Shown: positions 1-64,000 of the stretch, one piece after another | How positions within the stretch are numbered: position 1 is the first letter of the stretch | Layout: each line of letters starts with the position of its first letter | Assembly: GCF_003704095.1 (NCBI RefSeq) | Contig: NW_020846522.1 | Coordinates: forward strand, 1 to 64,000 | DNA from: Pocillopora damicornis | Taxonomy: Eukaryota | Direction: 5' to 3' | Length of the DNA stretch: 64,000 bases | Translations under genes and position numbers: made by a program | Notes under the pieces: generated by a model | What the model was told of the DNA's origin: nothing | What the model saw: only the letters and a program-made list of their open reading frames with translations | Databases searched by the model: none

Positions 1-544
1 AGAGTCCGAACGCTTGATCCGAGAAGCGAAAAATCCAATCTTTAAACGACCGGGCAGCCACAAATCCAACGAAAAATCCAAGCATATATATTGTAGTTTC
101 ATTTCAATTTACTACAAACTTAATCTTCTCCGTGAAACCGACGCTACGCCGCAGTTTGCTTCAGAAATTTCCAGTTTAGACCAGACGTGACCGCTACGAC
201 TCTTATTTCGCAAGTTGATCATCTCACAACTGGAGCTTAGGTCGCCTGTAGTAAACTTACAAGTATAATTCATGGCGCGTGTCATCTGATGCATTTACAT
301 GAAAAATTTAATATACTTCTAACTTTTCCAAATTAGGATATCATAGAAAGAAAACTCAGATAATGTGTCAGCGGTGATTTGTTTCTCCTCTGACACTGAT
401 TTTCGAGTTAATTAAATTGTTTTCAAACTGTAAAGGACGTCGATTTAAAAATGAATACATATTTTTAGTTGGAATTTCGCGAATGACTGGATGTGTTTAT
501 CATCTCTTATAGCGACGAAAGTTACCCTCAGCATCACGTATGAG

Positions 545-763
545 AGCGGCGTTGACTGCCAAATGGAAACTTAAATAATCTGTCAGGGTTTCCTTTCTCA
601 GACCACGAAAATTCTGATGGTTTCACGTTGTTGTTTCGCAGAGAACGGCCAAGAAATGTACACAGTTTTAAGGCGCTCACGTTAAACTATTTTTGTGCTC
701 ATTGAATCTTTGTTTTGCCACGTCCTCGTTGCCGTCGCCGTGGTGGTTTGCCAAAGGTCCCTG
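545..763. repeat. Dispersed MITE-like repeat fragment
   Basis: GC-richer block ending ...gccacgtcctcgttgccgtcgccgtggtggtttgccaaaggtccct. It resembles an abundant repeat I recall from coral genomes. There is no second copy in this window, so this is recall only. Confidence 0.35.
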
Positions 764-3700
764 ATGATGAGCAAAGTTGCCCGAAGCAAATGAGGAAAAC
801 CGGAAAATGTGCTGATGATTGAGACAGATATACAGCTTTCAAAATTACCATTCGAGATGATTGTTAATGTTTTTGTACCAAGGCTGTTACTTGTATACAG
901 AAAAGGAAACCTCGTTTCTAACATCATGGATGGCAATTTTTGGTTTGACGGCGACTTCTATGTTCGAAATCTGGACGCCAGAGTGGAGCTCCGCCACTAC
1001 CAATTGCTTTAAAAGGGATTTTTTTCTTATCTTGACAGAACTTTCGTTCTTCTTTGAGCCTGTTTTTTTTTCTTCTTTTTTACCAAGGGCTTTCTTCCGC
1101 TCTTTATTTTTGTTTTAGCAACGATTTTTCCTCAATCAAAGAGATTCCATGAGTGAATTTTGTAAAGTGAGCGATGTGGGCAAACTATGAAAATAACATG
1201 AAAATCGAGAGTTTGAATTCAGTTTACTCAAATAGAAGAAAGAATCGATTTTTTCGGTCTCTGAAGGTGTGAAGTAACCTTAACATAGGAGTGAATCATG
1301 CAAATCACAACTTTTCAAAACAGTGTATTAGTTAGTCCCAAGGTAATTGAACGGCCGCAATGATGTGACAGGTGTTGCTTCTTGTCATGACGAAACTTGG
1401 AAAATAAAGCAAAGGGCGATCAAAATTGTTTCGTAGGTTTGAATACATAAAGAACCTGAAGGAACGCACCAGCACTCACCAGCGCCATTTCGTGTTTTAT
1501 TTCGTAAGCCCGGGCATTGATCCATCCTCTGACATTATAGGCTCTCTGGAACAGTGGGTTGATTGTTTTGTCCGTCAGGATTTCGTTTGCTGCCGTTTCC
1601 ATCTGTAGTAGAAGTGAAACTGGGGAAATTTCTTTCGTTAGTTTAGTAACAGACGTCAACGAAATTACCAGTCTTCAATCACACCGCATCAATAGTTTAT
1701 GTTAAAAAGTACCCTAAGAGTGGCCTTAAGCAATTCCATTATGTTTTTTTTTCTTTTTAAACGACGGTCGCTCAAAATTGGCGTCTTTCTTTTATCATTT
1801 TCTGATCGTTTATCAAGCAAGTTATCTTTTCGCTGCCATTGAAACAGGTAACTCCGCCCACGCTCCTCCTGAAGAAGGCACCAGACAAGAGTGTCGAAAC
1901 GTTGGGTCTGTGAATTGCAACTTCTTCGGTTACATTCAATAAATCTGTAGACCAGAGTAGCATCAAACCATGTCTGATTGTCCACCTGGTTGCAATGTGA
2001 ACTTTAATATATCGGTAGAGTACTTTTACTCCTAAATACACTACAGACGGCAACGGTGGGGTACGGAAGGACCTGGATCGAGAACGGCGTTGTTCCCGCC
2101 AAAAACAAACCTTTAGGCGCGTCCATCACTTCACGACGGCATAAGTAGTGACGGTCATCAGCCGCTGAGTCTTTTCACGGATTTTTATCTGCAATATTTT
2201 TNNNNNNNNNNNNNNNNNNNNNNNNNNNNNNNNNNNNNNNNNNNNNNNNNNNNNNNNNNNNNNNNNNNNNNNNNNNNNNNNNNNNNNNNNNNNNNNNNNN
2301 NTTACCGTAAAGTCACTCGTGTGTGCCTTTAAACAAGACCCGCAGCATCAGCATTTCATGAAACGCGATACTTCAGGAAAGACAGTTACCCTCCGTATGC
2401 AAAATCATTAGATATTTGTGGCGAATGGAAAGCTTCATGGTGAGAACGTTCAATTCAAGGGGAAGTGTAATTTTTTNNNNNNNNNNNNNNNNNNNNNNNN
2501 NNNNNNNNNNNNNNNNNNNNNNNNNNNNNNNNNNNNNNNNNNNNNNNNNNNNNNNNNNNNNNNNNNNNNNNNNNNNNNNNNNNNNNNNNNNNNNNNNNNN
2601 NNNNNNNNNNNNNNNNNNNNNNNNNNNNNNNNNNNNNNNNNNNNNNNNNNNNNNNNNNNNNNNNNNNNNNNNNNNNNNNNNNNNNNNNNNNNNNNNNNNN
2701 NNNNNNNNNNNNNNNNNNNNNNTAAATGTCAGTAGAGATCATTTGCCTTAGACAGAGCAGCCTTGAACGGGAGTAACTAAGGTCTGGTCACATGCAAGCA
2801 TCATAGTGCGTCAAAACCAATAAATAGTTGGTAACTAATTCCTATTGACACTATAGTCTTTCCGTAAGCAACATACTAAAGCATTTCAAACTGAAAGTTC
2901 AAGAATTATCATGGAACACTTTCTTCAAGTTCGAACACTGAAAAATCTGCAACGCCTCGCTGCGAAAATGATTCGCAAACTTCTATGGCAGTAAAGGAAA
3001 AAAATTGATCTGAAAAACTCTTTTTTTTTGGTTTAGTAAAAAGGACTGACCTGATTTGAGAACCTGTATTGTACAGGAATTGTGTATGTTTGTCGGGGAC
3101 AGGAACTTGTCGATTCCATTTTACTCCTTAAAATTAATACTGATTAAAAGTTTTCAGTATTTTTAAGCTTACATGTGTGTCGCCGAGCATTACTATTATT
3201 ACTATTTTTTGAACGCTTTTTATTTCTGCGAATCGAATCACGTGAAAATATTATTTATAAAAACCCCGCAGAAATCATCACGTGCCTTACAGTTGTGTAA
3301 CTGATCTGGACGAATAAACTTTTATTACTTTTCCTTGCAATAAATTGCAGTTTGCATATTTTTAGGTGAATATCCACAATTGATTATACAGGTTAACGCA
3401 CAATATTCACAATATTCGATTCTTCAACAAAAAAGGAATCATTGACGCGAATAACGAAATAATTGTCCTTGGCAAGTGCTCTTAAATTTGAGGAAGCAAT
3501 AATCTTGCGCGTTGTCAGTGTACACGGCATGATCCATGGATAACTTGGAATCATGATGTGATTTTTATAATAAAGAACACAAGTAGTAGGTGTCACTCAA
3601 TCAGATGTTTCTGAGACACTGCTGGTCACGTGTTAAGTATGAATCGTAACCACCGACCACATTTTCTTTAATTTCACCAACATTGTTATGAATATACATT

Positions 3701-4037
3701 GCATAGTTCACAGTTAGCTCAGTATTTTTAAGAAATAATTATTCTATCTCACTTGAATTTAACAACATAGCGATTGAATATCACACAGAGCTTCGTGTAG
3801 AACATTTACACTCGTACTTAAAAGACTACTTACAAATGAAAATCATAATTTAAAAACAGTCAAAAATTCAAAAATTTTCTTTTCTATTTAAGAGAAGACA
3901 AATCTCTTCGTGTTTACCTTAGTGTGCACTGTCGGATAGGTTAGAATTTCTACAATTTGCCTCTATTCAAACATTAGTGTTATTATTATTGGGAAGAAAC
4001 TGAAGCCTAAACCGCAGTTAGAATTGGTTTCTTTTTT

Positions 4038-4652
4038 CTAACCGAAAAACTGCATCCAGTTATACTGTTTATAACTAGATGCACTGCTTGATGTCTCGCT
4101 GGTGCTGGACATGTTTTTCTGCATTTTAGCCTCACCTTGCATTATTTTCATGTACAACCCTTTGCTTGCCTCTGGGAGAGAGTTTTGAGCGCAGTGTACG
4201 TGCATGCCTGGAGGAAAAAAGTCTGGAAATGCCATCTGATTGTTACCTTTGTCGCGCGAGGTAACAGATAAATTGCGCTTGAGATTTCGTTTAAAATAAG
4301 TGGAAGTATTCTCTGTATTTTCTCGATGTTTCTGCTGCTGTCTCTGCGTATTACTTAATCCCCAATATTCTTCTTCAGGAACATTTATATTAACTTGGAA
4401 GCTTTTGTCCTCACTGTGGTGAGGTAGGATTCCTAATATTCCAGACGAGATATTTTGTTTTGGTCTAGCATCTGAAACAGTTTCTTCACAATCTTCGTCG
4501 ATCTCATAAATTGGTGGCAAATGTTTCGGAGAATTCCTTTTTCGTGTAAGAGAAGGTAATTTTGCGCTTCGTAAGTTTCTTTTGGCGTTCCTGCTGGACT
4601 CCTGACGATAAATGGTCATATTAATGAATTTCCTTCCCTTTCTGTGGAACAT
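4038..4652 (-). CDS. Motif-family member A (204 aa, uncharacterised, probably disordered)
   Basis: ATG-initiated ORF containing KHLPPIYEIDEDCEE (LxxIxE at 4503-4520), QMAFPDFFPP and terminal NWMQFFG*. TATAAA on the minus strand at 4896-4901. Confidence 0.85.
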   Translation of the reverse strand: MFHRKGRKFINMTIYRQESSRNAKRNLRSAKLPSLTRKRNSPKHLPPIYEIDEDCEETVSDARPKQNISSGILGILPHHSEDKSFQVNINVPEEEYWGLSNTQRQQQKHRENTENTSTYFKRNLKRNLSVTSRDKGNNQMAFPDFFPPGMHVHCAQNSLPEASKGLYMKIMQGEAKMQKNMSSTSETSSSASSYKQYNWMQFFG

Positions 4653-7600
4653 AACGCTTGTAAAAAGTCATCGTTGTACTTGATAATTATCTTCGTGTTT
4701 CAATCGATTCACGTGAAATCGTCAGATGTTCCTCGTGAAGGTGTTTTGATTACAGCTTGAAATCATCGAGCAACACTCCACTCTGAAATAAGCAAACTCA
4801 TCAAGCAGGAAAAAAAGAAGTCCGTTTCGGTGATTCCACGATTTTCATGGCAAGCGTAAATCAAGTTTACCCCAATTAGCTGAAATATGTGTTTCTTTAT
4901 AGCAACTAGAACAGATTTACGCTAAGTTACCTGCCCACGTTTGATCCAGCGAGTTTAAAAATAACCCATATCCGCCAACTTGTTGTTCTAAGCGAGGTGC
5001 GAATGTCTTTGTGATTGGTTCCGCCAAAACTTGTTTTCTAGCTTTCCGAAGATAACTAAATGCATGTCACGTCTCTCAAATCGCTTTTTTTTCCCTAAAG
5101 CAAGGGCTGTTTGGTTTCCGAAGACGCCGAAAATTAATTCAGCTATCGACAAAAAAGCTTTTCACAACTACGCTGTTTTCTTTATTGACCCAAAAATCTA
5201 ATTTTGGCTTCTATTCAAATGGGATACTAGGAGGGGAAATATTGCTGTCATTTCATTTGTTTTAACGACGATAAATTTTTGAGAAGATAGCAAAACAGGT
5301 CTCATGCCTATTATAATCTCGACATTTGCGGGCTTATTTGAAAAGCAAAATGACAAGGGGTTTTTGAACGCTCCAATGCGAGCTCAGGTGCAGGCAGGTG
5401 GATAAGATAACCGCTGCGGGAAACCGAAATGCCTCAGGCTACAGAATAATAGTCAACTGTCAGAGCTCTGTAGATATACCCTCACAAGGCACCAAAGCAC
5501 GCACAGAAACGACATGCCTAATCCATTTAAATAAGATCATCCAATTTCCAAAAACGTTGAACTCTATCTTCTTAAAGTACATCTATTAATGTAGGTCACC
5601 GATACCATGCATGGGGCGTCTTATTTCTTTTTACCTTTGTTTTCTTATTTTAATTTTCAGTTCAGATCCATCACGTTTTCAAGATGGTGAAAATTAAATT
5701 TGATTGCATAACATATGAAACTGAAGACAACATTCGTTTTGAGTCGAACATTTGTTTTTAAAACTTCTGTTTGTCTACTACAGGTGCCAGTAGACATCGA
5801 GTTCTCCCGCTTTGCAGGCAATAAACTATACCATGTTCAAAAAAAAGTAAATTGAATTCAACGTTTCGTGATCAATTGATGACATTTTATTGTTGATATA
5901 TCGTATTTATGTACATTAGAATTTGCAGTTCCTCTGATTGGTTACAAAACCCATTGTTTATCACAGCAATGAAACATGGACGTATTAAATTTTAAAGGTG
6001 CATTAAATCTGCAGTACCTGTTTTATAAAGTAGGCTCCATATGTCATCTGAGATGATTCTCGTCGTCTGTTTTGTTCGATGACATTAATTCAGTAATTCT
6101 TTGAGTAGTATCATACTCCTGGAACGTTAACTGCTATGCATTAGACTCACACTCTTTACCTTCAACGCTGATTTACATAAAAAGGAAAATGATGATAAGC
6201 ACAATGCTTTGCTTCGTCTGATGGAACAAATCAGTCTGCTTAATTTTTCTTAGAAATAAAGAAAAATACAAAGGGGTTTATAAGTATTTATCACTGAAAA
6301 AATGGTGAAATTGACGATTAAATAATAAAGCAAGTAATAAAACAACAGTCTCTCGAACTACACTACAGCTTCAATCATAAAGGTTTTCATTGAAAGTCAA
6401 CCTTTCATTCTGTTCTTTCTATATTTTTCCGCGAATGATATGAGATTAAGAGAAATGGGCTATTATAATTTTTTACAACTTGAAGTGTGTTCTTGAGGAG
6501 TTGTTCACCAAACACAATACTAGTATTTTTATTCTTAATTTGGGTATGAGGAAATTTTTACATCAGGAAAGAAAGTGTTTCATGATTTATCTCTAACCGT
6601 AATCAAATCTTGCTCGATCCCATACGCTTCCCATTTTGCCTTCAGTCACCGTTTTTTCCCATAATCGAACATTCATTATATGAACGTTCGTCTTTGGCGG
6701 CTGTAGCAAGGCCTTTGACATTCACCAAGAGTGGACTATACATAACGAAATCATAGAAAAACAGGGAAAAACATTCGGTTATACACTTCGACTGCAAAAT
6801 GAACCAAAAAACCAAAAACCACTTTAAACTGTTCATTACCCTTGAAATACCTTGTAGCCACTGAATGAGAAAGAGCGACCTGGAGGTAAAAAGGGATTTT
6901 ACTGCATCTATTTTACCACACAGATCTGGAGATTTTAATATCAGTTTTCATTCACCTTGGTATAAGTTAGTATCAAGAGCAAAGGCTGTTCTTAAGGTGG
7001 TTATTTTTACCGAAATTTGTCTGCAGAAAATTGCTTTAGGGTGTGACATTTCAAAAATGACAAATTGGATAATTAGTGGTGTTATACTTTTATTCAATAA
7101 CACACAATACAATTTTGAATAAGTAAAGAGAATTATGTATTTTTCCAAGAAAATTTGGAAATCATCATTTTGGTAAACGTGAATCGCTAACTCCTGTACG
7201 TCATGATGACGTCAGAGGGAGCTCAATCAACAGAGAATGTTTCCTCTCTGATGAGGGCTCAGGATGTTAACCATCACGGAGGTGTTAACAAAGTCAAATT
7301 TAAAAAGAACTTGCAGATGTATTTGCTAATTTCAGCACTCTTAGAAGGCTGCTACGTGATCTCATTTAGATACCCAAAAACAAATTTTTAGAAAACCAAA
7401 AGCTTATGAATCCAATGCAATAATTCTTGCATTTTAAATTAAGTTTCACTTTTTTCAACAAATTAAATTAAGGCGTATACTTGATAGCAGTCAAGAATAC
7501 TTGATGATTCTAAATTGTTCAAAAAGAAATAAAGAAGAAGAGCTTTCTTACACAATTTATGAAATTAAAGACATGGATTTTAGGTTCACGAAAAACTTCT

Positions 7601-8405
7601 TTTTCGAGTGTTGATTTAGAAACGAAATGTTTTTAATTTTTCCGTGTGTGCGGAAAACTAAGGAAACTAATTTTTTTTTTAATTTGATGGAGTTATTTCT
7701 TCTTTGGGAAATATTCCAGTCCTGGGGCTGATAAAAACAATTCATTTAGTTTACGATGTCATTTCCGTCAAAAGATGATTTCAAAAACCGTGCTGGCAAC
7801 TACATTTACCACAAATCTCGAAGAGCCTATTGCAAGATGTCACCAGGATTAATTATCTTAGTTTCGTATTGGAGAGGAAGGAACTTCGGGCGAAATACTC
7901 ACCTGATCCCTGACTCTTATTATTTTCAAATATTATCGATATATTTTGCGATACAAGTACAAATATAATGTGTTTAGTTTTAAAAGTCGAGCGCAGTCCA
8001 TTAAGAAAGTAAGTAGAATTAACACAAAAAAATTCCAGAAAGGGAATTTATCTCAACATACTATTAAAAAAAAAATTTTAAATTTTAACATGAAAATCTA
8101 TAAAGGATCCGTTAGACTGTCTAGTAATCAGCGAGGAGAATGATTTGTGATGTATATATATATACATAGATTTCATCAAAATGTACAGTACGTAGTTTCA
8201 ACTCTAAAAAGAAAACAAGTCTCTCCTATGGTAATTAATGATTGATTGAAGTTTGTTAATTCTCTGTCAGTGTAGAGGTCTAATCGACAAGACTGATAAT
8301 TGAGGAAAACATACAGTTATTTTTTTTTTTATTTTTTTTATTTTTTTTATTTTTTTGCTGTTTCGAAAAGAATTAAGAATAGTGTGGCTTGCGTTGCAAA
8401 ACACC

Positions 8406-8579
8406 TAGTGGCAGATCCTAACCTGGAGCTAAGGGGGGGGGGGGGGGGGGGGGGAAGGGCTCGGTTTTTGTCGCTTGCCCTGCCGGCTTTTCTTCCGTCT
8501 GCGGTTCACTTTTTTTTTTTTACCCAAAGTAAGGGGCGGGGGGGCGGGCCCCACGGGCCCCTCCCCGAGTCCGCCACTA
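8406..8579. mobile_element. Small non-autonomous TIR element (MITE) with poly-G tract
   Basis: Ends tagtggcagatc... and ...gagtccgccacta form an imperfect inverted repeat around a long G run and a T-rich interior. No convincing TSD. Confidence 0.6.
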
Positions 8580-10352
8580 ATACCCACGAGAGAAGTTTCA
8601 AAAATAAAAATCCTCAAGACAATTTTTTGAATGAACGATTTTTATGCATTTAGGTGGATTGACTTCCAGTGTACTCGACACAAAACACTTGTACTTTGAT
8701 GGAGCAGACAATGATATATTCGAATTATGTGAATCATGGAATTTATTCGAGAAGATCATCAACAAGCAGCCATAAAGTCATCCGATACTTCAGCGAAAGA
8801 TCTGGAAGACACGATCATTTTATAACATAATTATTTAAGGTATTCAACTTGATATTTCAGGTTTTGGAGATATGACCGAACAAAAGAATTAATCTTCAAG
8901 CGTCAAATTGGACTTTGAATTTATAAATGATGAAAACAACATACCACCAAAGCAAATATGAAAGAGAAGGAGCAAGAGGAGTGGATCTGAAATAGTAATT
9001 GATTTGCATATGGATATTGCGAGAGAGTTAAAAATACGGAGAGTCACTTGAATTGTATTTGGAATATGCCATTTGATGGAAAGCAATAAATTTTTGGATT
9101 TTTTTTGCTTACTAAGGGAAATCTACACAGATTTCCTCCAAAAATTTAATGCTTCCGCAAAATACTTATGCTATTTTAAGGTTTGTGCTTATCGGCTGAA
9201 ACACGTCTTGTTTACCTGGCAAAAAATGCCCGTCAACTTCGATAATAAATACTTCCCGAATAAAGCTGCAACGATCACGTAGTCCTACGTACAAACAAAT
9301 CGATTCTTTTTACCAACTTCAGTTTCTTGGTTTTCTGGTCTTTTCGTCCTCCCACAGATCGAAATGGAAGTAGTCTCAGGGCCAGAAACAAAGATATTAA
9401 CTTAAAAGAGAAAACGCGAATATGCTTTTAAATTGGTATCAACAAGTCCAATATACATGTACTTAAAAGATGTATTTTTATAAATATTTGTGAGCACGTT
9501 TTGATTTGTTTTGCCTCTTAAGAATTTATGATCCCATCTTTTCTTCCGAAGTATAGTCATTTTTAGAGATAAATCCGAAGATGGTGAATTTTTTACTAAG
9601 ATCGAAATTGACGCAGACAGAAATGTTTGTTAGCACTTATGAAGATAATAATGAAAATCTTATAATCGTGTTTTACAACTCGATGAGGAATTCAACGGAA
9701 ATTGAAGTAAATTACAGGTTTTCGTTTAAATAATTCCTATTATTGCGTTTCCTCCTCCAAATAAACTATATAAAGCAAATATAATTTGCCCGCACTAATG
9801 GTGCGGAATGTATCAGAGTATGTCTTGACCATGAGACGAAGTCTGTTAGTGACTCAGATCGAAATAGAACCTACTGGGTAAATATAGTTGAATGTCACCA
9901 AAATTAATTATTCAAAACGAGATAAAATTATAGTTTTGATGAGGGACACGAACTATTGTAGAAACAACAATGAAACCAGCGCTGGAGAAATCTTCCGATT
10001 AAAACTTTATAAATTTTGAATAACCACATGGTGGAATTTTCGTTATTATTTTCACTATTTTTTTGTTTCTATGCGTGACAAAAACATGATATTGCCCTTT
10101 AGAAAGTACGTGACGCTTTTATGCCAAAATATTTGCTTTTCTAGAGGGTCTCTCACTCTTATATTGGCAAGTAACACGTAGCCTCTAATTCAGACTGTTC
10201 CAGCATTTCAAACAAGACCACTATAAATTACAACTGGGCGACTTGAAGAGCATTAAGAAAACAAAACATTGTCTGAGAAACACAAAATTAGTATCTTCAC
10301 ACCAGTACGAGAACAGCACATCCCACTGGTTTTAAACGTACTCAACAAAGCG

Positions 10353-10850
10353 ATGGAAAAGCCAAGCCGTTTATTGCATAGAAGCAAACGCTGTCTACAG
10401 CCTCTGGCTACGATATCCGAAGACATCGGAGAGACCCGAAAAAGCAGAAGACGAGAGAATGAAATTTGCCAAGATTGCGCAGACACAAGGGTGAAGGAGT
10501 ACAATGAACTTTTGTACGAGAGCACTCACTGTCTTCACATCAAAACTTTACCAGAAGATACACAATTACAAACTGAACTTCGCACTGAACTGAACTTGAG
10601 AGAGTCAAGGCTAGTTGTTTCCAAGAATGGACATTCGAAGGACATAAATTTTGCTAAAAATCTTTTTCCGGAGTTCTTTCCCAGAGACCTAGAACAAGGA
10701 TATAATTCTCACAGTGGCTTATGGGCAGCAAAACTGACAATGGAGGAAGTATTTTCAGGACGGATTCGCAGTGCTCGTGTTTCAGAGAAACAAGGACTTA
10801 ATCAGGAAGCAAGCTTTGAATATTGGAAACAATATCAATTATCATTCTAA
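10353..10850 (+). CDS. Motif-family member B (165 aa from first ATG)
   Basis: The ORF track start at 10269 is TTG; the first ATG is 10353 (aaagcgATGG). Contains LQPLATISEDIGE (10404-10421), FAKNLFPEFFP, TMEEVFSGRI and terminal FEYWKQYQLSF*. TATAAAT at 10222-10228, AATAAA near 11151. Confidence 0.85.
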   Translation: MEKPSRLLHRSKRCLQPLATISEDIGETRKSRRRENEICQDCADTRVKEYNELLYESTHCLHIKTLPEDTQLQTELRTELNLRESRLVVSKNGHSKDINFAKNLFPEFFPRDLEQGYNSHSGLWAAKLTMEEVFSGRIRSARVSEKQGLNQEASFEYWKQYQLSF

Positions 10851-12311
10851 CAATCTAAACTTAATCGATCATCTTTGAGAAATACGTGTTGACTACGTTT
10901 GATAGTTATTAGCAATCGGTGAAAAAAAATTCGAATGGATCAGTAAATTGGATTTATGCACACGTACCCCTCATAAACGTTGTAATTTATCACCTGTTTC
11001 TATTCAAGTGAATAGAATGGCAGACTAGATATGAGATTGTCTAGCCAAATGTGAGATGTATTAACTACCCCAAAATATGGAAAAATTAATTTGTTAGACT
11101 TTATACGTAAAAGCTAGTGTTTTTATTTTCAAAACATTGCGTATTAAACGAATAAAAAACCAATGATGTTCCTCCGTATTTCTTCAGTCCTCCCCAGTCA
11201 ATTTTCATATTCAGGAAAGGTCTGTCACGAGGGTAGTTAATAGTGGTGCATTCTATTGGCTGAGCGACGTCGAAGAAACCTCATTAACAACGAATTGCCG
11301 GAAGCTTTCTTGATAAGATGTCCGACTCTTTACCCAGTAGCTTATTCTAATCACAAAATCACAAGTTTAGAGTCTGCACAAAATTGAAAATTTATTTATC
11401 GTGCGCTTAATAACGAGTTTCTTACTTAGATTAAGTTCTTCACTATCTTGCGCGAGAAATTGACGATTTGATAATGCACGATGACAAATATTGCGGCATA
11501 TTCAAAGAGCGAATTAAATATCTGATGTAGGCCAAATGAACTCACGTCTAATTCGTGAGAGCTAAAAAAACACTGCGGCCTCATCACACACTGTAAAATC
11601 GGATAAACGATGAAAAAGAAGTTAATTCCTTCGTGCGATATTTTCCACAATGACATTTCTTCTTGAGCTGATTTCAGTCACAAGTCTTCGAACAACACAC
11701 GTGTTATTCGTTTTAGAATTCGACAATAGTTCATTTAGTATTTCGCCTTTTAAAATATCACGTTTCATTTGAAAAGTTATTGCATATATCTACACACAAA
11801 TGTTCAATGTTTCACACACGAGCGCCACTGAATTTTATTAGATCTACGTTTTTATCATTGTTTACTTCTTTTCACTCCTGATTTAATCAATAAGAGGCTC
11901 CTATGTTTGTCTTATATGAACGAAAGATGGATTTGGGTTTGATGAAAGGGAACTAAAAATATTAAATATATTCACCTGCTGAAAAAGATATGACAATTAC
12001 AAGTTGGATTCATTTTCACAAGAAAGAAAAATTGTGTTCTCCTCACTCCGCATATTCAACTTTTGGTTTTTAAATTCAAAGTTAAATAAATTGAAATCTT
12101 TTTCAAATAATTCTTTTGTCAAGGAACAAAGCAGAATATTATAATTACTTTTCAACGCACGTAAAGATGTGTCTGCACGGGTCATCAGCTAAACAAACAA
12201 TTAACGCGCCGGTATTGTATTATACTGCAGTCAACTCCTTTTATGGTAAAATGAAAAATTTAGTACCGGGCTAAGCCAGCTAGAGTAAAAAAAAAACGCA
12301 TTTATTTATAA

Positions 12312-12485
12312 AACAAACACGCCTGCTTTTGAAGTTGCTGTCTGAACAGAAGAAAAATGAATGACCTTCCTTTTGCTAGAAAGGGCTAAGCCCGCTTGAG
12401 TGAAAGTTATGTAACAAACACGAATGCTTTTGAAGTTGCAGTCTAAATGGAAGGAAAATAAATGACCTTCCTTTTACTGGAAAGG
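12312..12485 (+). repeat. Local ~100-bp direct duplication upstream of member C
   Basis: aacaaacacg..tgcttttgaagttgc.gtct.aa...aatgaccttcctttt.ct.gaaagg occurs at 12312-12385 and 12413-12485. The homologous region upstream of D (about 17686-17756) has one copy. Confidence 0.75.
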
Positions 12486-12778
12486 TCGTTAAACATGACA
12501 ACAATGGCCATGTCGGAAAGGACAGATGTTGTTTCCCAGCAGGCCATTCAACGAACTTGCATACGTAGAAGCAGTTAAAAAGACTAGAACCTCCTAGAAT
12601 AGTCGTTTTCGAAGGTTTCCATCGAATTTCAAGAACACGAATCCGAAGCATAAAATTTAATTCCTTAATAATAACACAAAAATGATATTCTTCGACATCC
12701 AAAGTGATGCAAACGATTTGGCAAAACTCTGGGAGCATTACTCTTCACGTTCAGATGAGTGTGATGGATGTAAGAAGT

Positions 12779-12801
12779 GCAACGTGACCACGCTGACGTA
12801 A
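12779..12801 (+). promoter_or_regulatory. Conserved upstream block of C with CRE/ATF-like TGACGTAA
   Basis: gcaacgtgaccacgctgacgtaa is identical at 17825-17847 upstream of D while the flanks have diverged. Confidence 0.55.
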
Positions 12802-13039
12802 CAAGATGACGACGAACGAAGCCATGCTTGTTGATATAACTGTGCACCAAACATCAAGCTTCAGTTCAAGGCGACTTAGGAATTTCATTTTGGTGCCGGA
12901 TACATTCTTGATCTATAGCTGTAGTATTTGCAGGGTGCATTGTCGTAAAGCGAGCATAAAAACAGGAATTGCACCAAAGCAAACACAGATCGGGTTTGAA
13001 GGCCTTGAATAAATTCCCACCGCTTAGCTAAGAGGAGCG

Positions 13040-13567
13040 ATGAACCAAGCACCCGAGAATGAGTGCAGCCAAGGAGTATGCAAGGTGGCTAGAAGACCTA
13101 CTTCTCTACCGAGTCCATTCATACATACAAGGATGGAGATCAATCCAGCAGATTTGACGGCTGATCTTCAAGGAGTACAAGCTGCAGGGAATACGTTTGG
13201 CAACGAATCACGTCTAAAGTATGGCAAGCTCCTGATCCCAGGAGAGTGCAACAAAGAGGATCACAATGGAGCAGCAGAGAAAAGTTACCAGCGTAAAAGC
13301 TTGCTGAAGAGAAGAAGACATAGTGAGCCTCTTCACTCTGCTCATGCAGAAGTACAGCTCAATTCCACAGGAAGTTCTGCTGATTCTTCTGGATCAAGCC
13401 TATTGTTGGAAAACCACAAGACGAGAAACTTCCGCAAAAAAGATATTACAGCAGCTAAGGCATTTTTTCCCGACTTTTTCCCTCAACAACCCTTACGAGA
13501 CAGGTACGATTGCTTACATTCGCATCCAACCTTGGAACAGATTTTCTCAGGTCAGATTAAGTCTTAA
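13040..13567 (+). CDS. Motif-family member C (175 aa), paralogue of D
   Basis: ATG in ggagcgATG context. Contains DITAAKAFFPDFFPQQP and PTLEQIFSGQ, plus RRHSEP and RPTSLP sites. It lacks LxxIxE and the terminal W motif. Confidence 0.8.
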   Translation: MNQAPENECSQGVCKVARRPTSLPSPFIHTRMEINPADLTADLQGVQAAGNTFGNESRLKYGKLLIPGECNKEDHNGAAEKSYQRKSLLKRRRHSEPLHSAHAEVQLNSTGSSADSSGSSLLLENHKTRNFRKKDITAAKAFFPDFFPQQPLRDRYDCLHSHPTLEQIFSGQIKS

Positions 13568-14924
13568 CGATCTTGAGTACTAAGACACTAATGAAAAACT
13601 GTTCTGATAGGTGGTTTTTACAATCTAGATACTTTCAAACGTTTCCTAGAAACGATAAAGCTCTGAATGTGTAGAAAAACAAAGCAAATTAAAATTTGTA
13701 TAGCCTTACTTGAATTTAATATTTCAAGGATCTAATCACCAAGTGAACTTAGAACAGCATCCGTGCTATAAATATAACAGTTTATGCGAGATGTACACGT
13801 GACTCAGTGAAATCATCAGTTTATTATAAAGTGTATGGTGTTGATTAAAACTAGACTAAAAAATATTGAAAGGGAGAGTGGAGAGATATATGGTAGAAAG
13901 CTGAAGCTTCCTTTCCCTGAAACTACCTGTTTCTTTGACATTGTACTGGTATATAAAATTCTAGTATAAATACGAGAGGCGCAACTAAGCCGAGAGTAAA
14001 TTATTTCAGTACCCAGTGATTAGTTCAAAAACTCGGGTCGTCCTCTCAGCCAATCATATGCAACTTAAACTAATCGTGTTTTCCCGTGCTTCGAACAGCT
14101 ACTAGTTTTCAGTATTATCTCTTTGAGAGATTTCCCATTGTTTGGACGGGCTGTTTGTACCCTTCACTTTAAGTCTGGTTTATTCGGCGCTTTACATATT
14201 GGCTTGCTATTTTCGTTCTACTCATCGTTCTTTTTATACCTGAATTGAATTTTGCTTGGGACATCGAGACGATTTTTTCTTTAATTTTCCGGGAAGTTCA
14301 CCATTAGTTTTCGACCTTGTGAATTTGATCCAGTTTTTTTGCCTTCTGTTTAGATTCTTACCTGACACACTGATCGACATAAAGGCTTAAACAAATCACT
14401 TCTTCTTTTTCCCTTCCCGTGCCACCGAGCAAAGCAAAAACACCTCATGGGGAAACTTTGTTCCTTCTGCCCCTATATACCAGCATCCTATGAGCCCACA
14501 CACATTAGGAAATAGTGAAGCGCATAGTGTTATTCCGAAAATGTGNNNNNNNNNNNNNNNNNNNNNNNNNNNNNNNNNNNNNNNNNNNNNNNNNNNNNNN
14601 NNNNNNNNNNNNNNNNNNNNNNNNNNNNNNNNNNNNNNNNNNNNNNNNNNNNNNNNNNNNNNNNNNNNNNNNNNNNNNNNNNNNNNNNNNNNNNNNNNNN
14701 NNNNNNNNNNNNNNNNNNNNNNNNNNNNNNNNNNNNNNNNNNNNNNNNNNNNNNNNNNNNNNNNNNNNNNNNNNNNNNNNNNNNNNNNNNNNNNNNNNNN
14801 NNNNNNNATTCAACACAATAAATCAGATCTGCAGCAATTAAAATGATAAATGAGTCAAAGAGTTTAGCTCGACTGATTGTTTTCGAAAGGCAGACGGAAA
14901 CGTATGAATGAAATATCAGGTATT

Positions 14925-15858
14925 TACGAGTGCCATCTCGTATTTCTCATAAACTCTTTTTTCATCACCTCAACTGCACTTTTCACCACCTCAACTTTCC
15001 GGCACGGCTTTAATTTTCGGGCAAGACATTAAATTTCTAACACGACATAAATTTTCCGGCACGACTTTTTCTGGCTAGACATTTAACTTTTTCCACCTGA
15101 AGACTCAACACAAGAATCAAGGCGGCCGGTCACCGCTGGTCGATCGCAATGCACTTACTGTAACACTGTTTGGTAAAAACTAAGAATGAATTTGCAATTG
15201 GGCAAAGCTAAATTGGATAAGTTTACTCGATCGAATTTTTGCTTAGTGTGCTTGTCTTGCACTCAATTGCAAGGAAATAAATCAGTTTTCAATTAAGGAT
15301 AAAACACTTGCGTTGACTTGAGTTAGCCTGGTTCTCTGTATCGCTAATGTACTGAGTAGAAGTAAATTCAGACATGGCCAACTCGCTTGTCAACATCTGC
15401 ATGATTTTGTTTAAACCTGTTCCTACTGATTAGAATAACCGCTTTGTCTTTGTTTCTTTTTGAACCGTCACAAAACTGCTCTACTTATGGCCTTATATGT
15501 TAACACAAAACAATTTGATTGTTAACGTCTCCACCAAAGCCTATTGCCCTTAAAAAAAGGTGACATTCAATCTTAAAGTAAACATTTGTAGGTACTGTTG
15601 AATAACAGACCAGAGAAAGTCGGAAAAAAAGTCCTGCCGGAAAATTGAAGTCGTGCGGGAAAGTTAAAGTCGTGCCGGTAACTTAAAGTCGTACCGGAAA
15701 GTTAAAGCAGCGCCGGAAAGTTATAGTAGTGCCGGAAAATTGAAGTCGTGTAGGAAAGTTGAAGTCGTACCGAGAAAAAACTGAGCTTGTGAAAAATAAA
15801 GTTGAGGTGGAGAAAAAAATTAATGAGAAATACGAGATGGCACTAACTCGGCTCCGTA
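14925..15858. mobile_element. Non-autonomous foldback/MITE-like DNA transposon with 6-bp TSD
   Basis: Inverted repeat gtgccatctcgtatttctcat (14930-14950) / atgagaaatacgagatggcac (15823-15843), termini tacg...cgta, flanking GGTATT at 14919-14924 and 15859-15864, and subterminal ~19-bp repeats (aaagtcgtgccggaaagtt-like) in opposite orientation on the two arms. Confidence 0.8.
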
Positions 15859-17824
15859 GGTATTCCTAAGAGCATGCGCAGTCTTAAAAGCAAAGTTGCT
15901 TTTTGAAAAACTTGAGAGTATCTACGACGATTCAACTATGCGTCGGTTCCCTGCAGCATTAACGATTTAAAAAAATCTGTTTTAACTGGAGAAAATATCA
16001 GAGAGAGTAAGAAAAGAGCTATCTATAATTCATTTGCGAGCAGAGTACTTGTTTTGCTTCCGTTGAGGATTATGCTGAGATGACGGAATTCAAATGTTCC
16101 ATTTTATGTGGTCTTACCTTACACGCATAGAAAAATTTTTTCCCAGCAGATTAAATATTTTAGATATGTGGTTAAAGTATAAAAACGCTTGACGAATTTA
16201 CAAGTGAGATCAAGAGGAGATGGTGAGACTCTATGGTGAAAACTGAAGCGAGAGCCTTTCCGTATGAGTCCAGGGTAATCGTTCTGTCTCGGTTGCCATA
16301 GAAGTTTTCGTCTCCCAGTCCATCTCGGAAATTTCAGCCCGATCAGAAAGCTGAGAACTTAGCCCAGATGCTATACAGAAGTTGGCAAGACACAATTGTA
16401 AGGTTCACCCCTCTAAGCGGGCTCGAGTGTTAATATGAGATCATTCGTTGCCCGTTTGCTAAGATCTTGGTCGTATAACCATTGACCAGGGAAAGTTTTA
16501 TACGTAAAATTGCGTAGAGTGCATTCACACCTAATTAAACATCAACAACCCCCATACACATCTTAGCACCAAATTCAGCTTCAAGGTGCGTTTCGATACA
16601 GCTTTTATCTTTTAGTTAATCAATATGCCTTTTCTTATCACCTAACATTGCTATACTAGGGTTTTACGTTAAGGAAAAATTTGTGCAACAATCGATAAGA
16701 GGTATGGCATCGATCTTTGGAGGGACTTGAAGGAAGGGCGTGATTATGAGCAACAGTGCTGTCAATAATCTGTTGACATCTGTATGAAGCGCGCGTTATA
16801 TTAGCAAAACATATATGAAAACATGAGTGAATGACTTATAAATGGTTGCCTGACTAGTGACATAAATAAATTTATCAATTAATTGTTTGATTAATCAACA
16901 GGTGAATTAACTGGCTTATCAACAATTTTTCTTTACTAAGGTACAGAGAATTTAATTAAATATAACGTATAGACCCACACGACACACTTATGAATATGAG
17001 ATAAAAAAACAAAAAAACCATATCTTCTTTCATTCCGTACACTGTGTATTACATTGCCTGAGGTCCGTAGTTCAATAAAAATCTCATTAATAGTAATAAT
17101 ACGTTTTGTAGCGAACTTATGCGTTTGGTTAACAACTAACATGCAAATGCTCGATTTTCATACGTGAGTACTACTAAAAACCGTGATATATTCATGTTTT
17201 TAACAACCGATTCGCGCTCCCGATTCCTATCAATGACGGTTTGCTCCATTACAACTTCTTGAAACATTATTGCATATCCAGTTACGTTACAGCAGGGTAT
17301 GGCCGACTGGTATCACCGGCTGAGAAAATTATCACAAACATAAGCACAGGTAAGACAGTTTCACAAAAAAATTATTACTCTTCCTTTTATTCTCCATTTA
17401 TAATCTTTTGTATTTTGACTTTAAGTTAACGATTTCCTGATCATTTTATTTTTGTTTTCTTTAAACTAAAGAGGCTTTTTTCTACAAGCGCAACTTAAAA
17501 GTTTTATTGCCACGTACGGACACAAGAAACCAGACGTTACGGCACCGAGTCATCAGCTGCGCAAACAACTAACTGGCCATCTCGCTGAGAAAATGCTATT
17601 GTTGCTGTCAAGTCCTTTTAAGGCAAAAGGAATAATTATGAACCCTGCTTTTGCTCTTCGGGTAAAAACAACACATGTATTTGCAAAACAAACACGCTTT
17701 CTTTCCAAATTGCAATTTAATTGTAAGGCAAATTAGTTAACTTCCTTTGGCTGGAAAATTTGTTTCTCTTTTCCAGAACTTTCGGGACAATGGGGTAAAC
17801 ATTCAGGGGACAAATGCAAGTAGC

Positions 17825-17847
17825 GCAACGTGACCACGCTGACGTAA
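17825..17847 (+). promoter_or_regulatory. Conserved upstream block of D with CRE/ATF-like TGACGTAA
   Basis: 23-bp identity with 12779-12801. TATATAA follows at 17960-17966. Confidence 0.55.
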
Positions 17848-18019
17848 AAACGTGAAGCCATGATTGTACATACAACTGTACGCCGAAAACTCAAGTTCAG
17901 GTTCGAGGCGACTTAGCTATTCCAACTTGCTGAGCACGTCCCTCTGTTGCACTAGCGAGTATATAACAGGAATTGCTCAAAAGCAAAGGTACATTGTCTT
18001 CGAAGACCTAAAAGGAGCG

Positions 18020-18589
18020 ATGTATCAGCTACCTAGAGATAAATACAGTCTTGGAGTATGCAAGGAGCTTGAAAGATCCAATTTTCTCTCAAGCACATTC
18101 AAACGTACGATGACGGAGACCAGCGCAGCAGAAATGGCCCCTGATATAGAAAAACAGGCAAGGAACATGTTTGGTAACCGCGAATCACGTTTGAAGCGAA
18201 GTAGGCTTATGATCGCAGAAGAGTGCGTCAATAACGATGACGATGGTGCAGCTTACACGCCTGAAGATTTGGTGACGAATAAAAGATTAAGTGAGCCTCT
18301 ACACTTTGCCCATGCAAAAGGACAGCTCACTTCCGCGAGAAGTTCTTATGTTTGCTTCGGAACTACTTGCCGACCGATGAAAAACATTATGCCGATAAAT
18401 TTGCATGTGAAAGACATCACAGCAGCTAAGGCATGTTTTCCCGACTTTTTCCCTCAACAACCTTCACGAACCAGTTACGATTCCCTACAATCGTATCCAA
18501 CCCTGGAAGACATTTTCTCAGGTCAGTTTCAAGTCTCAACAACCCTGAGTGATAGGACACAAACATTTCCAAGAAACAAATATATGTAA
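18020..18589 (+). CDS. Motif-family member D (189 aa from first ATG), paralogue of C
   Basis: The ORF track start at 17864 is TTG; the ATG at 18020 has the same ggagcgATG context as C. Contains DITAAKACFPDFFPQQP, PTLEDIFSGQ and SEPLH. DNA similarity to C extends several hundred bp upstream. Confidence 0.8.
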   Translation: MYQLPRDKYSLGVCKELERSNFLSSTFKRTMTETSAAEMAPDIEKQARNMFGNRESRLKRSRLMIAEECVNNDDDGAAYTPEDLVTNKRLSEPLHFAHAKGQLTSARSSYVCFGTTCRPMKNIMPINLHVKDITAAKACFPDFFPQQPSRTSYDSLQSYPTLEDIFSGQFQVSTTLSDRTQTFPRNKYM

Positions 18590-19419
18590 ATTCGTTTGAG
18601 TAGAGGTACTGACGAATTATAATTTGCATCTCTTAATTTGGACTATTTTATTTCATCATATCGAAGAGTTCACGGATATCTTTGTGGTGCTCGAGAATTT
18701 CTTCATTCAATTCAACCTAATTTTCTATACTTTCTTGATTTCCCTTGCTTCTCCGACACTGTTTTTCTTTTTCATTTCAGTCATAATAAATCGCTTTGTC
18801 ATGTAACAGATCAGATCAGCAGAAAACAAATAACAAGTTATTGTCTTTATATGTTAAAGATGCTTTAATAAAAAAAGAGTCTGATAGTCTAACGAAAAGA
18901 TATCACTATCCGAGCTTTAAATGGTTTTGCAACCCTTACGAGGCGTGCATTTGAGCCAGTTACTCATTTTTTATGAGGTATTTCGATAATTAAAATTTCA
19001 CATCGAGGGATTTTAGTACCGTCAAATTCTGCAGGGAACCTTAATTGCGTTATCAAGGCGTTAGCGCACGGTGGAACGAAATTGTATTGCTATTCGTCTT
19101 TCCACAAAAAAAAGATGACAATCGCAACTATAGTTCACAGAAGGTATATAGGATGAAATTTGACAAGCAAAGTCGATGATGAAGTCACACGCATCAATGC
19201 TTAGGTAATATGTATTTCAAACACCTACATTTCTGATAAAACAAGACCAAGATATTTTTTTATGACGTTTAAAGAATCTAACGGTAAAACGTAACAACTT
19301 AAGCTGATGTGACTTCCCACCTCCGCTGTAAACTGAAAAAAAAATTAAAAAATAAACAGTGGGACAAGCCCAGTTTGCAGGAAAGCAAGAGCAGGAAGTG
19401 GGACATTAGATCTTTTATG

Positions 19420-19665
19420 CTCTCTTTTTGCGGTGTTCCTTTGCTTCGGTTTCCGATTGATCTGAAAAATTCGCACCATCCTCAAACCAATGAGATGAAA
19501 ATCTAAACCAATCAGAGCTTGGTAACTCATATTTCCAGCATTTCATACTTCTTTGCTTGAATTTATTTTGATCTCTCATTGGTTCCTTGGGATATTTTCC
19601 TTTCTGATTGGCCAGTGCGATTACTTTGGTTTGGGTTTTGCAACAATCAGTCGCACTGCAACCTG
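19420..19665 (+). repeat. Dispersed MITE family copy (ccaatca / gattactttggttt type)
   Basis: Similar to 59924-60209, to the inverted copy at about 54891-55143 and to a partial copy at about 14015-14150. Confidence 0.55.
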
Positions 19666-20757
19666 GGAGCCAACTAACCACATAACATTCAGCTTTTTCT
19701 CTTGTTTTGCAAATAATTCAAATATTCCCAAAAGAGAACAAAAACGCTTACGATGTCTGTGAACGAAACATTATATGTACCGGCAAACGTGGTAAAAAAA
19801 TTAAAAATGCAAAGGTTTTTCCAATATGACAGTTATTTTTACGGTTTAAAATACAGTCGCACAATAAATAAATCGATAGAGAATAGATTTAAAATGTGAT
19901 GTATTTTAACCGAGACCTTCTATTCAGTTATTAACAGTTAAATTAACTATGATATGTTGACCCCCCTGTCTGATTTTCATCTGTCTGAAAGAACAAGAGA
20001 CAGACATCTTAAATTAAAACTAGGCAGCTTGAAGTGGCGTTCAGCGTCAGGAAATAATTAGAAAACGCGTTGAAAGAGAATTATGTATTGAAAATTTAAA
20101 AAAAGAGCGTTGAGTCGATTTTTGTGGCAGGAAAGAGTTATTTTGTTTCAGCTCATGGATTTCTGCTAAGATATTTTGTAATCATTTTTCTACTCAGCAT
20201 CTATTGAAAGGGGATTCATTTTCGCATTATTCATCAGCGTTAGAACTTCCCGTTTTTTTCTCGACACAATATATCATGCCTGCTGTAATGTCAGAAGTTA
20301 ACATATGAAAATGAGTGCTACATTTTTCTTGACCGATTGGTTTTCAAGGAATGAGACCAAAAAACTGAGTGAATAGATTATCAGAGTACCTTCCAATTTT
20401 AGGACGACTAAGTTACGAGCCGGATCTTTCCAGCATTGATATCAAACAACACTAAATTTATCGGAGCAGATGCTGGAAAGAACCAGAAAGCAGTGTTTAT
20501 CTCATATTTGCATAATCCATGATGTTTTTCATCGGTTACTTACCTTTTTTAGTGTAGTTTTGAAAACAGAATCTGAACGTTCGCTCTTCTTTAGTTGACT
20601 GGGCATGATAGAAAGATGATTGCTTTCTCAGGTAGGCCACGAAATACTTTGAAAAATTAGTAGATATATATATATATATGTATACATGACATATAAACAC
20701 GTCGCGCATTTGTAAGTTAGATTGTTGCGATACTGTAGGAAATTATAATTCTAACAA

Positions 20758-20842
20758 TGACGTGTGACCACGTAAAATGACGTGAATGACGTGAAATGAC
20801 GCGAAACTCGTAAAAGTTCAAGAAACCAACGTATTTCCTAGA
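20758..20842 (+). promoter_or_regulatory. Cluster of four TGACG half-sites plus TATA upstream of member E
   Basis: TGACG at 20758, 20778, 20787 and 20797; GTGACCACG at 20764-20772 (shared with C and D); TATATA at 20837-20842. Confidence 0.5.
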
Positions 20843-21045
20843 ATCAGTTATGGGTCTATATATTCAGATGAAGGTCGTTGTTTACTTTGTGAAGAAGAAG
20901 CATATCTAGTCGAAAGAGACATGATCGTTTTCCCGAGGTTGTCGTCCGCTTTTGGTTCGTAGAAATTGGACCTTGATAAGTTTAGACATTGCTGTCGGGC
21001 GAATTGAAAAACGGGTAGGTTACACTGCTGCCATCTCTGAAATCA

Positions 21046-21426
21046 ATGACTCACTTTCAAGTGTGTTCTGGTTGTAGACGCAAGGCAAAAAACACACAGA
21101 AAACAGCAAATGATTTTGAAAAGGAGACCAACTCAGATCTCAAGAATACCCAACTTCTGCGTTCCACAGACATAAGTATTTGTCTCCAGATATCAGACGA
21201 AAAGAAAACCACCCTTAGCCACCCATCCAGATGGAGAGAACTTGATATGGCTTTGAAACTCTTACCAGAATTTCTTTCCCGACGCAGGAACCAAGAGACA
21301 AGTTTCCCATCTATAATCTTAACTAGTAATGAAGAAAAGGGTCCTATCGAGAAGCATCTTGAGAACTCTAAAGAAATACTCGAGTGGGTAAAACTTGAGT
21401 ATGGAATTCTTTCAAAGAGCTGTTGA
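21046..21426 (+). CDS. Motif-family member E (126 aa, divergent, possibly 5'-decayed)
   Basis: ELDMALKLLPEFLS is a central-motif variant and EILEWVKLEYG a terminal-motif variant. AATAAA near 21572. Confidence 0.65.
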   Translation: MTHFQVCSGCRRKAKNTQKTANDFEKETNSDLKNTQLLRSTDISICLQISDEKKTTLSHPSRWRELDMALKLLPEFLSRRRNQETSFPSIILTSNEEKGPIEKHLENSKEILEWVKLEYGILSKSC

Positions 21427-23406
21427 GTTCGTTACGACTATTAGTCCTAATGCGTTCTTCTAACGTTAAATGAAGGATGTCGGAGATTTCGTAAAAAGCC
21501 ACAAATTGTTGACGATGACGTGCAGTTACAGCTTTTGAGTAGCTAGAGTGTAATATACCTCTTTATGACACAATAAATTGTAGTTCAGGACCTGTCAACA
21601 CCGACGCGCAAAAGATGCCTAAACGAAAAGTTTTTGTAGGACGACTCGTTTATTGTTCTCCTATGATAAGCTTGGGTCTAGAAAGAAATCACATTGAATT
21701 CCTTTTTGGATGCTAAAAAGACCGTTTTTCCAGGCGCGTGTCAACTGGGCTATAACAATAACGAAAAAGTCTCTTTCCCGAAGAATGAAGTGGCTTTGCC
21801 TACTTCCATTCAGTTACAGACGTGTCCGAGACGCTGGTTAGTTATGAGAGAAGTTAATCATTAATGCATGATCTGATTTAATGCAAATTGGGTTAATTGC
21901 TGGATTTTTTCCACCAACTCTTGAAATATGGTTTTGTAAGTGCTCTATGGAACCAAAGGTGACAATAAGTTCGCGTTTCACAACACGACGGTTAGCGTAA
22001 CACTTTAAATGTCGCCCTGGAAAAATTAGAATTTAGAAGATTTACATCCTTTAATTTTGCCACATATTCTTAGTCCATATCTTCCTAAATTCTCATAAAT
22101 CCAGCATGCTGATGATTCATAAGGAACTGATTATGGTTTCTTAGACAGTAATTAGTTTGACCCTACATGCAGGAGTCATTGTTGACCGTACACGCGCATC
22201 GTCCAGATGGGATTAGTCGTAGCAACGAAGGGATATTCTTCAAAATAAATTTTTCAAATAGTCGATGAATGAAGAACAGCCTTAAAAGTTGTGTCAATCG
22301 TGGGGATATCCACATGCCCCCAGGTTCCGGTTTTGAAAATACATAGGAAAGAAAGCATTCCCTCAAAATTTTTGCTGATACGATATCCGCCAAACTCCTA
22401 CCGCTTCTTTCACAAAGCGCTTAAATTGAATTGTTCGATGGCTTCCGCGTACGTGCTGCAATTGATTAATAACCTCAAAACCGCTGTAGATCAACAAGCT
22501 GATTATCAAGTATACTCGCCTACACAGCTAGGTGAAGCTGTCAGGAGAATCACATCGATCATTGATGTATATTGGGAAATTAAATTAATGAATTATTTTG
22601 ATGCAATGTTTACCAGAGTTCGAGTTGGGGGAAAAACACTTTAAAACGGTAATATACAATGTAAATTCTACTTCAAGTTTAAGTCCGAAACAACAGGAAT
22701 TGACGGCTTTTGTTATGAAACTTAAAATTTGCATAATATGTTTTTTTTTTCGAAAATTTTAAAAGAATAAAGGAGCACAACTCAAAAGCTATGTATATAT
22801 CTTTTATGATGATACAGTTGCATTTGTAAAGACTTACCAACAGTTCGAGTTTATTGTTTATTCTTTTCACCCGTAAATATGATGAAGCTAATAGAAAAAT
22901 ATCGAAATATGTTGTACGTGCTCTGGTTGAAATTTCAATTTTCCTTGTCAGGCCACCGGGAATGAAAATTGATTGACTATACAAGCATATTAAATGAATG
23001 TAATCGGGTGAATTTATTACCCTTAAACAATAGATGAAATACAAAAAAATAGATTTCTTCTCTCCAAAAAATAATTCATTTTTCAGTCTGTCTTGCTTTT
23101 TTCTGTTATTTTTTTTAACTCTTCTTATACCATCATCAAGTTTTTACAGAAAATAACGAAAAAACGGTCCTCGTTACTTCACTGGAGAAGATAGCACATT
23201 AAAAAAAAATGAAACAACGTTTCCTTATCAGCTAAGTTGTCACGTAGACTTAAAATTTAAAGGTGTAGCACTTCTCTAAAATATATCATAATTCCTTGTT
23301 CAGCTTTTTTCCGCGTGATTTTTCATTGAGCTATCGACTGAGAGGTAGTTTCTCATCAGCCGTGATCTGTCTGCATTACTGATTTGTACAGATTTTTCTC
23401 AAACTT

Positions 23407-23880
23407 CTATCCAAAAAATTGAAGCCACGAAGCAACAATGTTTTCCTTGTTGTGGGAAAAATGTCCACCTCTCTTTGTATTTGACCGCGAAGAATTTCTC
23501 GCAGTCTTAGTGTCAAGGTCTATCTCGTTCCTATTGCGATCAGAAGGCCTAAAATCCGGAAATATATTCTGATCACTACAGGCTTTATAACTGTCCTTTA
23601 TCGCTGTTCCCTTTCTGAGTAATGCTTGTCTGTGAGTATTCTCAAGGCACGGTAGCACAGGCAGAATGAAAATATCATTGGGTTTGCTACACTCTCTAGA
23701 AACAGCTAAATCACCACAGGAGTGAACCCTTCGCTGGAATCTTCTGTGTGTTCCTTCGACCGGCCGGCCAAAAGGACATTCGTCGTCATCAAAATCCTCG
23801 TTATCTTCTCTCTTTTCCAAGATTGTACTTAAATGCCGAGTCATGTTTAATCGTGGTAAGAATGGTAGAGTTTGTTTCAT
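23407..23880 (-). CDS. Motif-family member F (157 aa from first ATG)
   Basis: The ORF track start at 24111 is TTG; the first ATG is 23880, downstream of TATAAATA (24003-24010, minus strand). Contains RHLSTILEKREDNEDFDDDE (23815-23832), QNIFPDFRP and terminal VASWLQFFG*. Confidence 0.85.
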   Translation of the reverse strand: MKQTLPFLPRLNMTRHLSTILEKREDNEDFDDDECPFGRPVEGTHRRFQRRVHSCGDLAVSRECSKPNDIFILPVLPCLENTHRQALLRKGTAIKDSYKACSDQNIFPDFRPSDRNRNEIDLDTKTARNSSRSNTKRGGHFSHNKENIVASWLQFFG

Positions 23881-25721
23881 GTTTTTGTCGATATAACCAC
23901 TGTTGTACCACGTCCTCGCCAGGATAGATTTCACTAAGAACCACCACTTCTTCTCTTTTACCTTGCTTTGTGAATCCGATCCTTTCCCCTCTATATGCGA
24001 GCTATTTATAACAGCGAGTTCTTTTGTCCAAAAATGACAACTCAAAGATGAATTATTATCCGCTGTTAACGTACGCCCTGACGGCAATTTCTTGTGTTCA
24101 AATTTCGTCAATCTTTCAAATACGTCGGATTAAAATCCGCACGCAATGTTACAAGTTTTATAGATTGCACCTGCGCTGTGGGCGAGCAAAACAAGTATTT
24201 GACGTGCGTGGGATTCTATCAACTTGTGTTATCAAACCAGAATTTCTAAAAATTAGATCCCAGTCAAACATGATACTCTTGCCAACGCAGTGTTCGGCTT
24301 TCATCAGCAATTTACCGGTTGAACTTTGTCAGGAGATTTATTTTTCCTGGTAACGAAATGCTCATTTTTTTCAAAACCTTTTTTGAGCAGCTGGGAAAAC
24401 AACAGTCAGGGTGTCCGTCATTGTGACGGCAATATTTACGCTAAATTTCTCATCTCTTTATCAAGAGGTGTCAAAATTTACATCTCTATGTCGTTTGCGA
24501 ATGAAAGATATATTTTAAGATTTACGCCCCTCTAATTTTCCAGCAAATATTTGGACTTTTCCCAAGTCTGTCTTAATACACGCACAAAAAGCATGTTTAA
24601 ATGAGTGACCTCGAAAGAGAGGTCGTGGGATTTTTTTTCTTAAGGCTATTTTAGGTTTTTTTTTTCTTATTTCAGAAAGATCGCTGAGTGTATAACTTCC
24701 AGACTCTTGACGCTAACTTTGTCTTAATAAACAGGAAAAAAAAATAAGTAGGGGGCTTCAACGCGAGGTCATAAATTTCTTTAAGATCGCCTCCAGACTT
24801 TCACAAGCGTAATCAAACTATTGGAATTACCTTAATTTATTCGCTACCAAAATGTTTATGACTTGGGTCACAGCCTTTAAAATAGTCGAAAAAATCATTT
24901 CTTGACCTTGGAGGGCGACGCAATGCTTCAAGATTTTCTCGATGTCTCCATTACCGGAAAATCACGACTAAACATGTCACTTGGCCCCGTTCATCATCAT
25001 CTTTGAACTCTAACGAGCTTTAGTTCACGCACGAAATCAACCGCACTCACAAAGGACAGTTGGACACAGCAGTGAAATAACTAATCTAGCTAATTTTCGA
25101 TATTTTCTAGTAATAAAAGATTCTCAAGCGCGGATTGAAAGGTCTTGTGGTGATAGAATACAGCGTGACGTGATTAAAAAAAATCTGAGAGCATCTATTT
25201 ATTCCACCCTGTTTACGGAAATGGCTCATCTAATCAGAGAAACATCCACAGGCAGCAACAAACCTACAGATTTTTTACTCAGAATCAGTTTTAAGTTTAT
25301 CTTATGCGCAAGGAAGACAAGAAAAAGTTAGAATAAAAAATAACTAACGTGAGGTAGACATGCACAATGTTGAACGCGAGGCGAAATAGAAGATGAAAAC
25401 TTCTCTTCCGCCATAAGCAGCACTAACACGTGCGGGGGCTGGGTTACTCAATAGCGATTTGTTCTCCATACTGTCGCTGTTTTTCAGGAACATCTTTATT
25501 CATTTTTTTTTTCACTTGGCTTCTTTAAAGTGATTTGAACGAAGGATGTTGGCAGAATTGCACATAATTCACATTAGCCTCGACCAGCTACGTTTTCCTT
25601 CGGCAAGACAGATACAGTAATGCCTTGTGGCTATCCATTAAGACCATGTATGGCCTTCAGAGAAAGACTTCAGTGCCATTCGGGTAAGTTACCGCTTGAC
25701 TTTAGGCAATCCAGTGAAAAT

Positions 25722-26909
25722 GACAAGTATTTGGTCCTGTTCTTGGTTTTTTGTTTTGTCTTTTAGTTTCGTTTTGAATGATTTAATGCAAAGAATACCA
25801 CCCACATAATAACCCTTATGGTCAAAACGCATATTTCTTTTTATGCTGAGCACTCAAAGGGCAAATGGTATAAAGTTTCCTCGGCAGATTATTAAAAGTA
25901 AAATTTTTTCATTTACAATAATAAAGAAACTTGCGTCTTGTAATATTGGTAGCTATTCGTTCTGCCAAATTACCATATATGGTCTTCAGAGGAAGACTTC
26001 AGTGCTATAAATGTTATATAAATCACGTTCCGAGAAATTCCAGAACAAAGTGTATATTAAATCAACTATTGCATTGAAAAAACAGCGTTGGTGTTTTATC
26101 AGTGGTACACTCTCTAATGGACCCTCACAGCAGCACTCAGGGGATGACGTCAATAACATTTTCACTAAAAATAGTCTTCATATTACTGACGTAGTTTCGA
26201 AGATGCTCGTGGGCACGCTTTGATAAAGTAAACCAAAAAATAAAGCAAATGAAAAGAAGTGCCATGTGGGTTATGTTCATGAGGCATCAGAGATATACTC
26301 GGAAAATGAAAAAAGGGTTGCTTCGCTCAGAACACGATGCCTAGTGAAAAAATTAATTATTTCATAACCACTTCAACGCCGACGAAGGCAACTCTTCTAT
26401 ATGCTGAACTTAATTCTCTACATGCTGAACTTAAAATTATCGGAAGTCAAAAACTCTTCCGAGAGTTTTTATTCCACACTTTGTGCCAAAAATCATTAGT
26501 TCCAAGTTTTATTTCTTTTGGAAGCTTTAGTATCTGATACCTTTTATAAAACACGAAGCCTATTCCGCCTCAGAAAACTTAATCGACATTGCTCATTTAT
26601 CGAATTTGGAAACGTACGATATATCAATCAAAACGAAACGAGCTTTAAGTTATTGACTGCTCGGCGTAACAAACATCCTGCGGAGATCCATAATGAAAAA
26701 TATATGAGTAGATGTTTTACGCATTCGGTTTAGTTACAGATTAAGTTTAGACAATCCTGTTAGAGTGGCAAGAATTTGGTCCTGTTCTTGTTTTTTTCCT
26801 TGTCTTTTAGAATTGTTTTGAATGATTTAATGCACAGAATGCCACCACATAATAACCTTTATAGTCGAAACGCAAATGCTCAGCACTCAAAGAGCAAAGG
26901 GTATAAAGT
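25722..26909 (+). repeat. Pair of ~150-bp diverged direct repeats (25722-25876 and 26766-26909)
   Basis: Both contain tttggtcctgttcttg...ttttgaatgatttaatgca.agaat...cacataataacc...gcactcaaag.gcaaa.ggtataaagt. Confidence 0.75.
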
Positions 26910-28818
26910 ATAAACTTGGCGGTAAAACTAGTCTCTCAAGGGAAATCTATACTGCAATATTGTTACGTAACGAGGAGTTAACATGCTCTTCAACATGTGA
27001 CTTTTCACTCTTCAGCAACCAGGATTACGTAATGCTCAAAAGTGAAATGCGCGATTTTAGCTTTAAGCGCTCGGTGTGAAACCAACAAAACTGGCGAGGG
27101 CATTTTTGCTTTTAATAGTTCTTTTCGGCTATTACTTAGCAACATTATATTTGATACAGCTTCGAGTGATTTTGAAATTGGGTACCAGCTATATCTGTTT
27201 GATCGAAAAGCCAAACAAGTCCAATTTATTGTTCGATACAATTCATTTTTTATCAAATTACAGCATTTAAGAGGAGTTAGAAGTACCTCTACTGGCGAAA
27301 ATTGATGTGGCTAACGAATAGAAACAACAACATCTTGTAGTTCTCCATTAGTTGTCGAGGTATTCGTGCTCAAAATAATCAAATGTGGTCATAAGAAGTC
27401 TATTTCCAACGCTATTTTCTATAAATGATTAACAGTTCTCATTTTCTAGAAATTCCAGAGGAATAAATGTTTGACGTCAATACCATAACCCTTAAAAAGG
27501 CCTTCTCTTAATTAATTCGTCACGCAATGAGGAAATCTAATAGAGCAAAATAAGGCAAAATAGCGATATGTATATTGATTCATGCATCTACAACATTTCA
27601 GTGATGTCAGAAACTGAGAGGGAGGTATTGCTTTGTGACAAAAATGTCATAGACTAATATTAGGGCGAATGAAATATCTTTAACAACTCTGATGTTTCGT
27701 ATGCCCCACTGCAGAGCATCGGGAAGTAGTTACCGAGAGCATTTTGTCCACGTTAATTCACCCCAGTTTTTTTATATTTTTGTTTTGTGCATTTTTAACT
27801 TCAAGCTATAGATCCATGTCATCACTCAATTTTAGAAAGTTCAACCAATGTTCCTTCTCAGGACGTGACTGGATAAAGAAAAATAAGTTATTTACGAAAA
27901 AAAAAGGCATTAACAACATGACAAACACCTGGAGAAGTTAACGACCAAATAATTTAATGCGTTGGAGGTACAGTTTTATGCACTTGGTTCAATCACAAGC
28001 CACAGCTTAAGTTCCAAACGGGATCAAGAAGAAATTCTTAAAAGTGATGTTTTTGCTTTGAATCTTTCTTTCTACATTTCTTTTGCGCTCGCATCTTTTG
28101 CTCTTTTTTGAACTAATAAACAAAATCGCCCGTGTATGTTAACCATTGGGGTCTCAGTGCCTTTACATATTTGATGAATGAATTCCTGTCTAGCAGTAAC
28201 CAAGCACAATGAAAAATTCCTCGCCATATCAAGATAAAGATGCCAATGACAATCAGTTTGAGAGAAACCTTTGAATGGAGACTTGTCACCCAATTTAGAC
28301 GATCAAATTTGCCCTCGACAAATTTACTTGTTCAAAATCTTCTGCGGACGAGTTTTTGGACGAAGGGGTCTGCGAGGAACCATACGTAACAATTTTTCAT
28401 TCACATGGTCAAAAAAAACTTTCCTGCTGAATGTCGTCATGTAACCAGGCCTGAAAGTGCACGTATTAATAACAGTGACTTTCTACCCTATCGTAACCAT
28501 CATTACGTAACATGCAAATGAGAAATGTGAGGAAAATACTTTTTGCACTTGTTGGGAAACGGGAATAATTTATGTCGGTCATCAATTGTTTTCGTTATTG
28601 TTTTCCAACTTTTTGACGCGCATTTTCATCTTCCTGAATATATATCATTAGTGTTGATGCAATCTTGACTGTTCTGGAACTGATTGCTGATACATGTTGA
28701 ATCGTAAAACCGCGCTCTAAAGATATGCGAAATTACGCGGGATAAATCAATGATACATAGATGACATAGTTTGCTAAGTTGAAACAAAAACAAGGGTGAC
28801 ACACCTTCTGAAATGGAG

Positions 28819-29008
28819 AACCCTTCCACTACCAAGATCCTATTACAGATACTCCTTGATGTTTGTCGTAAATTCTTATGATTTTCGTTTGGAGAATTGA
28901 TTATTGGATCAACTCATAATTCCCTTATTGGTATTAGTATTTATTCGTATCATTTTCATATTGGAAAGAGAAATATTGTCTTGGTCACTCATGGGAGTTG
29001 AGAGTTAA
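28819..29008. mobile_element. Degenerate TTAA-type MITE copy
   Basis: Imperfect ends aacccttccactacca / tgggagttgagagttaa, with a related decayed copy at about 57147-57256. Confidence 0.45.
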
Positions 29009-30366
29009 TTCTCACAGCGTTAAAAGAGGCTCTACCCACGTATGCAAGAAAACGGCAGTAACACGAGTTCTCCATGACTTCATGATTTAGCCCGAAAAGA
29101 TCAGTGGAATCACATGACATGTAGGACATAGAGAAGAACTGGAATGGGGAAAATTCATAATTTAAAAATGGTCAACATCTTACCATTATCAGTATCTGTT
29201 TTATCATTTGTTTAATTTATATCGTCAAGACCTGTTTCAGGTCTATGCAAATCAAGTCGAATTGGGTGACAAAACGATAAGAAAAATTAATTTTTTTAAT
29301 TGCCGAACGTGCTGAAATTTTTGCTATTCCTCTCCAGTCGGGCTAAATTTTTCCAGGTGAACATATTAACGCAGTGTCATTAAAAAGCAAGGGCGTTTCC
29401 TGATAGTAGCAATGCATGAGAAAAAAGAAATATAACGTTATGCATTTTGACCGTTGTATAATTCAAATAGATTAACACGCAACTAACGTAGTATTTTCGC
29501 TTTATTTTATTTTAAATTATGTTCTACAATCGTTTTTATAATCCACAGTGATAAATTATTATAAATTAAGACTTGCTTTGAGATTAAGTGAACTTAATGA
29601 CTTACAGACGAACCTGGCCTCGATGGTGCAACAAAACATTAAAATTACTGAAAACTTAACTGATTGATCTAAATATCTGGCCTCGAAAACAAAAGTACCT
29701 CAACTCGTTTTCAGCGTTTTAATCATACTGCGTATAGTTCATATCGAGAACATTTGATGTTCCATTTTCTAGTTCTTTGACGCCGAAATCCAATGATTGC
29801 TTAATTTTGATAATGAGAGTCGAATTCATATAATCCTGGTCATGGCAGTATTTGTTTTATTTCACCTATGAAATAATTATAATTCACAAACGAATCAGTG
29901 CCTTAGCAATTATTTGCATTGAGATCGATTGTTTGAGGCAAATCCTTCATTTTGTTAATGAACATACAATCCTATTGGTCGATCTCAAATGAACAATATT
30001 GATTTTATTGCATAATATCTTTTGATCCGTTGACGTGTGAGATAATCTCGACTCAAAGTCACTTAGTTCCGACATTTTGTTCCATAGACTACCATATTTG
30101 AGGAAAACGCTGAAAACAGTATTGATTAAGCAAGAAATGAGGCAAAAATATTGAAAAGTAAAAACACACAATAATTGATTTCCCTCTTCTTCAAAATGGT
30201 TCATCCTTTTCCTTAGTTGACCACGTCTCTAATCATATTTGTTAACCACCTAAAACTGAATGACTCTTTGAGAAAAAAAATTAATCTCGATCAGATTTGA
30301 ATGTTTATGAGAACATCTAATTTCAAAGAGAACATCACGTAGTTACAGTCAAAGCTTAGAGAAGAA

Positions 30367-30687
30367 TCATGCCTTGGTAAGGCCAAAGTACATCATCCAA
30401 GATTCCTTGATTTTTTCCACTTCAGACCGGCCTTTTTCTTCGTTCTCCCAAGAATAATATTTTCTTATGTCTGTGCCTTTAGAAGGATCGAACTTTTCAT
30501 CATTCATAGTTTTCTTCGTCATCTCGTCAGGCGGGAAAAAGTCTGGAAGTATTTTGGAACCTTTGCGACGAAATACCTCCCGACGTTTCTGTGTGCGCTC
30601 AGAGCGACTTAATCTACGTTTACTGCGGCTGCTGTAAGACGAAACCAGAGGAACATAGGAGATCTTTTGTGTCACGGACGATTCCAT
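30367..30687 (-). CDS. Motif-family member G (106 aa), paralogue of H
   Basis: KGSKILPDFFPP, YSWENEEKGRSE and IKESWMMYFG. An in-frame upstream relic reads HHLSAILS. Confidence 0.8.
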   Translation of the reverse strand: MESSVTQKISYVPLVSSYSSRSKRRLSRSERTQKRREVFRRKGSKILPDFFPPDEMTKKTMNDEKFDPSKGTDIRKYYSWENEEKGRSEVEKIKESWMMYFGLTKA

Positions 30688-32983
30688 GTCTTCTTTTCTC
30701 GATGTATGGCGTTGTGTTCTCTCTGGACTTCTACGCCACTCAAAAGATGTGTGTGAAAGAATTGCACTGAGGTGATGTGCAAAACTCTAGAGCCTTTGTG
30801 GCACGAACGAAGGCGATGCTCTTGAGACTCTTGAGCACAAACTTGTTATATCTGTTCTCTTATCTGATTGCTGTGAGTAGATTTACTGTGATTTGATCCC
30901 ATTGGTTGAAACTGAGAAAACTCCGATGTAAATAAGCACAACTTTACATATTTCGTGCCGTTTTGACGATCAGCCAGACGGCTAAAGAAAATGAAATTGA
31001 CAGAGGGTGCCACCTTGACAGCTTTACCCTTTTAAAAAAAGGGCCAAATGCAGCGCTTAAAAACTGCTGCACATATTTTTTTAACAACTCTCTTCGAATT
31101 CGAATTGGCGAGAAAACAAACCGTAGTTTTTCAACTAGAACAGCTATTTCTTAAACATTTTTTAAGAATTTTTCTTCGCAGCCTTTAAAAATGTTTTTTG
31201 ACTTTGTTGTGATAATCTTCTGTCTGATTTTGGTGTTTTATAGTCATTCTGTTCTCCATCATTATCACTCACGGCATGTATAAAGTCTGAAGAATCATGT
31301 TAAGNNNNNNNNNNNNNNNNNNNNNNNNNNNNNNNNNNNNNNNNNNNNNNNNNNNNNNNNNNNNNNNNNNNNNNNNNNNNNNNNNNNNNNNNNNNNNNNN
31401 NNNNNNNNNNNNNNNNNNNNNNNNNNNNNNNNNNNNNNNNNNNNNNNNNNNNNNNNNNNNNNNNNNNNNNNNNNNNNNNNNNNNNNNNNNNNNNNNNNNN
31501 NNNNNNNNNNNNNNNNNNNNNNNNNNNNNNNNNNNNNNNNNNNNNNNNNNNNNNNNNNNNNNNNNNNNNNNNNNNNNNNNNNNNNNNNNNNNNNNNNNNN
31601 NNNNNNNNNNNNNNNNNNNNNNNNNNNNNNNNNNNNNNNNNNNNNNNNNNNNNNNNNNNNNNNNNNNNNNNNNNNNNNNNNNNNNNNNNNNNNNNNNNNN
31701 NNNNNNNNNNNNNNNNNNNNNNNNNNNNNNNNNNNNNNNNNNNNNNNNNNNNNNNNNNNNNTTTAGTCGCTATCAGTTGTGTTGTGAAGTTATCCATTAA
31801 GGATGTCGAACAGATCGCCTGCTATACCATTGATATTCGTCAAGCGATGAGGTTGAGTGATTTACACGTTTCTGTTTAAGTGCCGTGATGGATCGCTGCA
31901 ATTCGTGCGTTTTAGCACACTGTCATTAGTGCGTTTCAAAAGCACAACTGCCAGTTAGTAATAAAAGCGGATCTATGGGAGAAGGACATCAATTTTTTGA
32001 CATAACAATAACGACTGAGTTTTGATTCTTCAATGCTTTTACGATAACAACTTCATATCGTGAAACGATAGACGAGAAATTCATTAACCAGCATCTAAAA
32101 CTTTAATCAATTTATCAAGTTATTTTTTTCCCTCACTGAAAATTTATGCGAGACTCTAACATCAAAGTTACCGAGTAATCCAGTCAACTTGGCCTATGTA
32201 GCCGGAAACAATGATCTTACAGACTTATTGGGATTCTAAAGGAAATGCATGCTGTAATTGATGTGCGTATTCAAACCCAGCTTTTGCGTATTTGAGGTTA
32301 GCGCTATCAAATATTTTCAGGTCGGGGAAAGGTTAGAAATCTCTGATACATTAAATCTCTTTGGCTTTAGAGCCACGCATCGCTTGAACCAGCGAACGAC
32401 AGTTGTGATTTTGCAGTTGCCTCTCAGTCGTTTCTGCAATACTGTGAACATATTTGCATTTTTTTGAGTGGGAGATATTTTCCAATTTCGACAATCTATA
32501 TAAGCGATTGGGAAGAAACTGCGAAAGTCAGAAGTAAAATTTGGCGATCACGTTTATTATATATTAAAATGAACTTAATCATGGTTTGACCATGATACGA
32601 TAGGCCATTAGGTTTGGAAGACAATGTTATCAATCAAAGTTGTAGTCGATATTTTCAGATTCTATAATCGAAGCACGTATCTCTGATAAATTATGATAGG
32701 AAATAAGTACTGCTTTGCTTTTGAACATAGTTTATGTGGTAAAATCAAGGTATTGGTTCAGTCAGTCATCATTATGAATGGAAAAGCCTTCATGAAAAAA
32801 TCCAAAGTATGGTAAATCAAAATCCTAAGTAACTTCATAAATCATTTGCATATATTCGTATTGATGCTGAATTATGGCGTTCAGTGACAACATACAACAA
32901 CAGAGAAATCAGATTCATATCCGTTTTCTAGCTTACAAGAGTCAAACATAGAAATAGAATTGTATTAATGCATGTTTTTAACA

Positions 32984-33331
32984 TCATAAACGGGCTGAAA
33001 TTCTCACATCGAGGCCATCGAAACCATAATACATCAGCCACGATTCAGCAATAGTTTGGGCCTCAGAGAAACCGTTCTCTTCATTTTCCCACGAGTACTG
33101 CTTTATCACTGTAACTCTTTTGACAGCAGAAAGACCTGTTTGTTGTCTTAAACTTTTCTTTTGCGTGGTGTTTGGTGGGAAAAAATCTGGAAGTATTTTG
33201 GAACCCTTTTGCCAACTCATCTCGGCTAGACTTCTGCGTGGTGTCTTTTTATCAAATTGTAGTTTTTCTTTGGCGATGGTGGGTGATACCAAATGGGTTT
33301 GGAGAACGTTCTGCATTGCAGATATATCCAT
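32984..33331 (-). CDS. Motif-family member H (115 aa from first ATG), paralogue of G
   Basis: KGSKILPDFFPP, YSWENEENGFSE and IAESWLMYYG. The track start at 33367 is GTG; the first ATG is 33331. TATAAA on the minus strand at 33599-33604. Confidence 0.8.
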   Translation of the reverse strand: MDISAMQNVLQTHLVSPTIAKEKLQFDKKTPRRSLAEMSWQKGSKILPDFFPPNTTQKKSLRQQTGLSAVKRVTVIKQYSWENEENGFSEAQTIAESWLMYYGFDGLDVRISARL

Positions 33332-36300
33332 CACATCAAATTTTAACTTTTGACCTGAACTTTTCACTTTTCAGACCTATCAGGTTTTCGGCGATAAATC
33401 GATATTCGAAATAGTTTCTCCAAGCACGGGGACAACTGATGCTTTGCGAGTTACACTGTGATGGCTGTCGAGACTAGCTCTGCGGGCCAGTATCCTTAAA
33501 AACAAGCCAAGAGTGATAGAAGAATCGATGAGCGTACTCCAAAGAAGTGTGAACCAAACGGAGTTCTTTCCGTGTAAGTGTAGCCAAGGCGCTGCTTGTT
33601 TATAAGACAGCGCAGCACTGATAGCAGTAATTTAATTATGCTGTCAGGACCTCAAAGCCAGAACACGTCAAAGTGATATTTACATAATCATGTAATATGC
33701 TTGGCAGATATCAAACTTTTTTATTCGTAACAGTAGAACTTGTAGGAAAGCAAAAACAATTATAAACACTTTCTGTCTGAAATACGTCGACAAACTTTTC
33801 GCAAAAAATTATATGGTGATGGCTGAAGTTACGTGGTTTTAAGAGTAATTTTATCAAGATTTCATATTTGTTTCAATTTTTTAGCTATTGAAAGAACATA
33901 ATTTTTTTACGGTTGAAAACGTGACCAGAATTTTAATATCATAGTTTCTGATTAAACATCTGGACGCAAAAGGCAATGTCGACAAGCCGACAAAAAGCCG
34001 GTCCATGGATTGCTTTAATTGTCTTACCTAAGTAACAATAAAACTGGTGAAGAGCCTTTACCTTTTATGGTGATAAAATTCTCGGCGGCGGAGGCAGTGA
34101 TTCTAATAGAATCTCAAGTGATTAAATGTGGAACAAATACTGATTACTCCACAAATAGAGCTTATCTCTGCGGTTTTTTTTATTTTTCTGAAAAAATAAA
34201 GGTCACAAAAGTTGAATAAATGTTCTAGAATCTGTTTGTGAAAAGTGTATTCTTTTCTAGACCATATTCCTTTCCTTTGTCGGCATTTCCTAACGTGAGG
34301 CCACCAGGAGTGTTAGCAGAGTCACTTTTATTACCTTATTAAGCTTTGTGCGAACACTCCACCGCCGAAGTTTTTCATAAACATTGCAAGAGCATGAACT
34401 TAAAAAAGTGTTCGATCGTTTGAAAAAAAGTGAAGACCATTTTGAAATTGTTCAAATCCTTGAGTTTCTCTGGTAGCCACATTATAATGATAGCAAGGGC
34501 ACTTGTATCATTGATAACGATCGCATTTAACTTAAGTTGAAATAAATGAAAATCTGACCTTGGGGAAAATAATTAGAGTCGTCTCTTATTACCATAATTC
34601 TAAAATTCAAATTTGAATTTCAATGCCCAATGTTTCATGCCTTGATAGAGTATTACAAGCTCTGCTCCTCAGACGACATTGTAAAATAAGTGTAAGAGCA
34701 CAAAATACTGAGTAGACCTTGAATCTTGAGAATCCCAGGTATTTTGCGCCGCTCATGTTCCAATAATAAAACTGATTGGGAAAGAAAATAGCTTAGGTAA
34801 AGTTTCGAAGCCGGTATTTCAAAATGTAAGGGTCTATGATCTTTTATTTTTCTTCATTACAGTCAGAGATGAAGAGAATCACCCAAAATGGGAAAAAATA
34901 ATTGAGCTCCAAACCCTCATCGAGTGAATTGGTCCAGATAAGTCACAAGAGACTAAGACTGAAATTACACCTACATGTAAAGCAAGCTACCTATTCATTT
35001 TCGTGCTCAAAGATTCTTAATATATCTGGCAATCACCACTCGTGCTATGATAGGTAACTTTAACGGACCTTAGTCTATTTCACGACCCGCGAAAACAGTA
35101 CGGCGCTCGAACTCGGTTAGAAAGACGTATTTGTTCTTTGAATATTCATGTCTCGTAACTTGAGCCACCAATAAACACAGAATTCGGGAAGATTATTTTC
35201 CTATCTGTCATTTGATTCTTCAGTAGGAATGAGGTATTTTTCTATGTCCCGAGTTCTGATTGGCTACCAGAGCTGGCTGGATATACTCGCTGTACTCTTG
35301 CAAAAGGTGAAATGCAGTGCAATATTTTTCTCTTTGATATATCCTCCATTGACTTAGCCTTATTTTAGTCAAAAGAGCTGGATAATAGCTCTGTTATTTC
35401 CCGTTTTCATAAAATAGTGACGTACAGATCTAGTACAATAAAATTTGTATAACGAGGAGATCCACTTTTCACCAGTCCCTGACTAGAATTTTGAATAGCT
35501 ACGGCACTTTTGCACGTCAAAGTCTCCATTTTTTGCGCTAACTTTTCAAATGGGGAGAAATCTGAAGTATCGCCCATCAAGATTTCTCACTGCTTTTCAA
35601 TCTATACTCGAAAATTTTGGTGATATAACAGCATGCTAAGTGTCGGCAAATGATTTATTTTTTAAACTTTCAGAAATTACGTAGGTTGAAACAGAGCAAA
35701 AAAGTCATAAGATTGCTCTCCTCACGGCTGGAGATCTCGAACTTACTTAAAAACAAACTTGAGAAGACATGTATTTGTTCACGACCTCTCTTGATTCTGC
35801 CACGTTAAAAAACAAAAACAAATACAAGGTACTTACGTATTTGACACCTACTGAGAGAATTTTAATTTCCGATGCCGCAAATATTGTAGTTTTGAAGTAA
35901 TCTCTACTTATGAACGTGGCAAACTGCACAATCGAATATCCCATCGTACAAAACATGCTCAAGGTTGAGAATTAAACTCTCAGAATTTTCCTCTCATTTT
36001 CTTATTAAAGGGAACAGCATTTGGCCTTCCCTGAAACTCCCTTGGGTTTTGCTTTTGCCGAGCTTGCTCTGATATTTTTTTTCGATTATCTTAAATTTTT
36101 TCTGTTGTTTCCTCTCCATGTAGATCTGGTTAATATTTCCTTTATCATGGAGGGAAATCACTTATTTACTCATGTTAATTTACTCAATTTTTTTTCATTT
36201 CTCAAAAAAACAGCTTAATTTATTTTTTAAACCAGAACCCCTTTTAGCACAAATTGCTATCAGGTTTTTTTTTTATCGAGCTTCTTGGTGATCTCTGCTT

Positions 36301-37358
36301 TAAATCGTAAGTGTCGTTCTATTTTTTCCTGCAGGATAAATAAAAGCGTGTAACATGTTACACCATCACAGAGAGACACTTAAAGAACAATTCTCAATTT
36401 TTAGAAATAAATTGATGTAAAAACGCCCACAAATATATGACTCCCGCAAGGCTCTGTGAATAATTTGAATCACAAACCTACTTGACAACATGGGGGTTCA
36501 CCTCATCTTAATAACAAAGAAGATCTCGACAGTTAAACCACGCACCGCCAGTGCTACTAGAATTTATTCATCGGTTTTATCAGTTGAAAGTTCAGTACAA
36601 TGGTCATTGTTTACAACCTGAATCTAGTTCCATCATTATATAGCAATATAAAGCATTCCAATATAAACATACATCATGCAGTTGTATAAAAAACTGTACG
36701 CTATACTCCTTTTGTGAAGAGGTTCTTTGTTATCAGAATAATACGTGGGAAATTGGCAACATTTTTAGATATGCGAAAAGAATTTACCAGAGGCCAAGAT
36801 TTTGATACTTTGCGTTTTTATAGTGATTTGGTTTCATGCCATGATATTTCTAAGCTGCTGAAAGTTTGTGAAATGTGTTTCTTTTTCTAATCAAACTACT
36901 GAACAACAGAGCGATGAAAGTTGCTATTTCAAGAATAGTATTTTACAGTCGACAGAAAGGCATAAGAATATACAACCAGGACATGAAATATACAGCAGGA
37001 AAAAAGTATCGGTGGAACCTAAATCCGAATTCAAATCTGAAACCATTTGGACCGCCTCGATTATCAATGAATTATACCAACTGATACTTTTCTCAGGAAG
37101 AAGAGTTTAATGCGACTTCTGCCCTCATTGAATGATTTATTTCCACTGAAGCTCTGAAGGTATATTGCTGCCTTTGGCTCACCAGATTGAAAAAAAATTT
37201 TACATTTATGACTACTAGTAGATCTTTTGGCGGGGAGCGAACAAATATTTGAAAAATTTTAAACCAATACTTATTTCTCCTGTTTGTTAGCTGTTGTCTG
37301 TTCTTCCATCCTGCTAAATATTACTAACCAAATCGTAACAACTTTACATTTCTTTTTT

Positions 37359-37850
37359 TTATCCAAACTGAAACTCAATCCAAGCAGCTATCTCGCTTAG
37401 CTTTAGTGCTTGAGTGTCTGTGCTTATCAGTTTTACTTGTGCCTTCTTGGTTGAAGGCAAAATTCGACTGTGTATAAAAGACGTGTTCGTGCTCTCTACT
37501 GGGCGAAAGTTGACATAAGGAGTTCTTAAAAAATTATTCCATCCGTCTTGGATTTGCTGGTATGGAAGTGATGCCTGAGGTTTCATCAGCGACGGAATGA
37601 TACTTCGCCCATGTCTTTCCGCCATCCTGAGCTTAGAAACTTTCATCGTAGTAAAAGAGGGTGATGAAACATTCTCTTCAGATCGGACTCCGTCGACCCC
37701 TTGCTGCTTTTCTTCAACTTCAGTAAGACTTTTATTTGATTCCTTCTATTCAGTGGCCTCGAGAACAATTGGAAGTCGACGCGAATGAGTGAAATTCACT
37801 GAACGAATCGGTGAATAACCTCTGTGTTTAGATCCCGTAAATCGGCACAT
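37359..37850 (-). pseudogene. Motif-family member I, interrupted by one in-frame TAG
   Basis: The ATG at 37850 reads MCRFTGSKHRGYSPIRSVNFTHSRRLPIVLEATE* (TAG at 37746-37748). The same frame then runs open into ORF 37359..37646 (PYVNFRP, EIAAWIEFQFG*). Confidence 0.7.
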
Positions 37851-40800
37851 TCTTACTTTAATAGCTACGTCAGATGATACCACAAAACCCAGTATCAGAA
37901 TCTTTTTAGATCACTCTCTGTAGAAAGGGTTACAGACAACAGCCAAAGTTACTAACAACTCATATTAAAGTATCCGCTTATTTTTTCTTCAACAAAATCC
38001 TAAAACATCCATGGCACACAACCAGCTAAATTGGAGCGATAGTAATAACAATTATTTCGATGGTACGTGCGAATGAAACGAATAAATCAAACTTGTCTCG
38101 GTCAATTCAGTGATAAATATTGAATTTAAGATAAAGCTTTGTTATCTGCTGAGGACAAAAGATACAAATGAACTCAGTCTCTAAATGCACGGCACCTTAG
38201 GAAGTCTTGACGAGTTGTTTCTCATTACGACGGTAAAAGCATCTCTATAGACGTGCAATAAAACACAAAAAAATTAAAATTCCAGATAAACTTCAATTAT
38301 ACACGATGAGTTCCACACAGAGAAATGAACGCTCAAAAATGCTATTGTAATAGTCTTTTCATGATTTTTCTTCTTCCCATGTTTGCATTTATACGAACTT
38401 GTCAGTACCACAGACGGTATGGAAGGGCTTTTATCGGTGGCTAACCTACGTGCGTAATTGACAGATAGCTAAAACACAATTAACACAATTTTAAAAAAAC
38501 GTGAATGAGGTGAATCTCGCACTTAAAACTTAGCTTTCCTGATTTGTTGCACGAAAAAGAAATATTCCTCCAAATTAAGCGCTGGAATATATCTTTGTTT
38601 TTTCTTTTTTTCATTGTTCACTGTTCTTGTTGTTCTGTCTACACTCCTCAGTAAACGAGCAAAATGATAAGATGCTGACTTCAACAATAATAGCAAATAA
38701 TGGAACATGAGCATTCATTATAATTCCTGTGAATATCTATATTCTTTTCCTAATTGAAACTAAGGTGAAACGTAAAGTAAATGTTTTAGACATGTAGCGG
38801 GAGAATTGTGACCTAACTCTAACGAAGCATCACGCAATGATTCACCAATATTTGTGCTCACCGTATTCTATATAGTTAAGTGTTTTCTTGCTGCACGCAC
38901 TAGTTGAAGTTCTATAGTTTTAACTCCTTCTCGGAGTGAGAGACGCCAATATTATTCATTGTTCCATCGTAAGAAAAAGGAAGTTAAAGAAACCATATCC
39001 ACGATGGTTTTAAAGCCGCCTTCCACCACCCTAGAACAATGAATTCGCAATTCAACGACAAGTACCAATTTTAAAACTCCTTCGTTATACTGAATACTAA
39101 TTGATTTTTATATATATACATATAATGATCCCACACTTGTGGTATCATCAAAGCCATGCTAAAGTACTCAAACTAGTAACCTNNNNNNNNNNNNNNNNNN
39201 NNNNNNNNNNNNNNNNNNNNNNNNNNNNNNNNNNNNNNNNNNNNNNNNNNNNNNNNNNNNNNNNNNNNNNNNNNNNNNNNNNNNNNNNNNNNNNNNNNNN
39301 NNNNNNNNNNNNNNNNACTTGTTTCTTTTGTAAGTCCTTGCACTCAAGAAATAGTGCATGTTCCACTCCTAAGCTTTTTATTTCTGTCTTTATGACTAGT
39401 TCCGTAAATTTACTTTTGGACAAGTTTAAAAATTGTTATTATTTTGGACCTCGATATTCTTTACCCCCAAGAACAAAGAAATGTATTGAAAGAAATGGTT
39501 AGGTCAGAATGAAATTCTGGAAATTAGGCCAAAGGTCAGAGCTCACAAATATGTTGGTTCGGTGGATGAAAGTTGGAGAACCACATGACTTAAAAAGCCT
39601 CATCTTCTGAGGCGTTAAAACTTCAGTTAATTGTTTCTAGTCTTTTTCACAATAAATTCTTACTAATTGTACATTGCACAACCTTATTGCGCCAAAACTT
39701 CAAGTGCAATTAGGGCGCACATTTGCATGTGCCGGTTTTAAGTCCGTTACTCAAGTTGAAATTCGTCCAGAAGGGAAATAGTCAATTCTTTGTACATTAG
39801 CGTGGTGCTCTTCGATAATTTTTTGTATTTGCTTTAAATTGAGAAAAAACTGAGTTCTCTCAGTTTAATAAATATAGGCTAAGACCATTTAATGGTGCAA
39901 AGTAGAAATAATTGCCCCAAACGTGGTCAGACGCGTGGTAAATATGACCATGATGTTTCAATGATCTTTTGTAGACATTAGCTTTATTGTGCAACACTAC
40001 AACTTCTAGATGAAAATGTGGACCTCTACTTTATTTTACAAAGCTGAAATTCCCATGTGATTAAAAGTCATTGTTGAATAGCATAATGAAACATTTGTAG
40101 CTTCTTTTTTTCTATTTGATTTTTCGCAGATGCAATTTTTTGGTGTTTCCTGTGGGACACGTAATGCTGCAGTTCGAGATGACTTTATTTTCTGATGGGA
40201 ACCAAGACATTGTAGACTGTTTATAATCTCTTGTGGTAAATAAAGTTAGCTTTTTTAAGCAGTAGAATTTAAACAGAAAAAAATTAATTTTCTGACTTGT
40301 CTCGCTATACAGACGGGTACTGTATGGTAGAGCATTCGCAGATATATATTTGGAATGATTTCCAGCGTAAGGAATATGAATTTACATAAAATCCTCACGC
40401 AGAGAATTTCATTGGTTTGAAAGTTGTGGCGTTTTATTTCACAGATCTTTTTTATTTCTGCAGAAACTTTTTATGGTTCAGATCGAAGACCATCTACAGA
40501 ATTTTCATGCTAGACAGCAAGCGACATTAACAAAAACATCAGAGGGCTTTCTATATCTTTTTTTAGGTGAAAGAGGACTTCCCGTTCTACACTACCTAAA
40601 AATAGAAATGAAGTTTTATTTCTTTACTAGAAATTTCTGATGACAGTTGTAAAAAGCCGTCTGCGACGGTAATGGACATATTGCTCAAAATGATGTACTA
40701 TTAATAGCAGCAGTTTTAAGAGACACATTTACAAATCCATAATTAAAAATTGAAGAGCTTTTGTAATGTTTTAACTCGTCATTTAAGAAAGCAATTCGAA

Positions 40801-41632
40801 ACTACTTTTTTTCAACGTGAATTTGCTCATTGTAATAAAAAAAAATTGCAGATTTCGCAACTAAACAAGCCGGATTACTTGAATCTTCATAAGTATTGCG
40901 TTCCTCAAAAACATTGATATCTGTATTTCATTCGTAGCCGAGATCAAAATTATATATATTCCTATGGTGACTGTTGAAATGCTAATCCTTCGAATATTTA
41001 GCAAGGCGCCGAATTATGTATGGACACTAAATTTTAAAAGCATTAGGGCGCATTAGCGTTCATACTCTGTGGGCTTTCTCAGAGTTTAAGCGAAATATCA
41101 CCTAACTAAGTTATCCTCTGGAATAGTCATAATTTGAAAGCTATTTGCGAACGAAAAGCAAACTTGTTAGTAAAAAGAATTCCCTAGAACGATCACTAAA
41201 AGATAACAATGTATTTTCCATAACATGACAACTGAGTTTATGAAGAAAATTTCATTTTGTTTTCGAATAAATTCGAAGTTATCATTGAGTCCCTGTTAAA
41301 TTGTCTTTTCTTTGGGGAATTGTCCATAAAATGAAAGAAGCTTTTAAAAACAAACCAAACAGAATGATGTTTTTAATCAACATTAGAAAAGAACATTCAG
41401 CTGTCTGCCCCTTTCCTTAAAAAGGCAAACATGAATAACAGCTATTTTTGGACCAATAAGTCACCTTTAGTTGCTAAGCAATGAATAATATTTTAATTCC
41501 GCATGCAATTTGTACTTCGTGGAAGATATATATAGACATCAAAGAGTCTGCTTGGTTAGATAATCATTCAACAGTAGCCGTACAATTCGTGTACATTCTC
41601 CACATAGCATGCTGTAAAGAGAATTGACAGAA

Positions 41633-42172
41633 ATGAGGGAAATGCTGAAAAAATCAAACTATATTCGCTCCAGAAGGCTAAATACAATAATCGAAATAGC
41701 GGAGACACAGGACGAAAATGAGAATTCGTTAGCGGTCTCGATTCCGGTGAAAGAACAAATTTCAAGTGGTGCCTGTACTGCAGCAAGAACACTGAGTAAA
41801 ATTCCTCTAGCAGAAAGATCTGTTGCACGTAGCCCCCGCGTAGAACAAGTCGTTTCCTCCCACGCAACGCCAGAAACACAGTTATCCACGACATCACATT
41901 GGCGGGAAAAACCGAAAGTATCAACAAAACCCACGGGTATGGACAAAAACTCAAATACTGACGCTTTGACGCTGAAATCTCCGGCGGTCAGAAAAGATAT
42001 TTCCGAAGTTGAGTTTTTTTTTCCTGAATTCTTTAAAAACAGCGAGGCGCAATGCGTTCCCGAAAAGATTAAGAATGCTCACAAGGAAGCTAATCAATAC
42101 ATTAAGAGCCAGAGCGACGATCCGTTCGTCCAGTCCTGGCTGGATTTGTTTGGGCCGCAAGTTTATGGTTAG
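41633..42172 (+). CDS. Motif-family member J (179 aa from first ATG)
   Basis: RRLNTIIEIAETQDENE (41678-41695), DISEVEFFFPEFF and DDPFVQSWLDLFG. TATATATA at 41527-41534. Confidence 0.87.
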   Translation: MREMLKKSNYIRSRRLNTIIEIAETQDENENSLAVSIPVKEQISSGACTAARTLSKIPLAERSVARSPRVEQVVSSHATPETQLSTTSHWREKPKVSTKPTGMDKNSNTDALTLKSPAVRKDISEVEFFFPEFFKNSEAQCVPEKIKNAHKEANQYIKSQSDDPFVQSWLDLFGPQVYG

Positions 42173-42179
42173 AGCCAGA

Positions 42180-42740
42180 CCGGCGAGAGTTCTGCGAAAA
42201 TACGAAAGGGAATTTTTATATTCTCGGAGCTGAGCAAGCTGAAACAACGTGAATAGGTCGGACTGGTGGATTTATGCCCACCTTAGCACTTATAATCACA
42301 GAAATAGATCGCATCCGAACAATTTCCGTGGAAAGTAGGTAGAGAGCAGTTTACGTCTGTGTATAAAGTTAGATTGGCGAGAGTTCTCTTAATGTGTCAG
42401 AGGTATTGTGAATTCTCGGAGTAGGTTGAAACAAAGAGAAATGGTCGACATGTTTTCTTTCCTACTCGTACACTATAATAACCAAAATAGATCTGAAACT
42501 AATCCAAACAATTAACGAGGAAAGAAAGCGAGGTACAGTTTTAGTTTTTGTGCAGCACAAGATTGGCGATAGTTCTATGAGTTTTTCAAATTCAAATTTA
42601 GAAAAATCCTCAAATTTGGTCGAGAGAAAGTTAATCTAAGTGGCGGAGTAGTTTCTTAAACGCCTCAGGCCACAAAAAAAAAACATCAAAATATGAACCA
42701 ATTCCCAAGGAAGCGAGAGAGAAACAGTTTCTGTGGCCTT
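42180..42740 (+). repeat. Degenerate ~190-bp tandem repeat downstream of J
   Basis: The words ggcga.agttct, attctcggag and tataat...aaatagatc recur at roughly 190-bp spacing. Confidence 0.5.
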
Positions 42741-45700
42741 CGCGGCATCGATGCTGTCATCTAACTATTTCACCTTGAGAGATGTAAATACTATTAAAGA
42801 TTAAAACAATTCTGCCGGCTTCTTAGCAGGTCTTAGCGGGTGCCAAAACGATAGATACTAAAATATTGATTATCTAAGCGAGTTCTGCACGACTCCAACT
42901 GCACCGATTCAGCATGATGTGGTTTTTCTCTAAGTCGTGTATACAGCTTTCATTAAGTTATAACAGATCAAATAATTTATTTTTTCGACAACCCATTTAG
43001 CCTCGGAAATAATTTTTTTCTACCATTTCGTTATTTCTTTATGTAATTTCACTCTGCAATTTGAGTGCATTTATAGCTTCCACGCACCTGATCAAATACA
43101 AATTTGCGTTTCAACAGTTTGTATTATCACACAAACTACGCTATTGAAGTTTTGATGAAGATCTAAAATAAATAGTCAAAGCAACTTGAATATGGGTTCT
43201 TTTTCCCTTAATTTTTCGTAAAGGCGCCCTATAAAGCTTGTGCCAGCTGAGCTAATGACACCGACTCAGAAAAAGCGGCCGCTGCGATATTCGCTTAATA
43301 TCTTTCAGAAATGATTGCCTTATTGAATATTTGTTTTCAGGTGTAAAGTTTTTTTAGCGAAAGATAACACTTCTGCTGCAATACCAACCAATTATCTCTT
43401 GAATTTGCTCGGATATGAGACAGAGTCATTTTGCGCAGAAAGTCGTAACTCGAGATGGCATTTTCTAGAACCGTCGCAAATTAAAAATCCTACAATGCAA
43501 CATTCTAGGAAAAAGGAGAACGATATGCTTTGAAATACTCGTTGCTATCGCGAGCTGCTTATTGTGATATTTATGGCAACGTTTTTTTTTTCTTTGAAAA
43601 CAGCTTTATTTTTTATGGTTTTAACTTTTTTTAATTTAAAGGTTTATTGCATAGCTGTTTGATTCTTTTGTCTGCCATTTTTTTTTTACATGCATTGATG
43701 TGTGCCGTCAAAAGTGTCGGACGACAAAACCCGACCAAACAGCAAAAAAGACCCTCTACAAAGGAAATTATGATCAATGAAAAGATTTTATCCTGATGGA
43801 TAACGAACAAAAATACAAAGATAAATAAATGAAAGGACATCTGAGTAAACAGAGAACGTGAATTCGAATACTTATTGATTTGTTTTATTTTCTGGCTTGT
43901 GTTCCGCTAAAAATGGTCAAAAGTTTACGAGTCGGCTATAGTTACGGTAGAGGACAAAGATTATCAGATAATCACCATGACTTACAGCCAAGTCTTTCAA
44001 TTGCAATGGTGGTAGAGACTATCGGCTAACCCCATGACTTATAACCCATTATACTGCATATTTTCTGATTGGCTAATTTGTACCACGTGATTTTGGGTTG
44101 TGATAATATCGTGGTGAAATAGCCATGGTGTAAATTTAACACACCACTGTCGTTACACCATGGCTTCGGTTGACTCAAAGTTTGACGATTTGTGAGATGT
44201 AGACATTGATTCTCTCACTTATTATGACTCATAAAAGCACCAAGAAAACAACTGCTTGAGGAATATCTGTTTTGAAAGGTTAGATTGCGAATTTTTAATT
44301 TTTAATTTAAGCTAGCTGAAGTGTTTTTGCATGTTGTCAACAGTTTAGCATTTGAATAATAAAAATGTTGACGCACTCATTGCTCGTGAATTATCGGGAT
44401 TTTCCTGTGCTCGCTCACAAAAAATAAACTCGAAAAGAATTTCCCATCATACAAATTGAATAAGAGGATGGAAAATTCTTCCCAAATTCGATTGCTAGTA
44501 ATAATTAAAATAATAAAAACAATACGAACAGACTCACTACTAACGCCGAGACTGTGAACTAAATAAATTGTCTACTTTTTTTAAGATACCAAAAAGTGGT
44601 CGGAAGTCAAACTCTTATTGCGCGATTTTGTCTCATCGGCTGCTTGGAGGTGAATAGCACTTGCTCTTCACTCCCAAACTAGCCAATCAGCGTGCGCGAA
44701 AAGCATTATTCACTTCTTTGATATACACTAATGATTATAATGATAAAATCAATGATGATAATAATAAAAAGAGACGTAGCATCAAACAACAATGTAGTCA
44801 AATAAAGTTTTTTAAAAAGCGTGACCTGCTTCATGACCCTACATCTAACAATGTGACCTCGATCCCTACTAATGTGATTTAAATCCTCTTGTAATCAGGA
44901 TTCTGATGTCAAGCAGTGAAAACTGTCAATGAACCTGACCGTGGGAAGTAAGTAGGGAGTCATTATTCCCTTACTCCGTGCTAAACAACAGAGAACAAAA
45001 ACGCATAACGTTTAATTTAATCGCATCAGAGAAAAACATCTCAGATAGACAATGAGAACTTACACCCTATTCACACCAAAGCATAAACATGTTTTGAAGA
45101 AGCTGGTTTTTTTAACACGGTTCAAACTTGTTTTCTTCATAGAGGCTGTTTAGTCTGCTTCGGCCTTGATCTTGCAGAAGTTATCAAACAGGTTTCAAAG
45201 CACGAATTTTCATCGCTTTTTTCATCTCTTTTTCTTTTTCAAAGTTACGATTAGTTACCAACAGACTAAACAGATGATTTACTTGTAAAGCGGAAAAATG
45301 TTGAAATTACGGTTGTTATCCCTCGTTTTTAAGCGAAATTTCTTGTTTAATGAAGATACATTAAAATTCAGCCCTTTCTGAGTTTTTGCAGAACAGAAGA
45401 TACCGCTAAAAGGAATATGTGAAAGATTATAGATCTTAATGGAAGTCCCTTTTCCATTCAAATCTTTTTGGCTGATTAAAAGAAACTCGATGCTAAATTT
45501 CTGTCGATTACAATTCAGTGTATTATATAGACTTAAACAAAACTTTCAGAAATCCGCGTGTTTGGCCAATATCTTATTTACATCATTAAGAATATTAACT
45601 ATTCTGTGTCAACAGTACACCTGTCAGGAGTTTTTTTTTCTTCTTCTTGGAAGCAACACGAATGTAGAGTCATTATTTACACTTTTTTATTTATTTCAGT

Positions 45701-45898
45701 GGACTTTTTGGCACTTCAAAGAAACAAATTTAGACTTAAGAAGATAAGAAGTTTATTCTCCTTCAAGTGATAATCTGATTTACATGTAAAAGCGCAAATT
45801 CATTTCTTTATGTTCAAACTTTTAATTTTGAACGTATCGCAGGCCTTTCGTTGAAATGTTTACGACAATTGATATGTTGTTGACTTGTCATAACGGAG

Positions 45899-46324
45899 TC
45901 ATTTTATTATTTGATGCCCAAAAAGCTTCATCCAAGCGTTGAAAACCGGATCCGCTTGATACTTAAGCGGGAAGAAGCATTCTTGCTGATGATAATCCTT
46001 TATTTCTTCGTGAGGGAAGAAGTCGGGAAATAGACCTTTCGCGATAGAGAACGTCACAATTCTAACATCAGTTGGATCATGACAACTTTTTCGTCTCTCT
46101 CCGTAATCAGCTGATTTGGATTTTCCAGCCAAAGCTAATTTCCTTGGACGGCAAAGCTTCGTTAATTCTGTGGTTCCGTTAATTTTAAGCCTTGGGTGCC
46201 GCAATTGTGGTTTTTCGTATAACAGAGCCAAACACTTTTCTTCGCAGACAATACACAATGTGTCGTCCTCGCAGGGCAATTTTGGGTGAAGGTAGCAAAA
46301 TCTCCGGCGGGTAAGCGCTTGCAT
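45899..46324 (-). CDS. Motif-family member K (141 aa from first ATG)
   Basis: DTLCIVCEE (46241-46258), RRKS, SIAKGLFPDFFP and ADPVFNAWMKLFG. TATAATATA on the minus strand at 46387-46395. Confidence 0.83.
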   Translation of the reverse strand: MQALTRRRFCYLHPKLPCEDDTLCIVCEEKCLALLYEKPQLRHPRLKINGTTELTKLCRPRKLALAGKSKSADYGERRKSCHDPTDVRIVTFSIAKGLFPDFFPHEEIKDYHQQECFFPLKYQADPVFNAWMKLFGHQIIK

Positions 46325-48739
46325 ACTCAGTAACTTTCGTGCCAACAAACACTCCAAATAACATTCTCGAGTTTTTACAGAGGGTCTATATTATAGGGCG
46401 ACACAACGACTCACGTTTTCCTTTGAAAAAATTAACTATCACTTTCGTCTGTCTATTGGTCTGTTTAGGCTGTGTAACCACACACATTTGCGCTGAAACG
46501 TGATTTCCACTCACGTGTACTGTTTACCGTGAATTGACTCATCGTATTAATCAACCCATGTCCAATGGTTTTATTTTTGACATACACCCAGGTATCGAGT
46601 TTATAAAATTTAAAATACGTGATATCTTAATAGAGAGATAAATCCTTATGACAGAACAATTAACGCGGCCATTTCCTTAGATCTAAACATACCTCCTCGA
46701 GTACTTTCCTCCTGATGGTGACTGAATTGAATTGATAAAAATATGAGGAGCTACGTGATTTCTTCAAACTAGCGTATTATTCGCCTTAATTCATATATAC
46801 ATATATAGATATATATAAATTGAGAAAACATGAATGTTGCAATTACAAATTACAGAGGATATTTACGGCTATCGTAACTCGCTAGACAACCTAAGTTTCC
46901 CCTATGAATACAATCATTTTCTCTAAAGTGACGACCATTTTTTAAAAAGTCTACACTATACCATTACGCTAATAAATGAAAATACAGGTGTCCTCATCTC
47001 TTAACTGATTTATAGGAAGACATTTTTATCTACTTTTAACTTGATCGAAATAGCCTGGCGTAAAGGAAATACCTGTGTTTTCCCGAAAGCTTGCGAGGAA
47101 TAATCACAACAGATAAAGTTCGTTATCATTATTTAATCTCTCTGTGTTCTACGTACACCAAACGCATATTTTCAGACACTCGACAGTTTCGATAAGAAAA
47201 TTCCAATTACGACTATTTATGGCAAATGTACTTAGCTCAGAAAGGCTTTTGCCGCTAGCAAATCAAAATGTTTATGGCCAAACTGGAATCGTATTTACAG
47301 GGGGCCCTCAAGACAGATGGTCTTCAACGTTGTCCTGTCGTTAGATCAATTTTCTTTTCCTTCTGCTTTTTTTAAAGAAATTCCCAAGCAAGAATATTAT
47401 GAAATTCAGCGGTAAGATAAAAAGCATTTGAGGCAATCAACAACCATTCCAAGAACAGATTTTAAACCCCCAGAGTTCTCCCACGTCCTTTATTATGAGA
47501 ATCGCGACTAATGACTAGTTAGGCATTACCTAAGGCATTACCTTAAATATTCAGGTCTATAAAAATCTACAAAATAACCCATTAACCCATTTATTGCATA
47601 TAGAACAGAGAATTTATTCAGAAACATTCTGGGGGGTCACTTGGGAAGAGTTTGCGGGAGGAGGGGAGAGGGAATGCCGTCGCGATCTTCAAACACAGCT
47701 CATCAGCTCAAAATACCGTTACCTCTTCATCTTCTACTTTCTCTATATATTCTGCATCTTTATAATGAATTTCCTTGACCGAGAACAGCTGTAATGTTTT
47801 GCTACTAACGCATTTCTTCGCTTCGGCAAACGACCCTTTCATAATGAGTCCCTTGATCTCGTACATGTCTTCGAAATTCATGTTTCTTTCCGAAAAGTAC
47901 TACTTTTCGTGCGCCTCACTTCCTGCGTTCCGCGCAGCATTTTATCATCAATTTTTTATTTGATTTATTTTTACCCGCGCGATGGACTTTGGTGAAAGTA
48001 ACGACTGCCCGTGGTCTGCCGAAAGCAATGTCGTTTTGATGGCACGTACCCGAATAAGAGACTACCTTCTTCCGAAAAAGTGGACGTTTACTGAAACTAG
48101 TAGATATTTGATGTTTTTGAGGATCTTATTTGCCTCGTCAAACTTATTATTGCCACCTTCCTTCCTCCTCTGAAAAGGAGAAAAGGATGATTAACTGACA
48201 TTGTGAAATAAAATATACAAGATGGCTTGATGACACTGAAGTTTATGTACTGTAAATCTAAAAATAAATGCAAATTACATCCTCTGCACTGATGACAATC
48301 GTGGCGACTTTTTCACTTTTGCTTCCTACTTCCCCATTTATGCGAAATAAAGTTCATATGCATGGGCATATGCATTTTATTTCGCAAGTGAGCTAGATAA
48401 TCGATAAATATATTGACTCGAAACGAGAAAACTGTCAATAAAAACGGAATTCAAAGTCCAATATCATGAAGGAAATCACAGAAATCATGAAAATTTGATC
48501 AGTGCATCAAGTAAAGATAACGTCGTATCTTAGGTGTTGATAAGCTGTTAAGTAAATCTCCCTAAGAGTTTTCAAAGGGTTTGCGAGCGACGCGTGATTT
48601 GGAATAAAAATGAGTACGTAACGCGTGAAAGAAATGTAAAAGGAACGTGATTAAAGGCTCCACATGAAGCATGAAATCACCTCTCAGCGTGAAATCACCT
48701 CCCAGTGTGAGATCACCTATCAGATCTAGATTAGATCTA

Positions 48740-50016
48740 AATGAATGACTAGCCAGTAATCGGATCCTTGCGTTTGCGCAAAGATTTCTGGGATCACCGC
48801 AAAGCAAACAAAGTTGTTTCGACGTCCAAAAAAGATTGTAGAGAGAAATCATCGCTTTTCCGCCGCAGTTTATCATAGATGCATTAAAATAAAGTTGAAA
48901 CGAGGGAGGTGTGAGCTTTCGATAGAATTACCGCGAAATATACTATAAAATATACCGATAAACTTTCCTCCTTGCGTATGATACATTGTGAAATCTCAAC
49001 AAATTACAAATTTAGCCAGAAATTGCTAGGAAATTACTCTTTTAAGTCTTGACAGTTGTATTTATGTAGGTACAACATGTTTCATACTTGTTCACGTATT
49101 GAAAGAACAAATTACGACGTCTGAAAATATTCCTCCTCAAAGGAGAGAAGTCGTTGTAAGCGGATATGGAAATTGTTTTTACCAAGCTGTTGCTCTTTGG
49201 AAGGATGAAATAAGCGATGAAAGACATGAGGAAATTCCTAGGTCAAGTGATAGTTTGTTTTGAATAGTTTTGTTTGAAGTATCCAGTGGCCTTGGCATGA
49301 GGTTTTTGAGCTACCGCTTTTTTCCTTGAAGGATCTTGTCAGGAAAGGCAAGATCACGGGAACTCCGACAGAAACTGTGGACATATCATCAGTTGTGCAT
49401 CGCTCTTTAAGCGATCCATTTGTACCTACACTGTACTCATCGTCGCAGTATTGAGCCGATTACCAACGCCGGTTCGTTCTCACTGATCACAATGATATGG
49501 GAATGTAGGTGTTTAACCGCTTAAATGTATCACGATAATATTTAATGCTCGAACAAACCATTTCTCCTGCTGTCCTGAGGTAGCTGTTGTAGCGCTCTCT
49601 TGTATTACCAAGCCAAGGAAAAAGCTAGAAGTAGACTTAACACTCGTCAAAAAAACTGAAAAGGCTCTATTGAGTAATTTCTTGGCGATTTATGGCCAAT
49701 ATTTCAAAATTTCAAGATAAAAGATCATTTCAAGATAAATCTTGCGCATGGATAAAAGATAATCGGCAGAGTTTACAAAAAAATGCATGGTTGTTCAAAC
49801 AAAAACTTACGCTTCCCAAGTATCAACGTTACTCAAATCCATTTGTGATAAAAGAGCTGCGAAAAAGCGATAAGCTCTCTCCAAAATCGTTTTTATGGAC
49901 GTCGAAACAACCTTTCGCCATACATTTTTTTCTAGCGAGTTGCAATGTTTGCCCCGTGGCGATCCCAGAAATCTCTGCGTAAGCACAAGGATCCGATCAC
50001 TGGCAACTCATTCATT
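48740..50016. mobile_element. Decayed element with long imperfect inverted repeats (48740-48881 / 49840-50016)
   Basis: The reverse complement of the left arm matches the right arm (ggacgtcgaaacaac, gatcccagaaatct, caaggatccgat, tcattcatt). The arms enclose an OTU-like fragment. Confidence 0.6.
49132..49570 (+). pseudogene. Frameshifted OTU-like cysteine protease fragment
   Basis: REVVVSGYGNCFYQAVA resembles the OTU Cys-loop D-G-N-C-x-F/Y-x-A (Cys codon 49174-49176). GTPTETVDI and CASLFKRSICTY follow across frameshifts, then a His-loop-like NHF at 49556-49564. Confidence 0.65.
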
Positions 50017-51490
50017 CCGTGCCGGAAAACCCAAGGACCGCTGATATACAAAGAGTGAGGGTGAGCCTGACTTTTATCTGAAACCCATCATCAATACGTG
50101 ACGAGTGAAACTTTCTAAAACAGGAACGTGATTCGTGAATTTAGAAATGCGTGTAAAGCGTGAATTGACTCCTGCGAGTTTCGTGACCTAGATCTAATTT
50201 TCTGTAGTTTCGTGAAAACCGCCAGATTCTCCAGTGATAACTGCTCACATTTATTACTCTGAATGATTTGCTCAGAAAAATCGCTTCTAAATACGGTTCC
50301 AAACAATCAAGAACGTGATTAGTAATGAGATGATCTCTTTTTGGTGTGACCTTATCGTGGTCTTTTTTAGCTCGTGCAAACGAGTTTTTATCGGGGACTC
50401 CGATATGTAAATGAGTCACTCCCACCACTCACAAAGCCACTAAGATGTGGACACTGTGGTAATTGGTCGTCCCAAACTGAATTCACCCGTGCATGAAACC
50501 AAATTGGAGTAGTATTTGCGCTTAAAACGATAGAGGCTTTGTTACAGTTTTTGCTTAGCATCGTTGCTTAAAATGTCACTTTCCAAATGAACAAAAATTT
50601 AATGAGTTCAGCCACAAACCTATTACAGTGAATCGCTTCGATTGTTTATGATCTGATGTAAAACGAGAACTGTGATTAAGTTCAATTATCTTATGTGAAT
50701 ATAGGCGACTTGATCGCTCAGAAGCGGACAAGAATAATCATGTGCTTTTTCCTCATGCTTTTCGGCCTTTCTTGTGAAATTTATTGTCGCGTATCTTTAA
50801 TTTCTATAAGTCAAAAAAACTTGCGGTCACAAAAAAATGCGTTCTGAGGTATTTTCGTTCCGAGACAGACAGCTTAAGGTTTATTATCAGAAGCAAGCAG
50901 GAAATTGTGAGGCAAAACGTGTCATTAGAATGGAAAATAGTGGAATTTGACATGTGCAGGCGAAGGAAGATTTGGATTGTAGCTTCTAAATTTTTATATG
51001 CGTTTACAATTATTCTGCAGAGTTGGATGATTACCATAATTGTGGAAATTTCCGTGATTTTCTGGAAGCTAGGATTTTGAGGCTGTAGCAACCTTGCATT
51101 GCTGCAAGACCAAACATTACAAGTTCACAACCAAACGTCATCTATAGATTAAGCACTTTATGTTCGAGTTGGCAATAGGAATTCTTTGAATTGATCTGGC
51201 TACTAACAGCTGCTAAGACACTCGAAAACGTTTCGTGTTCTTTCCTCTGCTTGGTTTAGAACAGATCAAGCACCAACAAGGCCTCTCTTATTGTTGATTC
51301 TTGCACAGGATAATTTTATTTCAATGGAATCTTATAAATTGGGGCTCAAGGACAATACGCACACTCCACGGCAGATAAAACGTGCAAATTTTTAAAGCTG
51401 AAATTAATGATAAATGAAACTTATCATATTTCCTTTTCATAGAGAAGCAATTACTGATGGAAACTGAAAAAACCTGACAAACCCAGGGAA

Positions 51491-52217
51491 TAGTATACTT
51501 AGGGTACAGGGTAAATGTGTCCCAGGGTCAACTTGCTATTGGCCAGCAATGAACAAACTATAACGTTAGCATGGTTACGCCTTACCCTATAGGGTATATA
51601 GTATATTTAGGGTACAGGGTAAACGTGTCCCAGTGTCAACTTGCTAATGGCCAGCAATGAACAAACTATAACGTTCGCATGGTTACGCCTTACCCTATAG
51701 GGTATATAATACATTTAGGGTACAGGGTAAACGTGTCCCAGCGTCAACTTGCTAACGGCCAGCAATGAACAAACTATAACGTTCGCATGGTTACGCCTTA
51801 CCCTATAGGGTATATAGTACTTTTAGGGTACCGGGTAAATCTCCCAGTTTCAACTTGCTATTGGCCAATAATGAACAAATTATAACGTTAGCATGGTTAC
51901 GCTTTACCCTATAGGATATATGGTATATTTAGGGTACAAGGTAAATCTCCCAGTATCAACTTGCTAACGGCCAACAATGAACAAACTATAACGTTCGCAT
52001 GGTTACGCCTTACCCTATAGAGTTATAGTATATTTAGGGTACAGGGTAAATCTCTCAGTGTCAACTTGCTATCGGCCGATAATGAAAAAAGTATAACGTT
52101 GGCATGGTTACGCCTTACCCTATAGAATATATAGTATATTTAAGGTACAAGGTAAATCTCTCAGTGTCAACTTGCTAACGGCCAACAATAAACAAACTAT
52201 ATCGTTGGTATGGTTAC
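51491..52217. repeat. Tandem array, 106-108 bp unit, about 6.8 copies
   Basis: Unit agggtacagggtaaa...tcaacttgcta..ggcca.caatgaacaaactataacgtt.gcatggttacgccttaccctataggg, with starts near 51501, 51609, 51717, 51825, 51931, 52036 and 52142. Confidence 0.95.
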
Positions 52218-52271
52218 ATCTTGATTACAATCCCTGGTTTTATGTGGCACGTGATATCTGAATGTCGTTTA

Positions 52272-53296
52272 GGCCATCTCCTTTTTTTCCTCCGTTCAGT
52301 GTGGTCCGACAGACCCAAATTTTTGGCATTTTCAGAAAGAAAAGAAAAAAGGTAACCACGTTATTAAACCTTTTTTTACTTTAAATAATTCTTTTGATCT
52401 GAACAAAGAGCATAGTAACAGCATACAGAAAAACAGGAACATTTTTTTACAGTATATTGTGTATTTTGTTAATCCAAATACGTAAATATCAACTTTTAAC
52501 GTCATCCTCGTTGTTAATCCACTGAGATATAAATATTAACTTTAAACGTCATCTTCATTGCCAACTTAAATTAAAAGTTCCAGTGTGTGTCCTTTTAAAG
52601 AAAAGGAACCATTGACATATAACCTGTCGTAGCTTCTACGTATTTGGCAGAAATCGCTATAAGCTTTTCTTTCCCCTGACATTTGACTCTTTTTGTAGCT
52701 TGAAATGATAGCCTTCAAGACTTGGTTGTAGAGGGCATCAAATAAATTCTTTTCGTTGACTTCATATGTGGAGGGAGTTCTTTCACGAGAGCGGCGGCCA
52801 TCATCGCCTGAAACGCACTTCGTTTTGGTGGTGGCTGTTCTTCATGTTGTTCCTGCTCTTGATACAATATTCGATGAAGTTGGATCCAGTAACGCGACGT
52901 TTACCAATCGAATCATTCAGTCTAACGTCTACGAAGTCTTTAGGTAATTGCTCACTAACCCGGCACGAAGTTTTAATGATTGATATATCCAAAACTTCCT
53001 TTTCAAGCAGGTGCTGAAAATTTAGGGATACTGGTATGTCGCATAGGAGTTTCGGTGGTTGATCCTTTTACCCACGTTGTCTTAATTTTACAATAACATC
53101 AACCAATGTTTCCGCCATATTGATTTTGGGTTCATGTCTTGTTTCCAGGCTCCACAGCAATGATGCTGGGGTAACAGGCCTCCTATCCAGAGACTTCTTG
53201 TAATTTTTTTTCTTTTTAGGTTTTTTTTTTTCAATCCGACTGACCCAATATCAGGAAACGCATTCGACGCTAAACGAAGAAAAAAAAGGGATGGCC
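52272..53296. mobile_element. Non-autonomous TIR element flanked by TA
   Basis: ta|ggccatctcctttttttcctccgttcagtgt and acgctaaacgaagaaaaaaaagggatggcc|ta are inverted repeats, and tccgac.gacccaa occurs near both ends. Confidence 0.7.
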
Positions 53297-54339
53297 TAAG
53301 AAGGGTTCAAGCGGCAAGAAACTTGTATGCCCATTTAGGTTCTCTTACTGTAGAATTAAACTTTAATTGACTTTTATTCCCCTTGTTAAGAAAATTTCTG
53401 TCGAATTGTTTTTTTCACCCTTCTAAATAAAAGACAAGCGAAAAATTTGTGTTTTTTAACCCATACGCCAAGATAAAGCTTTCATAAATTCTAAAGTACC
53501 AAAAACTTGTATAATACTTTGGTCTTACTTATCTTTTTGGCGACGTGTGTCACAGGAGCGTCTTGTGTTTCCTCACGTTTTAAAACATAAAAGAGCAAAT
53601 TCATTTAGAAAAGAGCCAACCACCTGCTTTTAGCGACAGATTTTAAACATACTAGACATGAGAAATTGTCAGTCGTGTTTTCACACGTCTATTAAGGCAG
53701 ACTAACGAAGCACATCGGTCGTTCGAAGCACATCATTGGACTTCTCAAGGTAACTCTAGCCACTTCATAAACACGAGCTACCTTGTTTTCTTATGCCTTG
53801 TTTTCGGCACTAACATTTTTTCTACGACTTTTACTACTCTTTTTATTTTAATTATAAGGGATTACAGTTCGCGTTATAAACAAGTAGCGCTTCGATTGAC
53901 CAGGAGTCAGCAGCCCGAACCATCGGGCTTTTGTAACAATTAGGTCAGAAGTGTAGATTTCGGTTACCGACCGAAAATGAAGCGCAATCAAGGGGGAGTT
54001 GAAATAAATCGTTGGTAACAATTTTACAGAAACAACAAGGTTTGAAGTTAATATAAATTAGTAGATTATTTGCGAAATGAAAAGAAAAAAAGACAAACCT
54101 ACGAAGCGATCTTTTTTTAGCGTGTTTTTCTAGGTGATAGTTACATTTTCAGTCTGAAATAAAAGAATTAAGTGCGCCTTACGATCATTCCGTGACAATA
54201 TTTCACATATTGAAATTACGATCTGAAGACAAAATATTGGTTTCTTTTTGTGCGACCGAAGCGACCAAATTACATGAATTACGCAGCTGTTTACGTAGTA
54301 AACTGTGATCACCGAGGGAAGAGAGATAAATTAGAAAAG

Positions 54340-54770
54340 GGGAACCTATTGTAAAGCTGGTGATCCAAATCATGCATGTCTGCTGCGTTAATAATACAAC
54401 ACGCGGTTCAATGCGCTGCTTTCCGAAGTTTGAAGGTGTGCGTAAGAAATGGACGAGTTTCATTCGTAGATATAAAAAAGATTACATTCTTCCGAAGAAG
54501 TCGGCTCTGCGCTTCATTCAATTTCAAGACGGCTGTTGACTGCAATTTCCTCTCTCCGAGTATCAGGAGAAAATCGCCAAGAAACCCTTGTTGAAGAGCA
54601 AGCTGATTATGGATTATCGTTTTCCTACGGGACAAGATTGTTCCGCAATCATCTCTGTGGATTTCTCGCTAGTGTTAAGGCGTGCGTGGTGTAGTTGTTC
54701 CTTTTATGTGCGCTTGGAATGTCTTCCTAGTCGTTGTCTTTCTTTAAAATTGCCTTTTCGCTTTTCTTGC
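54340..54770 (-). pseudogene. Candidate decayed motif-family copy
   Basis: Motif relics in the correct order but in broken frames: RLNTSEKSTE (from 54682), LNEAQS overlapping DFF in another frame (54494-54502), and MIWITSF (W at 54365-54367). Confidence 0.35.
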
Positions 54771-54890
54771 TTTATGAATTGAATCTTACTAAATCTATTA
54801 GGGATCGTGAATAAATTAGAGATATGCTCGTGAAGAGTCTGAGATTTCATACAAAGCTATGTAAACACGGATATCCTCACTCTACAGATT

Positions 54891-55143
54891 TAGACTGCTT
54901 TTTGATGGAGTGTTGTAAAACCAACACCAAAAGAAGAAAGACAAACATGACAAGTAGCCAATGAGAAGTCAAATAGGGACAAAGAAACTGCAGCGCGGGA
55001 AAACGCGGGTAGCTAATTAGCAGTTGGTTTTAGTTTTAAATCTCATTGGCTGAGAAAGTGGCTCGAGTTTTCTAAACCAATCCCAGCGAAGTGAAACAAA
55101 ACCAAAGAAACAGTGGACTACTTTCGACACTAAATTGAAAATT
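54891..55143 (-). repeat. Inverted copy of the dispersed MITE family
   Basis: Reverse-complement similarity to 59924-60209 (gtaaaaccaacaccaaa, agccaatgag, gcgggaaaacgcg, cgacactaaattgaaaa). Confidence 0.55.
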
Positions 55144-56768
55144 ACCAAGTGATTCATAGGAAATTCTGTTCCCACCAGGTCAAAAAACCTCAGTAGGATC
55201 ATGCGTGTCTTAGAGTTTGTAATTCGAATTATTGTTTTGACATCTTCAGGTGTTTTTAGCAATAAAACCTCAAAAAGTGTTCGTTTATTTCAAAGAAACA
55301 AAAAAATCGTGGATAATTACAGTAAGAAAGAATAGATCCGTGGTGTTGCTGTCAGAATCTGATTTCCAAGTTAATAAAAATGTCTGTTCTCCGCTGCCAT
55401 ATATTACTAGCATATCACGTTAAGGCACATAACAAGTCATATGATATTATTCTGCAAGCCTTAAAAACCTCTCTAGCCCGCTCTATGTTAAATTTGTTCG
55501 CAAATGGAATTCGATTAAAATCTCCAGCGAACTTTTAATACCCTTTGAGCTCTTTGATTTAAGAGTAACTATGACCTTGGGGAATTACGCATTGATTCAT
55601 TATATAGGAATTAATATGACTCGGAGAAATCCTGTCACGGAAAGCTCGTTAATTTCTTTCATCTCAGAATGGACTCGAGCTTTCGAAATGCATTTTTTTC
55701 ATTACGGCAAACACTCTACACATGTTTTTGGCTCACCTTGTATTCAATTGCCTTTAATATAAAGAGGTTCTGTGCCTCTACATGAAAATGATGTTTGAAA
55801 TATCCTTATTGTACCGAGATAAATCATGATAACAAAAGTCCTATGCTATGGTTTAGGTTAAAGGTTTTCCATTCTGTTTCAGGGGTGCTTAGCATGAGGT
55901 AAATTATTTACGAATTTGCCTTTTTCCCGACGCATTTTTAATAAAGAACGTAATTTGCACAGTTTGGATATTTAAGGAGTGTTCGTGTCTCCTTTTTCTA
56001 TTCCGAATTTTGATTGTTAAATATCAGTTAACCATTTTGTTACGGAACATCAGAGACCTTTCAGAGTATGGTCAGTTCTCGCGCATCTAAACCATATATT
56101 TCAGGCTTCATTCAAGTTTGGCAATTGCACTTGTTTTGACTCAAAATATGCCGTCAGTATTTGCTTTCAACTAATGAGATCAATACATTTGGCTCGGTTT
56201 TTGGTTGACTTTATTGGAAATGGCTTGCTAAGACAGGTGTGCTATTCCTCTCACGTTGTCGTTCGTGAGCTCCACTCTTGAACACGTGTCTACGAGGTCG
56301 TTTTTTCGGTGTCACTATAACTTCACTCACAAGGCGTCAGTCTTGAAACACTTTCCGCGTTTGATAAACTACCTTCGTATAAAATATCTAGCGAAACCTT
56401 AACTTTTAAACACGATTAAAATTAAACTATTCTGCACGATTTCGATATATTATCGTGCAAAGAACTGATGAACTCATCAGCCGGAGGGCATGCTTTATCT
56501 TGATGTGAAACCAAATTGTTCGGTCTAATTTACTAGGAAATGTATAGCAGTCAGAGGTCAGAATTACCTCTCTAGTATTGGAAATTAGTTCATACCAAGA
56601 GATTATAATCTTTTGAATATATTAAAACAGTGGAGAGTAGGATTTGTGTCTGAATATATTGTAATCGTTGCAGGAAAAATGTGTTGAAACCCGACATCTT
56701 TTTGTGTTATATCATCTCCCTTTTTGAATTACTATTTACTAAAACACTTCAATGTTAGAAGCTAGTGG

Positions 56769-56873
56769 TGGATATTTACCGAGCTGCGAAGCGTCGAGGT
56801 AAATATCCATTGTGCTCGAAAATCTTGGCCGATATGATGTGGTGATGAAATATCGGCCAAGGTTTTCGAGCAC
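56769..56873. repeat. Two adjacent hairpins (inverted repeats)
   Basis: tggatatttacc/ggtaaatatcca (56769-56809, 12 bp perfect) and gtgctcgaaaatcttggccgatat/atatcggccaaggttttcgagcac (56812-56873, 23 of 24 bp). Confidence 0.85.
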
Positions 56874-57863
56874 GATGTACCTTGCATTTTGAAAGAAACA
56901 AAAATTCCTTGCCTGAGTAGGAATACTGCCGGGGAAGACTCGGCTAGTGGTCGTGTGCTAAGCCAGTGAATGGGTAAACTAAATTAGCGAAAAAACACAG
57001 AAACTTAAGTCTTCTTTATCTTGTTATAAAACGAATTTACGACTTGGCATTTCAGAATCCTGAGTGAAATCTGACTTCGAATCTTCTTCTCTTAGTACAA
57101 AGTCCGAAAAAAAAGTTTATTGCTAACAGGGATTTTGTTTACCCTTTTAACCCTCAAGATCTTCCTGTTAATTCTTATGATCTGTTTTCTGGGTTATGTA
57201 TGGATATTAAAGGGAGAAGTAACATGTTAATCTCTTCAGGGGATTAAAGAGTTTAAAGTCTTGCTCACTCCTCTCTATCACGCACACGTAGTACGCCCGC
57301 TCAATGTACAATTCACGTTTTGAATAATATTTTAGTCAAAAGATGTCTTGCATTCCACGTTGCGATGCCACCTGTTCTAAGCAATAATTTCGATTAATGT
57401 CTAGACAGGTCTCGCCTCTTTCTTCAGTAGTAATAAAAACGAAGTAATTTTGCGACGATTATTCCAGTTTTATCAAGACTCCGTCCCACTAAGCCGTGTT
57501 CTCAGTTCTCAAGAGTAGCTTTAGCCATTTGCTGCGGTAAGTTTTCTATGTACTTTCCCCCTGTAGGTTTTAATATGGTTTCTTAGAAATTCCTTATAGT
57601 TGTTTGGGGGTGAATCTTTTCCTTTGGATAGACACGAGTGATTGGAGAAGTAATGCATTCTCAATGTTTAAATCGTACATGGGTTTAACTCGTAATATTT
57701 GTATTTCCGGTACCGCTCACCCCAACTTAAGGAAAAGATTTAATCTTGGAGGTTCAACTAAAAAAAAACTATATCTTTTCCTACATTTCAGCTTTAAGCA
57801 GAATTAAGGCCATTTTACAAGACATCAGCACCCTGCAAGGAAACACAGACATCAACACGTGAA

Positions 57864-58136
57864 ATGGAAAGGGCGCCGGTAACTTGTCACGTGCAAGTGG
57901 GCTTTACAGAACAGCTATCACAAAAAACCGATCAGCTTAAAAGTCACCAAAAAGCGAATAGTCAGCAGAGTCAAGTCGAAAGGCTTTTTCCAGAATTTTT
58001 CTCCGGTTGCAACGAACCACGTTTCAAAGAAATGTGCAAAGACAAGGCTCACACACATTTGAAGGCGGAACAAGGGTTCGACCCGCTGATTCAATCGTGG
58101 TTAAGCTTATATGGAGGAAGCGCATGCGTCCATTAG
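57864..58136 (+). CDS. Motif-family member L (90 aa, no N-terminal motif)
   Basis: SQVERLFPEFFSG and FDPLIQSWLSLYGG. The frame is open upstream to 57798, with possible splice acceptors near 57791 and 57801. Confidence 0.78.
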   Translation: MERAPVTCHVQVGFTEQLSQKTDQLKSHQKANSQQSQVERLFPEFFSGCNEPRFKEMCKDKAHTHLKAEQGFDPLIQSWLSLYGGSACVH

Positions 58137-59923
58137 ACATCACCTTTACTCGTTCTCATGAAGGAACAATTCTTACACTGCTAGTCTTTACTGGGGATAA
58201 CATAGAGAGTGATGATATTAATGACAAAAAAGGAATACTCCAAAACTTCTTAGCTGACAAGAGTATAAAATCTGAGATCTTTATACTTAGGTTTCTTGGT
58301 AAGAGTCTATTTCATCACTACTTTGACTAAAAGCCTCAAGGACACTTATTCACAAAACAGAAAACAAGATCTTTTCAAACCTTTTAATGCACGCTATTTG
58401 TCAAGAAATGACACTAGATCTGCGCACAGTTATCGTTTTCTTAGAAATATTTTACCTTGTGTCTTTACTTTCGATCAGTTCAGAGAAATAGGATGACTGA
58501 AGCCAGATATTGAAAATGTCGCCTTAGAGTTTGTCGGAAAATGTTTCACATTTAACGTCAGTGGGCTGCTGGTTGCAAAGTATTCTGTGGTTGTTTTCTC
58601 CCCTCAGCTGGTAGAACGGTAGTACAAACTAGTTTTCGAGTGGCAATTTATTGTTTTTACCGCAATTCTTAAAAATAGAAGTTTAAAAGCTAGCACTAGA
58701 CTACTGTTTGTTGTTTTCGTGCAGGTTGGAAAGGTTTTATGTTAAATGAATAGCTGGAGGTGGTTTGGATCCGCGTCAAAATCAAATTTGAAATAATCAC
58801 ATTACCTGCAGGCAAAACCTGTCTGTTTTGATAAATCTAAGTTTAAAACGGTCGAGCTTGTTGTTTATGAATTTCACTGCAATTACACGACAAATTATCC
58901 TTCACCATTCGATGCTTTTTCTCGCAAAATTGATGAAATACACGCGAGAAAATATGTCAGGATGCAAGAATAGAAAAGGAAACGTGATATTAGTGCTACT
59001 GATTTTAAATCCGCGTGAAGTCTGAAACCATCAGAAATGATATACAAGCATCCGGTGCCTAATTTCGCTCATGGCTGAAAGGTTAGAGTTGAATCGCAGC
59101 TTCATGATGGTGTAAATGAGAAGCGAAAGGACGGTTATTTTGGTCAGATTTAGTTTAAAAACATATATGTATTTCTAAACCGTGCGGAACGGAATTATCA
59201 GAAGCGGCCTTTGAGTTTCCGGCGGCTTTAAAAACCGCGGTCAGAGCGCAAAGGTGAGAGGGTGAATCTGTTTGTTGCTCACAACCTAGTGTGGAGAAAC
59301 GTACAAGGTAATCTTTCAGCCACTAGATAACTTATCTAGAATCTGAATGATGAGTTTTCCCGCCCAACACCTTAGCCGAACAGCGGCCGTAGAGATAAGA
59401 AGTTCCTATGGTAAACTCATTACAAAATAGGCGAGGTTAGGTGAATATTCTGTTCAACTTATCAGCTGTTGAATTAAATTCTCTCCGGCTTCAGTTTCTA
59501 AACAATACGAGATGATAATGGACTGTCAAGCCATTGCACACATTGATCAATAATTACTTTTGGAACAAACATATTTTTCCAGTTTAACAATATTTTGGCT
59601 TCCTCTCTCATTCTGTCTTATTCTATCAAAGCAGACATCATGAATGGTCTGCGCCTTTGCAATCAAATACCGCTCTTTCACTCTTGATGATGTTGTTTTG
59701 TTCGTATAACGTGACCCCCAGGCTAAGATTAACTGTAACAGGAAATGTTCTAAAAGCTGTTCTGAAAATAGAAAACAATACATTTTGTGTAGGTGGAAAG
59801 TTCATTGATCAGTGCACGGAAATCTTGCTGTATCATTGAATTTGCGGATGTAGATTCAATGATACAACACCCGATTTCGGGTTTGGCGGACTATTCCGCG
59901 AAAAGAACTTTCAATTTTCCACG

Positions 59924-60209
59924 AGAGCAGTTTTCAAATATGAGTGTCAAAAGTAAATCAGGGTTGCTTTGGTTTTTCTATACTTCGCATTGTGATTGAT
60001 AGAAAAAAAAAACTCGCATCACCCTGTCAACAAGTCAGACGCAAAATAAACCACTCGTAACCTAGTCTCACGCGTTTTCCGGCGCTTAAGGCAGTTGGTC
60101 TGTTTTTACTTTGAGCTCCTATTAGTTAATGATGATGTAAGCCTCTGCTCTAATTAAAGTCTGCGATCACTTTGGTTTGGTTTGTAAACACTCAACTGAA
60201 AACTGCTCT
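59924..60209 (+). mobile_element. MITE with 13-bp TIRs
   Basis: agagcagttttca (59924-59936) / tgaaaactgctct (60197-60209), with related copies elsewhere in the window. Confidence 0.7.
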
Positions 60210-62673
60210 TGGCTAGCATATGTTATTGGTTCAAAGTTGTTCGATGATCTCCTGGCTCTAAACCTTTCTTATTTTAGAGTTAAGGTTGTATTTTCTTTGG
60301 TCAAACCAAACCGAAAGGTGAATCCGATACCGAATCTTTCTAAAAAAGATCGAAAGTATTATTTGGATATTCACATTTAACAGGATCGGTACATTCGTTA
60401 AAATTGTTTCCGCTGGGAACGACAGCTGCACTTATGACTCAAAGGGGTACCTGCTCTTTAAATGATTCTACAGCAGAAAGTCCAAAAAAACTTTCGTTAT
60501 TTGCTTTGCTTTTAACAAGTGCCAACCATGATTCATTTCATTGTATTGTAGACTCCGGCCCACACTAAAGACGTTTTTGGATATCTTACGAGTATTTATG
60601 TTTTAGTTCAGTTGTGTCTGTGATTCAAAGTTCTTAATTTGGAAAAATCGAACCATTTCTGAAATAGTATCGTGATTGAGTAGCGACGTGGCTGCACTCA
60701 ACTAAAATTAGCTCATATGCATATTTCTGAAGTTATCTTAGATAGTCAACATTTTAATTGGCCTAAATCATGGCAGTATGTGCATAGTTGCGAAAAAAAA
60801 CCTTCTTACAACAACACTTCTCGAGCTCGCATAAGTATTCTGGTACTGCTAGTAAGTAGTGATTATCTTTATCTTTATTACCTGTCTTAATGCGTCTTGA
60901 GTTCTAAAGCTATTTCACATGTATTTTCATTACGAAAAATCACACTTCCCTCAAGGTGTTTGTTAAATGAGGCAAACACTTGTTACTTATTTAGAAGTTT
61001 CTCCATATATTCATTTTTTTTCTGTTTCTGAAATCAGTGCTTTTGCCGTTCGATTTCGAGCCACAATATTTGCCGATTAGGATCTGAAATAGATCAAAAA
61101 ATATCTAAGTTTTTTTGTGTAATTTGCCATAAAACTCTTTCTCTGAATTTAAAATTGAGGTTCTAAGTTTCTATTTTTGAGGCTTTTGCAACTGTTTGCT
61201 CTTTTCAAAGAAGAATGTCATAGGGCACCCACGCATATTAGAGGTGAACGCGGTTATTTGTGTATAGTATAGAAACAAAACAGCCAGACACTGACTATGT
61301 GCTCCAATTTAAATTTTTAAGACCACTTTCCGCAGTGTCTGCTGAGTATGGCAGATATAGGCAAGTTTTTTTTCCTTTCTTACCATACTGCATTACACGG
61401 CAGATGCGTCTTTGTACGCACAAGTTCTCGTCGTCTGCCAGTCTATGCAGACTGACGTAGACCTGAAGTGGGCCCACAACACGAAAAACAGCTTCCATAC
61501 TGCTGATGAGACGTGATTAGGGCGTCAATAAGTTTAGTACATGTTATTAGAGTGGTTTTAAATAAAAAATGACTCCAGTTTGCGGCTTTCTTACACCTAC
61601 CTGTTTACGTTCAAGATATTTACGACGAGTTTTCAAGTAAAACGCTTTCGCTTTCTACTTGTTTTCCTTTGGCAAGGCAGAAGTATCTCGCCGGCTGTTA
61701 TTAATCCTGGGCCGCTTAAATCGAATTTAAAGCACATACAATTTCTTCATTTTTAATGTGGTTCCAAGCCACTCATATTCCTTGCAACAGTCCACCTACC
61801 TAATCACGTAGACGTTTTCCAACTGAAATACGTAAACATACATGATTTATTTTGTACCGCACAGATGACAAATATCACAACGAAAATATGAAGTATCTCG
61901 AAATGTTGAAAACGTGTTGTTTACGTTCAAATTCATGCTAAAATGATATCGCAATCGATTCCGAACTGACCGGGTTTCTAAACGGCTCTTGAGAAGTTGT
62001 GAATTAAAAGAGAGATAAAAGATAGGTACAGACTTGCGTCAGGAGAACATTTCAATAAATGTTACTTTTGATAAACTTTGTTTTGACGTTCAAAGATGTT
62101 TTTGAAATTTAAGACTCAAATCAAATCTGTGCGATACAAATATATATATTGATATTACCCCACGATTGAACTGAAAGTTACTAATACTAATCAGACTGTT
62201 AATTTGTTTAATGGTAAGAAACCTTTTCCGTTCTCAGTGCAAAAGGAAAGAGGATTTTTTATTTATCATCATGGCTATTTACGATTTGCAATATTTTCTT
62301 TTCAACAGTACTACACGACTTTAATTGGTCATGGCTTACACCGCTGAGTAAATATTGATGAGGTTTGTGACGCTACATGCTACCGTAAACATTCAAGCTA
62401 TTGTAACGACTCAACTGTGTCACATCTGCGACGTTGAATCAGAGGCTATTTCAGTTTCTTTCGCATGATTATCATTTCCAGTCAGTATTCTAAATTTAAG
62501 CTTGAACAGCCTGGCAAACAAAATTATCAGCCACTGGTGTCTGCATGGGCATAAAAGAAAGCAAGCATAATCTTATCTTGACATTCTCAGTTGAGCTGTG
62601 ACAATCGACATCTTAGCAGACCGTGAATTCTTCACAAGACGAGAAAACTTTTATTCAAGACATACGCAATTAA

Positions 62674-63195
62674 ATGGAAAGGATAACCAAAAGAGCTCCT
62701 CTCGTCCGACTCGACACGATCGAGGAAACATCAGAACCAGAAGAGAGCAGCAATTATTGTTTGGATTCAGCGCTGCCACGAAAACAATTTGGAAGATCCC
62801 TTGATTTTTCAACTCTAAGGAGAAAAAGAATTGGCTCTCATCACACCAGACGAGTACGCAATAAAACTGACATGGAACATGATCATTCGATTTCTCAGGA
62901 ATGTACTGGTGAACCTACAAAAACAATAAAGACTGGAGAAGGGACAAGATCTCACAAAGGAAAAAACCGCAATGTTAAAAAGAGACAAACAGACAACATT
63001 AATTCACCGGACATGACACAAGTTAAAATGCTCTTCCCAGACTTTTTCCCGAAGAGTTCCATTACTCAAATGAGATGGCAAAGTGAATTGGCTGGCACTA
63101 ATTATCAAAACTACAGAAACCTGCGAAAGAGAAAGGAAGAGGATCCTCTGATTCATTCTTGGCTAAACTTATTTGGCGCTCGTGCTATATTTTAG
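62674..63195 (+). CDS. Motif-family member M (173 aa)
   Basis: PLVRLDTIEETSEPEE (62710-62727), DMTQVKMLFPDFFP and EEDPLIHSWLNLFG. Confidence 0.88.
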   Translation: MERITKRAPLVRLDTIEETSEPEESSNYCLDSALPRKQFGRSLDFSTLRRKRIGSHHTRRVRNKTDMEHDHSISQECTGEPTKTIKTGEGTRSHKGKNRNVKKRQTDNINSPDMTQVKMLFPDFFPKSSITQMRWQSELAGTNYQNYRNLRKRKEEDPLIHSWLNLFGARAIF

Positions 63196-64000
63196 AATTT
63201 ATCACTTTTTGTTTCCATAACCTATTTAAGCCATGGAAAAATTTTACCATCCAAGCGGTACCTCGGGAAATGGAAAGCAATATCAACTTTTTTTAAACAT
63301 CATAAAAAATCGAATGTTCTATCCTAACTTTTATTTTCAGCAAGAAATCGGAAACATGAATTGCTTTTAAAATACAACAGCAGAACATCACATTAGCGGT
63401 AGCGTGCAGGCTACCAGCTGTAACGTGATTATATACATAAATGAGTAAAGTTTAGATTAACAAGATCCTGCGTGGCCTACTGTTTAAGATATCTATATTG
63501 CCAGTGGACAAAACGAACTCGAGAAAACTTAGAATGGGAAAAGTTTTAAGTCTTTCTTCGTTAGTTGAATTCCAAACGCATTCTCCCACAACAGAGTCAA
63601 CAGAGGGCAGACCATAAAGATCTGATACCCGCTTCAACGGCCTGCCGTCAACAAGGTTTTTATGAACCCCAGTGCAATTGGAAATAATTTGAATTAGCAG
63701 CATAAATGAAGTTTTTATGCAGTCAGGTGTAAAAGCGGTAAATAAAGCTGGATTGGTTTTAAAGCTGTTCCATCACACGGGAACCTCTCCTCGACACGAA
63801 GTACGACTAGTTCCGAGCCAAATGCAGTTAGGAAGACAGATAACCCCGGAAAATAAACTTCAGAAAAGATACCTGGAAATAAAAGAAGGGAATTTCTTAG
63901 AAGTGCCTCAAGCACTTTTTAATCGCCAAAAATCCAATTTTAGCTCAATCCTCGCCCGCTTTATTCTAAATCCGAATTCATAACTTGACTCTAACTCGCT

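Follow-up and report, generated by a model that had tools for sequence, protein, structure and literature searches.

Ligands of PP2A-B56 are defined by the motif [LMFI]xx[ILV]xE, with L1 and I4 preferred and E6 invariant, and LxxIxE matches are frequent in proteomes, occurring in hundreds of human proteins. The B56 groove is conserved beyond the human isoforms. The residues that line it, listed in PMC4930772, are conserved among those isoforms, and B56 also bears an acidic patch (PMC7108865). Published ligands have acidic residues at positions 2, 7, 8 and 9 (the charge rule of Wu et al. 2017), a subset has a basic patch within about 15 residues upstream, a basic residue at position -1 touches B56, and T or P stands at position 3 in the validated ligands RacGAP1 (LSTIDE), FoxO3 (MQTIQE) and BubR1 (LSPIIE). 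Two LxxIxE scaffolds, BubR1 at kinetochores and the Ebola nucleoprotein on VP30, bring PP2A-B56 to another protein.

The DNA analyzed here, a 64,000-nucleotide stretch from Pocillopora damicornis (the window), contains 13 tandem single-ORF paralogues, A to M, most of which are 13-31% identical to M; motif HMMs run on all six frames of the window found no further paralogues. The family members are small, mostly unstructured stony-coral proteins with no folded domain, and the FoldIndex of the 13 paralogues ranges from -0.22 to +0.04, with negative values in 7. Their N-terminal motif (motif 1) resembles that of KIF4A, RepoMan, NHS and AIM1 in being a disordered L-x-x-I-x-E with a basic patch in the 15 or so residues upstream and acidic residues downstream, and it may also be likened to those of BubR1, RacGAP1/Cyk4, FoxO3 and GEF-H1. 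Whereas these known ligands are large proteins with folded domains of their own, the coral proteins are 90-200 aa long, lack a fold and come in 13 tandem copies with or without the motif; homology to the named ligands was not detected in Pfam and PDB sequence searches. The tandem arrangement itself is ordinary for corals, since about a third of the genes in Pocillopora and Porites are tandemly duplicated, the largest clusters holding 48-64 genes (PMC10236652). The amplified families named there are mostly immune-related with known domains, whereas the present one has no known domain.

All seven N-terminal hexamers quoted in the initial annotation, together with their tails, were recovered: L..[IV].E lies inside the first 55 residues in 7 of the 13 paralogues, and the preceding basic patch is indeed usual, with an upstream net charge of at least +3 in 6 of the 7 (K being the exception). 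L1, I4 and E6 are all present in A, B, F, J and M, and V occupies position 4 in I and K; the Wu et al. 2017 rule (acidic or S/T at 2, 7, 8 and 9) is passed by A, B, I, J and M. Paralogue A (4038..4619, minus strand; 193 aa, or 204 aa counted from an upstream ATG at 4652; two A-type homologues have their start at the same MTIY) carries LPPIYE at 4520-4503 (minus strand; from residue 34, or 45 from the first ATG), followed by IDE, which makes it a strong B56 candidate by sequence; FPDFFP lies at 4229-4212, and the C-terminus is WMQFFG-stop. Paralogue B (10353..10850, plus strand; 165 aa) has LATISE at 10404-10421 (plus strand; from residue 18, then DIG), a good candidate, as well as FPEFFP at 10665, a variant C-terminal W helix and an internal EEVFSG element common to B and C/D. 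Paralogue F (23407..23880, minus strand; 157 aa) has LSTILE at 23832-23815 (minus strand; from residue 17), followed by KRE and an acidic run, then RRVHSC, LP.L, FPDFRP at 23562 and the C-terminus KENIVASWLQFFG-stop. Its RHLSTI.E is closely like KRLSTIDE of RacGAP1, and the window copy (N=0), like one close homologue, fails the charge rule. Paralogue J (41633..42172, plus strand; 179 aa) combines LNTIIE at 41678-41695 (plus strand; from residue 16, then IAE), likewise a putative site graded strong, with FPEFFK at 42020 and DPFVQSWLDLFG. In paralogue M (62674..63195, plus strand; 173 aa), LDTIEE at 62710-62727 (plus strand; from residue 13, then TSE) is the best-scoring candidate (N=4), accompanied by FPDFFP at 63034 and DPLIHSWLNLFG.

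The two hexamers with V4 are poorer candidates, and neither the stop codon in I nor the acidic flank of K is mentioned in the initial annotation. Paralogue I (37359..37850, minus strand) has LPIVLE at 37775-37758 (minus strand; from residue 26), followed by ATE and an in-frame TAG (37748-37746) that interrupts the ORF; its core is degenerate (VNFRP), its branch is the longest of the tree (4.68), and it is a probable pseudogene or null allele in which a B56 site with a stop three residues past the motif is doubtful. Paralogue K (45899..46324, minus strand; 141 aa) has FPDFFP at 46030 and DPVFNAWMKLFG; its LCIVCE at 46258-46241 (minus strand; from residue 23, then EKC) follows a region that is acidic (net -1) rather than basic, fails the charge rule and is a weak match, probably not a functional B56 site.

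In C, D, E, G, H and L, no L..[IV].E falls within the N-terminal 55 residues. Paralogue C (13040..13567, plus strand; 175 aa) lacks LxxIxE and has FPDFFP at 13466 and a terminal LEQIFSG in place of the W helix, and D (18020..18589, plus strand; 189 aa), which judged by sequence is a recent duplicate of C, has only a degenerate LMIAEE. Paralogue E (21046..21426, plus strand; 126 aa) has no N-terminal motif and a divergent core (LPEFLS) and W helix. No B56-type motif occurs in G (30367..30687, minus strand; 106 aa; LPDFFP and a W helix), in its sister H (32984..33331, minus strand; 115 aa) or in L (57864..58136, plus strand; 90 aa; FPEFFS and DPLIQSWLSLYG).

A chance origin of motif 1 was rejected by shuffles, by homologue composition and by a context test. 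The 7 of 13 paralogues with L..[IV].E in the first 55 residues compare with a shuffle mean of 0.33, and none of 20,000 shuffles reached 5; the strict form L..I.E is found in 5 of 13 paralogues versus 0.19 in shuffles, and the broad form [LMFI]..[IVL].E in 7 versus 1.55, with 9 of 20,000 shuffles reaching 7. Because the paralogues share ancestry and the pattern was picked post hoc, the homologue and context tests weigh more than these figures. A triple context of upstream net basic charge of at least 3, at least 2 downstream acidic residues and T or P at position 3 was found in 5 of the 7 family matches versus none of the other 42 among the 49 six-frame matches in the window. Most of the 44 non-redundant motif copies (35) have T at position 3 and another 5 have P there; D or E fills position 9 in 75%, and positions -10 to -1 hold K/R in 11-64% and D/E in at most 5%. 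This composition fits the features of published B56 ligands in its charges, at -1 and at position 3.

The same copies bear on whether motif 1 is kept for some other reason, as a site for a basophilic kinase (R three residues before T3 or S2) or as a ligand of a different binding domain. R is found at -2 in 24 of the 44 copies and at -1 in 15, and the preference for T at position 3 is tighter than the LxxIxE definition asks. We nevertheless regard such an origin as quite unlikely: the A type has P-P at positions 2-3 and no S/T acceptor, yet keeps L, I, E and the acidic tail; the invariant E6 with an acidic position 9 is left unexplained; and validated B56 ligands, too, show T/P at position 3 as well as a basic residue at -1.

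Named homologues come from Porites, Desmophyllum and Oculina, and the family is present in robust and complex corals alike and in Desmophyllum, a non-symbiotic deep-water coral. Conservation among orthologues, on which the initial annotation had made its B56 reading depend, was found: L..[IV].E lies ahead of the core in 87 of 98 homologues, a set in which motif-less relatives are under-counted because retrieval began with motif-containing profiles, and 83 of these 87 pass the Wu et al. 2017 charge rule. The G, H and I types yielded no homologue, and P0197, an 803-aa repeat protein, was excluded from every count as a false positive. When the motif region was left out of the profile, 66 of 73 held-out matches were still recovered at E<1e-3, and 61 of these 66 have the motif. 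By type, the motif is present in 6/6 A-type, 2/2 B-type and 38/41 M-type homologues; L, I and E are invariant in all 26 aligned F-type sequences, and the hexamer is found in 12/12 J-type homologues, one of them frameshifted further down. It is absent from all four C-type homologues, the single D-type homologue shows LMIVLE, a sequence that breaks the charge rule, and in the K type the motif is missing from one of two homologues (P0205), with the register not kept in the Desmophyllum K-type cluster.

Altogether, only five lineages, A, B, F, J and M, have a solid motif 1, and we put the probability that in these the motif docks PP2A-B56 at roughly 0.85. The initial proposal of B56 docking by the N-terminal motif is well supported by sequence for these five types, in which 85 of 89 assigned homologues have the motif and the other four have a short N-terminus; it is not supported for K, is doubtful for I and does not extend to the six paralogues without the motif. 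The tree suggests that the B56 motif is ancestral in the family and was lost several times. Since 6 of the 13 paralogues are without it, B56 docking is a module that only some members have and does not define the family, and since these six are seemingly retained (C type, 0/4), the family would be able to act without B56.

Near-universal in the family are two other signatures, FP[DE]F (motif 2), present in 57 of 57 non-redundant sequences, and a C-terminal SWLxLFG helix (motif 3), present in 50 of 57, at a spacing of 31-63 residues. The architecture is thus three short motifs in a fixed, conserved order on variable linkers. In 66 aligned sequences only L13, E18, F121, P122, F124, W163, F167 and G168 are near-invariant columns, and in both deep clades motif 1 is conserved as strictly as the core motifs. 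The AlphaFold models of J and M (pTM 0.20 and 0.21) lack an overall fold: motif 1 is coil, whereas motifs 2 and 3 each form a short helix; residues 11-20 of M are coil with a pLDDT of 85. These data weigh on the suggestion that the proteins are competitive inhibitors, which once induced would fill the B56 groove and displace substrates. The proteins are small, disordered, single-ORF and multi-copy, those of A and M have high-scoring motifs, and tandem LxxIxE peptides that serve as B56 inhibitors offer a precedent; such a role would need motif 1 alone, yet motifs 2 and 3 are more universal and motif 1 is absent from six paralogues, so we consider it very unlikely.

Two identities for motif 2 were rejected as readings for the whole family. 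As a PP4 ligand it would need FxxP, which runs from the second F onward in only 12 of 57 sequences, and the AGC-kinase PIF docking motif, Fxx[FWY][S/T/D/E][FY], in which the S/T form comes from the literature and D/E is a variant, was matched in 0 of 57. A PP4 FxxP is conceivable in the A, F, G and H types only. Resemblances of motifs 2 and 3 to p27 Kip1, TPX2 (which engages pockets for Y, F and W in Aurora A), Myc boxes 0/I, PAM2 or membrane-targeting helices have no support from Pfam.

In Pfam, no family, DEPP included, scored above its curated cut-off for the 13 window proteins, and the best E for 30 alignment members was 0.026; NCBIfam gave a single match far under its cut-off. PDB sequence searches returned chance-level rows or none, and because the motif-1 positive control was blank too, the blank results are uninformative on motifs 2 and 3. 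Foldseek with the low-confidence M model gave one row (E 8.1), and in the ESM Atlas M had no usable match and P0198 matched only unrelated plant clusters at 0.84. Our searches found no family model, solved structure or paper on this family, nor, among the papers listed, one on a coral B56. DEPP1/C10orf10 and IER3/IEX-1 are small disordered vertebrate stress-response proteins, DEPP1 with an N-terminal LxxIxE-like stretch and IER3 linked to B56 regulation. Kinship with DEPP1 was rejected, as Pfam DEPP was matched by neither the 13 window proteins nor the 30 alignment members, and the literature search found no paper tying DEPP1 to B56; on present evidence DEPP1 and IER3 are not relatives. RCGTG and TGACG (CRE/HRE-like) appeared about twofold enriched in promoters at first look, and shared elements of this kind were rejected: in an unbiased 5-mer/6-mer scan with D removed, no word survived correction for 512 or 2080 tests, and the number of genes containing RCGTG is not above expectation (p=0.42). 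AU-rich 3' elements show no excess among the cluster genes.

For the role of the whole proteins, we give roughly even odds to their being small, disordered adaptors by which PP2A-B56 is brought to a common partner. Motif 1, with its basic patch, LxT/PIxE and acidic tail, would dock in the B56 groove, the basic patch sitting on the B56 acidic patch. As a weaker inference, the short helix ending in FP[DE]F and the amphipathic SWLxLFG helix would bind a second partner or surface. A, B, F, J and M would thereby tether PP2A-B56 to this partner for local dephosphorylation, and C, D, E, G, H, L and probably K, having lost motif 1, would occupy the same partner without the phosphatase. The groove lies distant from the catalytic subunit, so the enzyme stays active with a ligand docked. 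BubR1 and the Ebola nucleoprotein likewise use one motif to dock B56 and offer another protein to it for dephosphorylation, with the difference that the scaffold role of the coral proteins is only inferred.

The proteins may instead be substrates, with B56 on motif 1 controlling their own phosphosites and so their stability, location or partner access. Of the 57 non-redundant sequences, 19 contain RRxx[S/T] where 8.3 would be expected, an excess that partly reflects kinship inside the F lineage; RRVxSCxD is near-invariant in the F type (R 26/26, S 26/26), RRx[ST]EPL is kept in C/D-type proteins, and repeated loss of motif 1 is easily explained if it is a tuning element. Set against this, no phosphosite is common to the whole family and the invariance of motif 1 equals that of the core motifs, and we hold a substrate role to be possible but not favored. 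The adaptor role could take a more elaborate form, rather speculative at this stage: a push-pull system in which every paralogue of a dedicated stony-coral cluster uses the W helix and FP[DE]F to grip one conserved signaling protein, some of them delivering PP2A-B56 to it and the motif-less ones shielding it from the phosphatase. If this were true, paralogue expression would set the phosphorylation of the target by cell type or stress.

The LxxIxE motif type is already known; what appears new is an entire tandem family of tiny proteins built only of LxxIxE and two further motifs, with the phosphatase motif repeatedly lost. Finding what FP[DE]F and the W helix bind could establish new short linear motifs, and PP2A-B56 docking would give a specific biochemical handle on an unannotated coral gene family.

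The window carries 13 related single ORFs, A to M, of 90-193 amino acids on both strands, and motif HMMs run across all six of its frames detected no fourteenth paralogue; five assembly gaps (1,199 N; 2202-2301, 2477-2722, 14546-14807, 31305-31761, and 39183-39316) could conceal or collapse one more. The family is built of three short motifs on linkers that cannot be aligned: motif 1, a basic patch, LxxIxE, and an acidic tail; motif 2, FP[DE]F following a short helix, 76-114 residues past motif 1 in the window; and motif 3, the C-terminal W helix [DE][PN]xxxSWLx[LF]FG, 31-63 residues past motif 2. Within a non-redundant set of 57 sequences (<60% identity; 13 from the window and 44 homologues), motif 2 was found in 57/57 (F4 in 56/57, P2 in 55/57), motif 3 in 50/57, and motif 1 in 44/57. 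AlphaFold models of J (pTM 0.20; 8 alignment rows) and M (pTM 0.21; 66 rows) showed no global fold; in M, the motif-1 block was modeled as coil with a pLDDT of 85 and motifs 2 and 3 as short helices. By the definitions of PMC8786283, motif 2 was rejected as a family-wide PP4 motif (only 12/57 fit) and as a PIF motif (0/57).

The initial annotation had matched an N-terminal LxxIxE in A, B, F, I, J, K, and M to the PP2A-B56 docking consensus. All seven quoted hexamers are present, tails included, and L..[IV].E lies within the first 55 residues of 7/13 window proteins, with no match there in C, D, E, G, H, or L; shuffled controls gave a mean of 0.33, and 0/20,000 shuffles reached 5. Six-frame scanning of the window returned 49 matches, 7 in the family and 42 elsewhere, and 5/7 of the former versus 0/42 of the latter had a basic patch ahead of the motif, acidic residues behind it, and T/P as the third residue. 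Upstream of the ATG of G, at approximately 30772-30755 (-), an in-frame HLSAILS resembles HLSTILE of F, possibly as the decayed remnant of a motif 1; its frame has no ATG farther upstream. Some alleles of L (P0125 and P0135) begin with a longer N-terminal extension, itself free of LxxIxE; the corresponding stretch of the window (57660-57864) contains a change of frame and a stop.

Word-seeded searches retrieved 12, 36, and 35 proteins and an exhaustive HMMER search 38, from which near-identical Pocillopora alleles and an unrelated repeat protein (P0197) were removed to leave 98 homologues; the named records are all from stony corals (Desmophyllum pertusum, Porites lobata, Oculina patagonica, and Pocillopora). 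The check proposed by the initial annotation, conservation among homologues, bore the motif out: it was present in 87/98 (86 when an intact core was also required). By best-matching paralogue, the counts were 6/6 for A, 2/2 for B, 27/28 for F, 12/12 for J (11 with an intact core), and 38/41 for M, the four motif-less F- and M-type proteins being N-terminally short; they were 0/4 for C, 1/1 for D, 0/1 for E, 1/2 for K, and 0/1 for L, and the proteins retrieved included none of the G, H, or I type. An alignment of 26 F-type proteins, whose identity to the Pocillopora copy ranges over 29-84% (truncated P0173 and P0192 excluded), showed R, L, S, T, I, and E in 26/26 each, with position 5 variable. 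As a test of search bias, a profile built without the motif region was scored on 73 held-out hits; 66 passed E<1e-3, and 61/66 had the motif, a count that covers retrieved homologues and leaves motif-less relatives never retrieved uncounted.

B56 ligands follow [LMFI]xx[ILV]xE, with higher affinity when positions 2, 7, 8, and 9 are acidic or phosphorylated (PMC10970375; PMC5586252), and include sequences whose third residue is T or P (PMC8809670; PMC10970375); a subset has a basic patch no more than about 15 residues ahead of the motif (PMC7108865); a lysine at -1 touches B56, and the groove is far from the catalytic subunit (PMC4930772). The coral motifs resemble these ligands in having T or P at position 3 (40/44), D/E at position 9 (75%), and upstream flanks rich in K/R and poor in D/E. 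The Wu 2017 rule (acidic or S/T residues at positions 2, 7, 8, and 9) was obeyed by 83/87 homologue motifs and, in the window, by A, B, I, J, and M (5/7); F and K fail it, but among F-type motifs 25/27 pass, and the failure is limited to the copy in the window, the allele of that copy, and a single close relative. That motif 1 serves another function is improbable, and its retention as a kinase site is at odds with P-P at positions 2-3 of A-type proteins. Altogether, conservation and ligand-like flanks support A, B, F, J, and M as candidate PP2A-B56 dockers, with a probability of about 0.85 as judged from sequence. The docking motif type is already known; its coral instance is real and well conserved.

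The original set of seven is weakened at I and K. I has a TAG three codons past the motif, a degenerate core, and the longest branch of the tree and is therefore probably a pseudogene or null allele; a second LxxVxE (LTEVEE; 37727-37710 (-)) lies just past the stop codon, with no ATG between. The K motif, which has V at position 4, acidic residues upstream, and a failed charge rule, does not keep its register: the aligned stretch of the Desmophyllum K-type cluster is MLRVVD, so the match there is offset by one residue, and a second K-type homologue lacks motif 1.

A tree of the C-terminal region only (55 rows, 83 columns; two rows with short N termini were omitted from the set of 57), without an outgroup and with 18/52 inner branches unresolved and six long branches, split A/F/G/H/I from B/C/D/E/J/K/L/M (99/96). 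Motif 1 occurs in both groups, and its distribution requires five changes; ancestry with several losses is the simplest reading; the tree itself cannot tell gain from loss. We infer that the cluster is old from the Desmophyllum K-like and M-like genes, whose locus tags are two apart (OS493_027400 and _027402), and from several A-, C-, F-, J-, and M-like homologues whose longest contigs are of identical length. Porites belongs to the complex corals and Pocillopora to the robust ones, and tandem gene clusters are common in corals (PMC10236652). Exact look-up in a protein collection matched 9/10 window proteins queried, two of which cluster with uncharacterized proteins of Pocillopora verrucosa and P. 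meandrina, identifying the window as coral DNA. In P. meandrina, gene model P0049 (CAH3041916.1) joins C and D (13040-18589) as a single protein of 361 aa; this is probably an artefact of annotation, since in the window each of the two is a complete ORF and their promoters are duplicated. A TGACGTAA element lies upstream of both C and D, and a ACGTGAAATG tandem array (20770-20806; 3.8 copies) with TGACGTG-like words lies about 250 bp upstream of E; promoter enrichment common to the whole cluster failed to hold up on testing. Two elements bounded by inverted repeats (arms of 35 and 71 nt), at 14929-15844, which has internal 19-bp arrays, and at 48740-50016, are likely non-autonomous transposons; the window also contains a minisatellite (51490-52217; 106-bp unit, 6.8 copies) and a local duplication of roughly 1045 bp (25643-26877).

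No assignment of the family was found in Pfam, NCBIfam, PDB, or Atlas, and no published description by motif strings, accession, or locus ids in full text; in mostly non-subscription literature on coral PP2A-B56, coral gene clusters, and DEPP1 with B56, no title or abstract start described it. The family is apparently undescribed so far; the supplements of PMC13044578 could include its genes.

C and D carry RRxSEPL and J-type proteins RSSSEP, presumably basophilic kinase or 14-3-3-like sites. RRxx[S/T] was found in 19/57 sequences versus 8.3 expected, which favors the proteins being self-regulated substrates of PP2A-B56, an account we nonetheless hold to be unlikely; that they are B56 sponges is more doubtful still. 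The F lineage has extra motifs, PFLPRL (residues 6-11), RRVxSCxD (50-58), and LPPL (73-76), and, at its C-terminus (23407-23445 (-)), NKENIV just ahead of the W helix, with K, E, and N kept in 24-25/26 F-type homologues; NKENIV matches a KEN-box-type degron, and it may be merely the helix cap. Beyond docking itself, the part played by motifs 2 and 3 is less secure, at about even odds: A, B, F, J, and M would dock PP2A-B56 through motif 1 and grip a second partner through motifs 2 and 3, acting as targeting adaptors, and paralogues without motif 1 would compete for that partner, free of phosphatase.

What the first reader, a model, noticed from the sequence alone, without database searches (positions are those of the whole stretch)
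4038..63195. A ~60-kb cluster of 13 or more intronless, hyper-diverged paralogues linked only by three short motifs
Seen in sequence: most of the longest genuine ORFs share motifs in the same order. Central motif: A AFPDFFP, B LFPEFFP, C FFPDFFP, D CFPDFFP, E LLPEFLS, F IFPDFRP, G and H ILPDFFP, J FFPEFFK, K LFPDFFP, L LFPEFFS, M LFPDFFP. Terminal motif: A WMQFFG, E WVKLEYG, F WLQFFG, G WMMYFG, H WLMYYG, I WIEFQFG, J WLDLFG, K WMKLFG, L WLSLYG, M WLNLFG. N-terminal Lxx[IV]xE is present in A, B, F, I, J, K and M. The linkers are S/K/R/E/T-rich and unalignable, with no obvious signal peptide or TM segment. Inference: an old tandemly expanded family of disordered intracellular adaptors that pairwise BLAST would treat as unrelated orphans. 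It is architecturally analogous, not homologous, to the Drosophila Bearded-family clusters of small intronless motif proteins. I do not recognise it as a described family.
Basis: partly seen in the sequence, partly recalled or inferred. Interest (0 to 1): 0.92.

Follow-up and report, generated by a model that had tools for sequence, protein, structure and literature searches.

The report
Conserved coral cluster of motif-only proteins
A 60-kb stretch of a reef-coral genome holds 13 small, apparently intronless genes for disordered proteins that share only a few short conserved motifs; the family is real, ancient (corals and sea anemones), under selection and undescribed, but its function is only inferred.

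Summary
The core [FLI]P[DE]F[FLR] occurs 12 times in the six-frame translation (0.67 expected), always inside one of the longest ORFs. A thirteenth member (I) is recognisable through its intact orthologue and carries one in-frame stop. The three assembly gaps lie between genes.

The genes are real. They have orthologues in Stylophora, Desmophyllum and a third coral genome, with the same gene order and orientation, and relatives in the anemone Exaiptasia. dN/dS is 0.20-0.58, and motif residues change about five times less often than linker residues. A polyadenylated transcript contig of the H orthologue in a related coral is colinear with the window.

Pfam, PDB sequences, fold search and the literature give nothing. 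The only names found are "hypothetical protein". AlphaFold2 predicts disorder with three more confident islands at the motifs. There is no signal peptide or membrane segment.

My best reading is a hexacorallian family of motif-only adaptor proteins. The central motif and the C-terminal W-helix would bind a common, unknown partner. An N-terminal LxTIxE with a basic patch, present in about half the paralogues, fits the PP2A-B56 docking motif. That mechanism is inference.

"Linked only by three motifs" is overstated: subfamilies are BLAST-detectable and further motifs exist.

The parts
4038..4652 (-). Gene A, 204 aa. Has the LxxIxE-type motif (LPPIYE followed by an acidic run), a central FPDFFP, and ends WMQFFG-stop.
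10353..10850 (+). Gene B, 165 aa. Has LATISE, a central FPEFFP, a TMEEVFSG motif and a W-containing C-terminal variant.
   Evidence: Its orthologue is the N-terminal half of the Stylophora model PFX25171.1.
13040..13567 (+). Gene C, 175 aa. Has an RRRHSEPL site, a central FPDFFPQQP, and ends TLEQIFSGQIKS. It lacks an intact LxxIxE.
   Evidence: It is 59% identical to P0019, the Stylophora cluster.
18020..18589 (+). Gene D, 189 aa from the first ATG that aligns with C. It is a paralogue of C (48% identity) and the only pair that still shares DNA similarity.
21046..21426 (+). Gene E, 126 aa, the most divergent member. Has a central LPEFL and a terminal WVKLEYG.
   Evidence: An E-like gene sits at the same place in the cluster in a third genome.
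23407..23880 (-). Gene F, 157 aa. Has LSTILE followed by an acidic run, an RRVHS site, a central FPDFRP, and ends WLQFFG-stop.
30367..30687 (-). Gene G, 106 aa. Has an RRLS site, KGSKILPDFFPP, YSWENEE, and a terminal WMMYFG. It has no LxxIxE.
   Evidence: (dN/dS 0.20)
32984..33331 (-). Gene H, 115 aa, a paralogue of G (40% identity).
   Evidence: (dN/dS 0.31)
32056..33457 (-). The stretch of the window that is colinear with a 1.46-kb polyadenylated transcript contig of the H orthologue (L026) in a related coral. It comprises a 5'UTR of about 126 nt, the CDS, and a 3'UTR of about 1 kb, with no intron.
37359..37850 (-). Gene I, a member of a distinct subfamily with LPIVLE, a degenerate central motif, and a WIEFQFG-stop ending. 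It is interrupted by one in-frame stop at 37746-37748, so it is a pseudogene, a shortened product starting at 37646, or an allele or sequencing error.
41633..42172 (+). Gene J, 179 aa. Has RRLNTIIE, a central FPEFF, and DPFVQSWLDLFG.
   Evidence: J clade support 100/100
45899..46324 (-). Gene K, 141 aa from the first ATG, cysteine-rich. Has LCIVCE, a central FPDFFP, and DPVFNAWMKLFG.
57864..58136 (+). Gene L, 90 aa, a short form without LxxIxE. Has QVERLFPEFF and DPLIQSWLSLYG.
   Evidence: (dN/dS 0.25). L-like and M-like genes are also neighbours in Desmophyllum.
62674..63195 (+). Gene M, 173 aa. Has RLDTIEE, a central FPDFFP, and DPLIHSWLNLFG. A TATA-like box and upstream non-coding blocks are conserved in two related species.
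   Evidence: dN/dS 0.58 and 0.45

Best explanation
Shown. The window carries a tandem cluster of 12 intact genes and one interrupted gene. They belong to a protein family restricted, as far as the searches reach, to Hexacorallia (stony corals and sea anemones). Each gene is a single ORF of 90-204 codons. The products are basic-to-neutral, hydrophilic and predicted to be disordered. They are conserved only in short islands. The subfamilies (A/F, B/C/D, E, G/H, I, J, L, M/K) arose before the pocilloporid-Desmophyllum split. They have kept their order and orientation since.

Inferred mechanism. The proteins work as strings of short linear motifs, that is, as adaptors or competitors rather than enzymes or structural domains. 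The part shared by the whole family is the central hydrophobic-P-[DE]-F-F motif, preceded by a short helix, plus the C-terminal amphipathic helix [SA]-W-hydrophobic-x-hydrophobic-[FY]-G. I take this pair as the module that binds one common, still unknown partner.

About half of the paralogues (A, B, F, J, K, M and the I type) add an N-terminal L-x-T-I-x-E. It is followed by acidic or phosphorylatable residues and preceded by 3-4 basic residues. This is the pattern of the PP2A-B56 docking motif with its basic patch. Those members would bring PP2A-B56 to the common partner, or to their own RRxS-type phosphosites. The members without it (C, D, E, G, H, L) would occupy the partner without the phosphatase.
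For: The family is real and under selection:
- The central motif occurs 12 times against 0.67 expected.
- The profile of the C-terminal part finds only 45 representatives among 1.84 billion proteins. All are 59-269 aa and all match at their C-terminus. The 50-sequence profile finds 74 more.
- dN/dS is 0.20-0.58 in five orthologue pairs.
- Motif windows show 5.4% substitutions against 24.9% in linkers, Fisher P 1.6e-6.
- In 18 non-redundant M/J-type sequences, conservation peaks at the three motifs.

Age and synteny:
- Desmophyllum contig MU827326.1 carries I-like, I-like, G/H-like, G/H-like, and separately L-like, M-like, L-like.
- A third genome carries G/H-like, F-like, E-like and B/D-like genes in the window's order and orientation.
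- The Stylophora model PFX25171.1 joins a B-like and a C-like gene.
- Exaiptasia AC249_AIPGENE1570 has the central and terminal motifs.
- The tree gives starred clades in which window genes pair with genes of other species.

Expression and intron-free structure:
- L026 ends in AATAAA, ten A and an Illumina adapter, where the window has no A-run. It aligns to the window as one colinear block.
- Many 1-1.7 kb contigs of the orthologues recur across sequencing runs.

Disorder:
- AlphaFold2 gave mean pLDDT 60.6 and 62.5 and pTM 0.24 and 0.20. Confidence of 70-86 is reached only at the motifs.
- GRAVY is -0.36 to -1.21 and no 19-residue window exceeds 0.91.

B56 reading:
- The published definition is [LMFI]xx[ILV]xEx, with L preferred at P1, I at P4, E invariant at P6, and acidic or phosphorylated residues at P2 and P7-9 (PMC10970375).
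- A basic patch within about 15 residues N-terminal has also been described (PMC7108865).
- Among the 35 non-redundant members that match, P1 is L in 29, P4 is I in 30, P9 is E in 21 and P2 is D or S in 18. They have on average 3.8 K/R in the 15 residues before the motif.
- F-type LSTI[LV]E resembles the validated Emi2 LSTLRE and HBc LSTLPE.
Against: - No binding was tested. The LxxIxE pattern is short and occurs by chance roughly once per ten proteins of this size.
- About a third of non-redundant members (35 of 98) have it. The best-conserved subfamily (G/H) lacks it, so it cannot be the family's core function.
- In the anemone proteins P6 is mostly D, which the published motif does not allow.
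- T at P3 is conserved beyond what B56 docking is known to need, so the island may serve another partner.
- The partner of the central and C-terminal motifs is unknown.
- Transcription is shown only for orthologues in a related species, not for the window's own genes.
- A 5' non-coding exon cannot be excluded.
Confidence: 0.4

Rival explanations
1. The C-terminal 60-70 residues form a small helical domain. It would run from the helix before the central motif through a middle helix to the C-terminal W-helix, and fold on its own or by oligomerisation. The 'motifs' would then be its hydrophobic core rather than docking peptides.
For: AlphaFold2 places three helices at residues 112-120, 132-148 and 158-167 of M, with pLDDT of 70-81 at two of them. 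The central and terminal motifs always occur together, in the same order and 30-55 residues apart.
Against: pTM is 0.20-0.24. With a 43-sequence alignment, G shows only the C-terminal helix and an N-terminal basic helix and nothing at the central motif. The stretch between the two motifs is not alignable between subfamilies and varies in length. There is no fold match in the PDB.
Confidence: 0.2
2. They are nuclear, rapidly induced regulators, such as transcription cofactors or cell-cycle or stress regulators. The hydrophobic motifs would contact a nuclear hub protein. The basic clusters would be nuclear localisation signals and the RRxS sites kinase switches.
For: Basic clusters (RRKR, KKRQ, KRR) occur in most members. 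RRxS sites are conserved. Small intronless genes with TATA-like boxes fit this picture. ACGTG is twice as frequent as expected in the 500 bp upstream of the ATGs (30 against 14, P 1e-4), and TGACGT occurs 7 times against 3.1 expected.
Against: There is no expression data and no localisation data. The promoter enrichment is modest and uneven: it is absent at G, J and M.
Confidence: 0.15
3. They are endocytic accessory proteins that dock on the AP-2 alpha appendage through FxDxF (FPDFF), WxxF (WMQF near the C-terminus) and DPF-like peptides.
For: A, C, D, K and M match F-x-D-x-F. A and F end W-x-x-F-F-G. J has DPF. Several such peptides in one disordered chain are typical of AP-2 accessory proteins (my own knowledge, not tested here).
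Against: Only 5 of 12 members match F-x-D-x-F. The family-invariant residues are the P and the first F after [DE], not the first and fifth positions of FxDxF. F-type has R at position 5, G and H have L at position 1, and half have E in place of D.
Confidence: 0.08
4. They are not functional genes. They would be chance ORFs, decaying copies of a repeat or transposon, or alternative terminal exons of a larger gene.
For: No annotation pipeline except two has called them. One model (Stylophora) splices two of them together. I is broken.
Against: The ORFs are intact in several species, with dN/dS below 1 and motif-specific constraint. Order is conserved in three genomes. There is no DNA-level repetition except between C and D, and no transposon domain. 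The genes lie on both strands, each with its own start and stop. There is a colinear polyadenylated transcript.
Confidence: 0.03

Closest known systems
PP2A-B56 interactors that carry an LxxIxE docking motif with an N-terminal basic patch (KIF4A, RepoMan/CDCA2, AIM1, NHS, BubR1, Emi2)
   Same: The N-terminal island of A, B, F, J, K, M and the I type fits [LMFI]xx[ILV]xEx. It has the preferred L at P1 and I at P4, E at P6, frequent acidic or S residues at P2 and P9, and 3-4 basic residues in the 15 residues before it. It lies in a predicted disordered region.
   Different: There is no homology outside the motif. These are tiny proteins in which the motif sits 13-45 residues from the N-terminus. 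Half of the paralogues lack it. Binding is untested.
Drosophila Bearded / E(spl)-complex m4 family
   Same: A tandem cluster of small, intronless genes whose products share only a few short motifs (my own knowledge, an architectural analogy).
   Different: No sequence relation was found. None of the 50 family members matched any Pfam family at a significant level. The phylum and the motifs differ, and no link to Notch signalling is implied.
Mammalian BEX/TCEAL cluster (taxon-restricted cluster of small disordered proteins with single-exon coding regions)
   Same: A lineage-restricted tandem family of short, disordered hub-binding proteins (my own knowledge).
   Different: It is unrelated in sequence. 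BEX/TCEAL is young (eutherian), whereas this family is shared by anemones and stony corals.
Database entries: hypothetical proteins OS493_027396, OS493_027401 and OS493_027402 (Desmophyllum pertusum), AWC38_SpisGene10189 (Stylophora pistillata) and AC249_AIPGENE1570 (Exaiptasia diaphana)
   Same: They are true homologues of the window's G/H, L, M, B+C and A/F-like genes.
   Different: They are unnamed and uncharacterised. The Stylophora model is a fusion of two neighbouring genes.

Membership tests
PP2A-B56 LxxIxE docking motif class | The sequence matches [LMFI]-x-x-[ILV]-x-E-x, with E invariant at P6 and at least one of L at P1 or I at P4 (PMC10970375) | tested here: met
   It is met in A, B, F, J, K and M, in the 5' piece of I, and in 35 of 98 non-redundant family members. 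It is absent in C, D, E, G, H and L. The motif is therefore a feature of some subfamilies, not of the whole family.
PP2A-B56 LxxIxE docking motif class | Acidic or phosphorylatable residues at P2 and P7-P9 | tested here: met
   P2 is D or S in 18 of 35. P9 is E in 21 of 35. P7 is T, S, E or D in 20 of 35.
PP2A-B56 LxxIxE docking motif class | A basic patch within about 15 residues N-terminal of the motif (a subset of interactors, PMC7108865) | tested here: met
   The mean is 3.8 K/R in the 15 residues before P1, and 31 of 35 have at least 3.
PP2A-B56 LxxIxE docking motif class | The motif lies in a disordered, accessible region | tested here: met
   The AlphaFold2 model of M has no secondary structure in residues 1-111. 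There is a local pLDDT rise to 75 at residues 11-20.
PP2A-B56 LxxIxE docking motif class | Physical binding to the B56 pocket that is lost on mutation of P1, P4 or P6 | not testable with these tools
   This needs ITC or pull-down with B56, or at least complex prediction, neither of which is available here.
AP-2 alpha-appendage ligands (FxDxF, WxxF, DPF) | F at positions 1 and 5 and D at position 3 of the central peptide | tested here: not met
   Only A, C, D, K and M fit. B, J and L have E. G and H have L at position 1. F has R and E has L at position 5. The invariant family residues are P and the following F.
PCNA-interacting PIP box | Q-x-x-[ILM]-x-x-[FY]-[FY] | tested here: not met
   Read by eye from the contexts. 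No member has Q three residues before the hydrophobic position. Only E, G and H have L at that position, E lacks the FF pair, and the others have F.
Any Pfam family or solved structure | A significant profile or fold match | tested here: not met
   Pfam on 10 window proteins and on all 50 members of A3 gave nothing above the noise. A PDB profile search gave a best E of 0.77. Foldseek gave a best E of 3.4.
Secreted cnidarian peptide or toxin families | An N-terminal signal peptide, or a cysteine framework | tested here: not met
   The first 20 residues are not hydrophobic (mean hydropathy -1.10 to 0.53). The maximum 19-residue hydropathy is 0.91. There are 0-8 unordered cysteines.
Drosophila Bearded family | The family's own motif set and Neuralized binding | not tested
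   This is only an architectural analogy. No sequence relation appeared in any search.

The most novel reading that the evidence does not exclude
This is a hexacorallian-specific set of PP2A-B56 targeting adaptors kept as an ordered gene cluster for several hundred million years. All paralogues would hold the same partner through the central motif and the C-terminal W-helix. Only some would carry the phosphatase-docking LxTIxE module. The ratio of 'armed' to 'unarmed' paralogues would then set the phosphorylation state of that partner. This would be a lineage-specific, motif-only regulatory layer on a universal phosphatase.
Probability: 0.2. Interest if true: 0.75.

Novelty: new variant of a known kind. 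Interest (0 to 1): 0.6.

Why it matters
Small intronless genes for disordered proteins are routinely missed or mis-joined by eukaryotic annotation. Here only a handful of 'hypothetical protein' entries exist, and one of them fuses two neighbouring genes. This family shows that such genes can be old (shared by anemones and stony corals), can be kept in a fixed order, and can be constrained almost only at short motifs.

If the N-terminal motif does dock PP2A-B56, the cluster would give a tractable, lineage-specific handle on phosphatase targeting in reef corals. It would also be a natural experiment in how motif-only proteins diversify after tandem duplication. If it does not, the family is still a clean test set for methods that detect homology among disordered proteins.

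Tried and rejected
- Pfam scans of the window proteins, of all 50 aligned members and of ten non-family ORFs found nothing.
- Rfam and tRNA scans of the window found nothing.
- A PDB profile search and Foldseek on the model of M found nothing. The low-confidence model makes the fold search uninformative anyway.
- Literature searches for the motif strings and for the accession numbers of the named homologues found no relevant paper.
- I took the contigs carrying the anemone-type protein (L010-L019) for transcripts at first. The sequence shows a microsatellite and promoter-like DNA, so they are genomic and say nothing about expression.
- The gene calls next to M on the Tara scaffolds contain stop codons in the standard code and were discarded.
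- The look-up of the Exaiptasia locus failed because the product is not on record. Whether anemones have a cluster therefore remains open.
- I looked for shared 8-mers in the promoters and found none in more than 3 of 13.
- I considered these readings of the central motif by eye and rejected them for lack of fit: FFAT, RVxF, FxxP, MAPK DEF, EVH1, G3BP FGDF-like, LIR and NES. They were not tested with tools.
I repeated the calculation from the files in /data.
- The family tree rests on 74 columns. Only 7 of 47 inner branches are well supported, so I use it only for the subfamily clades.


Full report
**What is in the window.** The window is AT-rich eukaryotic DNA (about 36% GC) with five runs of N. 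The pattern [FLI]P[DE]F[FLR] occurs 12 times in the six-frame translation. One hundred block shuffles gave a mean of 0.67 and a maximum of 4. The ten longest-ranked non-family ORFs I scanned (of 16 with at least 100 codons; the longest is 154 codons) have no significant Pfam match; one weak sub-threshold hit to SMIM43 (E 0.00086, 19.7 bits, cutoff 27).

A W-x(3-4)-[FY]-G motif lies at or near the stop codon in A, E, F, G, H, I, J, K, L and M. B, C and D carry a related T[LM]E..[IV]FSG motif instead. An L-x-x-[IV]-x-E motif lies near the N-terminus of A, B, F, J, K and M. Profiles built from the family separate the 12 ORFs (E <= 1e-10) from every other ORF of at least 25 codons (E > 1). This test is partly circular, because the window's sequences are in the profiles.

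**The assembly gaps.** The gaps at 14546-14807, 31305-31761 and 39183-39316 lie between C and D, G and H, and I and J. No family ORF touches a gap, so no frame has to be carried across one. The 165-167-codon 'ORFs' at 31297-31800 are translated N. Gene order across them rests on the scaffold and on the matching order in other corals (see synteny below).

**The thirteenth member.** ORF I (37359-37646, minus strand) has only the terminal motif. The locus 37362-37850 aligns in a single frame over its whole length with an intact 167-residue ORF of Desmophyllum pertusum (45% identity, E 4.5e-32). That ORF has an N-terminal LPTIHE, a degenerate central motif and a WLEFFG-stop ending. The window copy has one in-frame stop at 37746-37748. 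The count is therefore 12 intact genes and one interrupted gene.

**Relatedness among the paralogues.** In a small database, BLASTP links C-D (48% identity), G-H (40%), B-C, B-D, J-L, J-M, K-M, L-M and G-M. A, E, F and I are joined to the rest only by the motifs and by their place in the cluster. At the DNA level only C and D still resemble each other: 79% over 161 nt, plus an upstream element. 'Hyper-diverged' is fair. 'Linked only by three motifs' is too strong.

**Source organism.** Protein M is 99% identical to a protein on 50-60 kb scaffolds of Tara Pacific coral metagenomes. The cluster holding the closest relative of C (59% identity) includes a Stylophora pistillata entry. The window therefore comes from a pocilloporid stony coral, probably a Pocillopora. 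That last step is inference.

**The family elsewhere.** I searched a profile of the C-terminal part against 1.84 billion representative proteins. It gave 45 hits at E <= 1e-3. All are 59-269 residues long and all match at their C-terminal end. A 50-sequence profile searched against 5.8 billion proteins gave 74 hits, mostly of the G/H type.

The only names attached to any member are 'hypothetical protein':
- OS493_027396, _027401 and _027402 in Desmophyllum pertusum;
- AWC38_SpisGene10189 in Stylophora;
- AC249_AIPGENE1570 in the anemone Exaiptasia diaphana.

The anemone proteins have LFPDFFPKND, CSWE followed by acidic residues, and IVNSWMQFFGH. The family therefore spans Actiniaria and Scleractinia. 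The Stylophora model is a fusion of a B-like and a C-like gene. These are neighbours on the same strand in the window.

**Synteny.** On Desmophyllum contig MU827326.1 the order is I-like, I-like, G/H-like, G/H-like. About 20 kb further on it is L-like, M-like, a broken M-like copy on the other strand, and L-like. On a 1.58-Mb contig of a third coral genome the order is G/H-like (+), F-like (+), E-like (-), B/D-like (-). This is the window's B...H order and orientation read backwards.

A maximum-likelihood tree of the C-terminal part has only 74 columns and mostly weak support. It gives well-supported clades for G/H, J, L and the M/J/L group. Window G and window H each pair with a different gene of a related species. 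The duplications therefore predate these species.

**Selection.** I compared window genes with their orthologues in related species. dN/dS is 0.58 (M), 0.25 (L), 0.31 (H) and 0.20 (G), and 0.45 for M against a more distant orthologue. Pooled over four pairs, motif windows have 6 changes in 111 residues and linkers have 93 in 374 (Fisher P 1.6e-6). In 18 non-redundant M/J-type sequences, column conservation reaches 90% or more only at R.LDTIMET.E, QVE.LFPEFF and EDPL.QSWL.LFG. The G/H type has 12 invariant columns in 43 sequences.

**Transcription and gene structure.** Contig L026 comes from a sequencing run of a related coral and carries the H orthologue. It ends with AATAAA, about 25 nt, ten A and an Illumina adapter. 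The window has no A-run at the homologous place. The contig aligns to window 33457-32056 as a single colinear block. Identity is 86.5% in the 126-nt 5'UTR, 88.8% in the CDS and 78.8% in the 3'UTR. This is a polyadenylated, unspliced mRNA of about 1.46 kb.

Orthologues of G, H and M recur as 1-1.7 kb contigs in dozens of runs. This fits transcripts but I did not verify it run by run. Upstream of M, a TATA-like box about 125 nt before the ATG and several non-coding blocks are conserved in two other species. Transcription of the window's own genes was not testable.

**Protein properties.** Of the residues, 50-67% are S, K, R, E, T, Q, N, D or P. GRAVY is -0.36 to -1.21. No 19-residue window exceeds a hydropathy of 0.91, and the N-termini are not hydrophobic. 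There is therefore no membrane segment or signal peptide.

AlphaFold2 with the 50-sequence alignment gives M a mean pLDDT of 60.6 and a pTM of 0.24. Confidence rises only at residues 11-20 (75), 111-130 (about 80) and 151-170 (70-77). It places helices at 112-120, 132-148 and 158-167. With a 43-sequence G/H alignment, G has a mean pLDDT of 62.5 and a pTM of 0.20. Its only helices are at 28-39 and 89-100, and the second of these is the terminal motif (pLDDT 86).

**Mechanism (inference).** The architecture is that of a motif-only protein. The central motif and the C-terminal W-helix are present throughout the family, so I take them as the module that binds a common partner. That partner is unknown.

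The N-terminal island fits the published PP2A-B56 docking motif. The motif is [LMFI]xx[ILV]xEx, with L and I preferred, E invariant, and acidic or phosphorylated residues at P2 and P7-9 (PMC10970375). A basic patch within about 15 residues upstream has also been described (PMC7108865). Among the 35 non-redundant members that match:
- P1 is L in 29;
- P4 is I in 30;
- P9 is E in 21;
- P2 is D or S in 18;
- the 15 preceding residues hold 3.8 K/R on average.

F-type LSTI[LV]E resembles the validated Emi2 and HBc motifs quoted in those papers. Members with the island would recruit the phosphatase. Members without it (C, D, E, G, H, L) would compete for the partner. Conserved RRxS-type sites are candidate substrates or switches.

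Several points count against this reading. Only about a third of members carry the island. The anemone proteins mostly have D at P6. T at P3 is conserved without a known reason. Nothing was tested physically.

**Rivals.**
- A small helical domain rather than docking peptides.
- Nuclear, rapidly induced regulators. This rests on basic clusters, RRxS sites, and a twofold excess of ACGTG and of TGACGT upstream of the ATGs.
- AP-2 appendage ligands. Only 5 of 12 members fit FxDxF, and the invariant residues are the wrong ones.
- Non-genes. This is contradicted by selection, synteny and the transcript.

**Comparison with known families, and verdict.** There is no Pfam, PDB or fold match. The motif strings do not appear in the literature. 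The Bearded and BEX/TCEAL clusters are analogies of architecture only.

The finding is a real, conserved, undescribed family. The kind of thing, a lineage-restricted tandem family of small disordered motif proteins, is known. This family, its age and its fixed gene order are new. No sequence here was taken for human.

Noticed in passing
window 10353-13567; P0181 (Stylophora pistillata PFX25171.1): The 296-residue Stylophora gene model is a B-like protein spliced onto a C-like protein. The predicted donor lies inside B's TMEEVFSG motif. It looks like an annotation chimera of two neighbouring intronless genes, although a read-through transcript is not excluded.
   Followed up: partly
window 37746-37748 (minus strand): There is a single in-frame stop in gene I, 35 codons after the ATG that aligns with the intact Desmophyllum orthologue. 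I did not check whether other individuals of the species share it.
   Followed up: partly
window about 20755-20800 (upstream of E); also upstream of C (about 12780-12810) and D (about 17825-17850): E has three closely spaced TGACGTG copies 257-288 nt before its ATG. C and D share ACGTGACCACGCTGACGTAA. Over all 13 genes ACGTG is twice as frequent as expected in the 500 nt upstream (30 against 14). This may be a shared bZIP or bHLH-type control element.
   Followed up: partly
window about 33332-33457 (5'UTR of H): The 5'UTR is 86.5% identical, without gaps, to that of the related species. This is nearly as conserved as the coding region. It contains GAAAAGTGAAAAGT, which resembles an IRF or ISRE-type repeat.
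   Followed up: no
window about 32080-32085 (minus strand): Where the related species has the AATAAA used for polyadenylation of the H transcript, the window reads AATGAA.
   Followed up: no
window 51490-52217: There is a satellite of 6.8 copies of a 106-nt unit (90% matches) in the 11-kb gene-free interval between K and L.
   Followed up: no
window 48740-48810 and 49946-50016: A 71-nt inverted repeat (83% complementary) encloses 1135 nt. It may be a small non-autonomous DNA transposon.
   Followed up: no
window 12306-12384, 12407-12485 and 17681-17759: A 79-nt element is duplicated in tandem upstream of C and present once upstream of D. It is part of the C/D segmental duplication, whose spacing is about 4.97 kb.
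   Followed up: no
window 15628-15777: There is a tandem repeat of 7.8 copies of a 19-nt unit between the first gap in the finding and gene D.
   Followed up: no
window 861-1115 (+): A short ORF has a terminal-motif-like SWMAIFG. It scores only E 1-2 with the family profiles. It is probably chance, but could be a relic of a further member at the edge of the window.
   Followed up: partly
L001-L008 (Tara Pacific scaffolds around M): The 'genes' called next to M on these metagenome scaffolds contain stop codons in the standard code. They are artefacts of prokaryote-style gene calling on coral DNA.
   Followed up: yes
L020:15306-15557 (Desmophyllum): This M-like copy on the opposite strand has lost the W of the terminal motif and its N-terminal half. 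It is probably a pseudogene, which shows that the cluster turns over.
   Followed up: no
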